DNA of 64,000 nucleotides. It comes from an uncultured virus (IMG/VR IMGVR_UViG_3300039099_000002). Lineage: Duplodnaviria; Heunggongvirae; Uroviricota; Caudoviricetes. Numbering within the stretch: the first letter of the stretch is position 1; the number at the start of each line of letters is the position of its first letter. The notes under the pieces are model-generated. The model was not told where the DNA came from, searched no databases, and saw only the letters and a list, made by a program, of their open reading frames with translations. The position numbers and the translations under genes are program-made. Location of the stretch: IMG/VR virus record IMGVR_UViG_3300039099_000002, one strand, 5' to 3'. This document shows, in pieces, positions 1 to 64,000 of this stretch.

Positions 1-1
1 A

Positions 2-181
2 ATATCTGGAGAAGATATAGACATTGCTTTTAATGTCAAATATCTAATAGAAGGTTTGAAAGAATTACCATCTTCAGAAATTCAAATGCACTTAAATCAA
101 AGTTTAACTCCAGTAATTTTTACGCCTTTGGGTGGCTCAAAAATGACATATTTAGCTATGCCAGTACAAATAAGAGATTAG
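2..181 (+). CDS. dnaN: DNA polymerase III beta clamp, 3' end (partial)
   Basis: Frame 2 reads ISGEDIDIAFNVKYLIEGLKELPSSEIQMHLNQSLTPVIFTPLGGSKMTYLAMPVQIRD*, the cyanobacterial DnaN C-terminus. Confidence 0.92.
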   Translation: MSGEDIDIAFNVKYLIEGLKELPSSEIQMHLNQSLTPVIFTPLGGSKMTYLAMPVQIRD

Positions 182-183
182 TG

Positions 184-230
184 TTTATCAATCTCGATGA
201 TTATTTATTGCAATCATCGAGATTGATAAA
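184..230. terminator. 19-bp perfect hairpin downstream of dnaN
   Basis: TTTATCAATCTCGATGATT-9nt-AATCATCGAGATTGATAAA. Confidence 0.6.
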
Positions 231-277
231 GATGATCACAAAAGATTGGTCAAAAAAGCCGAGAAAAGGAGAATAGC

Positions 278-571
278 GTGTTAAAAACATTCATAAAAAG
301 ACCTGTAAAAGTGCAAGCTATACAATTTACTGCTGAAAACAAGGACGCTGTATATTCTTGGGCGAGAACAGTTCAGTCCAATGTCTACCATGATCGAGAC
401 ATCGAAGAAAGCCCCATTCTAAGGATACCAACTCTTGAGGGAGAAATGGTGTGTTCAATTGGCGACTATCTAATAGTTGAGCCATTCCCAACGGATTGGC
501 GGAAGCTATACCCTTGCAAAAAATCAATATTTGAACAAAGCTATGATATTGCCGAAAGCAGCATCCAATGA
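278..571 (+). CDS. small phage protein, PGDYG-like family
   Basis: KRPVKVQAIQF ... IPTLEGEMVCSIGDYLI ... YPCKKSIFEQSY motif pattern; AGGAG upstream of GTG. Confidence 0.7.
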   Translation: MLKTFIKRPVKVQAIQFTAENKDAVYSWARTVQSNVYHDRDIEESPILRIPTLEGEMVCSIGDYLIVEPFPTDWRKLYPCKKSIFEQSYDIAESSIQ

Positions 572-702
572 TCGCTGTATTGCTGACCAAAAAAAAGAGC
601 ATTAATTTAATGCTCTTTTTTTATTATTAGTATTGCCCGATATTATAATGCTGATTCATTTCTAGTGTCTTTACTAGCCAGCAATTCGTATGGGTCAAAA
701 AT

Positions 703-1023
703 TTATTCGTCTTCGTAATACTCCTCCTCGTCGCAATGGCAAAATATATCGCCGTATCCGCCCAAGCTATACCCTATATCTCTGTATAGCTTTTGGTAGA
801 CTTCGCTACTTTCTGTATATCCCGAATTTTGTAGGTCTATAATCAATTTGTTTACCCCAACCTCGTCAGCCATTTTTATAACTTCTGGGTTTTCTTCCCA
901 CCTTAAAACATTGTATTCGTCTAGAATAATTTTATGATCGTGGTGTTTTTCGTTATCAAGAATCTCTGCGTATCATTCAATTTTATAAACTTCGTCGCGG
1001 GTTACGTAATTTTTGCTAGTCAT
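703..1023 (-). pseudogene. disrupted hypothetical phage gene
   Basis: MTSKNYVTRDEVYKIE*YAEILDNEK then a frameshift at an A6 run into HHDHKIILDEYNVLRWEENPEV...GYSLGGYGDIF; lies behind a class I promoter. Confidence 0.55.
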
Positions 1024-1062
1024 TGTTTTTTGTTTGGTGTTTTGTTTATTTTCTATATATCT

Positions 1063-1091
1063 ATAATACTATGGCTAACAAAAAAAGTCAA
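1063..1091 (-). promoter_or_regulatory. class I repeated sigma70-type promoter
   Basis: TTGACT-17-TATTAT with GTTAGCCA in spacer; near-identical copies elsewhere. Confidence 0.7.
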
Positions 1092-1211
1092 CCCTATTTT
1101 GAAACTATTTTTTGCGCTTTTGTAGCCAAGTAATTAATTGGTTTTTAACCAAAAATAACCACACTGAAAACAGGGATTCAGTGTGGTTATTTAATTAAAG
1201 CTGTGCTTGCT

Positions 1212-1688
1212 TTACAGTGAATCTTTATTTTCAATGAACCACTTAGCACTGGTGGTCTTAGTCAACGTTTCAGGAATTTCTCCGTTGGCTTTGTTGAATT
1301 TAGCGATCGCTTTTTCCCGGATAGATAAAGCCCAGTCAATTTGTTTTTGACTGCCTTCTAGCTCTGGTAATGTATTTGCTTGTTCGCCAACTATTAATGC
1401 GCTCAGATTTTGGGATTCTTCCACAACCTCGCCATTAGCAATTTTCAAATAACCTTTCACAAGTTTCGTGTTGTCTGCGCCACCAGCTTCAACAAAACGG
1501 TAAATACCGTCGGGAAGATTGTCAATCCTTATCTGCACTGTGTGGCATTTATTGCGGTGCGCCCTTTCTTGGTTTTCTTCATCTATGGGAGTCCCATAAT
1601 CATTATGGTGAAAGGTTTTGCCCTCTTCTACAAGATAGGCATTGATTGCTTTCATTCTGCAGGACGTTAGCTGAACGTATTTTTCCAT
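1212..1688 (-). CDS. hypothetical phage protein, N-terminal domain paralogous to 62970..63575
   Basis: ORF; C-terminal LPELEGSQKQIDWALSIR motif common in phage proteins. Confidence 0.7.
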   Translation of the reverse strand: MEKYVQLTSCRMKAINAYLVEEGKTFHHNDYGTPIDEENQERAHRNKCHTVQIRIDNLPDGIYRFVEAGGADNTKLVKGYLKIANGEVVEESQNLSALIVGEQANTLPELEGSQKQIDWALSIREKAIAKFNKANGEIPETLTKTTSAKWFIENKDSL

Positions 1689-1974
1689 TTTGTTTTTTGT
1701 GTTTTGATTTTTTTGCTTTTGGGTTTAGAGATCGCTGGCTGGAAACTATTTATTTTTCAAATTTTTTATCACCTTTGTGCAACGCGTAATCATCATCAAC
1801 CATTTCAAATTTAAATAAATCCTCTTCGTTTCTCGTGGCATTCAAAAACTCAATAATAAAGAATAGTTAACGTGCTGTAAAATTAGCAAGTCAGAGAAGC
1901 CACTAGGTGTGTTTAAGTATTTCGTCTTAATTATCTTCACAAATTGTCTTCTTGTATTTTAATTGGTAAGAACA

Positions 1975-2343
1975 TCAAAATATAATTTTTGTTGGACAAT
2001 GATCTACATATTCTTTTTCTGGAAATAAAGTAAGAGTGTTGCCATCCCAATCTAGGCAGATTTCCCACCTCTCACCATACTTTTTAACTGTAGAAATAGA
2101 TAATCTATTTGATGTTATTCCAGTAAAAGCAATTCTTTCTCCAGGTCGCAACTCAATTCCGTTTATTAAGCAGTTGTCTATTTCTTTTTTTTGATCCCCT
2201 TCTTGCTTTATCTGCCATGGCGTTCCAGGTGATGCAAGTCCATGTTTATTGGTGGGAGGATTTAAAGAGAAAATTGTGAAATTAAACATTTGGGTTTTGC
2301 TGTTTGTGTTTTTATTTTGTGCGGTTTTGATTTTGTTTTGCAC
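1975..2343 (-). CDS. hypothetical protein (start may be ATG near 2289)
   Basis: ORF behind a TTGACT promoter-like site. Confidence 0.5.
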   Translation of the reverse strand: MQNKIKTAQNKNTNSKTQMFNFTIFSLNPPTNKHGLASPGTPWQIKQEGDQKKEIDNCLINGIELRPGERIAFTGITSNRLSISTVKKYGERWEICLDWDGNTLTLFPEKEYVDHCPTKIIF

Positions 2344-2519
2344 ACTTACAATATATACAATTACTCCTATAAAGTCAATACAAAATTAGATAAAGTGTCC
2401 GTACATTAGCGTTATTCAGTTATGTTTGTAAAACCGAGAAACCAGACTAAATATTTAAAAATAACCGCACTTAGAATTTTCAGTGCGGTTATTTTTAAAC
2501 TCAATAATTTGTGAATTGC

Positions 2520-3011
2520 TTAATCTATTTGATTTAATTTTTTGAGCTTTTCCCACATTGGCAAATCGCCTCGATAAAGGAGTCTATAAAACAATGGGAA
2601 CTCCTTTTCATACATTCGGACGAGGTTTCGTTTATTTGCCGCCAAACTAGCCTCTGTGTTGGCTATCCTGTCGGCTAATTTAACAATTATAGCTTTCTTG
2701 TTGGACAATATTTTTGGTGCTGTTTTTATAAACTTTTCCTGCCTGTTTTCCCCTGGTTCACTGGAAACCGCCCAAACGATATCTGCTATTTCTTTGCCAA
2801 ACTCAAAAAACAAAGTTAAATGGCTGGTATTAGTGTCTTCTATCGTGTCGTGCAGCCAAGCTGCGGACATAATTTCATCTTCCTCTGCATAACCATACTC
2901 AGTCAAAACACTTACCACATGATTTAAGTGAATTATGTATGGCACACTCTCATACTTTTGGTTGTCATGCTTAAATATTGCAAATTGTTTTGCTTGATTC
3001 TGAATTGACAT
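2520..3011 (-). CDS. HD-domain RelA/SpoT-type small alarmone hydrolase (Mesh1/SAH-like)
   Basis: HDNQKY..PYIIHL, AAWLHDTIEDT, VKLADRIAN motifs. Confidence 0.85.
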   Translation of the reverse strand: MSIQNQAKQFAIFKHDNQKYESVPYIIHLNHVVSVLTEYGYAEEDEIMSAAWLHDTIEDTNTSHLTLFFEFGKEIADIVWAVSSEPGENRQEKFIKTAPKILSNKKAIIVKLADRIANTEASLAANKRNLVRMYEKEFPLFYRLLYRGDLPMWEKLKKLNQID

Positions 3012-3395
3012 AAATTATCTTCGGTTTTTTACATTTTAATTAGTAAAAATAAACTAGATTTATTAATCTGTTTAGGCTTGAGCTTGATATTTCTATTAGT
3101 CTTTGTTTATTTTTATCTTTTGACATAAAAACAATAAAACGAAAGTAAGTGTTTTCTTGGGGAGTATTTATTGCTGGTTTTACCTGCTCTATCTCACATC
3201 CATAGATGTGGGCATTTGTGTCTTTATTGTGCTTCGTTTTATTTGCTTTAGCTCGACTTCCATTAAGTCAGCTAATTTGGAAATATCCTGTGACATTGAC
3301 GCATTTTGCATATAGGCATCCTGTTTTTATTTAAAATTGTTAATTATTTGATCTACTTGGGCAGCAAAAATATAATTTCAATGCCCAAATAATTT

Positions 3396-3602
3396 TTACA
3401 TTTCGTTGTATGCGGCGATCGCGTCCTCTAGGCTTGACCCTTCGTAATTACCCCAATCGCCACGACGATTTGTTACTTTGTAGGTAACATTTGATTTTTC
3501 AGGAACAACAATAATAGTCATTTCTCTGTTTTTCTCTCTAGCAAAGAGTGTTTCAATTCTATAATCCTGAAAATGATTGATATTTAAGTCTAAGTTTTTC
3601 AA
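3396..3602 (-). CDS. hypothetical protein
   Basis: ORF with AGGAGG upstream of TTG. Confidence 0.6.
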   Translation of the reverse strand: MKNLDLNINHFQDYRIETLFAREKNREMTIIVVPEKSNVTYKVTNRRGDWGNYEGSSLEDAIAAYNEM

Positions 3603-3617
3603 CTTTTAGTCCTCCTT

Positions 3618-4112
3618 TTACTGCTTGTACCGATCTGCCAAAGAGTCTAAAAACTCATTTACTTCTTTTGATGATAAATCGCCATTGGAAACAATATTTG
3701 CATAACCGATAACACAATTATTTAGTGTTCTCTGAATTTTTGGCGGCAAATCTTTATACTTACATCCATTGAATTTGAATTGAACCACATTTAATCCGGT
3801 CAGCACAAATTTATTATGGAAGTAATTCTCTACGGCTTTTATTCTCTGCCTTCCATCAATAATTTTGTATTTATGATATCCTACTTCAGAGAAAATAAGC
3901 TGTGGAACAGGGAGATTAATAATAAATGATTCGATTAATTTGGATTTTTTAATGTTATCCCAATCATTATTATTTTCACCAAGATCAATAATATTCTTGT
4001 CATTCTTTGTCATTTCTATAAGTTCTATTAACTTAATATGCCCACTTTCTTGAAGCAATCTTTCTTCTCCGTGAGCGTATTTTGCAATAATTACTTTGTC
4101 TTTGTCTGACAT
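3618..4112 (-). CDS. DUF262 (ParB/GmrS-like) domain protein
   Basis: W...KSKLIESFIINLPVPQL and IIDGRQR motifs. Confidence 0.8.
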   Translation of the reverse strand: MSDKDKVIIAKYAHGEERLLQESGHIKLIELIEMTKNDKNIIDLGENNNDWDNIKKSKLIESFIINLPVPQLIFSEVGYHKYKIIDGRQRIKAVENYFHNKFVLTGLNVVQFKFNGCKYKDLPPKIQRTLNNCVIGYANIVSNGDLSSKEVNEFLDSLADRYKQ

Positions 4113-4169
4113 AATATATTTTCCTTGGATAAATTTTGACTTTTTGGCTTGACTTTATTTACTACATCT

Positions 4170-4198
4170 ATAATACTATGGTCAACAAATAAAGTCAA
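4170..4198 (-). promoter_or_regulatory. class I repeated promoter
   Basis: TTGACT-17-TATTAT, spacer GTTGACCA. Confidence 0.7.
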
Positions 4199-4200
4199 GC

Positions 4201-4240
4201 GTCAAGAATCACCGTGCCTTTAGGTCGGTGAGTGTGTCAA
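4201..4240 (+). mobile_element. isolated IS200/IS605-family right-end remnant
   Basis: AAGAATCACCGTGCCTTTAGGTCGGTGAGTGTGTCAA: subterminal hairpin ending in TCAA, same style as 61940-61974. Confidence 0.65.
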
Positions 4241-4623
4241 TATTCAACCATGTCTTCCGTGATAGGTTTCCAATAAATATCAACATCATCGCTAGAAATT
4301 ATTCCTAAGTCGTCCTGAGCGATTTCTAAAGCTTTTTCTGCGGCTTCTTTCCATTTTTTTGCGTTGACCTCAACCGTCATTGACAATTCTGCGGTTTGAT
4401 TAACTTCCCATTCCCCATCACCACAATCGCTGCAATTATCTTCCGTGATAGTTTGCCAGAACTCCTCAAAATCTTGAACTATATTATGCAGTATTTCAAT
4501 ATCTTCTTGGATTTCAGGCGCAGCTTTCTTGGCTGCTTTTTCCCATGTTTTGCAATCGTTTACTGTGATAGAGCCAGTAATTTCACAGATGCAGGTAACT
4601 GTGTAGCTAGTTAAATTTTTCAT
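4237..4623 (-). CDS. acidic hypothetical protein with internal duplication
   Basis: WEKAAKKA..IQED / WKEAAEKA..AQDD and WQTITED / WKPITED repeats. Confidence 0.7.
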   Translation of the reverse strand: MKNLTSYTVTCICEITGSITVNDCKTWEKAAKKAAPEIQEDIEILHNIVQDFEEFWQTITEDNCSDCGDGEWEVNQTAELSMTVEVNAKKWKEAAEKALEIAQDDLGIISSDDVDIYWKPITEDMVEY

Positions 4624-4649
4624 TGTTTTTGTTTTTGTTTACTTCATCT

Positions 4650-4678
4650 ATAATACTTTGGTTAACACCAAAAGTCAA
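4650..4678 (-). promoter_or_regulatory. class I repeated promoter
   Basis: TTGACT-17-TATTAT, spacer GTTAACCA. Confidence 0.7.
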
Positions 4679-4783
4679 GCATTTTTAAGTGGAATATTTG
4701 CAGTATTTTTATGCAAAAACGATACCTGTTTAAAATGGTGGAACTTGCTTGCTTCCGACCATTTTAAACAGGCATCAAACCTA

Positions 4784-4984
4784 TTAAATTGATAACAGAC
4801 AACCCCATCTCTGCGTTAGGGGTTCTGCGTCCTGCCACCCCATCATATCAAGAAACTTAGTTTGTCCGCCAGGATTAGGCTCAAATTCTTCAAACAGCGT
4901 GATCTTACTCTCACCTTGGGATTCTACCGACAAGGCTTGCTGTGTTGATGATTCAAGATTTAGTAACGTTCCCCAGGATGGCAT
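4784..4984 (-). pseudogene. possible N-terminal stub of terminase large subunit
   Basis: FEPNPGGQTKFL...RWGCLL resembles the pre-Walker-A segment of TerL; the frame stops where Walker A would start. Confidence 0.35.
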
Positions 4985-5043
4985 ACGGTGTCATGGTATT
5001 TTGGGGAGTTTTCCCCTAGTAAAAAATACTTTTAATTTAGGGG

Positions 5044-5072
5044 TTGACAATATTTTGTTAGACTGTTACTAT
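5044..5072 (+). promoter_or_regulatory. class II repeated promoter
   Basis: TTGACA-17-TACTAT followed by GAGTGAGAG. Confidence 0.7.
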
Positions 5073-5112
5073 TTGGGAGTGAGAGTTCAGATAACTAGCA
5101 GGAATTAGAGAA

Positions 5113-5319
5113 ATGCTGACAATACATGAAAAAGACTTTAACAACAGCTATGGCAGCCACAGCACAACCATAGAATCAATAGAACAATTAATAGACACAT
5201 TCAATGGATGGATTGATGTTATTCTTGTGACAAATGATAACAATAGAATTAAAGCAAAATTCTTTATTCAAAGCCAAGGTAAAAAAGGGAGTATTTTCCA
5301 GTACACAATTTGCATATAA
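5113..5319 (+). CDS. hypothetical protein
   Basis: ORF between class II promoter and hairpin at 5325-5350. Confidence 0.6.
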   Translation: MLTIHEKDFNNSYGSHSTTIESIEQLIDTFNGWIDVILVTNDNNRIKAKFFIQSQGKKGSIFQYTICI

Positions 5320-5407
5320 AACCAAAAGCACACCTCATGAGGTGTGCTTTCTTCATCCCTACGAAAATTGTGAGAGTCCAACAGGAATATTAGGAGTATA
5401 ACACACA

Positions 5408-5626
5408 ATGGACGAGAATTTAAAAAAAGCCCAAGCTACTTACGAAAAATCTGAAAAAGGGAAGGCGCGAAGAAAGAGATACCGTGAAAAACCCGAAGTC
5501 AGGGAACGCGAGCGAGAATTAGACCGCGAACGCAAGGATGCTAAACGGGAGTATATGCGAGAGTATATGCGACTGAAGCGGGCAAAATTAAAGGAGAAAA
5601 TCAAGAAAGAAAAACAAGGTGAATAA
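5408..5626 (+). CDS. basic, charged helical hypothetical protein
   Basis: ORF with AGGAG RBS. Confidence 0.6.
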   Translation: MDENLKKAQATYEKSEKGKARRKRYREKPEVRERERELDRERKDAKREYMREYMRLKRAKLKEKIKKEKQGE

Positions 5627-5700
5627 CGCAGTGAACCCTCTATTTTGAGGGTATTTTTTTTGGTCACCAAAAAATATTTTAAAAGGCTTTCCAAAACCCC

Positions 5701-5729
5701 TTGACGAATATTCGTTAGACTGTTACTAT
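5701..5729 (+). promoter_or_regulatory. class II repeated promoter
   Basis: TTGACG-17-TACTAT followed by GAGTGAGAG. Confidence 0.7.
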
Positions 5730-5766
5730 ATAAGAGTGAGAGAAAAAAACAGCAGGAGAAAGAACA

Positions 5767-6090
5767 ATGTTTATTACATTTGAAACCACAGAAGAAACAA
5801 AGATCACAATTGACATTACTGGAGCAACTAATTGGTGTGATGATCAGCTAGTGACTGAAGCTTGTGAGCAATTAGGAATAGACTGCGTTGGCTATCAAGA
5901 TAGAACCAAAAAATTGAAAAAAGGGGTAACAGTAACCCCAATAGACTGGAGACCATTAAGAGTGGAAAGCAGACAATGGCTCACACTGAAAAGACGACCA
6001 CTCAGATACAAAATTGACTACTGGTATTTTTATGATATCATTGGTAATAAAAAATATCCTGAAGTACCAGTAGAATACAAGCCAATATAG
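5767..6090 (+). CDS. hypothetical protein
   Basis: ORF with AGGAG RBS behind class II promoter. Confidence 0.65.
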   Translation: MFITFETTEETKITIDITGATNWCDDQLVTEACEQLGIDCVGYQDRTKKLKKGVTVTPIDWRPLRVESRQWLTLKRRPLRYKIDYWYFYDIIGNKKYPEVPVEYKPI

Positions 6091-6274
6091 AAAAATAGAA
6101 GTTTTTAAGTGAATTATGGGGTGAACTATACAAATTGCACACCAATTTAGAATCAAGTGCGATCGCTAAAATTGGCGCGTCGTTCTCTGAGAAAGCGACA
6201 TTACAAGACTTCTTACCATTTCCAGATACAGTTGGGTTTAATTTAGTTACTAACCAGGGAGTGTAAGTTTTCAT
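6038..6274 (-). CDS. hypothetical protein
   Basis: ATGA overlap with upstream ORF 6271..6642. Confidence 0.4.
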   Translation of the reverse strand: MKTYTPWLVTKLNPTVSGNGKKSCNVAFSENDAPILAIALDSKLVCNLYSSPHNSLKNFYFSILACILLVLQDIFYYQ

Positions 6275-6642
6275 CTTCTATTCCTCGTTGCATAATGCCA
6301 CTGAACCCAAGTCTTAAAGCAAGCAAAATGAAATACGAGAAAACCATAATTCCACCAATCTATATAAACCCATTTCCAATGAAGCAGAGTTAGTTGAAAC
6401 TTTACCTCAAACCCATCAATAACTTGCCCGTTATACCTGCCCCTTGGCAATTTCATTTTTGAATCACCTGCTAAATCAGGTTCAATAAGAAAAAGTTTTT
6501 CATACTCCATCCTTGATAGATTAAAAGATGCAATACAAAAATATCCAAAAGGTCTTATCAAATCTTGAAGTCCACTGAAGGTAATAAGGTAGTTATTGAC
6601 TCGGACAAATATTTGACCACAAGAATTAATTTCTATTTTCAT
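6271..6642 (-). CDS. hypothetical protein
   Basis: ORF with GAGG RBS. Confidence 0.5.
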   Translation of the reverse strand: MKIEINSCGQIFVRVNNYLITFSGLQDLIRPFGYFCIASFNLSRMEYEKLFLIEPDLAGDSKMKLPRGRYNGQVIDGFEVKFQLTLLHWKWVYIDWWNYGFLVFHFACFKTWVQWHYATRNRR

Positions 6643-6707
6643 GACACCCTCGCTGGATTAAGCCGAACTTCATAACCACAATTAATTAAGTTTCATTTTT
6701 CTACGGG

Positions 6708-6992
6708 TTATTTACTTATTCCAACAGTTTCCACTGCTGGCTTTGAACACTTAAAGCAGAGTTTAGCCTGTTGGATATTATTAGGCGGGTCGAACATCTC
6801 GCAGTCATAAACGACTGTATAGGCGGCTTCGACGTGCTTGCTGCCTCTGGCTTTGCAAAATTCGCAAGTATGGGCAAAAGCCCCGCCGCTGTAACAGGTA
6901 TGTCCTATTAGTTCCTCTAGCGAAGGAAGATTGTCTAGGACTTTAAGCCATGTCCTCATATCTAAAATCCTAGATTTGTGCAATTTAGCCAT
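6708..6992 (-). CDS. hypothetical protein, putative Zn-binding
   Basis: CEFC and CFKC pairs. Confidence 0.6.
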   Translation of the reverse strand: MAKLHKSRILDMRTWLKVLDNLPSLEELIGHTCYSGGAFAHTCEFCKARGSKHVEAAYTVVYDCEMFDPPNNIQQAKLCFKCSKPAVETVGISK

Positions 6993-7121
6993 ACCCTTTT
7001 AAAACTAAGCTAAAGCTGATACATTAAAACGGAAGCGACTGATCTGAACTCCACTTTTCAGAAATCTTTTTTGATTCATTCCAGTACAAGTAAAAATGGA
7101 AAATAATCACCATTTGCATAT

Positions 7122-7532
7122 TTAAATTATAAGCGAAAAACAATAGCAATTTTCCTGGACTTGGGGTATTGGGTTTAGGGTTGAATAAGTGCCGGACTTA
7201 CGGATACTTGGCAATACCTGTGATGTTACCCACCGCTTAAACTCTTTAGCTTGTGGTTTATGGCTTCCAAAGATACAAGCATATAATCCAGACTCATTAA
7301 TGATTGAAACTTTGAAAGTATTGCTATTAAAGGATTCCGCCAAAATGGCGGAGTCTATTTTCTTTGGATTAATTATGTCTTTATCTTCAGCGTCCACAAG
7401 ATTCAGCATTTTTGATAAATCAGCATAATCAAAAATTTCCGCGACATCCTTGGCTACAAACCAGGGTTCACCGTCAATCACTAAAATACGGACTTGATTG
7501 TTATTAAAATTAAAAGCTGTTAAACTAGTCAT
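7122..7532 (-). CDS. BRO-N domain antirepressor-like protein (possibly C-terminally truncated)
   Basis: FNFNNNQVR..DGEPWFVAKDV, INESGLY, AKEFKRWVT..VLPSIRKSGTY. Confidence 0.9.
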   Translation of the reverse strand: MTSLTAFNFNNNQVRILVIDGEPWFVAKDVAEIFDYADLSKMLNLVDAEDKDIINPKKIDSAILAESFNSNTFKVSIINESGLYACIFGSHKPQAKEFKRWVTSQVLPSIRKSGTYSTLNPIPQVQENCYCFSLII

Positions 7533-7687
7533 GTTGTCCTGTTAGTTAGGTTAACGCCAGCGATAAGACTTCGTGGGTGGCTGTTCCCACCTTTTGAAGT
7601 GCTGGTTATCTCAATTATACCACGTAATCGCCAATATAACTACACATATTGATATAATAATCATGTACTTTATTTGATAGCCAGGAC

Positions 7688-8599
7688 ATGATCAATCAAG
7701 TTATTCATGGTGATTGTTTTGAAGTTTTAAAAGATATTCCTGACGGTTCTATTGACGCGGTAATCACAGACCCGCCTTATGGTATTGGACTAGCTAAATG
7801 GGATTCTGTGGTTGATATTCCACTGTTTACCAAAGAAGTAAAACGAGTCACCAATGGCTTTTATGCGTTCTTTGGACAAATGCCAACTATCGTTAATTGG
7901 ATTAATTCAGCTAATAATGAAAAGCTACATTATTGCGAACATATCTCATGGGTGAAAAGAGGTGTAGTGCAATCTCCAAGACTTTTTAGATCACACGAAG
8001 ATATTATTATTTATACTTTAAACAAGAAAAAATTTTATAAAACAACAGGAAGATATGAAGATGTTAAACTACCAGGAATTTTAGTAGATATTATCACACT
8101 TCAGGGAATTGATAGATACATAAAGGATCTCAGACTGAAACTCAAAACAGGAGATAATCACAGTCACCGTATTCAGTCTGTGTCAAAGCTACCAGAATAT
8201 AGAAGATTTGCCAGTGCTGGAGATAGAAGTCCAGAATTTGCTAACTTCACAAATGTGTGGTCTTTTTTGCCTCCGCCGCAAAGCAAGCGTCCTGATTATC
8301 AAAATAATCCTGGGATATATCACCCCACGGGAAAACCATTAGAAATCATGAAGCGACTGGTAGAAATGCTTACCCCTGAAGGTGGTACAGTCCTTGACCC
8401 CTTCGCCGGCAGTGGAACAACCGCACTAGCCTGTAAAGAACTCGGCAGAAACTATATCTGCATTGAGAAAGAACGTGAATATGTTGACATTATTCACCAA
8501 CGCCTAAACACACCCATTGCTGAGAGGGGATTAAGTGTAGAAGAACAGGTAGAGATTGAGAAGATTAAACCCGGTTATCAGCAGTTGTCATTGTTTTAA
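7688..8599 (+). CDS. site-specific DNA methyltransferase (N6/N4, beta class)
   Basis: TDPPY, HPTGKP, VLDPFAGSGTT motifs. Confidence 0.93.
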   Translation: MINQVIHGDCFEVLKDIPDGSIDAVITDPPYGIGLAKWDSVVDIPLFTKEVKRVTNGFYAFFGQMPTIVNWINSANNEKLHYCEHISWVKRGVVQSPRLFRSHEDIIIYTLNKKKFYKTTGRYEDVKLPGILVDIITLQGIDRYIKDLRLKLKTGDNHSHRIQSVSKLPEYRRFASAGDRSPEFANFTNVWSFLPPPQSKRPDYQNNPGIYHPTGKPLEIMKRLVEMLTPEGGTVLDPFAGSGTTALACKELGRNYICIEKEREYVDIIHQRLNTPIAERGLSVEEQVEIEKIKPGYQQLSLF

Positions 8600-8715
8600 G
8601 ACTACATCTTCATTTAAATAAAGCATAAAAAATGGGGTGATAGTTCACCCCATTTTTTTAACCTACTTTCATGCTTTTCTTGAATTTACTAGCATTAGTA
8701 CAGGTTGTTAGTTGG

Positions 8716-8931
8716 TTAGTCAGGGGCATTTTGAATCAACCATTGAATGTCCCCCTCATAGAGTTCCTGGTCTTCAGAGAACTCGACCTCAAGATGACAA
8801 GCTTTGACAGCTTCACCTAGCAATTGTTTTGTTTGGCTCTGATCAGACATCCAAAATGTCCAGTTTTTTTGATTACCTAATTCAACCATTTTTGCAAAAA
8901 TTTCTTTTGCATATTCACACACATTTTTCAT
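8716..8931 (-). CDS. hypothetical protein
   Basis: ORF from MKNVCEY behind class II promoter. Confidence 0.6.
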   Translation of the reverse strand: MKNVCEYAKEIFAKMVELGNQKNWTFWMSDQSQTKQLLGEAVKACHLEVEFSEDQELYEGDIQWLIQNAPD

Positions 8932-8965
8932 GGTTTTACCTTTATTTCTCAACTCTCACTCTTAT

Positions 8966-8994
8966 ATAGTAACAGGATAACAAATATCTGTCAA
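8966..8994 (-). promoter_or_regulatory. class II repeated promoter
   Basis: TTGACA-17-TACTAT followed by GAGTGAGAG. Confidence 0.7.
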
Positions 8995-9270
8995 GGGGTT
9001 TTTTAGGGAAAATTTAAAATAAAATTATGATCAATGACTTAACTCCTCAGTGTAGTGAATACAGAATATTCCTCTCATAGGAAAGTTAAAGTTACCTCCC
9101 AAGAGTGCTAAGGATTAAAATATTTGTCCTATTCAGGGAATATGTGGCATCTCAAGACATAGAAACACTAAAGAGGATAGCTCTAATTAGTAACCCAGTG
9201 CATAAGGACACTGGGTTATTTCATGTTGCCTAAGTCCTAAAAAATTTCCAAAAAAACTTTTTAAAACCCC

Positions 9271-9299
9271 TTGACAAATATTTGTTATCCTGTTACTAT
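9271..9299 (+). promoter_or_regulatory. class II repeated promoter
   Basis: TTGACA-17-TACTAT followed by GAGTAAGAG. Confidence 0.7.
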
Positions 9300-9327
9300 A
9301 AAAGAGTAAGAGAAAAACAGGAAAAAC

Positions 9328-9612
9328 ATGAAATTATCTGCATTAGTATTACAAAATATCCAGCACACAGCAAATGTTCTTGGTATGTTTCAAAATGGTA
9401 TTATTACCGTCCCTAGTGGAACTGTAATCAAATTAGCGTTTGTATTTAACAGGAAATACAAAGCAGAAGATGTTTTGCCAGAAATATATAGCCATATAGA
9501 GATTTACAACAATTACAAGGTGGTCTCCCCGCCTGAATCTACCGTCAAAGATGATGAGGATGAGCTATGGATTTCTATATCTATAGAAATATCCAAAGGT
9601 GTTGAATGTTAA
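9328..9612 (+). CDS. hypothetical protein
   Basis: ORF between class II promoter and hairpin at ~9629-9659. Confidence 0.65.
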   Translation: MKLSALVLQNIQHTANVLGMFQNGIITVPSGTVIKLAFVFNRKYKAEDVLPEIYSHIEIYNNYKVVSPPESTVKDDEDELWISISIEISKGVEC

Positions 9613-9715
9613 GAAAAGCCTGATAAAATTAGCCCAAAATTTAACATATTTTGGGCTAAGGATTAAACTCAAGCCATTACCGCTAGGACTCTGATCGTAT
9701 GTTAGCTGCTCCACT

Positions 9716-10072
9716 TTTTTAATTTATTTTTATATTACAAACGTATTACAAGAATTTTAGACATAGGTGCGTGTTTGCACAATATATTGATTAAAATCAA
9801 AAATAAAGTTGGGAAGATGATCACTTTCTTATAGGAAACTGCCCTTTTTTCTTTGCATCTTCCCTTTACTTTTGGCGCACCTTATGTTATACTCCCCCGC
9901 AGATTTTTTAACGAGAGAATGCGGGTTTGAGGCGTGTTACAAGATTTTGATTTTATCGGCGTTAGTCCAGGCTGGGAACGAATGCTTGGTTTATGGTTTT
10001 GGGGACGGCTGCGGGGGAATATTGCCAAAACACAAAACCCTTGCTGTGCGGATATTGCAATATGTTTTTTGT
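9716..10072 (+). repeat. ~360-bp long inverted repeat, copy 1
   Basis: Reverse complement of 41760..42118 with long identical blocks, e.g. TTGGGAAGATGATCACTTTCTTATAGGAAACTGCCCTTTTTTCTTTG. Confidence 0.9.
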
Positions 10073-10780
10073 CGCCAAGGCTGGACAGATTTTAGGTTTT
10101 TAGCTGGTGGCACGGGCGTTGTTATGGCGTTGGTGCAAATGGTTGGTTTGCGGCTTGGGGGGACGGCTGCGGGGAGCGATCGCTAAAAACACAAAACCCT
10201 TGCTGTGCGGATATTGCAATATGTTTTTTGTCGCCAAGGCTGGACAGATTTTAGGTTTTTAGCTGGTGGCACGGGCGTTGTTAGGGCGTTGGTGCAAATG
10301 CTTGGTTTGCGGCTTGGGGAGACGGCTGCGGGGGAATATTGCCAAAACACAAAACCCTTGCTGTGCGGATATTGCAATATGTTTTTTGTCGCCAAGGCTG
10401 GACAGATTTTAGGTTTTTAGCTGGTGGCACGGGCGTTGTTATGGCGTTGGTGCAAATGGTTGGTTTGCGGCTTGGGGGGACGGCTGCGGGGAGCGATCGC
10501 TAAAAACACAAAACCCTTGCTGTGCGGATATTGCAATATGTTTTTTGTCGCCAAGACTGGACAGATTTTGGGTTTTATGGCCGGTGGCACGGGCGTTAGA
10601 AGGGTGCTGGGAACGAATGTCTGTTTAGCAGTTTTGGGGGACGGCTGCGGGGGAATATTGCCAAAAACACGAAACCCTTGCTGTGCGGGGATTACAATAT
10701 GTTTTTACTGCCAAGACTGGACAGATTTTAGGTTTTATGTCCGGTGGCACGGGCGTTAGTAGGATGCTGATGCAAATGTT
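9960..10780. repeat. tandem array of ~158-bp units (about 5 copies, alternating A/B)
   Basis: GG(G/A)GACGGCTGCGGGG recurs at 10001, 10159, 10318, 10476, 10637; units 2 and 4 carry GCGATCGC. Confidence 0.92.
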
Positions 10781-10960
10781 TGGGCTTGTATCGTGCAACC
10801 GCATTAATATTGATTGTTGTTTTTGTCGCCAAAACTTAATGAATTGAGTAAGACAATATGCCAAACTCCGCAACGACAAAAGATTCCAATACCTTTTACC
10901 ACTTGACTTTTCTCATAAAATTATATACACTAAAAAATAAACAAATCACCAGAGCAATTT

Positions 10961-11878
10961 ATGTCTCCCGCCAGCAAAAACTCCATAACAATAAGCTCAA
11001 TTGAATTTGCAGAACTATTAGCCAAGATTTGTAAAATTACTGGCAAGTCCGCCGGCAGCCAGAAACATCACTGGCAATTTATGCGCTTCATCAGGCGGCA
11101 TCGGGGTAAAATTTTACAGCAAGTTGGCGAAACTGTAAAGCTAACAAGATTGCGGAGACACAAAAATTCTAAATTTTCTGAAGTCGCAATGCTTTCAGAA
11201 AAACAAGTCGTTGAATATATAAAAATACATAAGTCCACCAAAGGCGTGGCAGAAGAAATAGAGAAAAAGCTTAAAAGTATGTCTGGGTTTGCTCCCTTGG
11301 CAGAAAAGTTGAGATTTGTCAGAGATGACCTAAGAGGTGTTGTTGTCGATCCAACAAGATTAGCAGAAGTTAAAAAGCAGTGCTTAAAAATTCCTGTTCT
11401 CAAGGATAGAAAGCAGTTGATTTTCTCAAAAGTGAAGGATGGGCAACTAATAAATGGGTGCGCCGCTATGTTAACATATAGGACGCATTACACTCTTATC
11501 CTTCAAGATTACGAAGAAGAGTATTTGCCGAAGTCTGAATTTGAGGATTTGGGAATTGAAGACGATGGCGAAGAGTATATTATTAAGACATACTTGACAG
11601 AAACAAGAGCAAAAATGGTGGTTCAAGCTGGTGTGGTTGTTAAAATAGTCAACGTCCACGCAGCAGATCCTAGATATTTTGAATGTAGGATGTTTTTGCC
11701 TGGGTCAGATATGGCGATAGTGCTAATTCATTACAGTGCGCTTGTGGTTCTTGACATTTCGATGAGACGCGAAGTTATTACAAAAATCAAAGAGTCTGGA
11801 CTTTTTGATTTTTGTAATTTGTTTGATGCCGTTGGCAAAGTAGAAAATAAGAAAATTACTAACTACTTTGCTAAATAG
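10961..11878 (+). CDS. hypothetical DNA-binding protein with Rha-like N-terminus
   Basis: ISSIEFAELL...HWQFMRFIR resembles Rha/pRha N-termini; basic; next to repeat array. Confidence 0.5.
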   Translation: MSPASKNSITISSIEFAELLAKICKITGKSAGSQKHHWQFMRFIRRHRGKILQQVGETVKLTRLRRHKNSKFSEVAMLSEKQVVEYIKIHKSTKGVAEEIEKKLKSMSGFAPLAEKLRFVRDDLRGVVVDPTRLAEVKKQCLKIPVLKDRKQLIFSKVKDGQLINGCAAMLTYRTHYTLILQDYEEEYLPKSEFEDLGIEDDGEEYIIKTYLTETRAKMVVQAGVVVKIVNVHAADPRYFECRMFLPGSDMAIVLIHYSALVVLDISMRREVITKIKESGLFDFCNLFDAVGKVENKKITNYFAK

Positions 11879-11892
11879 CGAGTGCTAATCAA

Positions 11893-12177
11893 TTAATTAA
11901 TGATAGATTTCACTCCATTAGAAGCGTCTGTTATTCTTTTGCGAAGATATTCTCTGTAGCATCCACTTACTCTAGGATTGAATGTACCTTCTATTTTTGC
12001 GATCGCCTCTTCAGAAGTGCCAGAATCGCGCAAACTTTGTTTCATGGAATTCATAAACTCTTCAACAGAGTTAATTCCCCATTTTTCTGCAACCTCCTCT
12101 AGCTCTTCTGTGGTAACAGATTGTGGGAGTGATGTAAGAATATTTAACGTTAATTCATTTAAAGTTGGTTCTTTCAT
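11893..12177 (-). CDS. hypothetical protein
   Basis: ORF just downstream of tape measure. Confidence 0.55.
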   Translation of the reverse strand: MKEPTLNELTLNILTSLPQSVTTEELEEVAEKWGINSVEEFMNSMKQSLRDSGTSEEAIAKIEGTFNPRVSGCYREYLRKRITDASNGVKSIIN

Positions 12178-12203
12178 TTTTTGTGTTTGGTGATATTAAT
12201 ACA

Positions 12204-15200
12204 TTAGCTTATATTGGCTGAATATTCTGATTCAATCCGTCCTTCAAGCATCCCTATAACAAGGTCTGCGACCTCCTCGGCAATGTTTACGGCGTTCCTA
12301 CCAACACCATTTATATTGATAGTAATATTCCCTATTTTTGGGGCGTTATTTGATGGTGTTTTGATGCTGTCTGGCGTTTTTTGTGTCGATTGAATTACAA
12401 AATCTCTGTTGCTTGCAGCGGCTATATTTGCTCCCATTGGTATATTCATCATTTCTTTAGTTAAATCTAACCCATTCATGCTTGTATCTATTACTTTCTT
12501 GTTTATTTGTTGATTCGTTGGAAACTTACTTACGGTAGAGAAGTTTTTGCTTGCATCAGCACCGCGTCTTTCAGCAACTCTATTTACTGCCTGTGAGTTT
12601 AAAATTAGATTATTTATGTTAACAGCAAAGTCGCCTATTCTTGGTGTATTTTTCAACTCATTTGATTGTGTTGGCGAACCTGAGAATTTTTTATTTGTTG
12701 GTGCTAATATAAACTCCTTGTTGTTTGCAACGACAATATTAGCCCCAAGTGGCATATTTAGCCTTTCTTCATTTATTGCCGACATTAGACCATTTGCTGC
12801 GTTGGGAACATACCCTTCTGGTATGTTCCCCATGTATCTGCCTGTTATTTTTTTTATTACTGGCGATTCCCATACTGGGATTAATACATTTTCTTTTACC
12901 GCTTTAATTGCTTGCGCTGGCGGGGTTTTTTGCAGTATTTGCCCAGTTTTTTGCAAAATTTCGGCTGGGGTTTTATTGACAACAGGGATGTTGATGTTAT
13001 TTATTTTGTTCATCACACCACTAAAAATACTGCCAATAGTATTTTTAGTGGCAGAAACAGTCTTTTTTAGTAAATTAACAATATAAGATGTAATATCATT
13101 CCACGCTTGCGACAAAGAGTCTAGGCTACCTTTGATACCATAGGTTATTTCGTTTTTAATCCGAGTTATGGTGGATTGTGTCCATTTTGTTATCGTATCC
13201 CATACAGAGGTCGCCATTTCACTAACGCTTTGGAATATTCCTGTAAATCCAGCATTAAATTCTGAAATAAACGAGCTAATTGGCTTCTGAAGACCACGCT
13301 TCACTTCTTTCTCGAATCCAACTAGCATTCCGCCTATTACGCTGCAAACTGCATTTACAGCAACTATAAATAGTCCACCAAGGATAATTGCGGTGTTTCC
13401 AATACCAACTAAAATCCCGCCCCAATTTAAATTAGCGAGATATGATATGCCGGAACCAAGCCAAGCTCCTATGGATTCACCAAGTTGATAAGAACCTATG
13501 GCGACCTTAGTATTTAGATCGGCAAAATTGCCGTCTGCAAATATAGAATCTTTTATGTTGCTAATTGCTGTGCCTAAACCATTAATTATCTCACCTGTTA
13601 TTTTTACAAGCCCGTCAACAATTCCTGGAATTGAAGACATTGTAAATTCTCTAAAATAAGTAATACCAGCTAATATCCCGTTGCCTATCATCGTGGATAT
13701 TTCGCCCCAATTGATGCCGTTTATAGTGTCAAAAGTTGATTTCACAAATTTAGAAGCACCGTCAGAAAACTTCACAAATAAATCGCCAGCACCTTGTCCT
13801 GCACTTTGTCCCGCATTTTGTATCTCTGGTAAAGTAACGCCTGAGAACTGATTTCCTGTCCAAGATATAATTCTATTTACAAATGGGGGGATCGCTTGGT
13901 TTATGTCTGCAATTCCACTAAAATCTGGCGACTTAATATTGTTGATATTTAAATTATTATATATATCGCCAATCTTGCTAAAATCAGGGACTTCTATCTC
14001 ACCGCTATTAAATTTATTAAATAAATCGGCAAAAAAGTCAGACACATTTGCAAAGCCTGACTGTAGTATTGGTAGAACAAAATCTACCCCTTTACCTGCT
14101 ATAATTTGCGCCTGTGAAATACCATCACCTAAAAACGAAAACACCCCGTCAAGCTGTTCTGGTAATTTTATATGAAAATTTGAAACACCCAAATCTTCCG
14201 CAATTTGATTTGCTACCGTATCAAAAAATGCCCCAACAGCAGAAAATATGTTTCTATTTTTTTTAAAACTGTTTGTAGCCGCTTCTATCCCATTTCCTAG
14301 GATTAAAACACCCTCAGTAAACAACAAAAACATATCATGGGCAATTTGCATAGGGTCTATTGCAATACCTATTGTTTTTGCAAATTCGCCAAGCTTGGCG
14401 AAAATACCCTTGTCACCAATCACAGCCCCTAAAAATTTTGTATAGGCTTCTATCGCGTTTTTGATGCCAGTTCCTTTGTCGTTTATCTCCCTGAACATCC
14501 CAAAGATCCCGACTCTTTGGTCAAAAACTTTGGTGTTAAATGACTCAGTTATCCCCTCAATTGTGCTTGATGATTTTTCTATAAATTCATCACTAATAAA
14601 TGGTTTTGTCGCTCTTTCTAAGAGTGATGCGCGTTTAGCCAAACCCTGAATGGATTTAAGCTCTGTGTACCCCATTTTCTTTAATTCGTTCTTTATCGCA
14701 TTAATAACCTCTGGCGATTTTTCGCCAAATTCTAGCTGGTTTAATTCTGCGAAACTTGAGCCGTTTAACGCTCTTTGCAGGAATAATGTGGCATTTTGAC
14801 TCCCCATCCCCTTGCCGAGTGCTAATGCTCCATAGTTTGTGGACAATCCTGTAACTGCCTGTCCAAAACCAGCAAAGTCAACGTTACCCTTTTTGTCAAC
14901 ATATCCACGAATAAGAGATGCTTGTAAGATGTTACCAATATCTTTATATTTTTGTGTTTCGCCTGGCAAAGGTGCTGATATCTCAGTTATTTTGTTGCTA
15001 ATCTCTGCAATAACCCCATAACTTTCATCAAAACTTCTGGCAGTTTGAGCGGACAAAGAGGCCGCATTACCAACAAACTGCTGTTGTAGTGATTGAGCTT
15101 TGCCAATTTGCTGCTCAATTGTTTGCATTGCTTTTGTGGCCGCAAGCGATGCCAAACTAAATCCGTCTGCAAAAACAGCAAAGCCCTGTTTCATTCCAGG

Positions 15201-15308
15201 CGCACTTAAAACACTGGAAACTGCGCCAAGCCTAGCAACATCTTGTCCTATTTTAACAATTTCACTAGATGCTTTATTAACAGCTTGAAAGACTAAAGAT
15301 ATAAGCAT
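12204..15308 (-). CDS. tail tape measure protein
   Basis: ~1035 aa, Ala/Gly-rich helical, N-terminal ISLVFQAVNKAS, hydrophobic segments, C-terminal ITININGV; tail context. Confidence 0.85.
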   Translation of the reverse strand: MLISLVFQAVNKASSEIVKIGQDVARLGAVSSVLSAPGMKQGFAVFADGFSLASLAATKAMQTIEQQIGKAQSLQQQFVGNAASLSAQTARSFDESYGVIAEISNKITEISAPLPGETQKYKDIGNILQASLIRGYVDKKGNVDFAGFGQAVTGLSTNYGALALGKGMGSQNATLFLQRALNGSSFAELNQLEFGEKSPEVINAIKNELKKMGYTELKSIQGLAKRASLLERATKPFISDEFIEKSSSTIEGITESFNTKVFDQRVGIFGMFREINDKGTGIKNAIEAYTKFLGAVIGDKGIFAKLGEFAKTIGIAIDPMQIAHDMFLLFTEGVLILGNGIEAATNSFKKNRNIFSAVGAFFDTVANQIAEDLGVSNFHIKLPEQLDGVFSFLGDGISQAQIIAGKGVDFVLPILQSGFANVSDFFADLFNKFNSGEIEVPDFSKIGDIYNNLNINNIKSPDFSGIADINQAIPPFVNRIISWTGNQFSGVTLPEIQNAGQSAGQGAGDLFVKFSDGASKFVKSTFDTINGINWGEISTMIGNGILAGITYFREFTMSSIPGIVDGLVKITGEIINGLGTAISNIKDSIFADGNFADLNTKVAIGSYQLGESIGAWLGSGISYLANLNWGGILVGIGNTAIILGGLFIVAVNAVCSVIGGMLVGFEKEVKRGLQKPISSFISEFNAGFTGIFQSVSEMATSVWDTITKWTQSTITRIKNEITYGIKGSLDSLSQAWNDITSYIVNLLKKTVSATKNTIGSIFSGVMNKINNINIPVVNKTPAEILQKTGQILQKTPPAQAIKAVKENVLIPVWESPVIKKITGRYMGNIPEGYVPNAANGLMSAINEERLNMPLGANIVVANNKEFILAPTNKKFSGSPTQSNELKNTPRIGDFAVNINNLILNSQAVNRVAERRGADASKNFSTVSKFPTNQQINKKVIDTSMNGLDLTKEMMNIPMGANIAAASNRDFVIQSTQKTPDSIKTPSNNAPKIGNITININGVGRNAVNIAEEVADLVIGMLEGRIESEYSANIS

Positions 15309-15582
15309 AATATTAAAAATCCCCACATATTATGGGTACAAGAAAAATAAAGATTTGATTTGTTATCTTATAGTCAGACAGGTGGAAATCATGTAATTGC
15401 ACCTTCTGGAGTCTCCGAGTCGTACTCTTTTGTTTTTAGTCCGCCGACTTGGCTAAAAGATAATTTTGATTTATTCAAGGATCTTGTTTGTTGTTTGTGG
15501 TTTTTCATTACCCGCATTTTGTTGTTTGGCTTATGTATTATGCATTCGTAATATTTACTTTTTCTATTAATAATTGGTTGTT

Positions 15583-15960
15583 TTAATCCTCGTCTTCTTT
15601 TTCTGAACCCCAGGCAAAAACAATTTTTTTCTCGCTATCTGTTCGTGCGTCAGGCAGATTTTTTGTTACCTCTCCACAGATTGATGAAATCTGTCTATCT
15701 ATTGTATATTGATCTGCGGGATATCGTAAATCAATCCCCTTTTCTTTGGCGATTCTATTGGACTCTTGGCAGTTAGCTATATACTGTTTGGTGTCATCGT
15801 TGAGGTTTTCGTAGGTGTGGTCTTTTAGTGCCTTAGAAAACTGATAATTATATTGACTCTGCCCACCGTTTATTCTTGTCATATATAATTCCCACGCAGA
15901 AAGTCCGCATTGTGGCAATAATTTAGACAAAGTTTTATCAATCCAAAGTTCTTCGGTCAT
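15583..15960 (-). CDS. putative immunity/partner protein family 1 (paralog of 18457..18807)
   Basis: IDKTLSKL..QC..SAWE.YMT..NGG, FSKALKDHTYENLN.DTKQYIANCQESNRIAKEKGI shared. Confidence 0.7.
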   Translation of the reverse strand: MTEELWIDKTLSKLLPQCGLSAWELYMTRINGGQSQYNYQFSKALKDHTYENLNDDTKQYIANCQESNRIAKEKGIDLRYPADQYTIDRQISSICGEVTKNLPDARTDSEKKIVFAWGSEKEDED

Positions 15961-15961
15961 G

Positions 15962-18000
15962 TTATAAATTTCCTCGCGCTTCAGCATCTAATTTGTTGTT
16001 GTCCATTTGGTCGTTTTGAACAGTTAATTTGCTTCTGTTAAAAACAAGCCCATAATTGTTTGGTTCGTAACTTTTGTTTAGTCTCATTCCATCATAGCCC
16101 TGAATGATGGCAAGCCTACCAGATGTTTTAGCCTTATTGATATCACCTATGAAAACGTCTGCGACTTTCTTGTAAGTTTCTCTTGCTTCTGTTATCAGTT
16201 TTTGAGCTTGTGGCGAAACAACAGCGTTAGAGCCACCAGGACTAGATGTGTCTTTTAGGTAAGAGTTGAATATTCTGACCCCTTCTTTATAAGCATGATC
16301 AGCTTTTGCTTGCACTACAATGCCTTCATAGCTGTCAACAACTTTTGTTCCATCCCTTTTTATGTATTCGTATTTATCGTTTTCTACTTTTTCAATTGTA
16401 AATTTAGGTGGAGCTATGTCATAGGGCATTTTATCTATGCTAACGGAGATAGACTTTTGAGCTTTTGACTCCTTGAATGTCATCTCGATCTCAAATTGAT
16501 CATTCCCCAGCGAGGATGGTTGTATTTTTGTTTTTTAGGAGTTTCAGTCAAATTATTGTTGAGTTTTGTCGAAACAGCGGATCTCGCGCTAGAAAATTTA
16601 CTAGAGTTTGTTGATGCGCGAAGTTGCTGCTCAGAAAGAGAACTGAATAGCTGAATAGGGGCAGGATATTTTGCTTTCGCGTCGTTTTCTTTTTGTGCAA
16701 GCCATGTCTTAAGATCGGATTCAAGTTTCGCCACATCTTGACTGTTTTTTTCTTGATCTCCCCATTTGAAGTCTGCGCTCGTTGCCATTCTTGCGGTCGC
16801 ACTTTTTTTAGCTGGATATCCAGGGTTTGAATATCCGCGCTTAGTAAGAATTTTGTGTGCGTCTTCTGCTTTTTGTGCAGTTACAGGTGTGTCAAAAACA
16901 GTGAGGACGTATATGCCAGTCCCGTATAAATTGTTGTCTTTCTCGCCTGTTGACAAAAAGTTGTTCCCATTTTTAAAGAAGTCAAAGTAAATCTGCTCAC
17001 CCATCGCCCTGAATGACAAATTTCCACCATTTTTAGCTATGTTGTCAACATCGTCCACATTGCCAATTTTAGGTTTGGCATTAAACCCTAATTTTTCGGC
17101 TAAAGTGGACGCAGTGTTGTCATTTAGTGAAGAAAGTTTGGTATTCTTGGGATTGTTATTGTGTGTGTTAACAAAACTATCAGTCTCTTTCTCTAATTTT
17201 TCTGCAAATGTGCCAAGAGAGTCAATGTCTCCGTTTTTTATGGCATCTGCAATGTCTTGGTACGGGTTTTTTGTTGGAGTTGCTGCTGTGGGTGTTGATT
17301 TAGCTGCTGGTGCTGCTGTAGATGTTGCTGTGGGTGTTGATTTAGCTGCTGGTGCTGCTGTAGATGTTGCTGTGGGTGTTGATTTAGCTGCTGGTGCTGC
17401 TGTAGATGTTGCTGTGGGTGTTGATTTAGCTCTATTTGCTATGAAGGACAGCGTGTTGTGTAATTTAGTCCCGCTTGATATTTTATCTGCAAGCCATCCA
17501 GAATAAGTTTTGTGTACGGTATCTAGTTGGACGTTGCAGTTTTTCTTGCTTTGTGCCAAACACGCGTAACCATTTGGACCCCTACAAGACCAGCCTTTTG
17601 AGCAATTCATTTGTGTTTGAGCAAAGTTAAAAAATTCCAATGGTAAATAGTTAACTTTCTCGGATAAATAAAGTGCTATTTGCAAAGACGCAATATACAC
17701 TACGTCTTGTTCAGAATAGGTTAAAACCTCTCTGTTTTTGGGTGTTAGGACAATTTTATCTTTGCTAATATCAAAACCCATTATTAGCTTTTTGCCACCC
17801 ATGCGCGGCGTTTGAAAAATCCCGGATATTATGTATCCAGGGTTGGGATTTTTTAAAATATTAAAATTCTCTATTTTGCTCCCATAATTCTCGTCTACAA
17901 TTTCGTAGACCATCATTTGCATAAATCTTGATTTATCAGACTCACTACCTAAAGAGTCATATTCTTTGGTAATTGTGTCGTGTGTAATTGTGTTTTTCAT
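15962..18000 (-). CDS. polymorphic effector F: shared N-domain + linker + ART-like domain; split by a frameshift at ~16531-16536
   Basis: ORFs 16480..18000 and 15962..16483 join by one base at an A6 run to give PK(K)TKIQPSSLGNDQFEIE, matching [19 protein letters not shown] of the paralog; FRAM, NLYGTGIYV, GYDGM, LVFNR. Confidence 0.75.
17280..17432. repeat. 42-bp intragenic tandem repeat (AKSTPTATSTAAPA)
   Basis: About 3.5 copies. Confidence 0.9.
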
Positions 18001-18073
18001 AATAATTTATAACGCGCTTAAATGAGTAATCAGTTGGTATAATAATTATTACAACAACTGATTGCTAAATCTC

Positions 18074-18328
18074 TTATCCAATATTCATTGATAGCAGTTT
18101 TTCGTGCTGTTTATCAATAGTAATTGGTTCTTGTGACCACTTTAATAAACTACCTAAATCAACTGGCTCTAATGGCTCACTATTGTCGTAGCGTGTGGCG
18201 ACCAAATTATCTCTATCAACTGTGTCTTTTCCCAGATAATATAAGTCCATGCCGCCTCTAGTGCCGATTTTAAACGGGGTTTCTACCCATTGGGCGTTTG
18301 GGTAATCTTCTTTGCTTGCTATTTGCAT
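18074..18328 (-). CDS. hypothetical protein inside effector array
   Basis: ORF 84 aa. Confidence 0.6.
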   Translation of the reverse strand: MQIASKEDYPNAQWVETPFKIGTRGGMDLYYLGKDTVDRDNLVATRYDNSEPLEPVDLGSLLKWSQEPITIDKQHEKLLSMNIG

Positions 18329-18456
18329 TTTTTTTGTTTTTAGTTACTTTTATTTTACTACCTAACTTTGCGTTATTCAGTAGTTATCATAATATAGAGG
18401 ATAATAACTACTGAATAACACAAAAGCAAAACAGAATAGCCAACATTATCTGAAGT

Positions 18457-18807
18457 CTAATCAAAAACAACTTTCTTCTCGTCTTCTGTCCTTGCATCAG
18501 GTAGATTTTTTGTTACTTCACTACAAATTTCACGAATCTGCCTATCCATAGCATCTTTATCTACAGTCTTTCTCAAGTTAATGCCTTTTTCTTTGGCTAT
18601 TCTATTAGATTCCTGACAATTTGCTATATACTGTTTAGTGTCTTCGTTAAGATTTTCGTAAGTGTGATCTTTTAGTGCCTTAGAAAACTCATATTCGTAT
18701 TGGCTCTTTCCGCCATTTAGCCCTGTCATGTACATTTCCCACGCAGAACCGCTGCATTGTGAGAATAATTTGGACAAAGTTTTGTCAATTCCAAGTTCGG
18801 TGGTCAT
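18457..18807 (-). CDS. putative immunity/partner protein family 1
   Basis: Paralog of 15583..15960, directly downstream of effector E. Confidence 0.7.
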   Translation of the reverse strand: MTTELGIDKTLSKLFSQCSGSAWEMYMTGLNGGKSQYEYEFSKALKDHTYENLNEDTKQYIANCQESNRIAKEKGINLRKTVDKDAMDRQIREICSEVTKNLPDARTEDEKKVVFD

Positions 18808-18854
18808 GCTATAAAGTTCCTTTTGTTTGTTTGCCTAATTTGTTCCTCGTCTGA

Positions 18855-21800
18855 TTATTTCAAAGTTCCTCTCGCTTCTTTGTCTAAATTGTTGTTATCC
18901 ATCTGATCATTTTGAACGGTCATTTTGCCTCTGTTAAAAACAAGCCCGAAATTGTTTGGCTGATAACTTTCGTCTAGTCTTAACCCATCATAACCTTGAA
19001 TGAGAGCCAGCCTACCAGATGTTTTATTGCTATAGGTAATATCACCTATGAAAACGTCTCTAATTCTGTCATGAGTTTCTCTTGCTTGATTGATTATTTT
19101 TTGAGCTTGTGGCGAGACAGGAGACATACCATTGGTTAACGTAGCTTTCAAATACTCGTTGTGCGCCCTAACTGCCTCTATATAAGAGTGATCATTTTTT
19201 GCCTCGGCTATAGTATCCTTGTAGCTTTGAACTACTTTTAAGCCATCTCTTCTGGTGTACTCATATTTTCCATTCCCAACTTTTTCAATCGTGAACTTAG
19301 GTGGGGTTAAATCATAAAACAGTCCATTGATTTTGGTGTTAAAAAATTGTTGAGCAGATTTACTTTGTTTTTTGTTGAATTCGATTTCGTACCTTTCATT
19401 TCCTGTTGGAGATGATGCTATTTTTGTTTTTGTAGGCGTGACAGTTAACTTAGAGTTAAATGTATTAGAGATATTGTTCCTTATAGTGCTGTGTAGTAAA
19501 GAGTGCGCTGGGTCTGCCTTCAACTGGCTCTCTGTGAGTGGACTAAAATTTGCCGCACCAGCCGCACCCGCAGGATATTGCGTTTTTGCATCGTTTTCCT
19601 TTTGTGTAAGCCATTTTTGAAGTTGCGACTCAAGTTCTACTACATCTTGCTTGTTCTTTTTATGGTCTCCCCACTTGAAGTCTGCGCTCGTTACCATTCT
19701 TGCGGTTGCGCTGTCAGTGGGTAAAGCACCGGGATTGGAGTATTTGTTTTTATAAAGCACTGCGTGTGCGGCTTGAGCCTTACTCCCAGTTGGAGACGGA
19801 TCAAAAAGGGAAGCGACATATATACCACTTCCATACATATTGTTTCCATCTGCGCCTGTAGCTAGAAAATTGTCGCCATTTTTAAATGTGTCAAATCTTT
19901 TTTGAGAACCCATCCCCCTGAATGTTAAAGTTCCGCCATTTTGGGCAATATTATCAATTTCAGCTACAGTACCAATTTGTGGCTTGGTGTTAAACCCACG
20001 CTTCTCAGCCAAAGTGTATGCAATTGTGTCGTTTTTGCTGGCAAGTTTGACATTATTTGGTTACTATTATGCGCCGTAACTAAGGCTTCAGTCTCTTTTT
20101 CTAGTTTTTCGGCGAACGTGCTAAGAGCATCTATGTCTCCACTTTTAATCGCGTCTGCAATGTTTTGGTATGGGTTTGCTGTTTGTGGCGCAGGTGTGGG
20201 AGGTGTTTGGGGTTTAGGTGGGTTAATTATTTTATCTAAATCCGCTTTTTTGCCGTTGATGAATATGTCAACACCATTTGCTTTTGCCCATGATGCGATC
20301 GCGGGAGTCGGTTGATCTAGGCTATTTTTTGGCGAAAAATGAATCTCGGCAATGTCTGACGGTTTTACACCACCGTGAACTTGGGCTTCAACATATTTTT
20401 TACCTGTACCAGCCCAAGTACCATCTGTAATTCTTGATAGGTCATCAATATTTTTAGCTTTTGCGGCGTTTTGTAAGATTTCCTTATCTTCACCATTCGA
20501 GGCATAATAGATTGAGTAGTGAGACGGCAGCTTATCGCGCTTATACCCATGTCTTGTCATGGGTATTAAGCTTGAAGCGTCAGGTGGTGGTGGATTACCG
20601 TTATTTGTGACATCGCTTGCATACCCTGACTTAAACGAGTCACTTGCAGTAAATGTCATTCTGTCTTTTACTGCGTCTTTTTTGAGTTTTATAGAAATTG
20701 AGCCATAAACCTTGGCTACATCAGAGTGAGATTTGCCATTTAAATCGTTGCTCCCCAAGTATGCAGAAATAGGTCTGTCTGTGTCTAAAGCATTTGTGGG
20801 AATACCATTAGCAAGTTTTTCAACACGGCTACGCGCTGTTAAATAATTTTTATCAAGCAGGTCTGGAATATTGTGAGTAGTTTTGCCAAGCTGGTAAGCA
20901 TTTTTAAATTCAGAACCTAAAATAAGCTCCAGGGTATCGCTTTTACTCACCCTAATGAATGGCTGAGTGTCATTTGAATCCAGGATTTTTTTGACGTTAT
21001 TTTCAGCGTCATCTACGGCCTTTTGTCCCGCATTTTGTATCAGTTCATTTCTTGCATCAACAAGCCCCTTTTTATTTGTCGGGTTTTTATTGGGATTTTT
21101 GTTGCCCAAAATTTTATTTTTTAATGCGTTAATCTTCACCCCAATTGTTGATTGTGCAGGTGCAGGTGTGGGTGCAGGTGTGGGTGCAGGTGTGGGTGCA
21201 GGTGTGGGTGCAGGTGTGGGTGCAGGTGTGGGTGCAGGTGTGGGTGCAGGTGTGGGTGCAGGTGTGGGTGCAGGTGTGGGTGCAGGTTTCGCGCCTATTC
21301 CGAGCGTTGCTGCATTTGCCATGTGCGAACTATGTAAATTTGCTCCAGTTGATATTTGATCTGCAAGCCACCCAGCGTAAGTTGCGTGAGCAGGATTAAG
21401 TGGGTTGTTACAGTTTTTCTTGCTTTGTGCCAGACAAGCAAAACCATTTGGACCCTTGCAAGACCACCCCTTGGTGCAATTCATCTGTTTCTGAGCAAAG
21501 TTAAAAAATTCCAATGGCAAATATTTGACTTGCTCCGATAATTCCAGAGCCATTTTCATTGCCACATAATATGTCTCACTCTCTTCGGAGTGACTTAAAA
21601 CATCTATATTTTGAGGGGCTAAAACAATTTTGTCTTTGTTAATATCAAAGCCCATTATCAGTTTTTTCCCTCCCATACGCGGAGTTTCAAAAAAGCCAGA
21701 TATTATGTGTCCAGGGTTAGGTTTTTCCAAAATATTAAAATTTTCTATTTTGCCACCATAGTTTTCGTCTACCATTTCGTAGACCATTTTTTGCATGAAT

Positions 21801-21874
21801 CTTAATTTTTCTGACTTGCTATTCAAAGAGTTGTATTTGCTGGTAATTGAGTCTTGTGTAATTACGTTTTTCAT
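18855..21874 (-). CDS. polymorphic effector E: shared N-domain + (PAPT)n + DUF3626-like + ART-like domain; split by a frameshift at ~20059
   Basis: [36 protein letters not shown] (DUF3626-like); adding one C gives [21 protein letters not shown] matching paralog [24 protein letters not shown]. Confidence 0.75.
21153..21287. repeat. 12-bp intragenic tandem repeat (PAPT)
   Basis: GTGCAGGTGTGG, about 11 copies. Confidence 0.95.
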
Positions 21875-22123
21875 TGCGCTTATAAATGTATTGTCTGCTA
21901 TTTAAGTAAAGTATATTTACAAAATTGTATCATACCCATTTGTTTTTGTCGCCGTTAATAACAGCAAATTGCAACATAAAATTTCCTTATTCTGTATTTA
22001 TGTCGGTATTATTAAATTTGTCTACGTAATTTGTATTACTAAAAAGTGATTTTAATGCTTGCTTTTTTGCTTAAAAATAGTATTATAAATGCAAGAAGAA
22101 AAGAAAAAATTAAACAAAATAAA

Positions 22124-22497
22124 ATGGGAAATTAAATTACTCTGATACCACAGATTTATTTGAAGCGGCGACTATGTACGCCTTGAGACTTGATGGATAT
22201 AAATACAGGAAAGAAGAAGGGTTTGATGACTATAAAAAATACAAAGAATTGATGGATGGCGAAGAAATAAAAGACGAAGAGTCGTTGCCAACACTATTTT
22301 TCCTTCAGCGGGATCTAGCCAAAGGTCAACGTGAAGCCAAACTTTTTAAAGGGTTCTGGACAATATTTCTGAAATCAATAAAACTAACAGCAGAAATACC
22401 AGAAAAATATCAAAACGAAAAATACATCAAACAACGGAATGAAATTAAAAAAGACTTGGGTGAAATAACAAAAGAGGCGGGAAAATTAGCCAAATAG
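22124..22497 (+). CDS. putative immunity/partner protein family 2 (1-bp frameshift just after ATG 22124; open from 22174)
   Basis: ALR.DGY.Y, PTLFFLQRDLAKGQ shared with 24540 and 25589; LNYSDTTDLFEA aligns to LDYSDFTDLFEA; convergent on effector C. Confidence 0.7.
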
Positions 22498-22540
22498 GGA
22501 GATAAAGTAGATATCCTAGATTAAAAAACAGTCAAATAAA

Positions 22541-24394
22541 TTACGCCTTTGAAGATATATGCTTGGATTTAATTCCTTCAAGCATTACCACAAACTCATT
22601 TTCCTTGTCGCCATAAAATGGTGTTTTTCCGCTTCCTGGGATAGCTTCGTGAAAATATGCGCCGAATACCCTATGAATTGGCACAACCTGCGAAGTTAGC
22701 TCTGTTGTACTAGCGACATATACTTCTTTGAATATGGACGTAGATTCCATTGAGCCACGTTTTATATATGAGTTGTCGTCTCCAACTTTTGAGTTATAGA
22801 TGTCTGTAACATTTTTGCCCTCTGTGCGAAGTAAAGTTATAGTGCCATCTTTGTTTTTGTTGGGAAAATCAGTTTTTGACAGCATCTCATAAGTAAATGC
22901 GTGATACGCCGTCAAAGTGTTATTATATATCTCTTTTGTATGTCCCTTTTTCTGATTTTCCGAAACAGCTTTATATTGGTTCTCTGAAATAGCACGACTA
23001 AATTTGCCCTTCCAATACAAATCTTCGGGAGGAACATTTCTTTGTTTTGACATAAAATACTTCGCTGCTCTTGGGTATCTTCCCCAAGACGTATTTCCTT
23101 GTCCAGCCATCCAGCTTTCTAAGATACCATAATCGCCACCACCACTATCATTGTTCACATACTTCTGAAAATCGTACATTGTTGAGTCCGAGCCGCGCAA
23201 ATTATCAAATTCTTTGTCATTTTCATCAACAACTTTTGTAAAATCTGCGGAGTCAAAGTCTTTTGATTTTTGTTTAAATTCTTTCGGGAATTTTTCTGTA
23301 ATTCCTGCTGCTCTTATTCCTACAGTGTGTCTTGTAAAGTTGCCGATATAATCATCATTCCATTTGTCGTCATCTAGAGTCTTGCTGATGTCTGCGACTC
23401 GCTTCATTTCATCAAGTCTACTACCTATTATTTCTTGATCTTCTTTGCTGAAAATGCCATTAAGGTTGTCTTTCTTGCTAACCAAATCATTTATTTGGGT
23501 TACTACCTCTTTGTGTGTTAATTTACCAAAATATTCTGCACCATCTGGGTTCACTTTTGTATCTTTCATGCTCCATAAATCCAGCGGGTATTTGTTCCAA
23601 AATTTAGAATCTTTTTTAGCACCCTGCGCTCGATAACCAAGAGAACCGCCATTGTCTATCCGGTAAACCTTGCCATCGTTGCCAAGCATAATGTTGTCTT
23701 TTTCTAGTCCAACAACATCCCAATTACCCAAAAGTGCATCCGCAGCAAAATGTTTTTTAATCTCGCTCTTGATTAAGTCTTTTTCTTGTTGTGTCCCGTT
23801 TTTATTTATCTCGGCTAAATCCCTGCCTTCTACATATTCAGCAAGCTTCGTTGGCTTACCGCTGGCATCTTTGTAAACTTTGTGATTAGGGACGTTGATG
23901 CCTAGAGCTTGGTATGCACTATCTGCGATCGCCTCATTTTCCAAATGCTCTGGACTGCTGCCATTTTTCATCACATACTGCTTGCCAGTCACAGGATCTT
24001 TGACGAGTTGTGCGCCTGTCGTGCCACCAAGTTTTTTGACAACGACAAGATTATCTAAATTGTCTGGGAACTTGCTATTGTTTTTAAATTCTGGCTTGTC
24101 CGCTGGCTTAACTATGGCTTTATTTTTATTCTTTTGATCTTTTAGCCAGTCAATATAAGTGACATGATTTTGACTCAAGCTACTGAAGCAATTTTTTTTA
24201 GCACGAGACAAGCAAGCATATCCGTTTTCGCCTTTACAAGACCACCCAATAGTGCAGTTCATCCGCTTTTCAGCAAACTTAAAAAATTCTATCGGATAAT
24301 AATTTGTTTTTTCCGAAAAAGAACTAACTAGTCCTAAGCTCAAAAAGCACAAAGATTCATTTTCGCTTTGATTTAAAACATCTAGATTTTTCAT
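22541..24394 (-). CDS. polymorphic effector C: truncated shared N-domain + PI3/4K/HipA-like kinase + R-S-E ART-like domain
   Basis: LGGTTGA, YVMK, LENE, LLGNWDVVG, DNIM, RIDNGGSL; TLLRTE, MESTSI, ENEFVV. Confidence 0.75.
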   Translation of the reverse strand: MKNLDVLNQSENESLCFLSLGLVSSFSEKTNYYPIEFFKFAEKRMNCTIGWSCKGENGYACLSRAKKNCFSSLSQNHVTYIDWLKDQKNKNKAIVKPADKPEFKNNSKFPDNLDNLVVVKKLGGTTGAQLVKDPVTGKQYVMKNGSSPEHLENEAIADSAYQALGINVPNHKVYKDASGKPTKLAEYVEGRDLAEINKNGTQQEKDLIKSEIKKHFAADALLGNWDVVGLEKDNIMLGNDGKVYRIDNGGSLGYRAQGAKKDSKFWNKYPLDLWSMKDTKVNPDGAEYFGKLTHKEVVTQINDLVSKKDNLNGIFSKEDQEIIGSRLDEMKRVADISKTLDDDKWNDDYIGNFTRHTVGIRAAGITEKFPKEFKQKSKDFDSADFTKVVDENDKEFDNLRGSDSTMYDFQKYVNNDSGGGDYGILESWMAGQGNTSWGRYPRAAKYFMSKQRNVPPEDLYWKGKFSRAISENQYKAVSENQKKGHTKEIYNNTLTAYHAFTYEMLSKTDFPNKNKDGTITLLRTEGKNVTDIYNSKVGDDNSYIKRGSMESTSIFKEVYVASTTELTSQVVPIHRVFGAYFHEAIPGSGKTPFYGDKENEFVVMLEGIKSKHISSKA

Positions 24395-24539
24395 ATTCTT
24401 GTTTAAATAAATGACTGTATACAGTAAGTTAAGCAGAGATAATATAGTTATTGTATCATGTTTTTAAATTGCTATTTATTTATGTTTGTTTTTTGTCTAC
24501 AAAACAGTACAATAAAAAGACAAATAAAAAAGAAATAAA

Positions 24540-24923
24540 ATGCAAAACCTAGATTATTCTGATTTTACAGATTTATTTGAAGCCGTTACCATATTTGCTC
24601 TAAGATTTGACGGCTATACGTACAGAGAAGACAACAAAGACTTTAGTGATTACAAAAATTACCAACAATTGATGGACGGAAAAGAAATAAAAGACGAAGA
24701 CTTGTTGCCAACACTATTTTTTATTCAGCGGGATCTTGCTAAGGGTCAACACGAACCAGACAGCAAACTTTTTGGGATTTTTTGGGCATTATTTTTGAAA
24801 TCAACAAAACTGCCAATAGAAATATCAGAAAAATATCAAAATGAAGAACACGTTAAGCAGTGGAATGAAATTAAAAAAGATTTGGGGGAAATAACAAAAG
24901 AGGCAGGAAAATTAACCAAATAA
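24540..24923 (+). CDS. putative immunity/partner protein family 2
   Basis: Paralog of 22174 and 25589; convergent on relic D. Confidence 0.75.
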   Translation: MQNLDYSDFTDLFEAVTIFALRFDGYTYREDNKDFSDYKNYQQLMDGKEIKDEDLLPTLFFIQRDLAKGQHEPDSKLFGIFWALFLKSTKLPIEISEKYQNEEHVKQWNEIKKDLGEITKEAGKLTK

Positions 24924-25272
24924 CGAATTGCGATTTAATCAGTATTGCTTTTTTGGCTCTTGAGGATATGTGCTTAGATTTAATACCTTCAAGCATTACT
25001 AAAAACTCATTTTCATTATCATCAAAAAATGGAGTTCTGTCGCTTCCTGGGTCGGTGCTATTAAAATATGTCCCAAACACTCTATCCCTGCCTTCTATAT
25101 ATTCAGCAAGCTTCGTGGGCTTACCGCTGGCATCTTTGTAGACTTTGTGATTAGGGACGTTGATGCCTAGAGCTTGGTATGCACTTTTTTGCATGAATCT
25201 TAATTTTTCTGACTTGCTATTCAAAGAGTTGTATTTGCTGGTAATTGAGTCTTGTGTAATTACGTTTTTCAT
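24871..25272 (-). pseudogene. internally deleted effector relic D
   Basis: In-frame mosaic: first 29 aa identical to effector E, then kinase fragment SAYQ...EGRD, then ART tip RVFGTYF...ENEFLVMLEGIKSKH. Confidence 0.85.
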
Positions 25273-25527
25273 TGCGCTTATAAATGTATTGTCTGCTATT
25301 TAAGTAATGAATATTTATGAAATTCTATCACGCTTGCTGTTTTTTGTCTCTGTGCCTATATACAATGAGTTACATAAAGTTAGTATAATTATTGTATCAC
25401 GCCTTTAATTGAATTTTTTACACAACTTTAATACCGTTTCCAAAATAGACCCTTGTTCTCGCTTGAGAATTGTCAATAAATTTGATTTTTTGTTATTAAA
25501 TATTTTAAATTTTTTACCACTAAATGC

Positions 25528-25556
25528 TTGCGTTTTTGTCTAAAAAATAGTATAAT
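25528..25556 (+). promoter_or_regulatory. sigma70-type promoter of family 2 partner gene
   Basis: TTGCGT-17-TATAAT; related copies at 22059-22086 and 24486-24513. Confidence 0.65.
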
Positions 25557-25588
25557 AAAAACACAAACAAAAAACAAAAAACAAAAAA

Positions 25589-26023
25589 ATGATAAGTTTA
25601 GAAGATTTTGGTAGTGAGTTTTGGTATAGCAGTAGGAACTTCAACAGACTATTCAAGGATGTAAGTGAATTTGCATTAAGCTTTGATGGATGGAAGTATT
25701 CAGCAGAAAATAAGGATTTTACGCCTCGATTAATGAGGAAGAATATAGAAGCATTAGAAGAGGGCAGAGAGATCCCTGAAACCCAATTTGTGCCACAACT
25801 GTTTTTCCTTCAGAGAGGTCTTGCTAAGGGACAATATGAAATAAATGCCAAAAATTACAAGATTTTTTATGAGCTTTTCTTAAAGTGTTTAGAAATAAGC
25901 GACGATATAGAAGAAGGGTACAGACAAGAGGAGTATTATGAAAAATGGAAGAAAAAAAAGAACAATTTGCAAGAAATAATTAAAAACGTAAAAAACATAC
26001 TGGAGTCAGTAAACTGGAAATAA
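25589..26023 (+). CDS. putative immunity/partner protein family 2
   Basis: FALSFDGWKY, PQLFFLQRGLAKGQ; convergent on effector B. Confidence 0.75.
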   Translation: MISLEDFGSEFWYSSRNFNRLFKDVSEFALSFDGWKYSAENKDFTPRLMRKNIEALEEGREIPETQFVPQLFFLQRGLAKGQYEINAKNYKIFYELFLKCLEISDDIEEGYRQEEYYEKWKKKKNNLQEIIKNVKNILESVNWK

Positions 26024-26121
26024 CAATATTTAACTAAAAAATACACAAATTTATCGTGTATTTTTTAGTTAGAAGACCGCGACTCTAATGTATTGTCTTT
26101 CCCGTTATCCTGCTTTTCTGA

Positions 26122-26203
26122 CTATGGTTTTGACTTAGATTTATCGCTAGATTCATGATAAACATCAACACCTTCTAGCATGGCTACAAACTCATTTTCA
26201 ACA
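26122..26203 (-). pseudogene. orphan alternative C-terminal tip of effector B
   Basis: ENEFVAMLEGVDVYHESSDKSKSKP* duplicates the end of 26204 gene (ENEFVAMLEGVSVYHKSSDY*). Confidence 0.75.
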
Positions 26204-28900
26204 TCAATAATCGCTAGATTTATGATAAACACTAACACCTTCTAGCATCGCTACAAACTCGTTTTCACTGTTACCAGCAAACATACCTTTGTTATCTGTT
26301 TCAGTCCTTGAATTAAAGTATGTTCCAAATATTCTGTGTATTGGCACTTTTTGAACTGTTACTTCTGTTGCTGTTCCGACATAAGTTTCCCTCACCAAAG
26401 ATGTAGACTCCATTGCGCCACGATCAATTTTGCCAGTGTCACCAGGTTTAAGATTGTACAAGTCTGTTACATCTTTATCCTCTGTGCGGATAAGTGTTAT
26501 AGTGCCGTCTTGGTTTTTGTTTGGAATATCCGCTTTTGATAGCATTTCATAGGTAAAGGCGTGCATTGCGGTCAACGTTTCATCAACAGTCTTTTTATTC
26601 CATCCGAACCCCTTTGGTGGACTTTGGGGCAAAATTTCGTAATTTCCTCCTGCGGAACTTTCGCCATTTCGCCAGTAATAAGAATCCTTTGAAATATTTC
26701 TTTGATTTGCGAAGAAATATTTTACTGCTTGAGGGATATCATTCCAGGAGTCACTCGCTTGCTGAGTTGCCCACTCAGTAATAATAGTAAAATCTCCTTT
26801 GTTTTTGCCCATGTATTCTTTGAGATCGGATACTATTGAATTTTTGCCGCGCAAATTATCAAAGTCGTTCCCCTTTTCATCAACCATTGTTGTAAAATAA
26901 TCATCAATGGAATTTGTAGACTTTTGTTTAAACTTATTTGGCAACTTGTCTGTAATCCCTGCTGCTCTTGTACCAACAGTATGCTTTGTGAAGTTACCGA
27001 TGTAGTCATCATTCCACTTGTCTTCATCCAGCGTTTTACTGATGTCTGCGACTCGCTTCATTTCCTCAATTCTGCCGTCTATTATCTCTTGGTCTTCTTT
27101 GCTAAAAATACCCTTTAGCTTATCTTTCTTTGACACCAAATCGTTTATTTGGTTTACCACTTCTTTGTGAGTTAAGTCGCCAAAATATTCTGCACCGTCT
27201 GGATTTATGGATTTATCTCTCATACTCCACAAATCTAGTGGATATTTATTCCAGAATTTAGGATCTTTTTTAGCACCCTGCGCTCGATAACCAAGTGAAC
27301 CGCCATTGTCTATACGGTAAACCTTGCCATCGTTGCCAAGCATAATGTTGTCTTTTTCTAGTCCAACAACATCCCAATTACCCAAAAGTGCATCCGCAGC
27401 AAAATGTTTTTTAATCTCGCTCTTAATTAAGTCTTTTTCTTGTTGTGTACCGTTTTTCATTATTTCGGCTAAATCCCTGCCTTCTACATATTCTGCTAGT
27501 TTTACATCCTTACCGTTAGGATTTTTATAAAGTTTGTGGCTGGGGACGTTTATGCCTAAAGCTTGATATGCACTATCGCCGATCGCTTCATTTTCCAAAT
27601 GCTTTGCGCTGCTGCCATTTTTCATCACATACTGTTTACCAGTTGCGGGGTCTTTAACTAGCTTTGCGCCTGTTGTACCACCAAGTTTTTTGACAACAAC
27701 AAGACTGTCTAAATTATCTGGGAATTTACCATCGTTTTGGGGTGATTTAGGTGCGGGGTTGTCGTCCGGTTTAACCGTAGATGTTGGATTAATATCAGGT
27801 TTATTCGTAGGCGTTGGCTTAATATTAGGTTTATTCGTAGGTGTTGGCTTAATATTAGGTTTGTTCGTAGGTGTTGGCTTAATATTAGGTTTGTTCGTAG
27901 GTGTTGGCTTAATGATCCCAAGAGCCTTGGCTTCGTCCATGTGACCCTTGTGAAGTTTAGCCCCTTTCCTTATTTGGTCTTTTAGCCAGCTAATATATGT
28001 TTTATGGTTAGGATTCAGATTGTTGTTACAGTTCTTCTTTGTTTTAGACAAACAGGCATAACCATTTTCACCCTTACAAGACCAGCCAACGGTGCAATTC
28101 ATCTGCTTTTGTGCAAAGTCGAAAAACTCAATCGGATAGTAGTTGGCTTTTTCTGAGAAAGAGTTAACTAAACCCAGACTCAAAAGATATAAAGACCCGC
28201 TTTCGCTATTGTTTAATACCTCTAAATTCTGCGGTGCTAAGACGATTTTACTATCATCTATATCAAAACCCATTATTAGTTTTTTACCGCCCATACGTGG
28301 CGTTTCAAAGCCTCCAGATATGATATAGCCAGCTTTTGGCTTCTCTAAAATCTTAAAATTTTGTATCTTGCCTCCATAGTTCTCATCAACTATTTCATAA
28401 ACCATAGATGCCATAAAATCGGGCTTTTCGGTATCACTTAATGAGTTGTATTTATCGTTAATTCTAGTTTTTAAATCTTGCTCCGAAAAAACATAATTTC
28501 TCTTGTTTTTTTCAATATGATCTGTATCTACTGCTTTGATTCCGCCAAACCTATCCTCTGGCATTTCACTTAAATAGGCTTCTTTGGCTTCTAATTCGGT
28601 GAAAAAACCAATCATGTATTTATGCTCGTCAAAATTTCCGTCACCGTCAAGCTGCTCAATTTCAAAAACCAGACCAACATTTGATGGGTCTGCTATATAG
28701 CTGGGCGAAACATAACAATCAAGAGTTTCTTTGTCCGCCCCAACATATCCCCTGATATGCCCATAACAAATTTTTAGCTCCCTTTCGTGAGGTGTACCCA
28801 CAAATCTTTTATCACCTGGGAAATACTCGATGCCAAGTTTTTTGTTAAAAAAAGGTATTATTTTCTTAGCTGACGCATAATCAAGCGTGCTATTTTTCAT
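26204..28900 (-). CDS. polymorphic effector B: InPase-like + shared N-domain + linker + kinase + R-S-E ART-like
   Basis: YGHIRGYVGADKETLDCYV, FDEHKYMIGF...AKEAYL (InPase); kinase and ART motifs as in C; GGAGGA RBS before ATG 28900. Confidence 0.8.
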   Translation of the reverse strand: MKNSTLDYASAKKIIPFFNKKLGIEYFPGDKRFVGTPHERELKICYGHIRGYVGADKETLDCYVSPSYIADPSNVGLVFEIEQLDGDGNFDEHKYMIGFFTELEAKEAYLSEMPEDRFGGIKAVDTDHIEKNKRNYVFSEQDLKTRINDKYNSLSDTEKPDFMASMVYEIVDENYGGKIQNFKILEKPKAGYIISGGFETPRMGGKKLIMGFDIDDSKIVLAPQNLEVLNNSESGSLYLLSLGLVNSFSEKANYYPIEFFDFAQKQMNCTVGWSCKGENGYACLSKTKKNCNNNLNPNHKTYISWLKDQIRKGAKLHKGHMDEAKALGIIKPTPTNKPNIKPTPTNKPNIKPTPTNKPNIKPTPTNKPDINPTSTVKPDDNPAPKSPQNDGKFPDNLDSLVVVKKLGGTTGAKLVKDPATGKQYVMKNGSSAKHLENEAIGDSAYQALGINVPSHKLYKNPNGKDVKLAEYVEGRDLAEIMKNGTQQEKDLIKSEIKKHFAADALLGNWDVVGLEKDNIMLGNDGKVYRIDNGGSLGYRAQGAKKDPKFWNKYPLDLWSMRDKSINPDGAEYFGDLTHKEVVNQINDLVSKKDKLKGIFSKEDQEIIDGRIEEMKRVADISKTLDEDKWNDDYIGNFTKHTVGTRAAGITDKLPNKFKQKSTNSIDDYFTTMVDEKGNDFDNLRGKNSIVSDLKEYMGKNKGDFTIITEWATQQASDSWNDIPQAVKYFFANQRNISKDSYYWRNGESSAGGNYEILPQSPPKGFGWNKKTVDETLTAMHAFTYEMLSKADIPNKNQDGTITLIRTEDKDVTDLYNLKPGDTGKIDRGAMESTSLVRETYVGTATEVTVQKVPIHRIFGTYFNSRTETDNKGMFAGNSENEFVAMLEGVSVYHKSSDY
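27790..27912. repeat. 30-bp intragenic tandem repeat (KPTPTNKPNI)
   Basis: About 4 copies. Confidence 0.9.
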
Positions 28901-29150
28901 TATTTCTGTCCTCCATTTTTTTGGATATTTTGTTGTAAACTGCAAGCAATTTTAGCCACTTCAAAAATGACATTTCTTGCCAGTATTTTAAATTTGCAAA
29001 ATTATCGCCATTAAGATGAAAAGTTATCTCTAGCCAATTGTCATAATTAATAAATAATGGCGTTTGGTTCAAAACTTTGCGCCATTCATTTTTATTAAAT
29101 CTAATGCGATCGCGTGAACTCAAAAAATAAGCAACACATTCGGACTCAAA
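28890..29150 (-). CDS. tail assembly chaperone frameshift extension (gpT-like)
   Basis: Frame open from TTT at 29150 overlapping the stop of 29146..29826; no ATG start. Confidence 0.55.
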   Translation of the reverse strand, partial: FESECVAYFLSSRDRIRFNKNEWRKVLNQTPLFINYDNWLEITFHLNGDNFANLKYWQEMSFLKWLKLLAVYNKISKKMEDRNNEK

Positions 29151-29826
29151 ACGAGCGCAGGGTTAAATAAACCCTGATATAGTCCTCCCCTGTAAGCTCA
29201 TAAAAATATGTTTGCACTTCTGCCCAGTTTGTAGGCTTGCCATTAATCTTTGTGACTGTTTGGCAAGCAAGCTTTAGATATTGCTCAACGCTAGTTATCG
29301 CAGTAGTAGAACTGACTTTTTCTATTTGCTCAATATCTTTGTTGAGTACCTGGCGAAAAACCACGGTGTCCCCATTTGTAAGCTTGACCTCTTTAGGGAT
29401 AAATCTATCTCCGGCTTCGTTTTCTGTTGCCTCTTCTTCGACATCCATGCTGCAATTGCCTGACTCAATATAGGTTACATTTAGTAGTTTCATGAAAAAC
29501 TCTGACAGCTTCGAGTCATCCCCACTGCGAATCTCGGACGGTATTTTCTTTGCTTTTCCCCAAGAAAGGCAGCATCTTTTACCGATTTCTCTATAAAAAA
29601 TAGCCGTAGTCATTCCAGTGCCAGACTCTGTTCTAGATATAGCCCCTGGCAATTTTTCTGCTGCTATTAAATCAACGGCGTTAGGCTTCTTAAAAACCGC
29701 GTCCAGTCCACTTGATAATTGAAATTTTAACAACTCAATGTTGGGAGCAGTGGCTTTATTTTTTTCAGAAATGTTTGTCGCCACTATTTCTTGCTCGTTG
29801 TCGTTTACTTCTGTAATCTTCGCCAT
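29146..29826 (-). CDS. tail assembly chaperone (gpG-like)
   Basis: Between tube and tape measure; two similar halves (LSSGLDAVFKKP..DL / LTNGDTVVFRQV..DI). Confidence 0.6.
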   Translation of the reverse strand: MAKITEVNDNEQEIVATNISEKNKATAPNIELLKFQLSSGLDAVFKKPNAVDLIAAEKLPGAISRTESGTGMTTAIFYREIGKRCCLSWGKAKKIPSEIRSGDDSKLSEFFMKLLNVTYIESGNCSMDVEEEATENEAGDRFIPKEVKLTNGDTVVFRQVLNKDIEQIEKVSSTTAITSVEQYLKLACQTVTKINGKPTNWAEVQTYFYELTGEDYIRVYLTLRSF

Positions 29827-29903
29827 ATATTTAAAGGATGTTGTGTATTAAAATTATTTTATCACTAAGTTTTAACAAAAATGTCAAACACTACTTGCAG
29901 TGC

Positions 29904-30035
29904 CTAATTTTTCTTTGTTTTGTTGGCTACCAATTTCTCTTGCTTTTGTTTGACCGTTGGGGTAAAATTTTGCTCCGCTTCATAAAGACTTTGCAAAAAA
30001 GAATTAATTTCTATTGATTTATTCTGGTTTTTCAT
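29904..30035 (-). CDS. 43-aa ORF coupled to the restored stop of effector A (candidate partner)
   Basis: MKNQNKSIEINSFLQSLYEAEQ...; ATGA overlap at 30032-30035. Confidence 0.4.
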   Translation of the reverse strand: MKNQNKSIEINSFLQSLYEAEQNFTPTVKQKQEKLVANKTKKN

Positions 30036-30076
30036 TGAGTTTTCTCTGTTTTTTTAAGTAAATTTTCTGCGGATTC

Positions 30077-30239
30077 ACCTGAGTTCGACCTAAATTAAAA
30101 AGCTCAAAGTGAGTAATAGTAAGACTTTTCTCAATAATTAGTAATTATTGAGAATAAAATTTCTTTGGCTAAAAGTCTCTAACTCTCTAACTCTCTTCCC
30201 ACTTGCTTTCTAGCGGATTTTCTTACGTCGAACTCAGGT
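30077..30239. mobile_element. ~163-bp MITE with terminal inverted repeats
   Basis: CACCTGAGTTCGAC (30076-30089) / GTCGAACTCAGGTG (30227-30240); removal restores the effector A frame. Confidence 0.7.
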
Positions 30240-31847
30240 GGTTGCAGGTTTAGTTACAGGGTCAACCTCTTTTAAGTGTATTTCATACCCGCTATCAGAT
30301 TTTTTAAAGCTAGTCACATTAAAATTGGTGCCTGGTCTGAATAAAACCTCTTTTTCTTGCCTACTATCTGAAATATTTGATATATCTTTCCCTGTTTTAG
30401 ATTCAATTACATACTGCAATTCTCCTCTAAACTTGCGATCGCCGGAACTAGATGTACTTGTGAAACTTTTTTCTGTAATTATACTACCGGGTTTGTACGT
30501 ATTTTCTATATCTGAGTTACTCATATTTTTTGGCATTTTAGTCCCTCGAAGAACTGTGCCAATAAAATCAGGCAATTTATTGAGTGCGGATGTCGTCATC
30601 CTGATGTCGGCAATCGTGTCATTTTCTAGCTGATGCTTAGATCTATATTCTCCAGCAGATTTCATAATGTCTATTTTATAAATAGCCTCAGAATCTTCGT
30701 TATTTCGCAAATACGTGTTCATGTGATCAAAGCTTGTTTGCGTGTAAACTTTTAAAGAGGCTAATTCAGCTTTTGTCATGTTGGGGTATTGTTTCTGTAA
30801 GTCATCAGAAACACTACTTAGCGCAACCACTCTCCTGCTGTTTGGCTGAGACAGAAGCCTACCTTCATACTCCTTTGATTCCATGTCTGATACTTTATAC
30901 AATCTGTAATCAGACGGCAATGAGATGTTTTTATCAGACTTTTCGTAGGCATCAAGTCTATCTTGTTTGTCCGATATTTCTTTTATTTTCCTGGTTGCAT
31001 ATTTGCTGTTTGGATTATTTTTTAACTTTTCTTTATTTTCTGATAATTCAGAATTTAATTCTTTTCTTGCTTTGTCTATATTATCCTTAAACAATTTTTT
31101 ATCTTCGTCATTTTCTGGTTGTAACAACTTCTCACCTCTACCTGTTTTCCTAAGTAAATTTACTGTTGCTTTAGATTTAGTTGCAGGTTTAGTTGCGGGG
31201 TTAGTTGCGGGGTTAGTTGCAGGTTTAGTTGCAGGTTTAGTTGTGGGTTTAATTGCAGGTTTAGTTGCGGGTTTAGTTGCGGGTTTAGTTGCGGGTTTAG
31301 TTACGGCTTTTTCTAAGTCTTTAAATAAATCAGATTCGGCACTAGCATTTTTTGCTAACCACTGCATATATTGTGAGTGAGTTGGATTCAACTCATTGTT
31401 ACAATTTTTCTTTGATTTAGACAGACAAGCATAACCATTTTGCCCCTTACAAGACCACCCGACTGTGCAATTCATTTGCTTTTGAGCAAAACTGAAGAAT
31501 TCTATTGGAAGATAATTAGTTTTGTTTATGTTGCCAAAAGATAGTGATCTTACAGCAAGATATATTTTCTCTATATCGTCGTCAATTATTTCTAGGTTTT
31601 GTGGCGTTAATACTATGTTGCTCCCATTGATTAAAAAATCTATTTTTAATCGCCTGTTCCCTACTCTTGGAGAGTGAAAATATCCAGAAATATTTGGCAA
31701 TTCTATATGGGTTATATTTAAATTCTCAATTACGCCCCCATAATTTTCATCTACTATATCAAAAACCAAAGCAGACACAAATGGTGTCAAACCATCTGTG
31801 TCTAAGTTTTTAAATTTTTCTTCAAGATGCTTACTTGAAAATATCAC
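30234..31847 (-). CDS. polymorphic effector A: shared N-domain + (KPAT)n + VIP2/C3-like ADP-ribosyltransferase
   Basis: YT...MNTYLR, SALNKLP, VLRG, SFTSTS, QEKEVLF (R-STS-ExE); true start uncertain. Confidence 0.85.
   Translation of the reverse strand: MIFSSKHLEEKFKNLDTDGLTPFVSALVFDIVDENYGGVIENLNITHIELPNISGYFHSPRVGNRRLKIDFLINGSNIVLTPQNLEIIDDDIEKIYLAVRSLSFGNINKTNYLPIEFFSFAQKQMNCTVGWSCKGQNGYACLSKSKKNCNNELNPTHSQYMQWLAKNASAESDLFKDLEKAVTKPATKPATKPATKPAIKPTTKPATKPATNPATNPATKPATKSKATVNLLRKTGRGEKLLQPENDEDKKLFKDNIDKARKELNSELSENKEKLKNNPNSKYATRKIKEISDKQDRLDAYEKSDKNISLPSDYRLYKVSDMESKEYEGRLLSQPNSRRVVALSSVSDDLQKQYPNMTKAELASLKVYTQTSFDHMNTYLRNNEDSEAIYKIDIMKSAGEYRSKHQLENDTIADIRMTTSALNKLPDFIGTVLRGTKMPKNMSNSDIENTYKPGSIITEKSFTSTSSSGDRKFRGELQYVIESKTGKDISNISDSRQEKEVLFRPGTNFNVTSFKKSDSGYEIHLKEVDPVTKPATT
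31177..31305. repeat. 12-bp intragenic tandem repeat (KPAT)
   Basis: About 10 copies of TTAGTTGC(A/G)GG(T/G). Confidence 0.9.
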
Positions 31848-31863
31848 AAGAACTCCTGGTAAG

Positions 31864-31921
31864 TATGAAACTCAGTCACTTTAGTGCCGAGAGGGAAACG
31901 ACACGCGCGGTTTTAACCGCA
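31864..31921 (+). mobile_element. isolated IS200/IS605-like left-end remnant
   Basis: GAAACTCAGTCACTTTAGTGCCGAGAGGGAAACGACACGCGCGGTTTTAACCGC, same layout as 61700-61755. Confidence 0.5.
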
Positions 31922-31930
31922 TTGATTTAC

Positions 31931-32347
31931 TTATAAATCTCCAACAGCAAACTCAAGTTCAAGCATTGCCACTCCGCTACCACTACCACGCTTAACATCT
32001 GGGCGCTTAATTTTAGAAAGAATGCAGCCTTTGTAAACAACTGGTGGACCATAATTTTCTACGTCTGGGCAGTTTTTTACCGCTTGAACAACAATCGAAA
32101 ATGGATCTTGACAGCTGCTTTCAATTTCCTCAATCAAAATTTCATGATCAGCGGCATCGTATGGTAAACGCAAAACCAAGTCACTAATCATTCGCCTTCC
32201 GGTGGTGAAATAGCTTTTGTCCTTTAGTGCGTCTGGATATTTTGCTGTTTCCCTCGACACCTCCCCCCCGCTCTTTTCTGTGACTGCTAACTGGAGGAAT
32301 GGTCCCCCTATTTGAACAATAAAATCTGACTCATTTTGAATTGACAT
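31931..32347 (-). CDS. tail tube protein
   Basis: 138 aa directly after sheath; SGGE, YKGCIL, MLELEF pattern. Confidence 0.8.
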   Translation of the reverse strand: MSIQNESDFIVQIGGPFLQLAVTEKSGGEVSRETAKYPDALKDKSYFTTGRRMISDLVLRLPYDAADHEILIEEIESSCQDPFSIVVQAVKNCPDVENYGPPVVYKGCILSKIKRPDVKRGSGSGVAMLELEFAVGDL

Positions 32348-32361
32348 AAAAATTACCGAAA

Positions 32362-33840
32362 TTATAGAGTTTGTAAAATAGCCTGGGCAATACCACCAAT
32401 TTTCACACGGTAAGCAACAGCATCTATTTGTCTCACCGTGCTTGCTGGAACTATGTAAATTAACGCAGTCACAACACCTCTTTCAAGTGCTTCAGAAGTT
32501 TGAATACCCGCATCACATCGGCAATTATAGGCATCTCTTGCTGTTAATCCATATAATGCACCAGCATTATAAAAAGTGTCAAGGATGTCTATTATTATGT
32601 TTCGGAGCGTTAAATAAAACGCTCCAGCACCACCATTAGCCCTAAGTAGCGTATTACTGTTTTCTATGGTGTCAAAAATTGTTCTTTCAATGCAAGAAAA
32701 AATAACGCGGTGGTTTATAAATCGAAAATCTGTATTTAATGAAAGTGTTTTTACATCATAGGGGACGTAACCAAATCCTCTGCGAAATATACACGGATTA
32801 ACGCGAATATCTGCCATAAAATCTCTTTGTGGGTCTGACAACTTAAATGCCGCACCAGAAACATTTACAAACGGGTATGAATTCCCGGCAGGTGGGTGTT
32901 GTATCCCCTCTTTCTCAAATCTTTGCAAGGCATATCCAGCGGTCATAGCGGCTAAACTGACGTGGTTGTCATTTAGGTCTATCAACCAAGGATAGTACGC
33001 TGCGGTATTCCCAGTGGGAGACGTAACGTTTTCAAATTCTGCGGTTAATTGGCTTGGTCTAGTCACAATATCTGGAGAGCCAGCATCAATAAACGCCATC
33101 CAACCCAAATTACGGGCTGCAACCTCCATAGAATTAGCGACTATATTTCTTTGGGGTAAACTTTCTATGTTATAAAATGCTTCTGGGCAGACCAGAAAGC
33201 CTTGTCTTTCGTTTTTATACGAGTTTGCAATTCTTTGTGTCGCCCCAACATAATCCCAATAATTTATATTCGTGGTTGAGGGAAGAGATGGAGACGTATA
33301 CTCAGACAGATCGGTAATTGTAAATATTTGTTCATTTATTGATCTGACAATGAATGAACTATCTGAATAATCGTTAGCACCAAGCGAATCTTTTAAATGA
33401 TGCCCCATTACTTCATTATTGATGGCATAACTATTGTTTATGGCATCAATAAAATAGTCAATTATTTTATCAATTGTGTCGGTTTCAGTCGCGGTTCTTG
33501 TAAATGTAATGTCTCCAATCTTAAAGCTGTATATTGTGCCAGTAGTTTTGGCACTAAGAGTAACTTCTGATGTGTAAGCAACTGGAACTTTTACAAAAAA
33601 CAACCCCAACTTTGTATTTTGTAAATATGTGTTAATTGTGTTCTTGGTAACTGTTTCACTGTTGCCAAAGTAATTTATAAAATCATCGTAACTTCCTAAC
33701 TGAAAAGGCTCTAAAGTCCCCTGTGTTGAAGTTCCAAGAAGGTATGTGCGCTGAAATAAGGCCGTACTAATTGGCGGGGTCCCAGCACTTTGTTCGGATA
33801 TATATACACCTGGACGCGAAGGTAAAACTCTGATAGACAT
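32362..33840 (-). CDS. tail sheath protein
   Basis: N-terminal RPGVYISE, AAYYPWL, HPPAG, VNP, FRFINHRVI. Confidence 0.92.
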   Translation of the reverse strand: MSIRVLPSRPGVYISEQSAGTPPISTALFQRTYLLGTSTQGTLEPFQLGSYDDFINYFGNSETVTKNTINTYLQNTKLGLFFVKVPVAYTSEVTLSAKTTGTIYSFKIGDITFTRTATETDTIDKIIDYFIDAINNSYAINNEVMGHHLKDSLGANDYSDSSFIVRSINEQIFTITDLSEYTSPSLPSTTNINYWDYVGATQRIANSYKNERQGFLVCPEAFYNIESLPQRNIVANSMEVAARNLGWMAFIDAGSPDIVTRPSQLTAEFENVTSPTGNTAAYYPWLIDLNDNHVSLAAMTAGYALQRFEKEGIQHPPAGNSYPFVNVSGAAFKLSDPQRDFMADIRVNPCIFRRGFGYVPYDVKTLSLNTDFRFINHRVIFSCIERTIFDTIENSNTLLRANGGAGAFYLTLRNIIIDILDTFYNAGALYGLTARDAYNCRCDAGIQTSEALERGVVTALIYIVPASTVRQIDAVAYRVKIGGIAQAILQTL

Positions 33841-33872
33841 TTTATTTATTTCCTTTTCGTGGCGATTTAATA

Positions 33873-34484
33873 TTAGCCATGCCCTATGTGAATTTCAGGG
33901 ACAATTTGTGTAAAACTAATGGAATTTTCTGGACTTCCTATATCGTTTACTGGATTTCCAGGATCTGCATAATAATTATTGTATGTCCAGTCCAAATTAA
34001 AAGGAGTTAAGTCAACCTGTTCAATTCTAGAGTGAGGAACAGTAATGGTTAAATCAAGTCTGTATTGATATTTTCCCTCTGCATATCTTTCAAATCTATC
34101 CTTTATTGGGTCAAAACACTTAACAATATCTGCGAATCCATTTACACAGCTTGTAGAATTTGAGTCAACTTTTATTTTTGGTCGCCACCCAGTCAATAAT
34201 GCGATCGCATTATTGTGTAATGTCAACGCCCTTTCATGATTTTGCAAACTAACAACTTCAGTCATTACATGAAACAGCATTTTTCTATTATAACTTTTTG
34301 CCGTTAAATCGTTTGCATTTGCTATTGCATCATAATCAGAATCAACATACCTAACCCAGAGTTCTGTTTTGTTTACTGGAGCGTTAGCGTTTTCAGCAGG
34401 GGTTCTCCTAATTCTGACAGGTAAATTAAAAGCCCTTAGTCTTTTTTCTATTTCAAATTCTACAAGCAATGGATTTATCAGCAT
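33873..34484 (-). CDS. tail terminator/completion protein (Mu gp37-like)
   Basis: Position before sheath; LTGWRP motif. Confidence 0.65.
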   Translation of the reverse strand: MLINPLLVEFEIEKRLRAFNLPVRIRRTPAENANAPVNKTELWVRYVDSDYDAIANANDLTAKSYNRKMLFHVMTEVVSLQNHERALTLHNNAIALLTGWRPKIKVDSNSTSCVNGFADIVKCFDPIKDRFERYAEGKYQYRLDLTITVPHSRIEQVDLTPFNLDWTYNNYYADPGNPVNDIGSPENSISFTQIVPEIHIGHG

Positions 34485-34489
34485 TATTT

Positions 34490-34924
34490 TTAAAAACCAT
34501 AAAATATTCGAGATTCAAAATAATTTGGCTGAGGAATAAAAACGGCAACGGCAGATGATGGGCTACCAGCATCGACTTTTGGCAACGAAACAATCCCTTT
34601 TGAGTAGTTTTTAAGCCACTCAAGAACATCTTTATAGTCTCTGTATCTAGGATCGTTTTCTTCCCAAGAATATGAATTTAGATTTTTTCTCGCTATTATT
34701 ATTTCAATATCTCGTAATCTACCAGATACATCAATAAAAGGGAATACTTCACCCCTTGCTGCTAAATATGAATTAATCTCTCCCTGTGCTTTATCAAGAG
34801 CAAGCTGAATTCTTTGTGTGTCTAAATTTGGCGAAGACGTAGAGAATCCATCTAGGTTACTTAATTCTTGTGATTCAGTAGGAGGAAATGAAGCTATAAA
34901 CTCTTGTGGGGTGGCGTATGACAT
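34490..34924 (-). CDS. head-tail adaptor (Mu gp36/DUF1320-like)
   Basis: MSYAT, ALDKAQGEINSYL, IARKNL, YKDVLEWLK...G. Confidence 0.85.
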   Translation of the reverse strand: MSYATPQEFIASFPPTESQELSNLDGFSTSSPNLDTQRIQLALDKAQGEINSYLAARGEVFPFIDVSGRLRDIEIIIARKNLNSYSWEENDPRYRDYKDVLEWLKNYSKGIVSLPKVDAGSPSSAVAVFIPQPNYFESRIFYGF

Positions 34925-34956
34925 TTTTTTAATGCCACTCTAAAGTGGCATTGCTA

Positions 34957-35412
34957 CTAAGCTGTTGCGCTGCGATTTCTTTTTCCGACTGCTTCCGTTT
35001 TGACAACTGGATCAATCCCAAGAGACAAACCAAGATCAGGCTCGTTTATATCTGAAATAACAGGGGGGATTGTAGGTGCTTCGGGAGTTTCGGGTTTAGA
35101 AACAACAGTTGGGATTGTCGGTATTTCGGGTTTAGAAACAACAGTTGGGATTGTCGGTATTTCAGGTTTAGAAACAACAGTTGGGATTGTCGGTATTTCA
35201 GGTTTAGAAACAACAGTTGGGAGAGTAGCAGGAAGTAGTCCATTTTCTTGTAAAAACGAGAATGAAACTTCACCTTGCTCAACTCGTACAACACTGCCAA
35301 CGCCAGCAATACCCTCCATTTCTTTTGGCGAAGCGAAAATAAAGTCACCGACGTTTTTCTGTTTGCCGTCGTGTATCACTCGTCCACGAACTACTTTATA
35401 GAATTGAGACAT
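34957..35412 (-). CDS. small head-associated protein with 36-bp repeats
   Basis: VIHDGK...VGD N-terminus; (PTVVSKPEIPTI)x4; follows capsid gene. Confidence 0.6.
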   Translation of the reverse strand: MSQFYKVVRGRVIHDGKQKNVGDFIFASPKEMEGIAGVGSVVRVEQGEVSFSFLQENGLLPATLPTVVSKPEIPTIPTVVSKPEIPTIPTVVSKPEIPTIPTVVSKPETPEAPTIPPVISDINEPDLGLSLGIDPVVKTEAVGKRNRSATA

Positions 35413-35449
35413 AATACTCCAATAATTTTGCTAATTAGCAGCGGATTGA

Positions 35450-36424
35450 TTACGCTACGTTTTGAATTAAGTAGCCATAAGCTGGTTCAGCAACTACTTC
35501 TTCGAGTTGCTCACCCATTCTTACGACATAACCACCTTCAAGCCCAACACTCTTGTCAAAATAAACGCCAGACACCGCACCAGTATAAGCAGTAAAACCG
35601 AAAGTTCTGGAATATGGTAACTTAACAGTTTCATTTCTTAGGAGAGCGATGTTGTTCCCCCACATCCGACGCAAATTCACACTTCCTCTGGACGAGGAAC
35701 CAGTATTTATGAATGCTGCCCCTATTCCCACCTTTTTAATTTGTGGAAACAAAGAACTTAAATAACTTGCTGGGATAATACCACCCTGCTTACTGCCTAA
35801 TCCAGAACTGGCTTGGTAACTTGCAACTATTTGAGGATGAGTCAACAAAGCAGTTGCAGCACCACGCCCAATTATCATAGTGTTTGCAGTGGCAAGCATC
35901 CCATCTAAGGCACCAGTTATTACAGAAATAGGATCGCTATTTACTTTGTCTGTAAATTGCGAAGTCCCGGAAAGTGCAACAACTTGAGATGGGGAATAGG
36001 TGTTGGGATTAAATGCAATTCTGGCTGCTCGTTGTTCACGATCCATTTTCACCAACCGCATCAGTTGTTCTCCAACTGGTCCAGTCGTGACCCCATTTGA
36101 GTTTTCATACTCTTTCTTGGGAATAGCATCCTCAAGACCGTAATCTTTGGTGGTGCTGGTAACAACGTCATAACCAAATTCAATCCTATTCACTGTACCA
36201 AGTCTAGAAACTTCTGTGCTAGGCACATCAAAAGCATCGGAAATTCTATATTTTTGGTACTCGTAATCTTTTTTTCCTTTCAAATCAACTGTTGGGAAAA
36301 CAAGTTCATGAATAAGTTCTTCACCGTCATCTTCACCAGGAACATAGCCGATTGCGATCGCTTGCAATCGGCTGTCTGGGCTATAATTTCCTGGTAATAC
36401 GATCTGTCCTGGGGAAATGGCCAT
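35450..36424 (-). CDS. major capsid protein
   Basis: 324 aa after protease and decoration genes; LQAIAIGY, SDPI, TFGFTA, GYLIQN end. Confidence 0.85.
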   Translation of the reverse strand: MAISPGQIVLPGNYSPDSRLQAIAIGYVPGEDDGEELIHELVFPTVDLKGKKDYEYQKYRISDAFDVPSTEVSRLGTVNRIEFGYDVVTSTTKDYGLEDAIPKKEYENSNGVTTGPVGEQLMRLVKMDREQRAARIAFNPNTYSPSQVVALSGTSQFTDKVNSDPISVITGALDGMLATANTMIIGRGAATALLTHPQIVASYQASSGLGSKQGGIIPASYLSSLFPQIKKVGIGAAFINTGSSSRGSVNLRRMWGNNIALLRNETVKLPYSRTFGFTAYTGAVSGVYFDKSVGLEGGYVVRMGEQLEEVVAEPAYGYLIQNVA

Positions 36425-36483
36425 AAATTTAATCCTTGGTAAATAAATAGAAAATTAGAAAAAGATGAAAGCGTCTTTAAATT

Positions 36484-37287
36484 TTAGACGTAACCTTTCT
36501 TGAAGTTGGTGACAAGCCACTTCCCAACAACAGAACTGTATCTTGCAGATATAAAATCTGTAGCGTTTGCTGCGGTAGACAACGTTGTGTTTGCAATATC
36601 AGCACCAAGTGTAAACCCACCAGCACCAGTTGGCAGTGTAAGAGTTCTTGATCCTGTTGCATCTTGCTTGACAAAGAGCCTGATTTCTGCCCCGTTTATG
36701 GGGTTTGCAGGGACACCTAAAGTTCTATTCCCAGCAAGAATAACATTGAAATCAGAGGCAACAGCAGAGTCAATGACAATCGTTGCAGCATCAATGAGAG
36801 TTGAAGGAACTGATGCGTTAGTGTATGCAGAACCAGCCGCAACTATAATACTGCCAAGTGACCCAACAGTTCCGCCTGTTGTTGCGACACCAACAACGCT
36901 TGCACCATAATATGCAGGAACTGCTCTACCTAAAGCATCTGAAGTTACCCACTGTCCAATTGTGACGGTGCTACCAAATTCGACAGGCGCAACACCACCA
37001 CACACAACATCAATCATGTCCCCAATTATTGCATCTGGCGGAGCATCACCACGTATGCTAATATCTCCAGGTGTGCTACTTGGAACAAAATCACTCTGTG
37101 AGTTATATTGATATCGTCTGTACGATCTACCCATAAAATAAGAAACACCAACCAACACATCTCTTGCAGATGTTGCCTGTAAAACAGCAGACTGATTCGC
37201 AGGGTCAAGCTTAAGAATACGATTTGGGGTTATTGCGCCACTAGCTCGGCGACTAATAATTATGCTGTCAATTCTATCTGCTGCCAT
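36484..37287 (-). CDS. capsid decoration protein (DUF2190-like) with C-terminal extension
   Basis: GAITPNRI, DVVCGGVAPVE, GQWVTSDALGRAV; extension with KQDATGSRTL motif. Confidence 0.7.
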   Translation of the reverse strand: MAADRIDSIIISRRASGAITPNRILKLDPANQSAVLQATSARDVLVGVSYFMGRSYRRYQYNSQSDFVPSSTPGDISIRGDAPPDAIIGDMIDVVCGGVAPVEFGSTVTIGQWVTSDALGRAVPAYYGASVVGVATTGGTVGSLGSIIVAAGSAYTNASVPSTLIDAATIVIDSAVASDFNVILAGNRTLGVPANPINGAEIRLFVKQDATGSRTLTLPTGAGGFTLGADIANTTLSTAANATDFISARYSSVVGKWLVTNFKKGYV

Positions 37288-37355
37288 AATTTTCAACCAA
37301 ATTAAATAAATTTTCAACAAGACGAGAGGACAAGAAACACTATGCCAAAATCTTT

Positions 37356-38978
37356 TTATTCTTCTGACTCCGGCATTTCTCCACCAGCAACCTTATCAAT
37401 AGCCTCGTGCAACGAGATTGTTTTACCTCTCTTCTTGTATTGCTCTTTTAGTTGTCGAGCTTTTGCAGAAAGTTCTGCCTCAGAATAATTCCGAGGAACA
37501 ATATCTTCGCTGTCAATCACAACACTTGGCTCTGGTGTCCAAACTGCTTGGCGATTTTGAATATTTTTCTTGAATTTTTCAATGATAGGCAGAACAGCGT
37601 TTTCGCTAAATTCAATAGGCTCTTTTTCTTGAGATTCAAGCAAGCTTAAAACAAATGCTTTTTCTTCTTCTAATTGTGCTGGCAAAATCCTATGGTGTAC
37701 GTTGCACTGAGTCTCCATAAAATTCATTAAACTGCGAACATAGTTCTTTCTTTTTTCTTGATCTCGCTCTAACTTTAGAGCAGCAACAGTAGATTCTAAA
37801 GCTCCGGTTTGAGTTGTCATTTCTTTGCTATATCCTAAAGTTTCAGATGGACTTGGGGCTACATAAGGGTGATAATAACCACTAGACAAATTGTCGTTAA
37901 TATCTGGCTGATAATTATTGACTTCGTTTTGTTTAGCTTCAGTTATTGTGAATAAACTTGATACTAACTCTATTAAAGATTCTACACGATTATTTAGTTG
38001 TTCAAACGATTGATCTACTATATCAACCAAAGACTCAAAATCAGAGTTCAAAGAGTCTAATCCTCCCTTAACTCCTATTATCTGACTCATTGAATACTTT
38101 AATCCGTTAGATATAGCAGCGACTTTTTCTGTGTGGTCAACCAATATCGAGTACACATCAGAAATAGCCCCAGAATCAATCACAGGAGGTGGAGAATCTT
38201 CTGGATCTTCACCCAAGGAATCTTCCTCCCTGAATTCTTCATCCTCGCTAGATTCTTCATCCTCAGAAAGAGCAACAGACAAAGAGTCAATCAAAAGCCT
38301 TGGTAAATATTTGTCAGCCTCATCTATACCCATTCTCTCAATTAAAAGCTCTCTCTGCCTGGTCATTAAATTCACTAAAGGGGTGAAAGATAAATCAAGT
38401 TTGTCACAGGCGCAGTTATAGTCAAGCGTCTCCTCTTCGCATGGTTCATAGGAATGCTCCGCAAAATTAGAAAAACTCAAAAGATCCGAGTCTTCGCTAA
38501 ACTCAAGAGGCATCCCCTTGACTGCTGGTGGTTCACTACCAAGACCTGCAACGTGCCTCAAGCTAAGTTTGCCTGGAGTGGGATTAAATGGGTTGTTTTC
38601 TGGATAAAAACTGGCAGACACAGCCAAGATTTTATGCTCTTTGACCATTTCAACAAATTCTGGTGCGATATTTTTAAAATGAGCTACAAGTCTCTGCCCA
38701 TTTAAAGATAATTTTTCAGGATATCCAAACGCAAACGGAGATTTTACTAGCTCTCTGTCGCTATATCCCATAGGGGAATGCGGGTCTTCAGCGTAGTAGT
38801 TAAATATAAGCGGAGCTTTGAAGTATGTCGGATCATAAGAGTCAACGACATCTTGCAGCTCGCCTCGTGAATAATTCCTAGAGATGTGATTCCCGGATAA
38901 GTGTGAACCGGACTCAAATATCTCTATTTGATATTCTTCTTGTTGCGCTTTTTTATCTAATGTTTGTGAGGTTTGCAT
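37356..38978 (-). CDS. prohead protease/scaffold (Mu gpI-like)
   Basis: IEIFESGSH, YDP..FKAPL, VSASFYP..NP.NP.PGK..LRHVAGLGSEPPAVKGM; coiled-coil C-half. Confidence 0.88.
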   Translation of the reverse strand: MQTSQTLDKKAQQEEYQIEIFESGSHLSGNHISRNYSRGELQDVVDSYDPTYFKAPLIFNYYAEDPHSPMGYSDRELVKSPFAFGYPEKLSLNGQRLVAHFKNIAPEFVEMVKEHKILAVSASFYPENNPFNPTPGKLSLRHVAGLGSEPPAVKGMPLEFSEDSDLLSFSNFAEHSYEPCEEETLDYNCACDKLDLSFTPLVNLMTRQRELLIERMGIDEADKYLPRLLIDSLSVALSEDEESSEDEEFREEDSLGEDPEDSPPPVIDSGAISDVYSILVDHTEKVAAISNGLKYSMSQIIGVKGGLDSLNSDFESLVDIVDQSFEQLNNRVESLIELVSSLFTITEAKQNEVNNYQPDINDNLSSGYYHPYVAPSPSETLGYSKEMTTQTGALESTVAALKLERDQEKRKNYVRSLMNFMETQCNVHHRILPAQLEEEKAFVLSLLESQEKEPIEFSENAVLPIIEKFKKNIQNRQAVWTPEPSVVIDSEDIVPRNYSEAELSAKARQLKEQYKKRGKTISLHEAIDKVAGGEMPESEE

Positions 38979-39088
38979 TGTTAAATGCTACTATAATTAG
39001 AATTTATTTTCTCTTTATATCACACATAGCAATAATTTGTCATTAATTGATGTAATGATATTTTTAAACAGAAAATATTTTTTGCAAT

Positions 39089-40504
39089 ATGTACCAAACT
39101 CCAATAATATTACCATCTGACGATCCAGGTTATTTCCCGTCCTTGCTACTTCATTCCCAGGACATCTCCCTAAGAATAAATTACGAAGAGATGCGAAGAG
39201 ATTGTCATATACTAAGCACACTAAACAAGCTTAACAATACTATAACAGGCAGACAAGTATTAGTAGATTCGTTTAGCGACGACCAAAAAGACAAGGACAA
39301 TGCAGAAATAGCAAAAAAAATATTATCTAAAATTAATTATTCAAAAATTTGTTCAGACTTGCTAGATGCACATTATATAGGTGTAGCATTTTTATGTGTA
39401 AAAGAGTGGGTAAATGAGGACTCAGTTCTTTATCCAGAATTTGTGTCTATACCCTGGTGGAGGTTTATATTTGTACAGCCAAACACCAACCCAAACAAAG
39501 ACATTCCAATATATAAGAGCGATCGCCCAATTAAAAAAAACACAAAAATAGCAACCCACATGGGTTATGAAATCAGAATACTAACAAAACGTAGGCCAGT
39601 CACAGGAGAAAGATTGCTAGATGGAGACGTTATTGTTTATTCATTTGGCTCTTCGTATTATCCATACGGGCTTGGGCTTGGATGGAGATTTTACCCTTGG
39701 TGGATTACAAAAAATGCGGCTAGAGATAACATAATTCGTCAAACAGGTAGAGTTGGTTCGCCACCCATTGTTGGCGAGAACCCTGAAGGCGTAGCAGAGA
39801 ATGATCCACGATTTGTAAAATGGTGCAACTTTTTAAGACTCGTTTCCCCCAATGGATATTTTACTGGTCCACCAGGATATAAAGCAGAGAGTCTTTTCCC
39901 ACAAGAGGTTTTAACAAATTCTGAATACCTTATAGAACTAGCATCAAAAGAAATATCTAAGGCTGCGCTTAGTGAAGTGCCACTTTCAGCTACAGATCAC
40001 GGGAGTTACAATGCACAAGTATCACAAAATGATGACAGAGAGTCTAATGTAATAGATGCACACTGCATCTTGCTGAATGATTGTCTTACTAAAAATATTT
40101 GGAAAAAAGTTAAAGAATATAATTATCCTGGCTCAAATTCCCCAGATATAAGAATCTGGACAACAAACGAAGAAATTAAAAAGGAAATTACCAGAAGCGC
40201 AAAAGAAGAAGAGAGGAAACAGGAGGAGGAGAGGCAAGCAGAAGAAACGCACAAAATTACGGTGCTAAAAGCAAAAGCTGACTGGTGGAATGTAATGATT
40301 AATCAAGTTGGACTAACACCAGAGCCAGAACTAATAGAAAAGACGTTTGGTAAGGGTTGGTCATTCCAAAAAGAAGAAACTATCTTAGATCAGTTCGGGA
40401 CAGAAGATTCCCAAGAACAAGACACTACAGAACAGACCACAAATGAAGAAGGCAGTGCGGTAGACACAGAAAATGTCGAGACTAATGCAGATGCGCCGGC
40501 ATAA
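39089..40504 (+). CDS. portal protein (Mu gp29/DUF935-like)
   Basis: YEEMRRDCHI, LLDAHYIGVA, PYGLGLG, GSP, EISKAAL, GSY. Confidence 0.82.
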   Translation: MYQTPIILPSDDPGYFPSLLLHSQDISLRINYEEMRRDCHILSTLNKLNNTITGRQVLVDSFSDDQKDKDNAEIAKKILSKINYSKICSDLLDAHYIGVAFLCVKEWVNEDSVLYPEFVSIPWWRFIFVQPNTNPNKDIPIYKSDRPIKKNTKIATHMGYEIRILTKRRPVTGERLLDGDVIVYSFGSSYYPYGLGLGWRFYPWWITKNAARDNIIRQTGRVGSPPIVGENPEGVAENDPRFVKWCNFLRLVSPNGYFTGPPGYKAESLFPQEVLTNSEYLIELASKEISKAALSEVPLSATDHGSYNAQVSQNDDRESNVIDAHCILLNDCLTKNIWKKVKEYNYPGSNSPDIRIWTTNEEIKKEITRSAKEEERKQEEERQAEETHKITVLKAKADWWNVMINQVGLTPEPELIEKTFGKGWSFQKEETILDQFGTEDSQEQDTTEQTTNEEGSAVDTENVETNADAPA

Positions 40505-40590
40505 AAAAGGATGCCACAACTAAAGGCATCCTTTTTTAACAACAACATCTATCCAGGCAAATATCATTTTAGTACAATTTAAAACAAAAA

Positions 40591-41151
40591 CTAAATTATT
40601 TTTGAAATTAATTGTAGATTTAACGCTTTCTCTGAATCAAAATATGTTTCTTGCTGCATCATCTCTTTGGTGATTTTCGTATGTTTTTGATATATATTGA
40701 CAAACTGGCTTTCCAATATTTCACCGTAAGCTAATTGATTTTTCACGTCTGGTAGTCTGCCAAACATAAAAGAAGGCACAGGATGAACTAAAAAGTTAGT
40801 GTTTTGTGTACAAAAGCGTTTTTCTGCACACAACAAAACAATTGTTGCGCTACTTGGAATAAAACCAGAAGCAATGATAGATATATCAAGAGAGCTACTA
40901 CGCAGCGCATCGTACATTAACAATCCAGATGTGCAACTACCACCAACGCTATTAATGCGAATAGCACAGTCTTTATCTGATGTTTTACTTTTTTCTCCTT
41001 CGAGTTGATGAAGCAAATAAATAAATTTGTAAGAGCTAGTTTCTGTTATTTCCCCAGTAAAATATATAATATTTCCCAGTCTTGATGGATCTACTCTATC
41101 TTCATTGTGGTGAAAATTTGATTCTGGATTTATTTTATCCATAGTTGGCAA
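40591..41151 (-). CDS. clpP: ClpP-like (S14) protease
   Basis: IYFTGEI, INSVGGS, SSATIVL, FLVHP, ETYFDSEKAL. Confidence 0.8.
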   Translation of the reverse strand: MPTMDKINPESNFHHNEDRVDPSRLGNIIYFTGEITETSSYKFIYLLHQLEGEKSKTSDKDCAIRINSVGGSCTSGLLMYDALRSSSLDISIIASGFIPSSATIVLLCAEKRFCTQNTNFLVHPVPSFMFGRLPDVKNQLAYGEILESQFVNIYQKHTKITKEMMQQETYFDSEKALNLQLISKII

Positions 41152-41254
41152 TATTGCAAAAATTTAGTTAACTACAACAATATTGCATCACACAAATTAA
41201 TAGTATAGACAACAATATTTGCGAGGTGTATAATTAAAAAAACACTAATATATT

Positions 41255-41746
41255 ATGCTTGATTTACTTTTTTCAGAATTTAATTGGTATCGCCGACTTC
41301 GTGGTGAAGAATGGATTTTAGTTCGCAATACGGCATCAAACCATATTGGATGGAGAAAGGTTTCATCTAAAGAAATGCGCCACACCTATGGCTGCGAAAA
41401 AATAATTAATTCCGAATATTACCATCCCCACACAAAATCAACACAAGATGCCATTGAATCAAAAAACTTGGCATACTCTGAAAGAGATAAAATGCTCTTG
41501 ACTTTATGCCACCTTGCTTTACAAAAAGGGCTAACCGCTGCGATTGGAAAGCACGAAGGTGAAGATTGGGAGGATGAATGGATGAATGTTATTTACATCG
41601 AATTGCCTACCGGGCAAGTCAGTTTTCATATTCACAATACAGAGGTGGAGATGTTCTTCTTTTTACCTAAATATTTTGGACAATGGGATGGTCATACGAC
41701 GGATCAAAAATGGCAAAGACTACTCAAATGGTCTAACTCATTTTAA
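41255..41746 (+). CDS. hypothetical phage protein, WDGH-motif domain
   Basis: YSERD, IELPTGQVSFH, WDGHT. Confidence 0.7.
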   Translation: MLDLLFSEFNWYRRLRGEEWILVRNTASNHIGWRKVSSKEMRHTYGCEKIINSEYYHPHTKSTQDAIESKNLAYSERDKMLLTLCHLALQKGLTAAIGKHEGEDWEDEWMNVIYIELPTGQVSFHIHNTEVEMFFFLPKYFGQWDGHTTDQKWQRLLKWSNSF

Positions 41747-41759
41747 TAACGTAATGTTG

Positions 41760-42118
41760 CAATAAAAACATATTGTAATCCCCACGTAGCAAGGCTTTGG
41801 TGTTTTAAGGATATTCCCCCCACAGCCTTTTCCAAAACTGCCAGACAGGCATTCGTTCTCAACCTAGACCAATGTCGCCAAAATCAAAATCTTGTAACAC
41901 GCCTCAAACCCGCATTCTCTCGTTAAAAAATCTGTGGCGGATTATAACATAAGGCGTGTCAAAAGTAAAGGGAAGATACAAAGAAAAAAGGGCAGTTTCC
42001 TATAAGAAAGTGATCATCTTCCCAATTTTATTTTTGATTAAAATCAAAAAATTATGCAAGTACGCACCTATATCCAAAATTTCTGTAATACGTTTGTAAT
42101 ATAAAAATAAATTAAAAA
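41760..42118 (-). repeat. ~360-bp long inverted repeat, copy 2
   Basis: Reverse complement of 9716..10072, including one partial 158-bp unit. Confidence 0.9.
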
Positions 42119-42123
42119 TGCGC

Positions 42124-42152
42124 TTGACTTTATTTGTTAACCATAGTAATAT
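42124..42152 (+). promoter_or_regulatory. class I repeated promoter
   Basis: TTGACT-17-TAATAT, spacer GTTAACCA. Confidence 0.72.
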
Positions 42153-42195
42153 AGATATATAGAAAAAACACAAGCAATTAACACACGAAAAAACA

Positions 42196-42684
42196 ATGAA
42201 AACATTAGCAGATATCAAAAAATTTCTAAGCAGACTGCCTTACAAACAAATAATGGTTACTGCCGTCCTAAACGATCAATCTCAAGTAAAGTTACAGATA
42301 GGAAATAGCTACGGCACAAACAATCCAAATCCGCTAGAGGTAATTTTCCGAGGCAAAGATGGATCTCACGTAGATGAAATGGACTGGGATTTCCTGCATC
42401 ATTGTTTGGGGAATTATTTATCATGGACAATAGACCCTAGAGATGTATCGGTCTGGCACTTTTACGAAAATATCAAAGAGTGGGTAGAAGTCTCCAAAGA
42501 TTATTACTGGGATTGTTTAGAGGCACTTCCTCCTGCTTACCACAAGAATGGTGTATTTGCTTGTGGCGAAGCATACACACACAATCTGGAAGGCGAAGCG
42601 GTTTACAGCTTTTTCAAGAAAGATAGCGAAGACAGATATTGGACAAAATTAATGTCTAAAAAGGAGTATTTAGAAAGTGTCTGA
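42196..42684 (+). CDS. hypothetical protein
   Basis: ORF between class I promoter and hairpin 42712-42753; LEALPP, FACGEAYTH. Confidence 0.7.
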   Translation: MKTLADIKKFLSRLPYKQIMVTAVLNDQSQVKLQIGNSYGTNNPNPLEVIFRGKDGSHVDEMDWDFLHHCLGNYLSWTIDPRDVSVWHFYENIKEWVEVSKDYYWDCLEALPPAYHKNGVFACGEAYTHNLEGEAVYSFFKKDSEDRYWTKLMSKKEYLESV

Positions 42685-42795
42685 AGCGGAGTGAAAGCTA
42701 ACCGCTATTAATTTATCGGTAATAGTTGCCAAAATCTAACTATTACCGATAAAAATTGTTCAATTATTAATTCAGAAAAATAAATTAAAAATGGC

Positions 42796-42824
42796 TTGAC
42801 TTTATTTGTTAACCACAGTATTAT
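42796..42824 (+). promoter_or_regulatory. class I repeated promoter
   Basis: TTGACT-17-TATTAT, spacer GTTAACCA. Confidence 0.72.
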
Positions 42825-42854
42825 GGATGCAGTAGAGAAAAACAAAAAAAGATA

Positions 42855-43388
42855 ATGACTGAACAAAACAAAGACAATCAAGCAGACGTGACCGAATCTT
42901 TTATGTTAGAGCATTTAGATTGGGAAGTGGCAGTGACAAAACAAAAAAACAGCGATGGCGAAAATACATTTTATGCTGACGACACAATTTATGGCATAAC
43001 CGAGAAAAACAAAACAATGGCAATAGGAAAAATAATATTTCATACTTTGTCTGATTTGAAAGAAATACCCCAAGAGGTAGCAAAATTTTTGACAGAATTT
43101 TATCTTCCTGGTATTAACTTTGAACAAAACAAAGACAATCAAGCAGACGTGACCGAATCTTTCACGTTAGAGCATTTAGATTTAGAAGTGGTAGTGACAA
43201 AACAAAAAAACAGCGATGGCGAAGATACATTTTATACTGAGGACACATTTTATTGTGCAACCGAGAAAAACAAAACAATGGCAATAGGAAAGATAATATT
43301 CCTAAATTTGTCTGACCTGGAAGAAATACCCCAAGAAGTGGCAAAAATTTTAACAGATTTTTATCTACCTGGTGTTGACCTTGAATAA
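42855..43388 (+). CDS. hypothetical protein made of two 87-aa repeats
   Basis: 261-bp direct duplication starting at 42861 and 43122. Confidence 0.75.
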   Translation: MTEQNKDNQADVTESFMLEHLDWEVAVTKQKNSDGENTFYADDTIYGITEKNKTMAIGKIIFHTLSDLKEIPQEVAKFLTEFYLPGINFEQNKDNQADVTESFTLEHLDLEVVVTKQKNSDGEDTFYTEDTFYCATEKNKTMAIGKIIFLNLSDLEEIPQEVAKILTDFYLPGVDLE

Positions 43389-43840
43389 AAAATAATTTAC
43401 AACAAAAAAGCCCGTCAAGGCTTAACGCGCTTTTTTGTTATTTTGCGAGTTCCAATTTAAAAAAATGCACAGTTTTTAGCGACAACAACATTGTCAAAGC
43501 TGACGTTTTAATAGGCTGCGAACTTGTTCAGAAATTTGGTCTATCTGCAATGATTGAAAGCGGGAATGACTATGTGCTGATTGGGAAGGAGGAGGATATA
43601 AACTTCTTGATAAATAACGAGACTGGGTTTACAAAAATAAGCCAGAAAGATTTAGAAGATTTGACAAATGATGTAATTGGGGGAATATTAAACACCCCAC
43701 CACCAAGAAGCAATAATTTTAGATAGAATAATTCACGAATAAAAATGATCATCATTTAAAACCAAAAAGCTGAGTGTTAAAATTTTAAAGCCCAGTTTTT
43801 GTAATATAATCTATATTACAAATATTACAAATTAATCAAT

Positions 43841-44281
43841 ATGGCTACCACCAAAAAACCTGGGAGTCTTAAGCCTAAAAAAAGAATTACAAAATATCAC
43901 CAAGAAATATTGAATATCCGTAAAAATGCACCAAAAAATCAAGTTTACGACATGAGATATGGCGAGAACTGGGGCATATTAAGCAAGAAATGTAAAGACT
44001 CTCTCAATGGTAAATGTTGTTACCCAAATTGCAAAAACAACGCCAAGGAGGCGCACCACGCAGTTTATCAAAATGAGAAAGGCGCGATCGCTGGACGGGA
44101 AATAATTGGTGAGCATATTTTTCCGTTGTGTATGCGCCATCATGTTATGGCGCATAATGGCAGAAATTGGACATTTGGAAAAATGCCACCACCAAAATTA
44201 GACAGTTGCAATACGCCTAATTTTATAGAAAAAATGAAAAAAGGCTTCAAAGAGAAGCCTAAGAAAATTAATTTACCGTGA
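43841..44281 (+). CDS. HNH-like endonuclease
   Basis: W...SK, CCYPNC, EAHH, PLCMRHH. Confidence 0.65.
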   Translation: MATTKKPGSLKPKKRITKYHQEILNIRKNAPKNQVYDMRYGENWGILSKKCKDSLNGKCCYPNCKNNAKEAHHAVYQNEKGAIAGREIIGEHIFPLCMRHHVMAHNGRNWTFGKMPPPKLDSCNTPNFIEKMKKGFKEKPKKINLP

Positions 44282-44448
44282 CAACTTCATATTTTTGATC
44301 TGGGAAAGTCGCTTGTACGTATTCTTCTCCGCCCAAAAATGGGGTCTAATTTGTTTGAAAGTTCCACTTTCAAATTTCACATTTATTAGATCCACAGAAT
44401 CTTTGCTATCCTGACAATTGTTGTTTTTTCGATATTTAGCATGGGATT

Positions 44449-44715
44449 TTAAATTCTTTGTGGTGCTAATTCTGGATTTTCATTAATCATTTTGGCGATC
44501 GCTGGCGAAACAAAAAGGATCGTATTTACTGTAATCACATCAGATTCTTGAGGTGCGATAGACTTAAGCTGCTCAACAATTTTATTAAAGTTTCCTCTGT
44601 GAAAACAAGAATCTGACGTACAGGCTAATAAATAGTCACTAGGAACTGCACTAAAATTAAAAAGATTTTTTACAGGAATAACTGGAGACGACATGAATAC
44701 AATGGATGTTTGCAT
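44449..44715 (-). CDS. hypothetical protein
   Basis: ORF behind class I-like promoter at 44742-44770. Confidence 0.55.
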   Translation of the reverse strand: MQTSIVFMSSPVIPVKNLFNFSAVPSDYLLACTSDSCFHRGNFNKIVEQLKSIAPQESDVITVNTILFVSPAIAKMINENPELAPQRI

Positions 44716-45143
44716 GATGTTGATTTTTTGTTTGTAAATCTATATTACACTGGATGACACACAAAGTCAGGCATAAATTGTTATTTTTATTTTTTATATT
44801 TGTGTTATTTTATATGTTTTTAGATTTGCAAAACGGATATTCGTTCTCGCCATTGTCTAATGTTACGCAAAACTCAATAATGCCTAAATTTATGTATAAT
44901 ACAAATACTCAGGTAAATAAAACGCCATATTCAAAATTTTGAATATGGCGTTTTTGTGTAATTATACGCATAATTTTGAGTTAGCCTAATTAATTCTCCA
45001 ACATTATTGCTGTAAGCCCTGTTGTATAATTGACGGATTGCAACAAAAAGGATACTTGATTAAAGGTCTGTTGTGGCAATAATAATGCGATTGTTTTTGG
45101 CATAAACTATACGCCATACGTATAGCAATATCAACTTGATTGG

Positions 45144-45605
45144 CTACACTCCATTAACGTACCCTGTGTTCAGTGTTGCGATTGGAATCACAAACGGCTG
45201 TGTTTGGTTTGCTGCCACAGTCACTATTGCGTCCTCCGTGCTAAATCCAACCAATTTACCGGTTGTATTGCCCACAGTAGAAATTGCATCAGCAACAATA
45301 ACAAGAGTTCTAAACTGAAATGACCCGCTATTATTTGCTGCGAAATTTATATTTAAATTTGGTAATTCATAGCGTTTATTTGCGCTGCTGTAAAAGCCAG
45401 TAGTAAAGACTAATGGCTGCCTTGAGTACCCGTTTGTTGTGGGCAACTCAAGTGCAATAACTTGAGCCATCGTCATATCACGACTTATTGCGTTTGAGTT
45501 AGATAAAATTGCATAAAACTTTGTGGGGTCTGGGGCAGTTACTCCTACAAACATTGTGTCCGCTACTAGCTTTACCCATGAATCAAATAATTGTCTTGTT
45601 GGCAT
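45144..45605 (-). CDS. putative baseplate/tail fibre-associated protein
   Basis: ELPTTNGYSRQP motif; downstream of baseplate genes. Confidence 0.6.
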   Translation of the reverse strand: MPTRQLFDSWVKLVADTMFVGVTAPDPTKFYAILSNSNAISRDMTMAQVIALELPTTNGYSRQPLVFTTGFYSSANKRYELPNLNINFAANNSGSFQFRTLVIVADAISTVGNTTGKLVGFSTEDAIVTVAANQTQPFVIPIATLNTGYVNGV

Positions 45606-45708
45606 AATTTTTACCTATTTTTCCCTCAATATAAAAATTGTATCAAATTTATTTACATACCGAACAAATAGCACAAAAACATATTTAAGGCTACACGGAA
45701 GTAGTTGT

Positions 45709-46947
45709 TCATAAATCAAAGCCAGAACCAATACCAAAGTTGGTAAGTATAACTTTAGTTGTATTGTCGGCATTACCAATACCAAAGTCAGCAACTATAG
45801 TTATTGATGAACTAAGTCCACCACCAATACCAAAGTCAGTAACTATAACTTTTGATGAATTAAAACCAGAACCAATACCGAAATTAGAAGTTATTACTTT
45901 TGCGGCATCAAAACCAGAACCAATACCAAAGTTAGAGGTTATTACTTTTGTTGTATTGGTAGAATTACCAATACCAAAGTTGGCAATAATTGGTCGAATA
46001 ATTCTGGCATCAAAACCAGAACCAATACCGAAATTAGAAGTTATTACTTTTGCGGCATCAAAACCAGAACCAATACCGAAATTAGAAGTTATTACTTTTG
46101 CGGCATCAAAACCACTACCAATACCAAAGTTAGAGGTTATTACTTTTGTTGTATTGGTAGAATTACCAATACCAAAATTGGCAATAATTGGTCGAATAAT
46201 TCTGGTATCAAAACCAGAACCAATACTGAAATTAGCACCAATTTGCATAGACGAATTAATTGCAATTCCCGACCCAAAATTCACTGTGATTATGGGATTC
46301 TTGTTAATTGATCCAGACCAAATCGGATCTCCGACAGCACTAACACCAATAATAAATTTTTCATAATGAATAAAGTTTCCGTTTGTTGGTATACTGCCAC
46401 ACCAACACGGCATATACAGACGATTTAAACGCTCAATAAATTTCCATTCTTTTGAGTTCCTCGTGTAAAATTGCCGATTTTCTGCACCAGGGATAAACAA
46501 TTTTATTGCGTAATATAGGGTTCTACCCCCAACAGGTGAACCAATAGCGGTAATTCCTATAAACCATACGTTTTCAGCATAAACTACTGCGTCAAGCCCA
46601 AATAAATCAAGTAGGTACTGCAAAAGCATTACAGTACCTTTATGCGACCAAATTTTAGTATGAGAATTTTTAATAAGTTCTCGTTTAATGGCTGCAGTCC
46701 AGTTCGTGTCCCAATACTCTCCTGTAAAACCAGATAGCTGTGCTAACCAATCAAGGGCATCAACCCTTGCTGTATCGGGGTTGATAAAATCATTGTTGAA
46801 ATTCAATAATGTATTTTTAATGTCTACAAGTTGCTCATCCCACGGAGTTGTGATTGCATCAACAATTTCGTTGCCCTGATAAGCACCACTTTCATTAGGC
46901 AATCGCAAATATATAGGACGATTTAATTGCCACGATTTTTCAGACAT
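45709..46947 (-). CDS. baseplate wedge protein (P2 gpI-like) with C-terminal 16-aa repeats
   Basis: INPDTA..DALDWLAQ, KRELIK...W.HKGT; (NFGIGSGFDAAKVITS)n tail. Confidence 0.82.
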   Translation of the reverse strand: MSEKSWQLNRPIYLRLPNESGAYQGNEIVDAITTPWDEQLVDIKNTLLNFNNDFINPDTARVDALDWLAQLSGFTGEYWDTNWTAAIKRELIKNSHTKIWSHKGTVMLLQYLLDLFGLDAVVYAENVWFIGITAIGSPVGGRTLYYAIKLFIPGAENRQFYTRNSKEWKFIERLNRLYMPCWCGSIPTNGNFIHYEKFIIGVSAVGDPIWSGSINKNPIITVNFGSGIAINSSMQIGANFSIGSGFDTRIIRPIIANFGIGNSTNTTKVITSNFGIGSGFDAAKVITSNFGIGSGFDAAKVITSNFGIGSGFDARIIRPIIANFGIGNSTNTTKVITSNFGIGSGFDAAKVITSNFGIGSGFNSSKVIVTDFGIGGGLSSSITIVADFGIGNADNTTKVILTNFGIGSGFDL

Positions 46948-48176
46948 TAATCTGGACTCCCACCATTGCCGTAAAAATACTCATGAATATTACCATCTTT
47001 GTCTATTAATGTGATCCGAACTTCAAGCATTCTTATTAATGTCCATTCGTTTGGCATTGGTATATTGCTGTCTAATATTTGTAAATCTTCAGTCCCGCTA
47101 TCGTTAAGCGTGTAATTGTACGCTCTAAAATTTTGCACATCCTTGATGCCAGCATTTATGCAAATAGAGATAAGATTGTACAAAATTACGGTTTCCCCAG
47201 GTTTTAAGTTTCTGGGATCTAAATACAGAGTTAAATCTTCCCAAATTTGCGCGGCTCTTGTTGCTGGATCATCTCCAGCAACAATTGTTCCCGTCATCTC
47301 AAATTCAACATCATAAAATTCAATACTTGAAACAAATACCCCAGTCCCAACGGACGGTAAAACTGTGTTTTGCAAAAAACTCGGCAAACTTGGACTAATT
47401 TTATTTAGAAGCGCAGTTCTTTGGGCATCATTTGTTTGAGATCCATCTTGATTTAAAACGAAGATGTGTATCGCACCCGCAATATATGAAGCCTTGTCTG
47501 CTCCCAATCTACCAATAACTTTGACAACAGACCCATCACCTAACTCAAATTCAATATATTGTTTAAAGTCGTCTTCAGTAACAAGAGTGTTATGTCTTCT
47601 TAGAGATGCAAAGCCCCTAGAAAATACTTCTTGATCAGTCTCCGCATCTATGCCGCCAGCAGCAGGTTCATAGTTTGTAATACTTTGCAAAAAAGCTCTT
47701 GTTTCTATAATTACGTTGACAGTTAAAATTGGTTGATTGTATTGAGTTCCGTCGCCCACAGCAGTAGCACTGACTGTTCCGGTGTCACCGTTATATATAA
47801 AAAGTGCCTCATCTGTTTCGTACTGAAGTGCGCTGTTTGTTGCTACTCGATAACCCTTGTTTAGCTCCCAATATGCAACTGTTGTTGTTAGCTGAATTGT
47901 TAGTGTTACGCGAGCTTTTTCGCCCAACCTTCTAGCGATCGCCGCAGTTCGCAGATGAAATATAGATGCAGCCAAAGGAATCCTGTCTGCATAGGCCAAC
48001 ATTTCTAATATTGCCCAAAGAACTCCCTCATTAAATGCCGTAATTGGTGAAGATGGGTTAAAATCATTAATTATGCCTTCACTTACGTCTCTTTGGCGTT
48101 GCTCCATGTACGCCAACAAAGACAGCGGACTCTCTGGGTATATACTAGGTGCTTCTACAGGTACAAAATTAGACAT
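46947..48176 (-). CDS. baseplate J-like protein
   Basis: NDFNPSSP, VSATA..GTQYN, AAGGIDAETD, LVTEDDF; likely start MSNFVP at 48176. Confidence 0.88.
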   Translation of the reverse strand: MSNFVPVEAPSIYPESPLSLLAYMEQRQRDVSEGIINDFNPSSPITAFNEGVLWAILEMLAYADRIPLAASIFHLRTAAIARRLGEKARVTLTIQLTTTVAYWELNKGYRVATNSALQYETDEALFIYNGDTGTVSATAVGDGTQYNQPILTVNVIIETRAFLQSITNYEPAAGGIDAETDQEVFSRGFASLRRHNTLVTEDDFKQYIEFELGDGSVVKVIGRLGADKASYIAGAIHIFVLNQDGSQTNDAQRTALLNKISPSLPSFLQNTVLPSVGTGVFVSSIEFYDVEFEMTGTIVAGDDPATRAAQIWEDLTLYLDPRNLKPGETVILYNLISICINAGIKDVQNFRAYNYTLNDSGTEDLQILDSNIPMPNEWTLIRMLEVRITLIDKDGNIHEYFYGNGGSPD

Positions 48177-48612
48177 GGAAATTAAGCTAGAAGAAGATGT
48201 TTTAGTGTCTCTCTTGAAAATTGATTCAATGTTGTCAAATCCAAGAGACATATTAAATAGTGTAGCAATCAATGCCAAAAAAAACACTGATGAAGCCTTT
48301 AATTTGGAGCAAGACCTGGACAATTCATCGCCGTGGAGTGACTTAACATCTGGCACTTGGAAAAGAAAGAAAACTAGTAGAAAGCTTCAAGAGACTTTTG
48401 CTGGTAAAAATTCAATTAAATTCTATATAGATGGGCGTAAAATTTTTATCAAATTTGAAGACCACATGATATACCATATAAGTGGTACATATAGAATACC
48501 CAAAAGAAATTTTATTTTTGCGCCGAAAAACGATCAAGTCATAAAAATTGCAGAAGAGTCATTAACAAGATTTATTGGGAAACTACCCAAAAAGAGTTTT
48601 ACACAAGAGTAG
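48175..48612 (+). CDS. phage virion morphogenesis protein (Mu gpG/P2 S-like)
   Basis: AFNLEQD..SPWSDL, KLQET, IYH..GT..IPKRNF. Confidence 0.78.
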   Translation: MEIKLEEDVLVSLLKIDSMLSNPRDILNSVAINAKKNTDEAFNLEQDLDNSSPWSDLTSGTWKRKKTSRKLQETFAGKNSIKFYIDGRKIFIKFEDHMIYHISGTYRIPKRNFIFAPKNDQVIKIAEESLTRFIGKLPKKSFTQE

Positions 48613-48624
48613 GAATTTATTATT

Positions 48625-51600
48625 ATGCCATTACCAAATTATCAATACGGGACTATCCCAACACCAGACGAATTTAACGCTTTTATACGACCAAGATTTG
48701 ACAGAGATCCTAACGAGGATGAATATCCAGGACATTTACAAAGATTGTCAGATAGTTCTCTAAGTAATGAAGCAGGGAACATAAAGCCAGATTTTAGAAG
48801 CTTTGAGAATGCGTTACGAGTGACCGCAGGTTCTGGACTAAATATATTATTTAGCGGTGGGACTATTGAATTACTTAACAACACAAAAATAAATGTTGTT
48901 GCTGGTAGTTTAGCTTTGCCAAACAACGCGACAGTGTGGATTTATGTTGGTGATAATGGCGTTGTATCTTACTCTGTTGGATACCCAAACAATGTAATCG
49001 TGATGGCAAAAGTTACGACATTTGCAAACGCAGTAACTACAGTAGATGACTACAGAGACAGAAAAACTTTTAAAATATTAAGACATATTTTTTCTGGTGA
49101 TGAATCAACAGGAGGGTTACTAAAAATTGCGACACAAGAGAATGTCTTCGCTGGCGAAGATGACACAAAAGCATTATCATCCCTAAAACTTGAACTTTGG
49201 AAAAGATACAATAATTTAGTTTCATCAAAACCGGGAGGTAACATTTTTTATGTTGATGAAAAAAACGGTAAAGCTGACGATTCATTGCTTAATCCTGGCA
49301 CAGATCAATATAGCCCATTCAGAACCATAGAAAGGGCTATGCTGGAGGTAGCCAGAAGAAGCTACAGACCAAACACAAATAATCAAATAGATGTCTATGA
49401 TGAAGCTACTGTGTATTTAGCACCTGGGAATTATATTGTTGATAATCGTCCAGGTGTTTCTGATTTTGTACAGATACAGCCTCTGTCGCTAGAAACAGAA
49501 ATTGTTCAACCACTTCAAGTTGGGAATATACAAACTTACAACACAGAAACTAAGGTTTTAACTTTAGCGAACACATCTAATGCGACCTACGAAGAACTAA
49601 AGCCTGGGCAGCAAATATTTGGTGGTAACGGCAGCAGAGCAATAATTGATACTGCAATTAATAATACTGGCAGTTACAGGATTAAAAATATTGTTGGCAG
49701 TTGGAGTGGGGTAGGCGACATTGTTGTTGTCACCAAATATTCGTATTTTAATCCGCCAACAGGTGGTGTTGTTATTCCAAGGGGATGCTCTATAGTTGCC
49801 TCAGACCTTAGAAAAACTAAAATTATTCCGCGCTACGTTGGCGATGTAGCAACCTGGGAGCTAAATAATCCATACGATCCTAATTTGCAATGCGAGTGTT
49901 CCCCAGACAATTCAAGTATCGGAAGAACAGCAATATTTAAGGCGACAGGCGGTTCTCTTATCACAGGGTTAACTTTTTTCGACAACAAAAGCATAAAAAC
50001 CACACACCACCTGTGTATCGCAACTGAGCCAGCATCAACACTTGAGCTTTCAGATGAATCCTATGGCTATTACCCAAAAATAGAGAGAGCATTTTCTAAC
50101 ACATTAAATCCACCAATGAACGCTGGAGAACTAGATGCAGTCAGCGAGGAGACAATAATAACAGCATTGGCAACAGACAATACATCAGTAGACGATGATG
50201 GATTTTTAGACATTAATAGCGTCAATGGAAGTTCTGTATACGTATTTAATTGTTCTCTGCGATCGCGTTTTGGAATGTGCGGAATATCCTGCGACGGCAG
50301 CAAGTTGCAGGGTCTAAAATCAATAGTTGCATCCCAGTTCACGAATGTTAGCTTACAGTCAGATCCAAGAGCTTTTGTCGTCAATCTTAATAGCCCAGGT
50401 GGCAAATCATATAAAGACACATGGAGACATTTTTCCTTTAGTGCAATAAACAATGGTTATATGCAGATAGTTTCCTGCTTTGTTGTTTGCGCTGGCACAC
50501 ACTTTAAAACTTTAAGCGGTGGCGAATTAAGCGTCACAAATAGTTGTTCAAATTTTGGCGATATTTCGCTCTTTGCTGATGGATACAGCAATCATGCCCT
50601 GCCACAAGATTCAGGCGGGACGATCACAAAAATAGTGCCACCAAAGCCGATAGTTAGCAATGTTTTAAATTATGCTATTTCTGGCTTTGTTTCATCTTTG
50701 TCAACAGCGACAAAAATATATATAGATGGACCATTTAACCCTCAAAGAATCTCGCCATTCTCGCTTTTACAAAATGAATTAATTTATGTAGTTGGTGCTG
50801 ATAATGTAGAATACTCAGCACGCCTTGTTTCTTCGGTGAATTTAGTGGGAACAGATAGCAATGGACACTATTTTAATGTGTTAGATACTAATAATGATAT
50901 TTACACAAACAGAAATCTTATTGACACGCTTCCAGTTATTATAAAAAGAAACCCAGACGAAAGAAAACCAGACGATAGAATATTTTGGTTTAGAGTTGAT
51001 GGTGTGAATAGAAATCCACAAGAAAACTATATTTTAAAATTTAATGCAGACGAAATGCCAAATTTACAGATTAATAAAAATCTGTTTATTTCGTCTGTAA
51101 AAAGTGTGGACAGCGCAGGAAATGTCCTGCCATCTGGTAGTTACTATATCTCGCTTTTAAATGCAGACGGCATCAACGACAAAAATGACGATCTATATCC
51201 ACAACTAAATGTGGATATGCCTGATCCGAACTCAGTTTTAAGTAGGTCATATATCGCTGCCAAAACGGTATTGTTAGCATTAACAATACCCGAAGAACAG
51301 ACAATCCAGTTACTAGAAACATCCAGTAACGAAAGATTAATCAGAAAAGATAATCAACAGGTGAATATTTATCCTGAGTTTATAAAGCCGTCATTAATTA
51401 GAGCGTCTGGACATACTTGGGAGTGGGTTGGGTACAACAACTACTCATCAGCATTGCCAAAATTTCATACTAGGGTCTTAACTCTAGCTGAAAGCGTTGC
51501 CAAGATGAAACGAGAGACTAATGGTGGGCGCGTTTATTCCTGTGGGATGGATCAGGATGGAAATTATTTTATTGGTGACAAGATAATTGACACAAAGACA

Positions 51601-52530
51601 GGGGACGAAACAAACTTAAATTCTGGTGAAAGCGACTCTAAGGTTTTTAAGAGGCTTACTGTCACGGAAAGGCTGTTCTTATACCCAAATTCAACCCTAG
51701 ATTTAAGATCGGCGCAACTCAATTTTGATACCAGATCGAGGTTTTTAGCCCCAATACCAACAGATTCTGGCGTTTATGCCACAACTGAAAGCCCTGGATT
51801 TGTGGAACTGACAACAGATGAAGAAGCGATAGACGGGCTTGACGACAAAAGAGCAATAACACCAAAATCTCTAAAATCTGCTTTGGATTTAAAACAAAAT
51901 AAAATAACAACAGCAGAATTGCGGGATATGGTTGACGCAGCTATCCCTGTTGGCAAGATTGAGAAATATTTCCGAAGCACACTCCCTTCCTCTCGCTGGA
52001 AATGGGCGCATGGGCAGGAAGTTCTGCGCTCTGAAATTAGCACAGAACTTGTTGCCGATCTTGTCGCGCTAGGTGCGCCGTACAGCGGTAATGGAACAAC
52101 AACTGTTCGTCTGCCAGATAGTCGAGGAAGAGTTTTCCTTGGCGCGGGAGGAGATTACGCACTAGGAGCTACTGGGGGTGCGGCTACTCATACTTTGACT
52201 ACTAATGAAATGCCTAGTCATGGACACACTAGCACCACAGGAGCGCATATTCATACTATTAGTGATCCTGGGCATTCCCATACTTTAACTCAAGTTCAAA
52301 TTAATTTTCCAGGATATCCTGATGGAAGTGACGGATATCAACCAGGAGGGGCTGGATCTAGAAATGATTATGCTTGGGGAAGACATACAACTGATTGGGG
52401 AGGCTCAAATATTACTGAAACAAGTATAAATTATGGTATTGCAGTATCAGTGAATCCTACAGGGGATAGTCAACCTCACAACAATATGCAGCCATTTTTA
52501 GCGTCTAATTTCATCATAAAAGTAAAATAA
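48625..52530 (+). CDS. tail fibre protein with C-terminal collar domain
   Basis: FYVD..DD..NPG..SPFRTIERA as in cyanophage fibres; IPVG, LPDSRGRV, GATGGAATHTLTTNEMPSH, HNNMQPFLASNFIIK. Confidence 0.88.
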   Translation: MPLPNYQYGTIPTPDEFNAFIRPRFDRDPNEDEYPGHLQRLSDSSLSNEAGNIKPDFRSFENALRVTAGSGLNILFSGGTIELLNNTKINVVAGSLALPNNATVWIYVGDNGVVSYSVGYPNNVIVMAKVTTFANAVTTVDDYRDRKTFKILRHIFSGDESTGGLLKIATQENVFAGEDDTKALSSLKLELWKRYNNLVSSKPGGNIFYVDEKNGKADDSLLNPGTDQYSPFRTIERAMLEVARRSYRPNTNNQIDVYDEATVYLAPGNYIVDNRPGVSDFVQIQPLSLETEIVQPLQVGNIQTYNTETKVLTLANTSNATYEELKPGQQIFGGNGSRAIIDTAINNTGSYRIKNIVGSWSGVGDIVVVTKYSYFNPPTGGVVIPRGCSIVASDLRKTKIIPRYVGDVATWELNNPYDPNLQCECSPDNSSIGRTAIFKATGGSLITGLTFFDNKSIKTTHHLCIATEPASTLELSDESYGYYPKIERAFSNTLNPPMNAGELDAVSEETIITALATDNTSVDDDGFLDINSVNGSSVYVFNCSLRSRFGMCGISCDGSKLQGLKSIVASQFTNVSLQSDPRAFVVNLNSPGGKSYKDTWRHFSFSAINNGYMQIVSCFVVCAGTHFKTLSGGELSVTNSCSNFGDISLFADGYSNHALPQDSGGTITKIVPPKPIVSNVLNYAISGFVSSLSTATKIYIDGPFNPQRISPFSLLQNELIYVVGADNVEYSARLVSSVNLVGTDSNGHYFNVLDTNNDIYTNRNLIDTLPVIIKRNPDERKPDDRIFWFRVDGVNRNPQENYILKFNADEMPNLQINKNLFISSVKSVDSAGNVLPSGSYYISLLNADGINDKNDDLYPQLNVDMPDPNSVLSRSYIAAKTVLLALTIPEEQTIQLLETSSNERLIRKDNQQVNIYPEFIKPSLIRASGHTWEWVGYNNYSSALPKFHTRVLTLAESVAKMKRETNGGRVYSCGMDQDGNYFIGDKIIDTKTGDETNLNSGESDSKVFKRLTVTERLFLYPNSTLDLRSAQLNFDTRSRFLAPIPTDSGVYATTESPGFVELTTDEEAIDGLDDKRAITPKSLKSALDLKQNKITTAELRDMVDAAIPVGKIEKYFRSTLPSSRWKWAHGQEVLRSEISTELVADLVALGAPYSGNGTTTVRLPDSRGRVFLGAGGDYALGATGGAATHTLTTNEMPSHGHTSTTGAHIHTISDPGHSHTLTQVQINFPGYPDGSDGYQPGGAGSRNDYAWGRHTTDWGGSNITETSINYGIAVSVNPTGDSQPHNNMQPFLASNFIIKVK

Positions 52531-52532
52531 AA

Positions 52533-53273
52533 ATGCAATACTTTATTATCAGACCTTTTCAAGATGCTCAAGAAGTAAGCCTTAACGATAACACTACTTT
52601 ACACAAGTTATCTGTAGACTTATTTAAGCAGTTTGAACCTAGCTTTACTTTACCTGTTAATGTAAAACAGTTGGATTACTACAAAGGGATTCTACACCAA
52701 ACCATACACCATAATGGTACTATTGAATCTTTAGATTTAAATGTAGAAGAGTACAATGTTTACATTAGCAAAATTGCTGTTTATCAACAATTAGAACAAG
52801 TTATTAAAGATAAAGAAGCGGCTGCTTTGTTGCCTCAAACTTTAATAGCTGCCAAAACTCAAGTAGTTAAAAATATTTACAGTTATGCTGCTCAACTTAC
52901 AGACAAATTAGTTAACAAGTATGCTACTGCTGAAAGAGATAGATGGGCTTCTACGACACTCCCAGAAGCAGAATCTTATCTGGCAACAAATAATATCAAA
53001 AATTCACAAAATTTAGTAGCGCAACAAATTGTTAGATCAGGAATTACAGACACATCTTCTCAAGAATTCACAGATTCTTTAAAATCTTTATGCAACACAA
53101 TAATTGCAAAAAACGCTGAACTGATCAAAATATCTAATCACATAATTGGGACTAGAGGTAAATGGACTGACACTATTAGCGAATTCGTCAAATTCGACGA
53201 AGAAACCGAACAAGACGCTATCACAAGAATTTTGGCGATAGACTGGAAAATTGGCTGGGAAATACCAGAATAA
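52533..53273 (+). CDS. putative tail fibre assembly protein
   Basis: Directly after fibre; Y...ERDRW...EAESY motif. Confidence 0.6.
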   Translation: MQYFIIRPFQDAQEVSLNDNTTLHKLSVDLFKQFEPSFTLPVNVKQLDYYKGILHQTIHHNGTIESLDLNVEEYNVYISKIAVYQQLEQVIKDKEAAALLPQTLIAAKTQVVKNIYSYAAQLTDKLVNKYATAERDRWASTTLPEAESYLATNNIKNSQNLVAQQIVRSGITDTSSQEFTDSLKSLCNTIIAKNAELIKISNHIIGTRGKWTDTISEFVKFDEETEQDAITRILAIDWKIGWEIPE

Positions 53274-53853
53274 AACTATCTGCTTGATATTTAAAAATGC
53301 TCAAAACAAAGCTAATTGTTTTGAGCATTTTTAAATATTGCGACATGAAAAACCAAGTTTTTATCCTTCCCTTGCAGATAATTCCTTTTCTATTTGCTCT
53401 TTTGAGTAAATCAGCCCAGCATTTAAAAAAAGCATTTTTAGGGACAAAGCCTCCAACAGCCTCTCTGTAAAATCCCTGGTCGTACAAAAACTTAAATTCT
53501 GCATTGACACTAGACAGTCCCCACCCCAAATGTTTGACATAGGTTTGGGTGTTTCCCTTAATCTCAAAATAAACATCAATTAATTTTTTAGCCTTAATTA
53601 GTCGGCTGTCCCCAGAATTTTTTATGTCGTCGCTATTGGTGAAACTATTAACGATTTTTGCTAGTTTTCCTGGGGTAATTTCTTTTTTATTGTACGCAAG
53701 TTTTAACGTACCTGTAACAACTCTTTCGTGGTAGTAATTACCATCTATTTTAAACTGAAGCGCATTTCCGTTGCTATATATTTCCTCTACTTTTCCCAAT
53801 CCATCTATCACATAGCCGACTTTTACATCAGCTATGTCATAAGACCTCGCCAT
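53221..53853 (-). CDS. hypothetical protein
   Basis: ORF from MARSY with GAGG RBS; 3' end runs through a hairpin so the true end is uncertain. Confidence 0.55.
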   Translation of the reverse strand: MARSYDIADVKVGYVIDGLGKVEEIYSNGNALQFKIDGNYYHERVVTGTLKLAYNKKEITPGKLAKIVNSFTNSDDIKNSGDSRLIKAKKLIDVYFEIKGNTQTYVKHLGWGLSSVNAEFKFLYDQGFYREAVGGFVPKNAFFKCWADLLKRANRKGIICKGRIKTWFFMSQYLKMLKTISFVLSIFKYQADSFILVFPSQFSSLSPKFL

Positions 53854-53909
53854 ATATTTTTCCTCAAACAATGATTATTGAATTTCCAGACCGATGTAAA
53901 AATATTTGA

Positions 53910-55346
53910 TTAAACGTTTTTGTGTGCCCAGATTAGAAGCGATCGCACAACCTCGCCGTGACAAACGTTGGAACAACTGCACATCAGCCGGATTTTACTT
54001 CCAGCCCTTAGCCTAGCCAATAGATCGTTAATTGCGACTCTAAAATCGCTTGCTTCATCCTTAAATTTTATCCAAGAACTTGATTTAAAAGCTTTTACAC
54101 ATTCATCGGCAGTGCCGTAAACGCCGACCTCATACTCGTTACCGAATGGTGTGCCGCGACCAATATAAATTGTTTCCCATCCAATTTCATCGGATAAGTC
54201 TCTGTGGCGATTTGCTATTTTAATCCGTTGCTCTAATGGCAAGACTGATGTGACAACTTTTTGTTGTGTCGCGGGTTGGCTACTATTTCCAGACAATCCA
54301 ACAAGTGTGACCTCAAGCCATAGTTTGCTTTGGTTTGTTGTTTTGATTGTCCACTCACTTCCCTTGAGTTTGGAGATATTTTCTTTGATCTGATCCTCGC
54401 AAATCTCAACGTCAAAGTCATCTTTGCTGTATGCGGGATCTAAGATTCCAGATGTCTTGTATAGCAGCAAATTCATGTAAAACTTTGCTAAATCCTGGAT
54501 AACTATAATTGGTTCTTTGCCAGCGTTCAGGATTTCACCAACAGCACCAACAATTTCGCTCGGATTGTCGCCGATAATTTTCAGTGCAAGTTCCTTGAGC
54601 ATAGATTCCGAAACTCTACCAAGGTTCTCATAAATTAAAGCCTTTGTAATTCTCACTGGGTAGAGCGAGAGTTGATCTAACTTTGCTTGAGCATCGCGCA
54701 TACCACCGGCAACGGCACTGCATATTGCAAATATAGCATCGTCATCTATCTCAATAGTTTCCTTCGCTGCAATTTCCTTTAAGTGTTGAAACATTGCAGG
54801 AACGCCAATACGTCTAAAGTCATAGGTTTGACAGCGAGAGATAATTGTGGGGAGAACCTTTTGTGGATCTGTTGTTGCAAGAATAAATACAACGTTTTTT
54901 GGCGGTTCTTCCAGGGTTTTAAGCAGGGCGTTAAAAGCTGCGGTTGTCATCATGTGAACCTCGTCCAAGATGACAACTTTATAGCGACCGACTGGGGCAA
55001 ATTGCAGCTTTGAAATTAAGTCGCGGACATTATCCACGCCATTGTTGCTGGCCGCATCTATTTCAATAACATCCAGGGAATACCCAGACGCTATTCCTTT
55101 GCAGGATTCACAAACACCGCAAGGGTCTGAGGTTATGCCAGTATCACAATTTAGGCTTTTCGCTAAAATGCGACCAGTGGAAGTTTTACCCGTGCCTCGC
55201 GCACCTGAAAACAGGTATGCAGACGCTATTTTGCCAGTATTTATGGCATTAATTAAAGTTTTTTTGATGTGTTCCTGTCCCACAAGTTGTGATAGGGTTT
55301 GTGGGCGATATTTCAAATGCAGTGGTTGGTATGCTGTTTGAGACAT
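53910..55346 (-). CDS. dnaX: DNA polymerase III gamma/tau fused to a DUF4326-like domain
   Basis: KYRPQTL, GARGTGKTS, PCGVCESC, EIDAAS, DEVHM, SRCQ; C-terminal IYIGRGTPFGNEY...LMCSC...CHGEV. Confidence 0.93.
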   Translation of the reverse strand: MSQTAYQPLHLKYRPQTLSQLVGQEHIKKTLINAINTGKIASAYLFSGARGTGKTSTGRILAKSLNCDTGITSDPCGVCESCKGIASGYSLDVIEIDAASNNGVDNVRDLISKLQFAPVGRYKVVILDEVHMMTTAAFNALLKTLEEPPKNVVFILATTDPQKVLPTIISRCQTYDFRRIGVPAMFQHLKEIAAKETIEIDDDAIFAICSAVAGGMRDAQAKLDQLSLYPVRITKALIYENLGRVSESMLKELALKIIGDNPSEIVGAVGEILNAGKEPIIVIQDLAKFYMNLLLYKTSGILDPAYSKDDFDVEICEDQIKENISKLKGSEWTIKTTNQSKLWLEVTLVGLSGNSSQPATQQKVVTSVLPLEQRIKIANRHRDLSDEIGWETIYIGRGTPFGNEYEVGVYGTADECVKAFKSSSWIKFKDEASDFRVAINDLLARLRAGSKIRLMCSCSNVCHGEVVRSLLIWAHKNV

Positions 55347-55392
55347 AATTTTTGCAGTTGTGTTTTTGTTTTGTGTTTGTTGACTATACTGT

Positions 55393-55421
55393 ATTTTACA
55401 ATGGTTAACAATTAAAGTCAA
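55393..55421 (-). promoter_or_regulatory. class I repeated promoter of dnaX
   Basis: TTGACT-17-TAAAAT, spacer GTTAACCA. Confidence 0.7.
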
Positions 55422-55430
55422 CACTATTTT

Positions 55431-56048
55431 CTAGTCAATTTTTAAAACCATTCCGTATTGACAGAAAGTCCCATAAAAATATCTATTTTTCTCGTTGAAA
55501 AAATTAATAAAGCAGATATCAAAATTATTTGCACTTAATTTTTCTGGGATTTTTTTACCAAGAATACGCTGTTCTTCACGCCATTTTAATAACGGTTCGC
55601 CTGGGTCAAATTGGATGCGACCTTTCCATAGGCAAATAGATGCTGCATTTTGCTTAATTAAATCCTGTGTGCCTTTATTGCTTAAAACACCTGCTTTGAG
55701 CAATGCAACGCCACCGACAATATTACCAGCGTTTTTTTGCTCAACTAGCTTTTCTATAGCCGACCTGGGTTCGTCATGCGAATACCCAGGGTTTATAAAA
55801 ACAGTGTCCGTCTCCCTTCCACAGCCCCAAGGCAGTGCAAGCCCGTTATCTTCATAAGTGTAATGCCCATGTACTGTCTCGATCCTTTTCCCTGGATCTG
55901 CAAACGGATCTAACCCAATAACACCACCAAGAGATTCGCGGACTAGATCAACCATAAATTTTTTTGTGTACCAGTGATTGGTTGGCAAATCGGGGGATCT
56001 AGCTTCGTAATTTTCTGATTCAAACAATTCTTTTTGTGTAGCTGACAT
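55431..56048 (-). CDS. phage-type DNA N6-adenine methyltransferase
   Basis: WYT, GLDPFA, DNGLALPW, VFINPGYS (NPPY variant), GRIQF. Confidence 0.75.
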   Translation of the reverse strand: MSATQKELFESENYEARSPDLPTNHWYTKKFMVDLVRESLGGVIGLDPFADPGKRIETVHGHYTYEDNGLALPWGCGRETDTVFINPGYSHDEPRSAIEKLVEQKNAGNIVGGVALLKAGVLSNKGTQDLIKQNAASICLWKGRIQFDPGEPLLKWREEQRILGKKIPEKLSANNFDICFINFFNEKNRYFYGTFCQYGMVLKID

Positions 56049-56149
56049 CTTATTTTTTAAATTTTAACGCTGCGTGTTTCTTGTTGCTTTCTACAATATT
56101 AACACGATATTGATTTTATGTCAACCAATATCGTGCTAATAGTTTGCCT

Positions 56150-59100
56150 TTAGCTGGCGACAAGTTCAGGTTTGGGTGCTGCTTTTAGGCTGTTGACGTG
56201 AGATTTTACAGAAGATGGTGCGTGCTTCCAAACAGTAGCACCGTAATCTTTATCTATCAGTCTGAAACAAAGCGAAAGTTCGGATACAGTTTGCCAGTCT
56301 TTTGCATTCGCCAGCATATCCACAGAATCATAAATATCAAAATGGGTTTTTATTTCTCCGTACTTACATTCTGCTGCTGTAATCCCCAGGTTTTTAAGGT
56401 TTTCAACAGCGTCATTGTTGACCCATTTTCCTGTTCTAATTTGTTGACCCTTGTACCATAAAATCAGAGGTAAATCGCCTCTGGAAAATGCGATCGCCGT
56501 TTTAACAGTCAGCCTGTCTTTCTCTTCATCATTGATGTATGCGACAACAAATTTAACAGCCTCTGGAGCGCAAATATTGTTGACTACTATCTGTTTGTCG
56601 CCGTTTTTCTCGGAGACAATACCGTTGATTAGAAATTGGCAATCCGTTCTTAATTTTTCCCCATAAATATCGTAGGAATTGGGGAACATAACGGCTTCAA
56701 TTTCGCCAGAGTTGTCGGCGAGCTTCAAGAAAGCCATAGTTTTGCCACTCTGTGCGCCGTTCTTAACTTTCGTGTTCAGGATATCTGGGATTCTTGCCAA
56801 AAATGCAACATTTTGGTTTACAGGTAAATCCTTTATTGATTCAATATTTTCATTGCAAATCCCACCTAATATCTCGCTCTCCGAGTCGCTGTATTTTTTG
56901 TTAAGGCAAATCCCCAAATATTCGCTCTCCTTAAAGTTGCGAGAGTCTAAATCAAGGTCATCAATATTGGGTGCTTTTGGCGGATCAAAAGAAACGCTTG
57001 TGGTTATGTCGAAAAGCGACATCTGACCAGAGTTTTTACTTTTTACTAAATCTCTAGACCAGTCCAGCAAAAGGTCAGCATCCTTTATTAGCTGCTGCCT
57101 GTTGGTGTTAAAGGAGTCAAGCGCACCCGAATATATCAGCCCATCCGTAGCTCTTTTAGTAAGTTGCACTCTTTTCGCCAAATCCGGGAAACTTTTAAAT
57201 TCGCCAGATTTATTGCGCTCCGAAATTATGGATTGGACTACATCAATTCCCAGTCCTTTGATGGCCGACAAACCGAATCTTACGGTTTTTTCGTCAATCC
57301 TTCTAAAGTCAGAGTCGGACTCATTGATACTTGGATGAATAACGTTTATGCCGATGTCTTTGGCTGCGGGGATTGCAACTTTTATTTCATCCATGTTGTT
57401 AGCATCGCAGCTTAATAATGCTGCTGTAAAGTCTGCTGCGTAATTCGCCTTTAGGTATGCAGTTGTCCAAGAAATATAGCTGTATGCGACTGAGTGCGAA
57501 GCGTTGAAACAATACTCTGCATACTTTGACATATCATCAAAAATCTTGTTAGAGATATCTGATTCAATTCCTGCGCTTATTGAACCGGACACAAAGCGAT
57601 CGCGCTGCTTTGCCATTTCTGCTGGTTTTTTCTTACCCATAGCTCGGCGCAGCAAATCAGCTTCACCCAAAGAGTATCCCGCCATTACCTGGGCAATCTT
57701 CATGATCTGCTCTTGGTAAACCATGCAGCCGTAGGTTAACTCAAGGATTGGTTGAAGTATCGGCAGAGGGTATGTTATGGGTTTCTCCCCGTTTTTACGG
57801 GAGATATAGTCATCAACCACACCAGCGTCAAGCGGTCCAGGCCGGTAAAGTGCGGAAATCGCACTGATGCTTTCAATGCTGTCGGGGTTTAGTCGTTTTA
57901 CCTTGTCGGTGATGCCCTTGTTACCAAGTTGGAAAACACCGTAGGTTTTCCCTTGGGTGAGCATTTTGTATGTGCGCTCAACGTCCATTGGTAATTTATC
58001 GCTCCACTCTGGGTGAAACTGCTTATCCTTGGCAGCAATCTCATCGGCACTAATATTAATGCCCCTAGCGGACAACAGGTTTATGGTTTTTTGAATGGCC
58101 GTCAAATTTTTCAGACCCAGAAAATCCATCTTTAATAACCCCAGGCTTTCAATGTCCGCCATTTCATACTGGGAAACTATCGTGGTGTCTCCGTCGTCGC
58201 CAGCGGCTCTCATTACTGGCACGAGTTCATCCAGTGAGACGGGAGAAATTACAACACCCGCGGCGTGGACACCTCGACTTTTGGTAACGCCATCAAGTTT
58301 GATGGCTAAATCTAAGGCTTTTTTAACGCCTTCGTCTTGCAGGTAAATTTCACGAAATGCGGGGACGGGCGTTGCCTCCCCAATCATCACCTTCAAGTCT
58401 GTAGGCTTACCTCGGCTGATTGGGATTAATTTTGACAACCTATCTGACTCGGAGTAAGGCAAACCGCAAACCTTAAAAACGTCTTTTAGGGCAGACTTAG
58501 ACCCCAGCGTTCCGAATGTTCCGATTTGGCAGACGTTTATGTATTTTTTTGACACATAATCTACTACTTCATGCCGTCGTGACGGCTCAAAATCTATATC
58601 TATATCCGGCATTGACATCCGTTCAGGGTTTAAAAATCTCTCAAACAATAGTCCGTGGTGAATGGGATCGATGTTGGTAATTCTTAGGGAGTAAGCAACC
58701 AAAGACCCTGCCGCGCTGCCTCTCCCTGCCCCGATGGCTATATTGTTGTCAAAACAATATTTGCAATAATCCCAAACCACTAGGAAGTAATCCGCGAATT
58801 CTTTCGAGCAGATTACATCGAGTTCGAGGGTTAAGCGATCGCTATATCTCTCCTCAACGTCCAGACCCTTGAACCTTTCTACCAAACCATCGTGAGCGAC
58901 TTTGCGAAGATAATCCTCTGCCGATCCTTCACCCAAAGGCGCAGCGAACTTAGGCATTCTTGAGGTGTCACCCTCTTTCAATATCAGCCCTTCGTAACCT
59001 TCAACTTTGTCTGCTATTTCCTGGGAGTTATTGACAGCTTGAGTGACAACATCTTGGGGCAGGTGATCGGCAAATAATGCCAACATCTCTTGTTCCGTTT

Positions 59101-59875
59101 TGAGATATTCCGTCCCAGTGTATTTCATAGATGGGGATTCAATGGTGGTTTTAGTATTGATACAAAGGAGCGCAGTTTGTGCCTCCCAGTCGTCCGCACA
59201 GCTAAAGTGCGCGTCGTTTGTTGCTATTAATTTGATTGACAATTCTATTGAAAAACGATGCAGCGTTTGGTTGACGGTTACATCGTTCAAGGGTGACTTC
59301 TTGGTATTGTTTTCTATTTTATCACCATTAATGTCTTGGCTACCGTTTCCTCTAAATCCATGATCTTGGATTTCTAAATAATAGTCGTCGCCAAAAACGC
59401 TCTTAAACCATTCTGCCGTTACTTTTGCTTTTTCAATGTCACCAGCCAAAATATATCTTGGTAACTCTCCGGCAGCACACCCAGAAAGGATTATCAAGCC
59501 TTCGCTATTTTCTGCCAACATATCTCTGGAGATTGTTGGTCTGCCAAATAGCTTGTTACCGTGCCAGCCATGTACATGGCTATAATTCGTCAGCTTACAA
59601 AGGTTCTTGTAACCTGCAATGTTTTTTGCCAAAACCGTAAGGTGGTATTTTTTCCCATCAACAAGAATGTACATCTCGTTTCCGATAATTGGTTTTACAC
59701 CATGCTGCTTACAGGCATTCAACAATTTTATCGCACCGGACATTGTACCGTGATCTGTCAGCGCAACAGCACTTTGCCCTATCCCTTTTATGGTAGCAAC
59801 CATGTTTTTTACGCTTTGGGTAGCATCAAGTACGCTACCTTCTGTGGTATGATTATGTAAGTGTATAAATGGCAT
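56150..59875 (-). CDS. dnaE: DNA polymerase III alpha subunit, unsplit
   Basis: HLHNHT, ALTDHG, GRGSAAGS, FERFLNPER..PDIDIDF, GVHAAG, ALYRPGP, YCFNASH. Confidence 0.97.
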   Translation of the reverse strand: MPFIHLHNHTTEGSVLDATQSVKNMVATIKGIGQSAVALTDHGTMSGAIKLLNACKQHGVKPIIGNEMYILVDGKKYHLTVLAKNIAGYKNLCKLTNYSHVHGWHGNKLFGRPTISRDMLAENSEGLIILSGCAAGELPRYILAGDIEKAKVTAEWFKSVFGDDYYLEIQDHGFRGNGSQDINGDKIENNTKKSPLNDVTVNQTLHRFSIELSIKLIATNDAHFSCADDWEAQTALLCINTKTTIESPSMKYTGTEYLKTEQEMLALFADHLPQDVVTQAVNNSQEIADKVEGYEGLILKEGDTSRMPKFAAPLGEGSAEDYLRKVAHDGLVERFKGLDVEERYSDRLTLELDVICSKEFADYFLVVWDYCKYCFDNNIAIGAGRGSAAGSLVAYSLRITNIDPIHHGLLFERFLNPERMSMPDIDIDFEPSRRHEVVDYVSKKYINVCQIGTFGTLGSKSALKDVFKVCGLPYSESDRLSKLIPISRGKPTDLKVMIGEATPVPAFREIYLQDEGVKKALDLAIKLDGVTKSRGVHAAGVVISPVSLDELVPVMRAAGDDGDTTIVSQYEMADIESLGLLKMDFLGLKNLTAIQKTINLLSARGINISADEIAAKDKQFHPEWSDKLPMDVERTYKMLTQGKTYGVFQLGNKGITDKVKRLNPDSIESISAISALYRPGPLDAGVVDDYISRKNGEKPITYPLPILQPILELTYGCMVYQEQIMKIAQVMAGYSLGEADLLRRAMGKKKPAEMAKQRDRFVSGSISAGIESDISNKIFDDMSKYAEYCFNASHSVAYSYISWTTAYLKANYAADFTAALLSCDANNMDEIKVAIPAAKDIGINVIHPSINESDSDFRRIDEKTVRFGLSAIKGLGIDVVQSIISERNKSGEFKSFPDLAKRVQLTKRATDGLIYSGALDSFNTNRQQLIKDADLLLDWSRDLVKSKNSGQMSLFDITTSVSFDPPKAPNIDDLDLDSRNFKESEYLGICLNKKYSDSESEILGGICNENIESIKDLPVNQNVAFLARIPDILNTKVKNGAQSGKTMAFLKLADNSGEIEAVMFPNSYDIYGEKLRTDCQFLINGIVSEKNGDKQIVVNNICAPEAVKFVVAYINDEEKDRLTVKTAIAFSRGDLPLILWYKGQQIRTGKWVNNDAVENLKNLGITAAECKYGEIKTHFDIYDSVDMLANAKDWQTVSELSLCFRLIDKDYGATVWKHAPSSVKSHVNSLKAAPKPELVAS

Positions 59876-59991
59876 TTTTGTGTTGTTTTTGTTATTTGTT
59901 TTACTTCTACCACTGTAACCCAAGTGAGTTAATATTGCAACTATATTGAGATTAAAATACTCTCTCAATATAGTTTGTCGTCGCCAGAAAT

Positions 59992-60933
59992 TTAATTAGA
60001 TTCGCGTATTAACTTCTTGATGCGATTTATTCCATCTTTGGAATAATGAATACCACCTGTGGGCGTATTCAAATCTAAATGCCATTGCATAACTTCAGCG
60101 AGTGTTTTTAGGTTGTTTACATAAAAGAAGAGTTTACATCTTTTTAGTATTTTTTCTGGCTCATCAAAATTACTAAGATAGCAGCCATCAAATACAGACA
60201 AATCATTAGAAATAAACTTTCTGACAGCAATTAATCTTTGTAAACCGTCAACAACAACGAAATCACCTCTAATACCATCTCCAAAGTTGTCGCCACTTTT
60301 TATTAAACCAGGAAAATTCAATAAAATATCCCTGCAATAAACTCCACCCCTAATACAGTATTCTATATATTGTCTTTGCTGGTATTCCCCCCACTCACTT
60401 CCCCATCCTCGAAAATAATCGGAATTAAGTTTAAGCCCATTGCATTCAACAAAAATTTTGATTTTTTCTTCTAAATTGCACCACTCTACCTCAATTTTGG
60501 TTTTAGGATGTTCAGACATTTGAGGGATGTCCGAAACATTTATTTTGATCTCCTCTTTTCCTTTGAGGATATTTTCTTCTATTATTTCTCTTAGCACCCA
60601 TTCGTACATATTTAGTCTGTACTCACAGTATATTTCTCGTTCTAGTGGTCCTATTGCCCCTGGTGGATAAGGGTATCGCAGATAATCGTATGTTTTTTCT
60701 TCTACGCGAGAAATTATTGTTTCTATTTCGCGCCCAGTTAATTCACCAGAGTTATCCTCTTCCACAAAAATCAAAAAATCGCCAACCTCAACTTCTAAAT
60801 TACCGCGAAAATTTTGGGCGTACTCTTTATCGTCGTAATCATCATAAAGCGTCTCAGCTAATTTACAAAAATTAGAATGTGTCAATGGATGTCTGACTTG
60901 TTTCGATGAATTTGTTTTTTTGATTATTCTCAT
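59992..60933 (-). CDS. DUF262-like protein with N-terminal ASCH/DUF3850-like segment
   Basis: VGDFLIFVE...TGRE; LNSDYFRG..W, VVDGLQRL. Confidence 0.65.
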   Translation of the reverse strand: MRIIKKTNSSKQVRHPLTHSNFCKLAETLYDDYDDKEYAQNFRGNLEVEVGDFLIFVEEDNSGELTGREIETIISRVEEKTYDYLRYPYPPGAIGPLEREIYCEYRLNMYEWVLREIIEENILKGKEEIKINVSDIPQMSEHPKTKIEVEWCNLEEKIKIFVECNGLKLNSDYFRGWGSEWGEYQQRQYIEYCIRGGVYCRDILLNFPGLIKSGDNFGDGIRGDFVVVDGLQRLIAVRKFISNDLSVFDGCYLSNFDEPEKILKRCKLFFYVNNLKTLAEVMQWHLDLNTPTGGIHYSKDGINRIKKLIRESN

Positions 60934-60966
60934 TGTTTTCTGGTTTTGATGTTTTTGTATACAACT

Positions 60967-60995
60967 ATATTACTGTGGTTAACGAAGAAAGTCAA
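60967..60995 (-). promoter_or_regulatory. class I repeated promoter
   Basis: TTGACT-17-TAATAT, spacer GTTAACCA. Confidence 0.7.
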
Positions 60996-61269
60996 GGCTT
61001 TTGCAAAAAATTAAATTTTTAATTTTTCGCAAAAGAATATTTACAAAGACAGTATTTAAGCGTCAATAAGGAAGATAAGTAGGAAATTTTGAATATTATT
61101 AATGATGTTTAGAGTCAGGATATCTATGCTATAATAATCCTATATCTCCCGTCTTTATATATCGAATTTTTATGACCACCCCAGCAAACCACCGCACTTT
61201 GCGCGAAGTGCGGTGGTTTGCATCAATAGATACAACTATAGAAACACCAACCCATGTTTTCTCAAAATA

Positions 61270-61593
61270 TCAATCCGAATTCTCAAGTGCATCAGATATT
61301 AAAATCCTAACAATCTCAGATTTTTTGCGCTTAGTTTTTGCTGCCAAAATAGATAATTTTGTGTGCAAAGATTCTGGCAGATCTACCGTGAAACGAATCA
61401 CAGCTTCCTTTTGTGTGGGAATTTCGTTTATTTTCTGTATAGTTGTTTTGATTGTACTTGTTGGGGCTTCTTTTGTGGTATACAACTCCACCGTTTTACT
61501 CGGAACTAAATCATTGTCGTTGATATTTTGTTCTTTTCCAAAAACAAACTCTTTGACAATGGACTCGTCTAGCGGTTTTCTAGTTTTATTTAT
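61270..61593 (-). CDS. ribbon-helix-helix plasmid partition protein (ParG/CopG-like); apparent start is ATA
   Basis: KEAVIRFTVDLPESLHTKLSILAAKTKRKKSEIVR; frame open back to INKTRKPLDESIVKEFVFG. Confidence 0.7.
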   Translation of the reverse strand: MNKTRKPLDESIVKEFVFGKEQNINDNDLVPSKTVELYTTKEAPTSTIKTTIQKINEIPTQKEAVIRFTVDLPESLHTKLSILAAKTKRKKSEIVRILISDALENSD

Positions 61594-61695
61594 GATTCAA
61601 AAATGATAATATCTCTTCAAAAAGATCTTGATATTCTTTCCTTGATTTTGAGGACTCCTTTACTGATAAATTTCCACCAAGAGGAAAGCGGTAGC
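61586..61695 (-). pseudogene. 3' remnant of ParA-like ATPase
   Basis: ...SSKSRKEYQDLFEEILSFLNHK* overlapping the RHH gene start; cut upstream by the MITE. Confidence 0.5.
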
Positions 61696-61696
61696 G

Positions 61697-61974
61697 TTGG
61701 GAGCTTCGCGTCTTCAGACCGAAGGGGAAAACGCACACGGGCGAATTGATTCGCCTTCAATATTGTGTTATAATTAAGTTGTCAGTACAAGACATAAAAA
61801 CCTACCGGGGGACTCTCGGAAAGTATACGCTTGTCAGATATGATTTCGCCCTTTGGGCAAACGAAGTCAGGGCAAGAACCCAATATTAAGGCAATGTCTG
61901 AAACTGGGATAACTGAGGGACATAGACTGAACCCCTCTATAGAATCTGCGTCTCTTTAGAGCGCAGAGTGTCAA
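61697..61974 (+). mobile_element. non-autonomous IS200/IS605-derived element with omegaRNA-like right end
   Basis: Left-end hairpins, internal TTGATT-17-TATAAT, CTACCGGGGGACTCTCGGAAAG..ACGCTTG, terminal AGAATCTGCGTCTCTTTAGAGCGCAGAGTGTCAA; no ORF. Confidence 0.75.
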
Positions 61975-61975
61975 A

Positions 61976-62548
61976 CAGATACAGATGTGTTATCAATGGC
62001 TAGAAAGTTTAAATATGTCCCCAATACTCACTCGTGAGCCAGGAGGAACAGAATTGGGGACAGATTTGCGGAAGTTGTTACTAGAAAAGTCTCACAACAA
62101 TCCAATTGGCGAAATTACAGAACTCTTGCTGTATGCGGCAGACAGAGCGCAACACATCGCAGAAAAACTAAAACCAAATTTAGCAGCAAATAAGTTTATT
62201 TTATGCGATCGCTACACCGACTCGACAATTGCGTACCAAGGCTACGGCAGAGGTTTAAGCTTTAATTTAATAAATCAACTAAATCAAATTGCTACAGGCG
62301 GATTGGAAAGCGATTTAACTATTTGGCTAGATGTAGATGTAGAAGTTGGACTTTCGCGTAAACGTGGGCAATCTGCACCAGACAGAATTGAGCAGGAAAC
62401 TATAGAATTTCATCGGCGTGTGCAGCATGGCTATATGGAATTGCACAAACTCAACCCATACAGAATTGTGCGAATAGACGGAAACGCAGATAAAAATATA
62501 ATTCAAAAAAAATACAGGAAATGTTACGAAATTTTCTACTTCCAGTAA
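61976..62548 (+). pseudogene. tmk: thymidylate kinase lacking the N-terminal P-loop
   Basis: TREPGGT, ELLLYAADRAQH, CDRYTDSTIAYQGYGRG present; frame starts at QIQMCYQW right after the element; probable extra frameshift at A8 near 62510. Confidence 0.85.
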
Positions 62549-62566
62549 AATATCCTGAATTGAAAA

Positions 62567-62956
62567 TTAGATAAGGCTAGTGAACATTATCAACCTTACT
62601 TTTTGCATTTTGATGTCCAATTTTTTCTTAATTGCATTTCCAACTATTGAAGCAAAATCTTCAATAAAACTGATTTCTTTTTCGATGATTGAATCATCGG
62701 ACATTTCTTCATAATTGCCGATAACATAGCCAACCACATAGTCATCATCATCGTTACCCACACCTGTTTGTATGATTTTGATTTTTGTGTTTTTATCAAA
62801 AAACGTACCCACACCTGTTTGTATGATTTTGATTTTTGCGTTTTTATCAAAAAACGTCTCTTCAGTTTCACAATAATTTAAAAAAATATCTTCTGGCATT
62901 TCCGAGCAAGGAATTCTAACGCCAAGCATTAAGTATGTCTTCATCGTTTGACTCAT
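62567..62956 (-). CDS. hypothetical protein with 51-bp internal duplication
   Basis: TFFDKN(A/T)KIKIIQTGVG twice. Confidence 0.65.
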   Translation of the reverse strand: MSQTMKTYLMLGVRIPCSEMPEDIFLNYCETEETFFDKNAKIKIIQTGVGTFFDKNTKIKIIQTGVGNDDDDYVVGYVIGNYEEMSDDSIIEKEISFIEDFASIVGNAIKKKLDIKMQKVRLIMFTSLI

Positions 62957-62969
62957 GTTCCTATCCCTT

Positions 62970-63575
62970 TTAGTTTTCTGTTTTTTCTCTAGAATTTAGC
63001 GACGCTATTATTGTCTGCTGATCAATAATAATATCCATCAGTTGCTCTACTGTTAGCTTTCTGAAGGCTTCAATATCTAATGCGGTAGATTCTCCAATCT
63101 GGTTTTTTATTTTTTCTAATTTTTTATTGTTATTTTTTACCGCTTTTTTTACATCTTCCTGTTCTTTCGCTATTTTCGCCACCCTCTCTTTTTCTTCCCA
63201 ATCTTTTAATATTTCTTGTCCGCGAAGTTTTTGCGCTTCAAACATTGATTTGTCTTGGTCTGACAAAATCAGTGATTCTAAATCCGCAGATTTATTAATA
63301 ATTTTTCCACCAATTATTTTCAAGAAACCAACATTTGTTTCTATACTATGCTGCTTCACTGCTTCAGTAAATCGGTAGAATCCATCTTCTAAATTGTCTA
63401 CCATTATCTTGCTTATGTGACATCCGCCGTGATATGCAATGTCTTTCCCTCTTTCTGAATCATCAAACGATGTGCCGTAATATTGCAAAATTCCGAAGTT
63501 TGGCATACCTACAATCGCTAAATGTGCCTTAATTCCCTCTCTATGGTGTGTTTTTAGGTTAATGAAGTTTTGCAT
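62970..63575 (-). CDS. hypothetical protein, N-domain paralogous to 1212..1688, coiled-coil C-terminus
   Basis: DNLEDGFYRFTEA, GFLKIIGG. Confidence 0.7.
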   Translation of the reverse strand: MQNFINLKTHHREGIKAHLAIVGMPNFGILQYYGTSFDDSERGKDIAYHGGCHISKIMVDNLEDGFYRFTEAVKQHSIETNVGFLKIIGGKIINKSADLESLILSDQDKSMFEAQKLRGQEILKDWEEKERVAKIAKEQEDVKKAVKNNNKKLEKIKNQIGESTALDIEAFRKLTVEQLMDIIIDQQTIIASLNSREKTEN

Positions 63576-63613
63576 TGTTTTCTTTTTTGTTTTTGGTTTT
63601 TGTCTATATATCT

Positions 63614-63641
63614 ATAATACTATGGTCAACAAAAAAGTCAA
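63614..63641 (-). promoter_or_regulatory. class I repeated promoter
   Basis: TTGACT-16-TATTAT, spacer GTTGACCA. Confidence 0.65.
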
Positions 63642-64000
63642 CTAAAATTATTGCATATTAAACCACTCCTAACTTTTTTCTTCAGCTTGGGAGTTGATTC
63701 TACTAGTCGGGAAATGTCACCCATGCTGGCACAGTCGAATAGTTTCTTGTAGTTAGATTCTGCCCATTCTCTGACCTTCAACTCGTCCTCTTCTATGGCG
63801 AATTGAAAATAATTAGACATTACGGTTGGCAGATCATTCTTAATTACCAGTCTGTAGCCTGACACTCCATTTAGAGCGAACATAGGAACTGCAAAGCCAC
63901 CGTCAAGCTGCATTAGCTTTATTTCACTTATTTGGAATTCATAAGCAAAATTGTCTGCGTCTTTTCCGTGCTGCTCAAGCAGCTTTCTTGCTCTACTCCA
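63638..64000 (-). CDS. hypothetical protein (probably partial, starts beyond window)
   Basis: ORF 63638..63913 whose frame appears open toward the window edge. Confidence 0.5.
   Translation of the reverse strand, partial: WSRARKLLEQHGKDADNFAYEFQISEIKLMQLDGGFAVPMFALNGVSGYRLVIKNDLPTVMSNYFQFAIEEDELKVREWAESNYKKLFDCASMGDISRLVESTPKLKKKVRSGLICNNFS

Follow-up and report, generated by a model that had tools for sequence, protein, structure and literature searches.

In the account of Jamet et al. (2017, PMC5576092), MuF toxins are tied to temperate phages. A further system with which the locus presented here can be compared is that of the virion-packaged polyvalent proteins, for which Iyer et al. (2017, PMC5512222) described InPase as one of the domains. 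The same survey reported cassette-like neighbouring open reading frames at loci of kinase-bearing polyvalent proteins, and described polyvalent proteins as sparse in cyanobacteria.

This paper focuses on a gene array in a stretch of 64,000 nucleotides (the window) from an uncultured virus (IMG/VR record IMGVR_UViG_3300039099_000002). The phage is a large myovirus of about 140-170 kb that encodes a DNA polymerase III of its own; the host is probably a Nostocales cyanobacterium. We consider it reasonably probable that the array codes for effectors which are packaged into the virion and injected, and which are built on a carrier domain other than MuF.

The array and its shared N-terminal domain

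Six paralogous units, A to F, were identified on the minus strand between the genes for tail tube and tape measure (Table 1), in the direction of the late tail genes. An earlier note on this DNA had placed six units at these positions, and both their existence and their placement were confirmed, with the array beginning straight after the tube gene and stopping before the tape-measure gene. D is a relic, and since E and F are frameshifted and thereby split, the units intact in the window number no more than three (A, B and C).

Table 1. Features of the array and its flanks, by descending position
Feature	Position	Strand	Description
Tail sheath	32362-33840		phrog_17610 and phrog_23, ~1e-22
Tail tube	31931..32347	-	upstream flank; phrog_5102 tail tube, 1.9e-6
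Leader	31848..31924	-	~80 nt from tube stop to start of A; conserved
Unit A	30234..31847	-	N-domain, (KPAT)n linker, coiled region, VIP2/Alt-type ART
A linker repeat	31176-31310		12 nt x 11.2
x226	29146..29826	-	226-aa gene between A and B
Unit B	26204..28945	-	InPase, N-domain, (KPTPTNKPNI)n linker, PK-like kinase, helical region, R-S-ExE ART
B linker repeat	27768-27913		30 nt x 4.9
Hairpin	26031..26071	.	terminator-like, 18-bp stem, between convergent B and i144
i144	25589..26023	+	immunity candidate for B cassette, convergent; paralogues i127 and i107
Relic D	24871..25272	-	first 38 aa of E-like N-domain, two C-like cassette fragments
i127	24540..24923	+	intact beside relic D; orphan immunity candidate
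Unit C	22541..24394	-	4-Cys module (second N-domain half), kinase-ART cassette, no repeat linker
i107	22174..22497	+	immunity candidate for C cassette, convergent
Unit E, split	18855..21874	-	E1 19964-21874, E2 18855-20012; N-domain, (PA/PT)n linker, DUF3626 domain, second linker, clade-restricted terminal domain
E linker repeat	21159-21287		12 nt x 10.8
j116	18457..18807	-	after E; candidate partner of E/F terminal domain
k84	18074..18328	-	candidate partner of DUF3626 domain
Unit F, split	15962..18000	-	F1 16480-18000, F2 15962-16483; N-domain, 42-nt-repeat linker, clade-restricted E/F terminal domain as sole head
F linker repeat	17284-17431		42 nt x 3.5
j134	15583..15987	-	after F; abuts tape measure on its upstream side
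Tape measure	12204..15326	-	downstream flank; phrog_167, 6e-12

As had been claimed, the units have in common, in whole or in part, an N-terminal domain of about 175 amino acids (N-domain). In all-against-all blastp searches, A, B, E and F were mutually linked through their N-domains with E-values from 1e-45 to 1e-95, and in C the domain is represented by its second half alone (51-55% identity, E 1e-25 to 1e-28). An alignment of five sequences has 30 invariant columns. The domain consists of an alpha/beta subdomain, a flexible acidic-aromatic segment and a module with four cysteines (Cys module). The note had not recognised it as MuF and had seen no MuF gene next to the portal, and both views held: the hhalign probability against MuF was only 0.1%, and PF04233 (MuF) was absent from the 53 open reading frames of the window that were scanned and from three related virus records. 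Neither Foldseek against the PDB (best E 0.22) nor structure comparison with VIA (best Z 4.6, none of at least 5) gave a fold relative pointing the N-domain to portal binding. The domain is previously undescribed. When its homologues were surveyed for their C-terminal partners, as had been proposed, the C-termini were varied, not invariant. Its two subfamilies align with an hhalign probability of 96.6% (E 5.5e-10).

Using Tandem Repeats Finder, a different in-frame tandem repeat was identified in four of the six units (A, B, E and F) and none in C and D, so that the unit-specific linkers reported for most units are borne out for these four. The leader in front of A is 79% identical to the one just 5' of the tape-measure gene in nine Nodularia phage records; it matched no Rfam family, and its fold z-score was -1.08. 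For x226, a candidate tail chaperone or partner of A which is kept in G001, L001 and L002, no family was found above cut-off in Pfam, PHROGs or PADLOC.

Putative enzymatic heads and small partner genes

Unit A, with the N-domain at residues 1-180 and the ART at about residues 353-528, matched PF03496 at 6e-10 and PF01129 at 6.6e-7, and the motifs VLRG, TSTS and EKE were read from its sequence, in line with the VIP2-like ART listed among the C-termini before. In B, an InPase (residues 35-145; PF18823, 5.1e-22) that the earlier note had missed precedes the N-domain (about 150-340), a kinase (about 411-640) and an ART (about 780-913). By comparison with P0006, translation of B probably starts not at the listed TTG but at an ATG 15 codons further downstream. 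C is 62% identical to B over 676 residues. The fragments of D matched residues 1-38 of E1 (82%) and residues 159-192 (97%) and 564-617 (61%) of C in blastp.

The AF2 model of residues 411-913 of B, comprising the kinase-ART cassette, had a pLDDT of 94.9. Its kinase fold was aligned to CtkA over 205 residues with a Z of 14.0 and an rmsd of 3.5. With Foldseek, at least 500 matches at E <= 1e-3 were obtained, those listed being protein kinases, and because kinases filled the match lists, the fold search did not reach the ART. In an alignment of 47 sequences, the G-loop, K, E, D, N and D of the kinase and the R, S-x-S and E-x-E of the ART are invariant. The ART part lies nearest to the ADPrib_exo_Tox clusters (0.94; 19 of 30 matches within that set), and a profile comparison with the A-type ARTs gave no significant match (hhalign probability 0.3%). 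The kinase with an R-S-E ART, which had been proposed among the C-termini, is thereby substantiated in B and C.

Each of E and F is a single gene that a one-nucleotide homopolymer deletion, relative to intact relatives, has broken in two; this had been overlooked. In E, CCC is changed to CC at about 20059-20060, and the frame is intact in P0001 and G001 (978-aa and 972-aa forms) and also in G002. In F, a run of seven A is shortened to six at 16531-16536, and the frame reads through in P0005 and P0002. By blastp, E2 matches both F1 and F2. The middle domain of E was identified as DUF3626 (E 0.0099; 43.7% identity and 7e-61 to annotated DUF3626 proteins), and we assign it to the SopF-type ARTs. 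While the DUF3626 part of the earlier description thus stands, the 'ART-like' call for the terminal domain of E and F is a lead only, given by a sub-threshold language-model match to ART-PolyVal (0.89).

A conserved small neighbouring gene is particular to each of three head types: i genes to the kinase-ART cassette, k84 to DUF3626 and j genes to the E/F terminal domain. The i genes adjoin B, C, relic D and the cassette gene of N. linckia on the 3' side, with the homologue in the corresponding position in the N. linckia locus L011. Among 75 cassette-bearing genome loci, this was the only one with an i homologue, and such homologues were found in cyanobacterial relatives alone. The i127 product is 69% identical to i107 and 43% to i144. 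k84 is 38% identical (E 1.6e-7) to Nodularia phage gp020, which directly follows the DUF3626 gene gp019. The paralogues j116 and j134 are 76.5% identical; j116 was assigned to no family in Pfam, PHROGs or PADLOC searches, and j134 is kept in G001 despite the absence of F.

The B cassette was modelled in complex with i144, giving a median ipSAE of 0.84 compared to 0.00 for the best of three controls. Of 157 solved complexes, 116 attain this mark, as do 2 of 215 mismatched pairs; with our own alignments as input, these calibration counts apply only approximately here. The runs agreed in at least 76% of contacts, with a partner pLDDT of at least 81, and the interface takes in residues 432, 437 and 484 of the R / S-x-S / E-x-E set. 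In the model, i144 is predicted to sit over the catalytic residues of the ART. With its N-domain, variable linkers and heads, cognate small genes, an orphan relic with its partner, and the turnover of units described below, the locus has the polymorphic-toxin architecture that had been recognised in it.

Relatives of the array and proposed delivery of its products

For the kinase-ART cassette, 205 homologues were found, 120 of which were listed. By hand count, 63 of these 120 carry MuF (PF04233, Phage_Mu_F) at the N-terminus, and in 8 of 118 the N-domain or Cys module is present in place of MuF; therefore, the N-domain takes the place of MuF on the same cargo. In the prophage of Nostoc linckia z4, the order is TerS, TerL, portal, the N-domain-kinase-ART gene, an i homologue, a MuF-like gene, protease and capsid. 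In Nodularia phage kac65v161, gp017 (InPase), gp019 (N-domain and DUF3626) and gp025 (N-domain) lie between portal gp014 and scaffold/protease gp030. A further Nodularia gene of this kind, gp198, is located among non-structural genes. In P0024, P0031 and P0035, Portal_Mu has the Cys module fused to it on the downstream side, and in P0028 the module comes after InPase. The portal-side homologues in the Nostoc linckia prophage and the Nodularia phages therefore argue for a MuF-like role at the head or portal over a tail-specific one. The architecture and the non-MuF N-domain of the earlier interpretation were retained, whereas the position in the tail operon is probably secondary. The set of units also turns over: G001, with flanks 99.5% identical, lacks F as well as the C-terminus of B together with i144, and B is truncated in G002.

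From the fusions and gene neighbourhoods we infer delivery by the virion. Each protein would comprise the carrier N-domain, a low-complexity repeat tether and one to three enzymatic heads, namely a VIP2/Alt-type ART, an atypical protein kinase with an R-S-ExE ART, InPase, a SopF-type (DUF3626) ART or the clade-restricted domain. During head assembly, the N-domain would do the job of MuF and anchor the protein to the portal or the procapsid interior, and the heads would be ejected with the DNA into the next host. There they may ADP-ribosylate or phosphorylate host proteins, serving takeover, counter-defence or the killing of non-immune cells. While still in the cell that makes it, each head would be kept inactive by its cognate i, k84 or j protein, the i proteins presumably covering the catalytic cleft of the ART. 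Among closely related phages, the set would be reshuffled as repeated N-domains, linkers and partner genes recombine with one another. Against this reading stand the location of the array, which is within the tail module and away from the portal, the lack of the first N-domain half in C, the frameshifts in E and F, the want of a fold relative of the N-domain that would point to portal binding, the non-significant profile match of the cassette ART to A-type ARTs, the restriction of the i homologues found to cyanobacterial relatives, and the tie of MuF toxins to temperate phages (PMC5576092).

Alternatively, the genes might be late toxin-immunity modules whose products act inside the cell that makes them or leave it at lysis, in host takeover, addiction, superinfection exclusion or as exotoxins against neighbours, with the N-domain serving metal or nucleic-acid binding, oligomerisation or regulation. 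A toxin tightly linked to its neutraliser also fits the logic of toxin-antitoxin and exclusion systems, gp198 lies outside the structural modules, and the prophage MuF toxin Bxa is described as acting once released from cells (PMC11699363). However, this would explain neither the attachment of the same cargo to MuF or portal in the majority of relatives nor why genes in relatives lie in the head module, and none of 12 proteins tested matched a PADLOC defence family; we regard this explanation as unlikely.

Less probable still, and in our view rather doubtful, is a loading of the proteins into the tail tube, with or on the tape measure, with the N-domain as a tail loading signal, comparable to cargo of extracellular contractile injection systems or of the T6SS protein Hcp. 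The position and orientation of the array exactly between the tube and tape-measure genes, the similarity of the leader of A to that of the Nodularia tape measure, and j134 abutting the tape measure are consistent with it. Yet in relatives the N-domain genes lie beside the portal and distant from the tail genes, or, for gp198, among non-structural genes, the Cys module is fused to portals and not to tube or tape-measure proteins, and identical cargo is borne by the head protein MuF. Folded proteins of 500-980 residues would also be poorly suited to a tube lumen that the tape measure already fills. That the locus consists of gene duplicates in decay that retain hardly any function, as the relic D, the truncated C, the frameshifts in E and F and the truncation of B in G001 and G002 might suggest, is very improbable, since the frames of A, B and C are long and intact with every catalytic residue kept, E is intact in three relatives, both frameshifts may be assembly errors, the partner genes are intact, and active polymorphic loci typically have relics next to intact units.

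Comparison to known systems

With Rhs, CDI and MafB, the classical polymorphic toxin systems, the array has in common a conserved end for trafficking and a variable toxic one, along with cognate immunity genes, orphan remnants and turnover by recombination. In contrast to these, it has no secretion-system trafficking domain, its presumed vehicle is the virion, and its heads are modifying enzymes (ARTs and a kinase), theirs being mostly nucleases. For Alt of phage T4, a short capsid-targeting peptide is cut by the prohead protease, whereas the front part of the array proteins is a folded domain with a repeat tether. Unit A resembles Alt in having an R-S-ExE ART of the Alt/VIP2 clade behind a non-catalytic N-terminal part, and the delivery with DNA proposed for A corresponds to the description of Alt as a head-packaged, injected ART (PMC5512222).

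As described for polyvalent proteins of phages and conjugative elements (PMC5512222), several unrelated enzymatic domains are joined in one polypeptide whose entry into the host together with the DNA is predicted, and the InPase signature (PF18823) occurs with an ART and a reduced protein kinase. However, the array proteins are much smaller, with two or three heads, and are paralogues with a common carrier domain and cognate neutralisers.

Compared to the MuF toxins, the array has no MuF domain, comprises several paralogous carriers in one genome where MuF toxins have a single one, lies in the tail module, has unit-specific repeat tethers and convergent, not co-directional, cassette partner genes, and belongs to a large phage with a DNA polymerase III. 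Like the MuF polymorphic toxins as described by Jamet et al. (PMC5576092), it combines a phage-encoded conserved N-terminal module with variable C-terminal toxins, ARTs among them, and small immunity neighbours. For Bsi and modelled MuF pairs, the immunity protein was likewise predicted to lie over the active site (PMC11699363). The cargo itself is shared: the kinase-ART cassette is identical to that found on MuF, and in Streptococcus phage MissE2 and Lactococcus phage TP901-1, DUF3626 is present on proteins labelled 'minor capsid/head'. The array appears to be a novel form of the toxin cargo which in other phages hangs on the MuF head protein.

Layout and turnover of the array

The array is real and well delimited. 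All-against-all blastp confirmed the claim of the earlier note that six paralogous units share all or part of one N-terminal domain (N-domain), and these minus-strand units lie between the tube and the tape measure. The full N-domain, of about 175 residues, is present in units A, B, E and F, with 30 columns invariant in an alignment of five sequences. Unit C carries only its second half, and relic D is a 133-codon mosaic of the first 38 N-domain residues and two fragments of a C-like cassette. The different Pro/Thr/Ala tandem-repeat linker described earlier for most units was recovered as an in-frame repeat of their own, perfect or near-perfect, in four units, coding for a tether rich in Pro, Thr, Ala and Lys. 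The copy number of the tether varies among database copies of F (P0003, P0004 and P0005).

Coordinates of the array units and of other features of the window
Feature	Position	Strand
Tape measure	12204-15326	
Unit F	15962-18000	minus
Deletion splitting F (A7 to A6)	16531-16536	
Unit E	18855-21874	minus
Deletion splitting E (CCC to CC)	~20059-20060	
Unit C	22541-24394	minus
Relic D	24871-25272	minus
Unit B	26204-28945	minus
Unit A	30234-31847	minus
Leader, tube stop to start of A	31848-31924	minus
Tube	31931-32347	
Sheath	32362-33840	
151-aa gene	34957-35412	minus
Tandem repeat in the 151-aa gene	35088-35222	
Scaffold/protease (phrog_976, 540 aa)	37356-38978	minus
Mu-type portal	39089-40504	
ClpP-type protease	40591-41151	minus
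Clamp loader	53910-55424	minus

In the window, loss of one base interrupts both E and F, in each case within a homopolymer. In relatives both are single genes: E codes for 978 aa in the homologue P0001 and 972 aa in the related virus record G001, and F for 677 aa in P0002, while P0005 is continuous across the F break. Two other assemblies of F (P0003 and P0004) show a homopolymer shift different from that in the window. The frameshifts may be real mutations or assembly errors; programmed frameshifting was considered and rejected, because the sites differ, the relatives are continuous, and the context of the A-run has no clean X XXY YYZ heptamer.

The content of the array differs among close relatives. 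In G001, whose flanks are 99.5% identical to the window, unit F and the kinase-ART end of B together with the adjacent gene i144 are missing and E is intact. A second record, G002, has B truncated in the same way and retains F, and at the locus L001 unit B is whole. All five N-domain matches of a 138-kb relative lie inside this one array.

Besides the structural genes of the table, the window holds a major capsid protein and baseplate and fibre genes, and genes for DNA polymerase III alpha, the clamp loader and thymidylate kinase. The closest virus records among those compared are of 62 kb (CheckV completeness 39%) and 138 kb (83%), and these sizes and completeness values suggest a full genome of about 140-170 kb. 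Since the relatives were found in Nostoc linckia and in Nodularia phages, the host is probably a filamentous cyanobacterium.

Several further features of the window were recorded. The ClpP-type protease gene adjoins the portal and is present in addition to the scaffold/protease, and the clamp loader has a DUF4326 domain at its C-terminus. The 151-aa gene, located between the capsid and head-tail adaptor genes, contains a 36-nt tandem repeat (3.8 copies, 98% matches) encoding PTVVSKPEIPTI, which is of the Pro/Thr-rich kind, like the array tethers. In the scaffold/protease, three acidic-aromatic F[ST/A]E motifs (LEFSED, SNFAEH and IEFSEN) resemble the N-domain segment just before its four-cysteine second half (Cys module) and the tails of portal fusions. 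The motif F[AST][EQ] was rejected as a link between the N-domain and the scaffold/protease, as it is too common in the window, with 23 sites in 16,646 residues.

Variable heads and their candidate partners

For unit A, the VIP2-like ADP-ribosyltransferase (ART) named in the earlier note was recovered: PF03496 matched with 39.2 bits (cut-off 23.4; E 6e-10) and PF01129 with E 6.6e-7. The motifs VLRG, TSTS and EKE correspond to R, S-T-S and E-x-E. By these sequence criteria, the head of A is an R-S-E ART of the Alt/VIP2 type.

Unit B starts with an InPase domain (PF18823, E 5.1e-22). The cassette of 500 residues common to B and C had no match in Pfam, PHROGs or PDB sequence searches; in PDB sequence and profile searches with the cassette and with intact E nothing was significant, the best being the ABC1-type kinase 5yjz at E 0.7. 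A cassette model from a 48-sequence alignment reached a mean pLDDT of 94.9 and a pTM of 0.93. In it, the first 230 residues or so adopt a protein-kinase-like fold, with a VIA Z of 14.0 to Helicobacter pylori CtkA (3akj; rmsd 3.5, 205 residues aligned), followed by CotH (12.2), Rio1 (12.1) and HipA (11.8). Foldseek against the PDB gave at least 500 matches at E <= 1e-3, those listed being protein kinases. Invariant in 47 sequences are G24, G27, K43, E54, D119, D126, N134 and D147 (numbered by the first sequence of alignment A3), a set that covers the glycine loop, Lys, Glu, the catalytic Asp/Asn and the metal-binding Asp of kinases. As modelled, the cassette contains a bilobal protein-kinase-like fold, and the kinase predicted for this head thus stands by Foldseek and VIA.

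The R-S-E ART that the earlier note had placed behind the kinase is likely, though not proven. In the last 130 residues or so (B aa ~780-913), R, S-x-S and E-N-E do not vary across 47-48 sequences and lie on or beside strands of the model. For B residues 700-913, the language model gave ADPrib_exo_Tox clusters as neighbours (0.94), and this set accounts for 19 of the 30 hits. Profile comparison of this domain with A-type ARTs by hhalign gave a probability of 0.3%, and the fold searches with the cassette listed only kinases, which filled the lists ahead of the ART part.

Among the C-termini, the earlier note had listed a DUF3626-like domain with a second ART-like domain, and an ART-like domain alone. 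The DUF3626 domain is probable by identity: the middle domain of E is 43.7% identical, over 86% of the query, to annotated DUF3626 proteins in nine Nodularia phage records (tblastn, E 7e-61), and its match to PF12294 (DUF3626) lies below the cut-off (15.4 bits against 27; E 0.0099). The ART-like domain is a lead, in that the terminal domain of E and F may be an ART-PolyVal domain: its ART-PolyVal language-model neighbours scored 0.89, 0.88 and 0.87 at a tool bar of 0.9. No match to Pfam including PF18760 (ART-PolyVal) was obtained at E <= 1, and hhalign against the other two ART sets gave probabilities of 0.2-0.3%. Only two homologues of this domain were found within the length range searched, and tblastn of E2, the second half of split E, against 50,697 phage records gave no match.

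Small genes accompany these heads, each of the i, j and k genes being paired with one head type. Convergent i genes follow the cassette, i144 after B and i107 after C, and i127 lies beside relic D; a Nostoc linckia homologue, 32-33% identical, occupies the same convergent position. The genes j116 and j134, which are 76.5% identical to each other, follow the terminal domain of E and F. Downstream of E, k84 resembles the gene that comes immediately behind the DUF3626 gene of Nodularia (38% identity, E 1.6e-7). A search of 85 loci with an i-protein HMM identified no partners outside this phage group and a Nostoc linckia z4 prophage (L011), and PADLOC gave no match for 12 proteins. The products of i, j and k are regarded as candidate immunity proteins.

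For the B cassette with i144, complex prediction gave a median ipSAE of 0.84 (best of three controls 0.00). In calibration, 116 of 157 solved complexes and 2 of 215 mismatched pairs attained the mark for this score, counts that are a rough guide here as own alignments were used. The runs agreed in at least 76% of contacts, and the partner pLDDT was at least 81. The model thus supports binding of i144 to the B cassette. Since residues 432, 437 and 484, which belong to the ART domain's R / S-x-S / E-x-E set, are part of the confident interface, i144 is predicted to lie over the presumed catalytic cleft.

The N-domain and its relation to MuF

The N-domain is rare. A word-indexed search identified 12 proteins, and an exhaustive profile search, covering 1.84 billion representatives, gave 33 matches at E <= 0.001, 15 of which contain the whole domain; most others cover only the last 50 positions or so, corresponding to the Cys module. 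The survey of C-terminal partners bore out the expected variability, since the homologues end in ART, InPase plus ART, methyltransferase, metallopeptidase-like and other regions. In two homologues of unit A (P0011 and P0012), the N-domain is joined to a region which by eye resembles a GNAT acetyltransferase, a resemblance that no Pfam match backs.

An AF2 model of the N-domain (pLDDT 79.3, pTM 0.74) predicts a four-stranded sheet with two helices packed against it, an acidic-aromatic segment of poor definition, and a three-stranded Cys module (C-x5-C-x3/7-C-x6-13-C) with a helix. No relative of this fold was identified in the PDB, the best Foldseek E being 0.22 and the best VIA Z 4.6 among 48,161 chains.

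Among viral proteins, the N-domain matches those of Nodularia phages best (E 8.6e-5 and weaker), and two of these have ParB/Srx and DUF3626 ends. The N-domain had no tblastn match in 50,697 phage records, and an HMM of alignment A1 had none in Nodularia phage 2AV2 at E <= 10. A second subfamily, of the P0042 type, is homologous to the N-domain of the window by hhalign (probability 96.6%, E 5.5e-10).

PF04233, the MuF domain, was not matched in any unit or homologue at E <= 1, and the N-domain profile gave an hhalign probability of 0.1% against 20 MuF N-regions. By these profile comparisons, the N-domain is not MuF, in line with the earlier note, which had not recognised it as such. The note's remark that no MuF gene is evident beside the portal extends to G001, G002 (83% complete) and G003, in which PF04233 is likewise absent; a control matched in 8 of 14 genomes.

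The variable heads are shared with other carriers, the cassette being found on MuF, NUDIX and N-domain carriers. Of its at least 205 homologues, from many phyla, 120 were listed, and PF04233 precedes the cassette in 63 of these by our own count, with NUDIX and InPase in front in two each; the N-domain or its Cys module is joined to the cassette in 8 of 118 homologues. The kinase domain was also noted in genes annotated as 'ADP-ribosyltransferase' in Pseudomonas, Yersinia and Aeromonas phages and in those of Gordonia, and in 75 genome loci of Cyanobacteria, Chloroflexota, Verrucomicrobiota, Planctomycetota, Saccharibacteria and others.

Not in the window, but in L011 and in Nodularia phage kac65v161, related genes lie on the portal side. 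In L011, a P0042-type gene directly follows the portal and precedes a MuF-like gene, the protease and the capsid gene. Phage kac65v161 has three genes between its portal and its scaffold/protease: gp017 with an InPase domain (45% identity to B, 5e-29), gp019 with N-domain and DUF3626 (N-domain HMM 7.7e-8), and gp025 with the N-domain (HMM 7.9e-9). Three protein clusters have a Mu-type portal with the Cys module fused downstream of it, and in one further cluster the module comes after InPase; Streptococcus phage MissE2 and Lactococcus phage TP901-1 likewise carry DUF3626 on 'minor capsid/head' proteins. In gp198 (L010 19869-20939), a third N-domain protein of kac65v161, the C-terminal half is Gly/Ala-rich with no enzyme, and the gene is located amid non-structural genes some 8 kb beyond the tape measure.

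Proposed delivery and comparison with known systems

In the published accounts PMC5576092 and PMC5512222, MuF toxins and polyvalent proteins are viewed as loaded into heads and injected with the DNA, like T4 Alt. By the same logic the array proteins would be loaded into heads and injected with the DNA, the N-domain playing a MuF-like role. This role is our best reading, because the cassette occurs on MuF, N-domain genes lie beside portals, the Cys module is fused to portals, and DUF3626 is found on minor capsid and head proteins. Against it, unit C is without half of the carrier domain, and no i homologue was detected next to those MuF-borne cassettes that are more distant.

Cargo of the tail lumen has low odds as a description of the array, although the array sits in the tail module here and the leader of about 80 nt before A resembles the one before the Nodularia tape-measure gene. 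The two leaders are 79% identical; the Nodularia leader (L009 14723-14800) is directly upstream of tape-measure genes coding for 3,310-3,404 aa in nine siphophage records. The leader matched no Rfam family, its fold is not unusual (z -1.08), and it may represent a late-gene leader or promoter region that is shared. The tape measures of the window and of Nodularia show no similarity, nor do x226, the 226-aa gene between A and B, and Nodularia gp179. For phage CL131 a virion proteome has been published (PMC6293099); CL131 is not among the matches of two phage-collection searches able to pick up an N-domain or head relative. We consider it improbable that the N-domain represents a second, MuF-independent virion-loading route for interchangeable enzymes, possibly moved to the tail, with the cargo loaded next to the tape measure and shot through the tube in the manner of contractile injection systems. 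If true, this would be a true phage with a multi-effector, eCIS-like payload and matching self-protection genes.

Proteins delivered by phages decide the first minutes of infection, and to our knowledge no carrier domain other than MuF is recognised for polymorphic phage toxins. The array points to another such family, in phages of filamentous, bloom-forming cyanobacteria. This new carrier domain family and three head-partner pairs are open to testing; one pair involves the kinase-ART cassette, found in at least 205 proteins, for which a kinase fold and a likely ART emerged only after Pfam, PHROGs and PDB sequence searches had found nothing. If packaging into capsids is confirmed, the N-domain could be a handle for putting foreign proteins into capsids, and the array a compact model of how phages reshuffle an injected arsenal.

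By analogy, the array would work like MuF polymorphic toxins and polyvalent proteins, yet the N-terminal PF04233 that defines MuF toxins is absent from its units. Variable heads and small adjacent genes are found in both. MuF toxin genes lie in the head morphogenesis module beside the portal, whereas the array lies in the tail module. They belong to temperate phages and prophages; here, the window shows an anti-repressor-like Bro-N gene and no integrase, and the relative L011 lies in a bacterial scaffold with an excisionase-like gene. The modelled position of i144 over the presumed ART site mirrors the block of the MuF toxin Bxa by Bsi, described in PMC11699363. Relic D with intact i127 is of the orphan type known from polymorphic toxin loci. 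SopF of Salmonella is described as a DUF3626-containing ADP-ribosyltransferase (PMC6682159, PMC10333799). For cyanobacteria, few polyvalent proteins are reported in PMC5512222. Polyvalent proteins combine at least two disparate catalytic domains, including InPase, in one polypeptide, as would unit B with InPase, kinase and ART, and unit E is likewise multi-domain, with a probable DUF3626 domain and a second domain.

Follow-up and report, generated by a model that had tools for sequence, protein, structure and literature searches.

Small convergent genes encode candidate inhibitors of the ART domain of kinase-ART phage effectors

Introduction

Effectors that phages inject into their hosts are thought to be widespread and are known mostly from sequence. 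Apart from the toxin-immunity pairs of prophages, the means by which a phage keeps its own effector in check have hardly been explored. Virion-linked proteins that combine InPase, ART and kinase-type domains have been described, with injection into the host as a prediction (Iyer et al. 2017, PMC5512222; Iyer et al. 2022, PMC9503650). Among the MuF toxins of prophages, 14% are ARTs, and the small ORFs behind such toxins have been put forward as immunity genes (Jamet et al. 2017, PMC5576092); the ART Bxa of a Bacteroides stercoris prophage is described as being blocked through binding of Bsi (PMC11699363).

A stretch of 64,000 nucleotides from an uncultured virus of the Caudoviricetes (IMG/VR record IMGVR_UViG_3300039099_000002; hereafter the window) raises the question of what three small genes are doing opposite two kinase-ART effector genes, B and C, and the relic of a third, D. 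An earlier note on this DNA had read them as cognate immunity genes with promoters of their own, protecting the lysogen. Here we find that the small genes probably encode inhibitors of the ART domain, in a phage that bears no sign of lysogeny.

Results

The three small genes (Table 1) are paralogues, each lying tail-to-tail with a gene on the opposite strand: copy 1 faces C across a gap of 43 nt, copy 2 overlaps the 3' end of relic D by 53 nt and copy 3 is separated from B by 180 nt. Copies 1 and 2 share 70% identity, while copy 3 reaches 39-43% against them (BLASTP E 2e-26), and the convergent arrangement of three paralogues described earlier is thus borne out by the ORF map and these identities. 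The motifs then given as ALxFDGYxY and PxLFFLQRxLAKGQ were approximately right; the first reads ALR(L/F)DGY.Y, or ALSFDGWKY in copy 3, and the second P(T/Q)LFF(L/I)QR.LAKGQ. The AF2 model of copy 2 is all-alpha (pLDDT 93, pTM 0.88). The window's copies have no match in Pfam, PHROG, NCBIfam or PADLOC, and a structural search with the fold gave none either (best Z 4.7); the partner proteins form a small family that is new and predicted to be all-alpha.

Table 1. Effector genes, small partner genes and associated signals in the window
Feature	Position	Strand	Description
Promoter-like block of copy 1	22059-22086	+	TTGCTT-16-TATTAT
Partner copy 1	22174-22497	+	ORF, 107 aa; frame open from 22123; sole in-frame start ATG 22174
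Effector C	22541-24394	-	617 aa; truncated N-terminal domain, kinase-like domain (~23198-24082), predicted R-S-E ART (~22544-23197)
Promoter-like block of copy 2	24486-24513	+	TTGTTT-16-TACAAT
Partner copy 2	24540-24923	+	Intact ORF, 127 aa; sequence used for the family model
Relic D	24871-25272	-	133 aa; collapsed C-type kinase-ART gene
Promoter-like block of copy 3	25528-25556	+	TTGCGT-17-TATAAT
Partner copy 3	25589-26023	+	Intact ORF, 144 aa; partner chain of the co-fold
18-bp hairpin	26031-26071	.	Candidate bidirectional terminator between copy 3 and B
Effector B	26204-28945	-	913 aa; InPase, shared N-terminal domain, PT-rich linker, kinase-like domain (~26879-27793), predicted ART (~26207-26878)

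Copy 1 had been given a start at 22124, an ATG that proves to be out of frame with the ORF. Compared with copy 2, it carries a 1-nt deletion right behind the start codon, because of which it lacks the ancestral start codon and most of helix 1: the reading frame of 22174 extends back no further than a TAA at 22120-22122, and the product from ATG 22174 is without its first 17 residues. This damaged state is 100% identical in five other assemblies, and two further copy 1 loci on one contig carry one additional indel. In a relative, a further indel splits the gene. Copy 2, on the other hand, is whole and is identical in seven of eight related loci, with a single mismatch in the eighth (L029).

We examined the effectors domain by domain. 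The InPase domain of B is matched by Pfam (E 5e-22), while neither B nor C matches a curated ART family in Pfam or NCBIfam, and a PDB profile search found nothing. The R, S-x-S and E-x-E motifs are nevertheless invariant, in all 13 rows of one alignment and all 50 of another (R805, S832, S834, E879 and E881 in P0063 numbering). In a wide structural search with the ART-domain model (pLDDT 84), the best 15 rows were all R-S-E ARTs, spanning residues 5-218, at modest Z scores (8za7_B, Z 5.4 with 149 residues aligned and an rmsd of 4.3; C2-I, 5.1; SpvB, 5.0); PDB 6drh was also among the matches, and Foldseek returned weak PARP10 and SpvB rows only. On motifs and modelled fold, we assign the C-terminal domain of B and C as an R-S-E ART. 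A different effector, at 30234-31847, matches ADPrib_exo_Tox, unlike B and C.

The kinase assignment of the middle domain of B and C is weak. A Gly-rich loop, a Lys and D..N and DxG-like motifs are conserved. Among 13 members, the only matches are to APH (one member, E 1.6e-4) and HipA_C (two members, E 0.16 or weaker), beside a PI3K chain at E 1.7.

The tail and head morphogenesis block includes both effector genes, which lie between those for the tube and the tape measure. Among the 120 listed of 295 kinase-ART homologues, the large majority carry Phage_Mu_F (PF04233), some with NUDIX in addition, and one carries Portal_Mu; in the window's effectors Pfam finds no Phage_Mu_F (none in C, only InPase in B). 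Given the fusion of their homologues to head proteins of the MuF or portal type, B and C are, by analogy, probably virion-associated and delivered into the host with the DNA.

Relic D retains 29 residues of an E-type N-terminus together with 34 of the kinase and 43 of the ART C-terminus, and covers only positions 55-91 of the kinase HMM and 185-226 of the ART HMM; a longer relic survives in the variant L027/L028. The two remnants are 97% and 72% identical to C, compared with 76% and 49% to B, which identifies D by sequence as a former C-type paralogue. Since D was of the C type and the copy beside intact C is damaged, copy 2 is likelier to serve as the functional partner of C than to be an orphan. 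The earlier description of copy 2 as an intact gene facing a collapsed effector stands, while its likening to an orphan immunity gene calls for refinement.

Comparison of the C and B cassettes placed a divergence boundary exactly between kinase and ART. Sliding DNA identity is 77-98% across the kinase, 43-72% across the ART and 46-55% across the partner gene, with protein identities of 84%, 49% and 43%, respectively, and the partner thus varies together with the ART. As in polymorphic toxins, a small gene adjoins the toxin-coding 3' end, and the variable C-terminus co-varies with it while the upstream part is conserved. At the sequence level, the ART-coding 3' end and the convergent partner gene appear as one contiguous, co-diverging cassette, like polymorphic toxin-immunity modules.

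The predicted structure of the pair places the partner on the ART active site. In one structure-prediction job on a single pair, copy 3 with B residues 385-898, ipSAE reached 0.84, 0.84 and 0.81, against 0.00 for the best of three controls; partner pLDDT was at least 84 and the runs shared at least 80% of contacts. The tool's mark is met by 116 of 157 solved complexes and by 2 of 215 mismatched pairs, a calibration that is rough here, as our own alignments were used. Modelled contacts join ART residues S718/W719, R827/G828, S832 (of STS) and E879 (of ExE) to partner residues 73-85, 15-30 and 35-36. The partner's best-conserved loop (LQR.LAKGQ.E) and helix 1 lie over the ART cleft and cover the ARTT and PN loops, with an invariant Arg (R76 in copy 3) at the catalytic Glu of ExE and a conserved Lys (K80) at the Ser of STS. 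The core of this interface is conserved on both sides, with L30 and R76 present in 100%, L78 in 85% and K80 in 73% of 41 partner rows, and S718, R827, S832 and E879 in 100% of 50 ART rows. The rim is variable: B and C agree at 14 of 33 positions, and copies 3 and 2 at 14 of 34. The binding that had been proposed from the sequence is accordingly predicted for copy 3 with the kinase-ART part of B, with contacts on ART catalytic residues.

The arrangement is also found in other viruses. L043 and L044 (IMG/VR: provirus; cyanobacterial) carry a kinase-ART gene of 48% identity together with a partner homologue, convergent and with overlapping ends, and the effector-partner pair, judged by sequence, recurs independently. 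Of 76 other viral loci, 25 have a small gene from an unrelated family directly at the 3' end of the ART-bearing frame, convergently in 8 and co-directionally in 17. An ART match is present at only 52 of the 76, and neither small family was detected beside the gene in 25 of these 52; either an adjacent partner is not obligatory, or further families exist.

We next considered expression. As noted earlier, each copy is preceded by related sigma70-like hexamers, and these sit in a block of ~39 columns, 27 of them invariant across all three copies, which is more conserved than the coding DNA between the cassettes; a fuzzy search of the window finds the block at these three places only. Good -10 hexamers and a spacing of 16-17 nt are combined with -35 hexamers that agree with TTGACA in just three of six positions, for which reason a consensus scanner does not list them. 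That scanner finds 19 promoter-like sites in this AT-rich region against 17.1 expected. With weak -35 hexamers and a site count near expectation, the case for these candidate promoters is based on block conservation rather than consensus strength. The hairpin behind copy 3 folds at -18.5 kcal/mol (z -6.1), with 0 of 200 shuffles folding equally well; the terminator search found none for copies 1 and 2. An RNA library yielded one unstranded contig of 186 nt, inside copy 3.

Protection of a lysogen finds no support in the gene content. There is no integrase or repressor in the window. Related records of 62, 138 (83% complete) and 20.7 kb yielded neither tyrosine nor serine recombinases, and the 83%-complete relative yielded no integrase or resolvase. 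The phage encodes its own DnaE-type polymerase and clamp loader. Of the proposal of cognate immunity proteins, what holds is that the small proteins are predicted cognate binding partners of the ART domain, as the co-fold, the co-divergence, the pair in L043/L044 and the slot at the ART end suggest in silico and by comparison; the protection of a lysogen is not supported.

Distant homologues of the partner, free or fused, occur in bacterial defence loci (HmaB, DrmMI, DruE and GmrSD). They are fused to or directly next to defence or restriction-modification genes in 11 of 28 loci with neighbours scanned (L005, L006, L008, L012, L014, L016, L032 and L037-L040), for which PADLOC names HmaB, DrmMI, DruE and PDC-S37/Hhe. 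Fusion partners of the bacterial module are NUDIX, HmaB and DrmMI-type methylases, while DruE and GmrSD occur as its neighbours. Across 33 bacterial or metagenomic loci, no kinase or ART of the effector family lies within 6 kb of the homologue. The ancestral role of the partner family may be something else; the linkage of homologues to kinase-ART genes that the inhibitor reading implies is seen in L043/L044 and not at these loci.

Discussion

Taken together, these findings make it fairly probable that the small genes encode inhibitors that bind the ART domain of the adjacent effector and block its active site. The partner would do so by laying its conserved loop and helix 1 over the cleft. B probably works with copy 3 and C with copy 2, as would result from duplication of a cassette followed by reciprocal decay of effector D and partner copy 1. 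Separate promoters on the opposite strand would uncouple the partner from effector expression. It may then keep newly made effector inactive in the producing cell and, once phage genes are expressed, could switch off injected effector, including that of superinfecting kin. Counted against this reading are the damage to the partner beside intact C, the weak -35 hexamers, the missing terminators of copies 1 and 2, the weak kinase assignment, the 25 of 52 ART loci with neither small family and the distant homologues without a nearby ART.

Links to bacterial defence suggest another role, in which the partner is a domain captured from a defence system (Hma, a DISARM-type methylase, a Druantia-type helicase or GmrSD) and the free copies serve as decoys or inhibitors, their position beside effectors being that of an accessory-gene hot spot only. 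The defence neighbourhoods, the absence of ARTs near the homologues and the placement on the opposite strand behind an own promoter, as in a moron-like accessory gene, fit this anti-defence role, which we nonetheless hold to be unlikely, as it leaves unexplained the high-scoring interface on ART catalytic residues, the co-variation of partner and ART from the kinase/ART boundary onwards and the same convergent pair in L043/L044.

Predicted binding would also be expected of assembly chaperones or adaptors that keep the effector soluble and silent and load it into the virion, perhaps being co-packaged. Effector-specific chaperones are known for contractile injection systems, and B and C are encoded among tail and head morphogenesis genes. 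This role seems quite improbable to us: the predicted interface is the catalytic cleft and not the shared N-terminal domain, the would-be trafficking part, the partner genes lie outside the late transcription units behind their own promoter-like blocks, and copy 2 is kept beside a collapsed effector. A last reading sees no functional link: the copies would be accessory genes, with functions lost or unrelated, that multiplied as passengers when the effector region was duplicated in tandem. In its favour, duplication accounts for the three co-occurrences in the window, which are thus not independent, copy 1 is in decay, and natural variants without copy 3 also lack the kinase-ART part of B. It is nonetheless very unlikely, for the pair recurs independently in L043/L044, the co-fold supports binding, copies 2 and 3 are intact ORFs and the promoter block is better conserved than coding DNA.

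The inhibitor reading places the locus beside several known systems. Like MuF toxins, as described in PMC5576092, the effectors have a conserved N-terminus, a variable C-terminal effector domain and a small gene directly at the 3' end, and are of the virion-associated kind; homologues of their kinase-ART module are mostly MuF fusions among the 120 of 295 listed. Unlike them, B and C have no MuF domain and share a different N-terminal domain, encoded between the genes for tail tube and tape measure; the partner gene runs convergently behind a promoter-like block of its own instead of being a co-directional downstream ORF, its family lacks database matches (Pfam, PHROGs, NCBIfam, PADLOC), and the phage shows no sign of being temperate. 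Bxa and Bsi, as presented in PMC11699363, are similarly a phage-encoded ART with an N-terminal trafficking-type domain and a small binder that stops ADP-ribosylation, the latter being a prediction in the window. That system additionally has an enzymatic ADP-ribosylhydrolase among its immunity proteins (Bsi, BAH), of which there is none in the window, and the window effector also has a kinase-like domain; the likeness is one of description, with no sequence relationship seen.

Tre1-Tri1 and other ART toxin-immunity pairs share the R-S-E ART (6drh and 8za7 matched our ART model), and the Tri1 immunity protein occludes the ART cleft. Those, in contrast, are T6SS or secreted bacterial toxins, and our partner fold has no structural match. 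Polyvalent or head-packaged phage effectors such as T4 Alt resemble B and C in domain combination and in MuF or portal fusions, and differ in that the accounts in PMC5512222 and PMC9503650, as far as drawn on here, describe no dedicated inhibitor genes for them.

The partner fold might, further, be a dedicated ART-docking module that serves phage and host alike in their conflict. The phage copies would be pseudo-substrate inhibitors, presenting their invariant Arg to the catalytic Glu of the phage's own injected ART; the bacterial copies would be either the point of attack of phage ARTs on defence systems or a host guard against injected ARTs, which it would neutralize. We regard this as doubtful. 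If true, the host-guard option would amount to an 'anti-effector' layer of immunity housed in defence islands, and hosts whose copies also bind phage ARTs could disarm injected effectors, a mechanism not described in the literature examined.

The locus gives a concrete inhibitor-effector pair with a predicted residue-level interface, adds another family of candidate inhibitors, with a wider spread among related phages, and ties the fold of the putative inhibitor to bacterial defence systems.

Partner genes lie tail-to-tail with kinase-ART effector genes

Three paralogous partner genes lie tail-to-tail with kinase-ADP-ribosyltransferase (kinase-ART) effector genes: copy 1 with effector gene C, copy 2 with the collapsed relic D and copy 3 with effector gene B, confirming the arrangement described in the earlier note. 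Copies 1 and 2 are 70% identical, and copy 3 is 39-43% identical to either. For copy 1, two starts had been proposed; the ORF from 22174 (+) stands, whereas a single-nucleotide deletion directly behind the ancestral ATG at 22124 has put that codon out of frame. As the ORF can start only at 22174, its first 17 residues are missing. This state is 100% identical in five other assemblies, and at two further loci on one contig an additional indel splits copy 1. The three partner genes are 99.8-100% identical among related assemblies.

Upstream of each partner gene lies a promoter-like block that is found three times in the window and nowhere else there. Across the three copies, 27 of its ~39 columns are invariant, exceeding the conservation of the coding DNA of the cassettes (46-55% identity). 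By consensus the blocks are weak, with -35 hexamers matching at 3/6 positions, and hence they were not listed by the scanner; the AT-rich region contains 19 promoter-like sites, with 17.1 expected. The proposal that each partner has its own promoter thus gains from the conservation of the block and not from its consensus strength. A strong hairpin follows copy 3 (z -6.1), and none was found downstream of copies 1 and 2 (z +0.98 and +1.25). Among sparse, unstranded RNA-library contigs from two metatranscriptome runs, in which DNA carry-over is possible, one run yielded a 186-nt contig within copy 3 (25643-25828) together with pieces of B and C, and neither run covered copies 1 or 2.

An extended -10-like sequence, TGATACAAT, occurs four times (1.0 expected; four reached in 2/100 shuffles): one site lies upstream of effector gene E and one upstream of C, a third is in the spacer beyond relic D and the fourth precedes a tail-fibre-like gene. 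Judged from these sites, each effector gene may be transcribed from a promoter of its own and not depend solely on late-operon read-through.

Coordinates of features in the window and, where a locus is named, in related loci
Feature	Coordinates	Strand	Remark
Portal, protease, scaffold, Mu-type major capsid, adaptor		-	
GmrSD_N-like short ORF	3618-4112	-	
Bro-N protein	7122-7532	-	
DNA methyltransferase	7688-8599	+	
Tape-measure gene	12204-15326		
Small ORF	15583-15987	-	
ORF	15962-16483	-	
Effector gene	16480-18000	-	
Small ORF	18457-18807	-	
ORF	18855-20012	-	
ORF	19964-21874	-	
Copy 1	22174-22497	+	TTGCTT-16-TATTAT
C	22541-24394	-	kinase-ART
Copy 2	24540-24923	+	TTGTTT-16-TACAAT
Relic D	24871-25272	-	collapsed
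Copy 3	25589-26023	+	TTGCGT-17-TATAAT
Hairpin	26031-26071		
B	26204-28945	-	kinase-ART
Further effector	30234-31847	-	shared N-terminal domain; canonical ADPrib_exo_Tox / XopAI-like ART
Tube	31931-32347	-	
Sheath	32362-33840	-	
TGATACAAT	21924-21932, 24450-24458, 25391-25399, 45637-45645	-	extended -10-like
L030 protein	L030:5673-6719	+	partner domain + DUF2281
Portal fusion	L043:3628-5697		InPase-like stretch
Portal fusion	L045:2950-5130		ART-like C-terminus
Kinase-ART gene, L043/L044	5716-7779	+	48% identical
Partner homologue, L043/L044	7769-8185	-	
Second small family	L048:3440-3829	-	
Second small family	L047:7577-7987	-	
Second small family	L101:7567-7887	+	

Kinase-ART proteins are probably virion-borne effectors

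The window is a portion of a large myovirus that also encodes a DnaE-type polymerase, a clamp loader and a thymidylate kinase, and contigs of up to 168,672 bp bear the same proteins. Relatives of its major capsid protein are Mu/B3-like only (≤35% identity), and a search of the phage collection with the partner protein and with a 7.5-kb stretch of the region gave no match. The interval from the tube gene to the tape-measure gene is occupied by a row of genes on the - strand, which encode proteins with a common N-terminal domain and a Pro/Thr-rich linker followed by differing enzymatic C-termini. In B and C these comprise a kinase-like domain and then an ART domain, and B has an InPase domain at its N-terminus (Pfam E 5e-22). 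The further effector gene at 30234-31847 lacks a small convergent neighbour at its 3' end.

The C-terminal domain of B and C is an ART. Its Arg, S-x-S and E-x-E motifs are all invariant, and each of the best 15 structural matches to its model (pLDDT 84) is an R-S-E ART, although Z is modest; among them are 8za7_B (5.4; rmsd 4.3, 149 aligned), C2-I (5.1), SpvB (5.0), Certhrax (4.9), C3 (4.6), VIP2 (4.5) and Tre1 (4.0). The kinase label for the middle domain is weaker: conserved motifs are present, and family matches comprise only APH in 1/13 members, HipA_C in 2/13 and a PI3K chain at E 1.7. PDB profile searches with the ART and kinase domains returned nothing credible.

At least 295 proteins are homologous to the kinase-ART module of C. 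Of the 120 listed, by far the most contain Phage_Mu_F, in some cases alongside NUDIX, and one contains Portal_Mu; their names include 'SPP1 gp7 family head morphogenesis protein', 'minor capsid protein [Cyanobacteria bacterium]' and a Nostoc linckia hypothetical protein. Because homologues are fused to Phage_Mu_F or Portal_Mu, the kinase-ART proteins are probably virion-borne, injected effectors, by analogy with the role proposed for MuF fusions and polyvalent proteins (PMC5512222, PMC9503650 and PMC5576092).

Elsewhere in the gene row, there is a 49-nt overlap between ORFs 19964-21874 and 18855-20012, which align to consecutive stretches (residues 245-283 and 300-492) of what is one gene at 16480-18000; a frameshift seems to have divided a single effector gene into the two ORFs. 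Translations indicate that related small ORFs follow both effector genes, 16480-18000 and 18855-20012, in the same direction (within 15583-16483 and 18074-18807), ORF 15583-15987 resembling 18457-18807 and ORF 15962-16483 resembling the C-terminal half of 18855-20012. This suggests that another effector cassette, which includes a small companion gene, has been duplicated.

Copy 3 is predicted to bind the ART of B

Co-folding of copy 3 with B residues 385-898 gave ipSAE values of 0.84, 0.84 and 0.81, compared with 0.00 for the best of three controls; the partner had pLDDT ≥84, and at least 80% of contacts agreed between runs. In calibration, the mark was reached by 116/157 solved complexes and 2/215 mismatched pairs, rates that are only approximate here given the custom alignments. 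On the B side, the entire predicted interface falls within the ART, at S718/W719, R827/G828, S832 (STS), 839-845 and 875-879, including E879 (ExE). On the copy 3 side, it involves the loop at 73-85, helix 1 (15-30), W35 and K36, with low-error pairs that include R76-E879 and K80-S832. The interface core is conserved throughout the family: of 41 partner rows, all have L30 and R76 and 73% have K80, and all of 50 ART rows have S718, R827, S832 and E879. The rim varies by cassette: B and C are identical at 14/33 interface positions, and copies 3 and 2 at 14/34.

Between the C and B cassettes, sliding identity is 77-98% in kinase-coding DNA, 43-72% in ART-coding DNA and 46-55% in the partner gene. 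Their tail-to-tail order joins the 3' end of the ART and the partner gene into one contiguous variable module. Relic D retains a kinase remnant (34 residues; 97% identical to C, 76% to B) and an ART remnant (43 residues; 72% and 49%, respectively); both are closer to C, making D a C-type paralog. The damaged copy 1 adjoins intact C, and intact copy 2, which the earlier note likened to an orphan immunity gene, adjoins collapsed D; copies 1 and 2 agree at 23/34 interface positions. The simplest reading would be a cassette duplication followed by reciprocal decay of effector D and copy 1, and we infer that copy 2 is the working partner of C, and copy 3 that of B.

In a natural structural variant of the phage, seen at loci L027 (6332-8124) and L028, copy 3 is missing together with the kinase-ART part of B and the 5' end of relic D, and the InPase and N-terminal part of B is joined to a longer relic. 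The same 24998-to-28022 joint is present in one contig of DNA run X15.

Convergent kinase-ART and partner genes recur in a provirus

We surveyed 78 viral loci encoding kinase-ART relatives. The partner profile matched only the phage's own relatives (L041 and L042) and L043/L044, a provirus by IMG/VR class, in which a kinase-ART gene and a partner homologue are convergent with overlapping ends, flanked by a portal-InPase gene and a MuF gene. Translations of two cyanobacterial-type proviruses, L043 and L045, show a Mu-type portal gene fused to an effector domain, in both cases directly upstream of the kinase-ART gene.

At 25/76 other viral loci (among L045-L106), the ART-bearing frame is immediately adjoined at its 3' end by a member of a second small family that is unrelated to the partners (8 convergent, 17 co-directional). 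Its members (~90-140 aa, typically starting MEI/MKI..N.RY) have no Pfam match and are more widespread than the partner family of the window, and they are a candidate alternative inhibitor. An ART match was found in 52/76 of these loci, of which 27 contain either small family and 25 neither.

Distant partner homologues occur in bacterial defence loci

The partners have no match in Pfam, PHROGs, NCBIfam or PADLOC. Close relatives form 13 clusters, and a profile search of 1.84 billion representatives recovered 49 proteins at E ≤0.001, 3 at ≤1e-10 and 2 at ≤1e-30. The wider family shares ALRFDGY.Y, FF.LQR.L.KWGGE, LFL and one Trp. AF2 confidently predicts six helices (pLDDT 93, pTM 0.88). Foldseek found no match to this model at E ≤0.001 in PDB or BFVD, and the best hits of a wide structural search were unrelated helical proteins (Z 4.7 at most), which is not proof of a new fold.

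Distant homologues (23-31% identical) were found in Chloroflexota, Acidobacteriota, Planctomycetota, Verrucomicrobiota, a Calothrix plasmid and metagenome contigs. Neighbours were scanned at 28 loci (21/22 genome loci and 7/11 distant metagenome loci, the others being too short or skipped). In 11/28, restriction or defence genes are either fused to the partner domain or its immediate neighbours: GmrSD (L005), DrmMI-type methylase (L006, L037; fused in L016), DruE-type helicase plus SNF2 with a NUDIX fusion (L008), HmaB (L012, L038; fused in L032), HsdM (L014) and PDC-S37/Hhe helicase-nuclease (L039, L040). Other homologues lie near ADP-ribosylglycohydrolase (L011), Fic (L020) and AbiEi (L024). 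No kinase or ART of the effector family was found within 6 kb at any of the 33 distant-homologue loci. A DUF3458_C assignment for the distant homologue P0016 came only from ESM Atlas rows at a score of 0.87 with low recognition and was discarded. On a contig of 36% GC with housekeeping neighbours (sucrose-phosphate phosphatase, RuvA and an aminotransferase), L030 encodes a 348-aa protein that shares 36% identity with the phage copy over its partner domain and that may be a host-side relative.

The defence-gene context is the main support for a rival explanation, that the partners are anti-defence factors. The immunity-type reading is better supported, by the co-fold scores (0.84 versus 0.00), the co-divergence of partner and ART and the convergent L043/L044 pair. 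From the same defence-locus context, it could also be proposed that the partner fold is an ART-docking module used by phage and host sides alike, which we consider unlikely.

The partners may act as cognate immunity proteins

The earlier suggestion that the partners protect a lysogen finds no support, which is not proof against it: the window contains no integrase or repressor, and three incomplete related records gave no recombinase match (Phage_integrase and Resolvase in G001 and G002, of 62 kb and 138 kb, the latter 83% complete; Phage_integrase only in G003, of 20.7 kb). The phage is apparently non-temperate.

Among the papers returned by literature searches for such a partner of kinase-ART phage effectors, none describes it in the listed title or opening of the abstract. 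The closest systems are phage MuF toxins, for which adjacent small ORFs are proposed as immunity genes (PMC5576092), and Bxa, an ART of a prophage that is blocked when Bsi binds it (PMC11699363). In contrast to both, the effectors of the window differ in N-terminal domain and tail-module position, the phage is apparently non-temperate, and the partner is convergent, with its own promoter-like block, a fold that appears new (a predicted model with no structural match) and defence-island relatives. As modelled, the locus may nevertheless work in a similar way. Our computational analyses thus favour an immunity-type role as the best-supported interpretation, and we consider it reasonably probable that the partners are cognate immunity proteins against the kinase-ART effectors.
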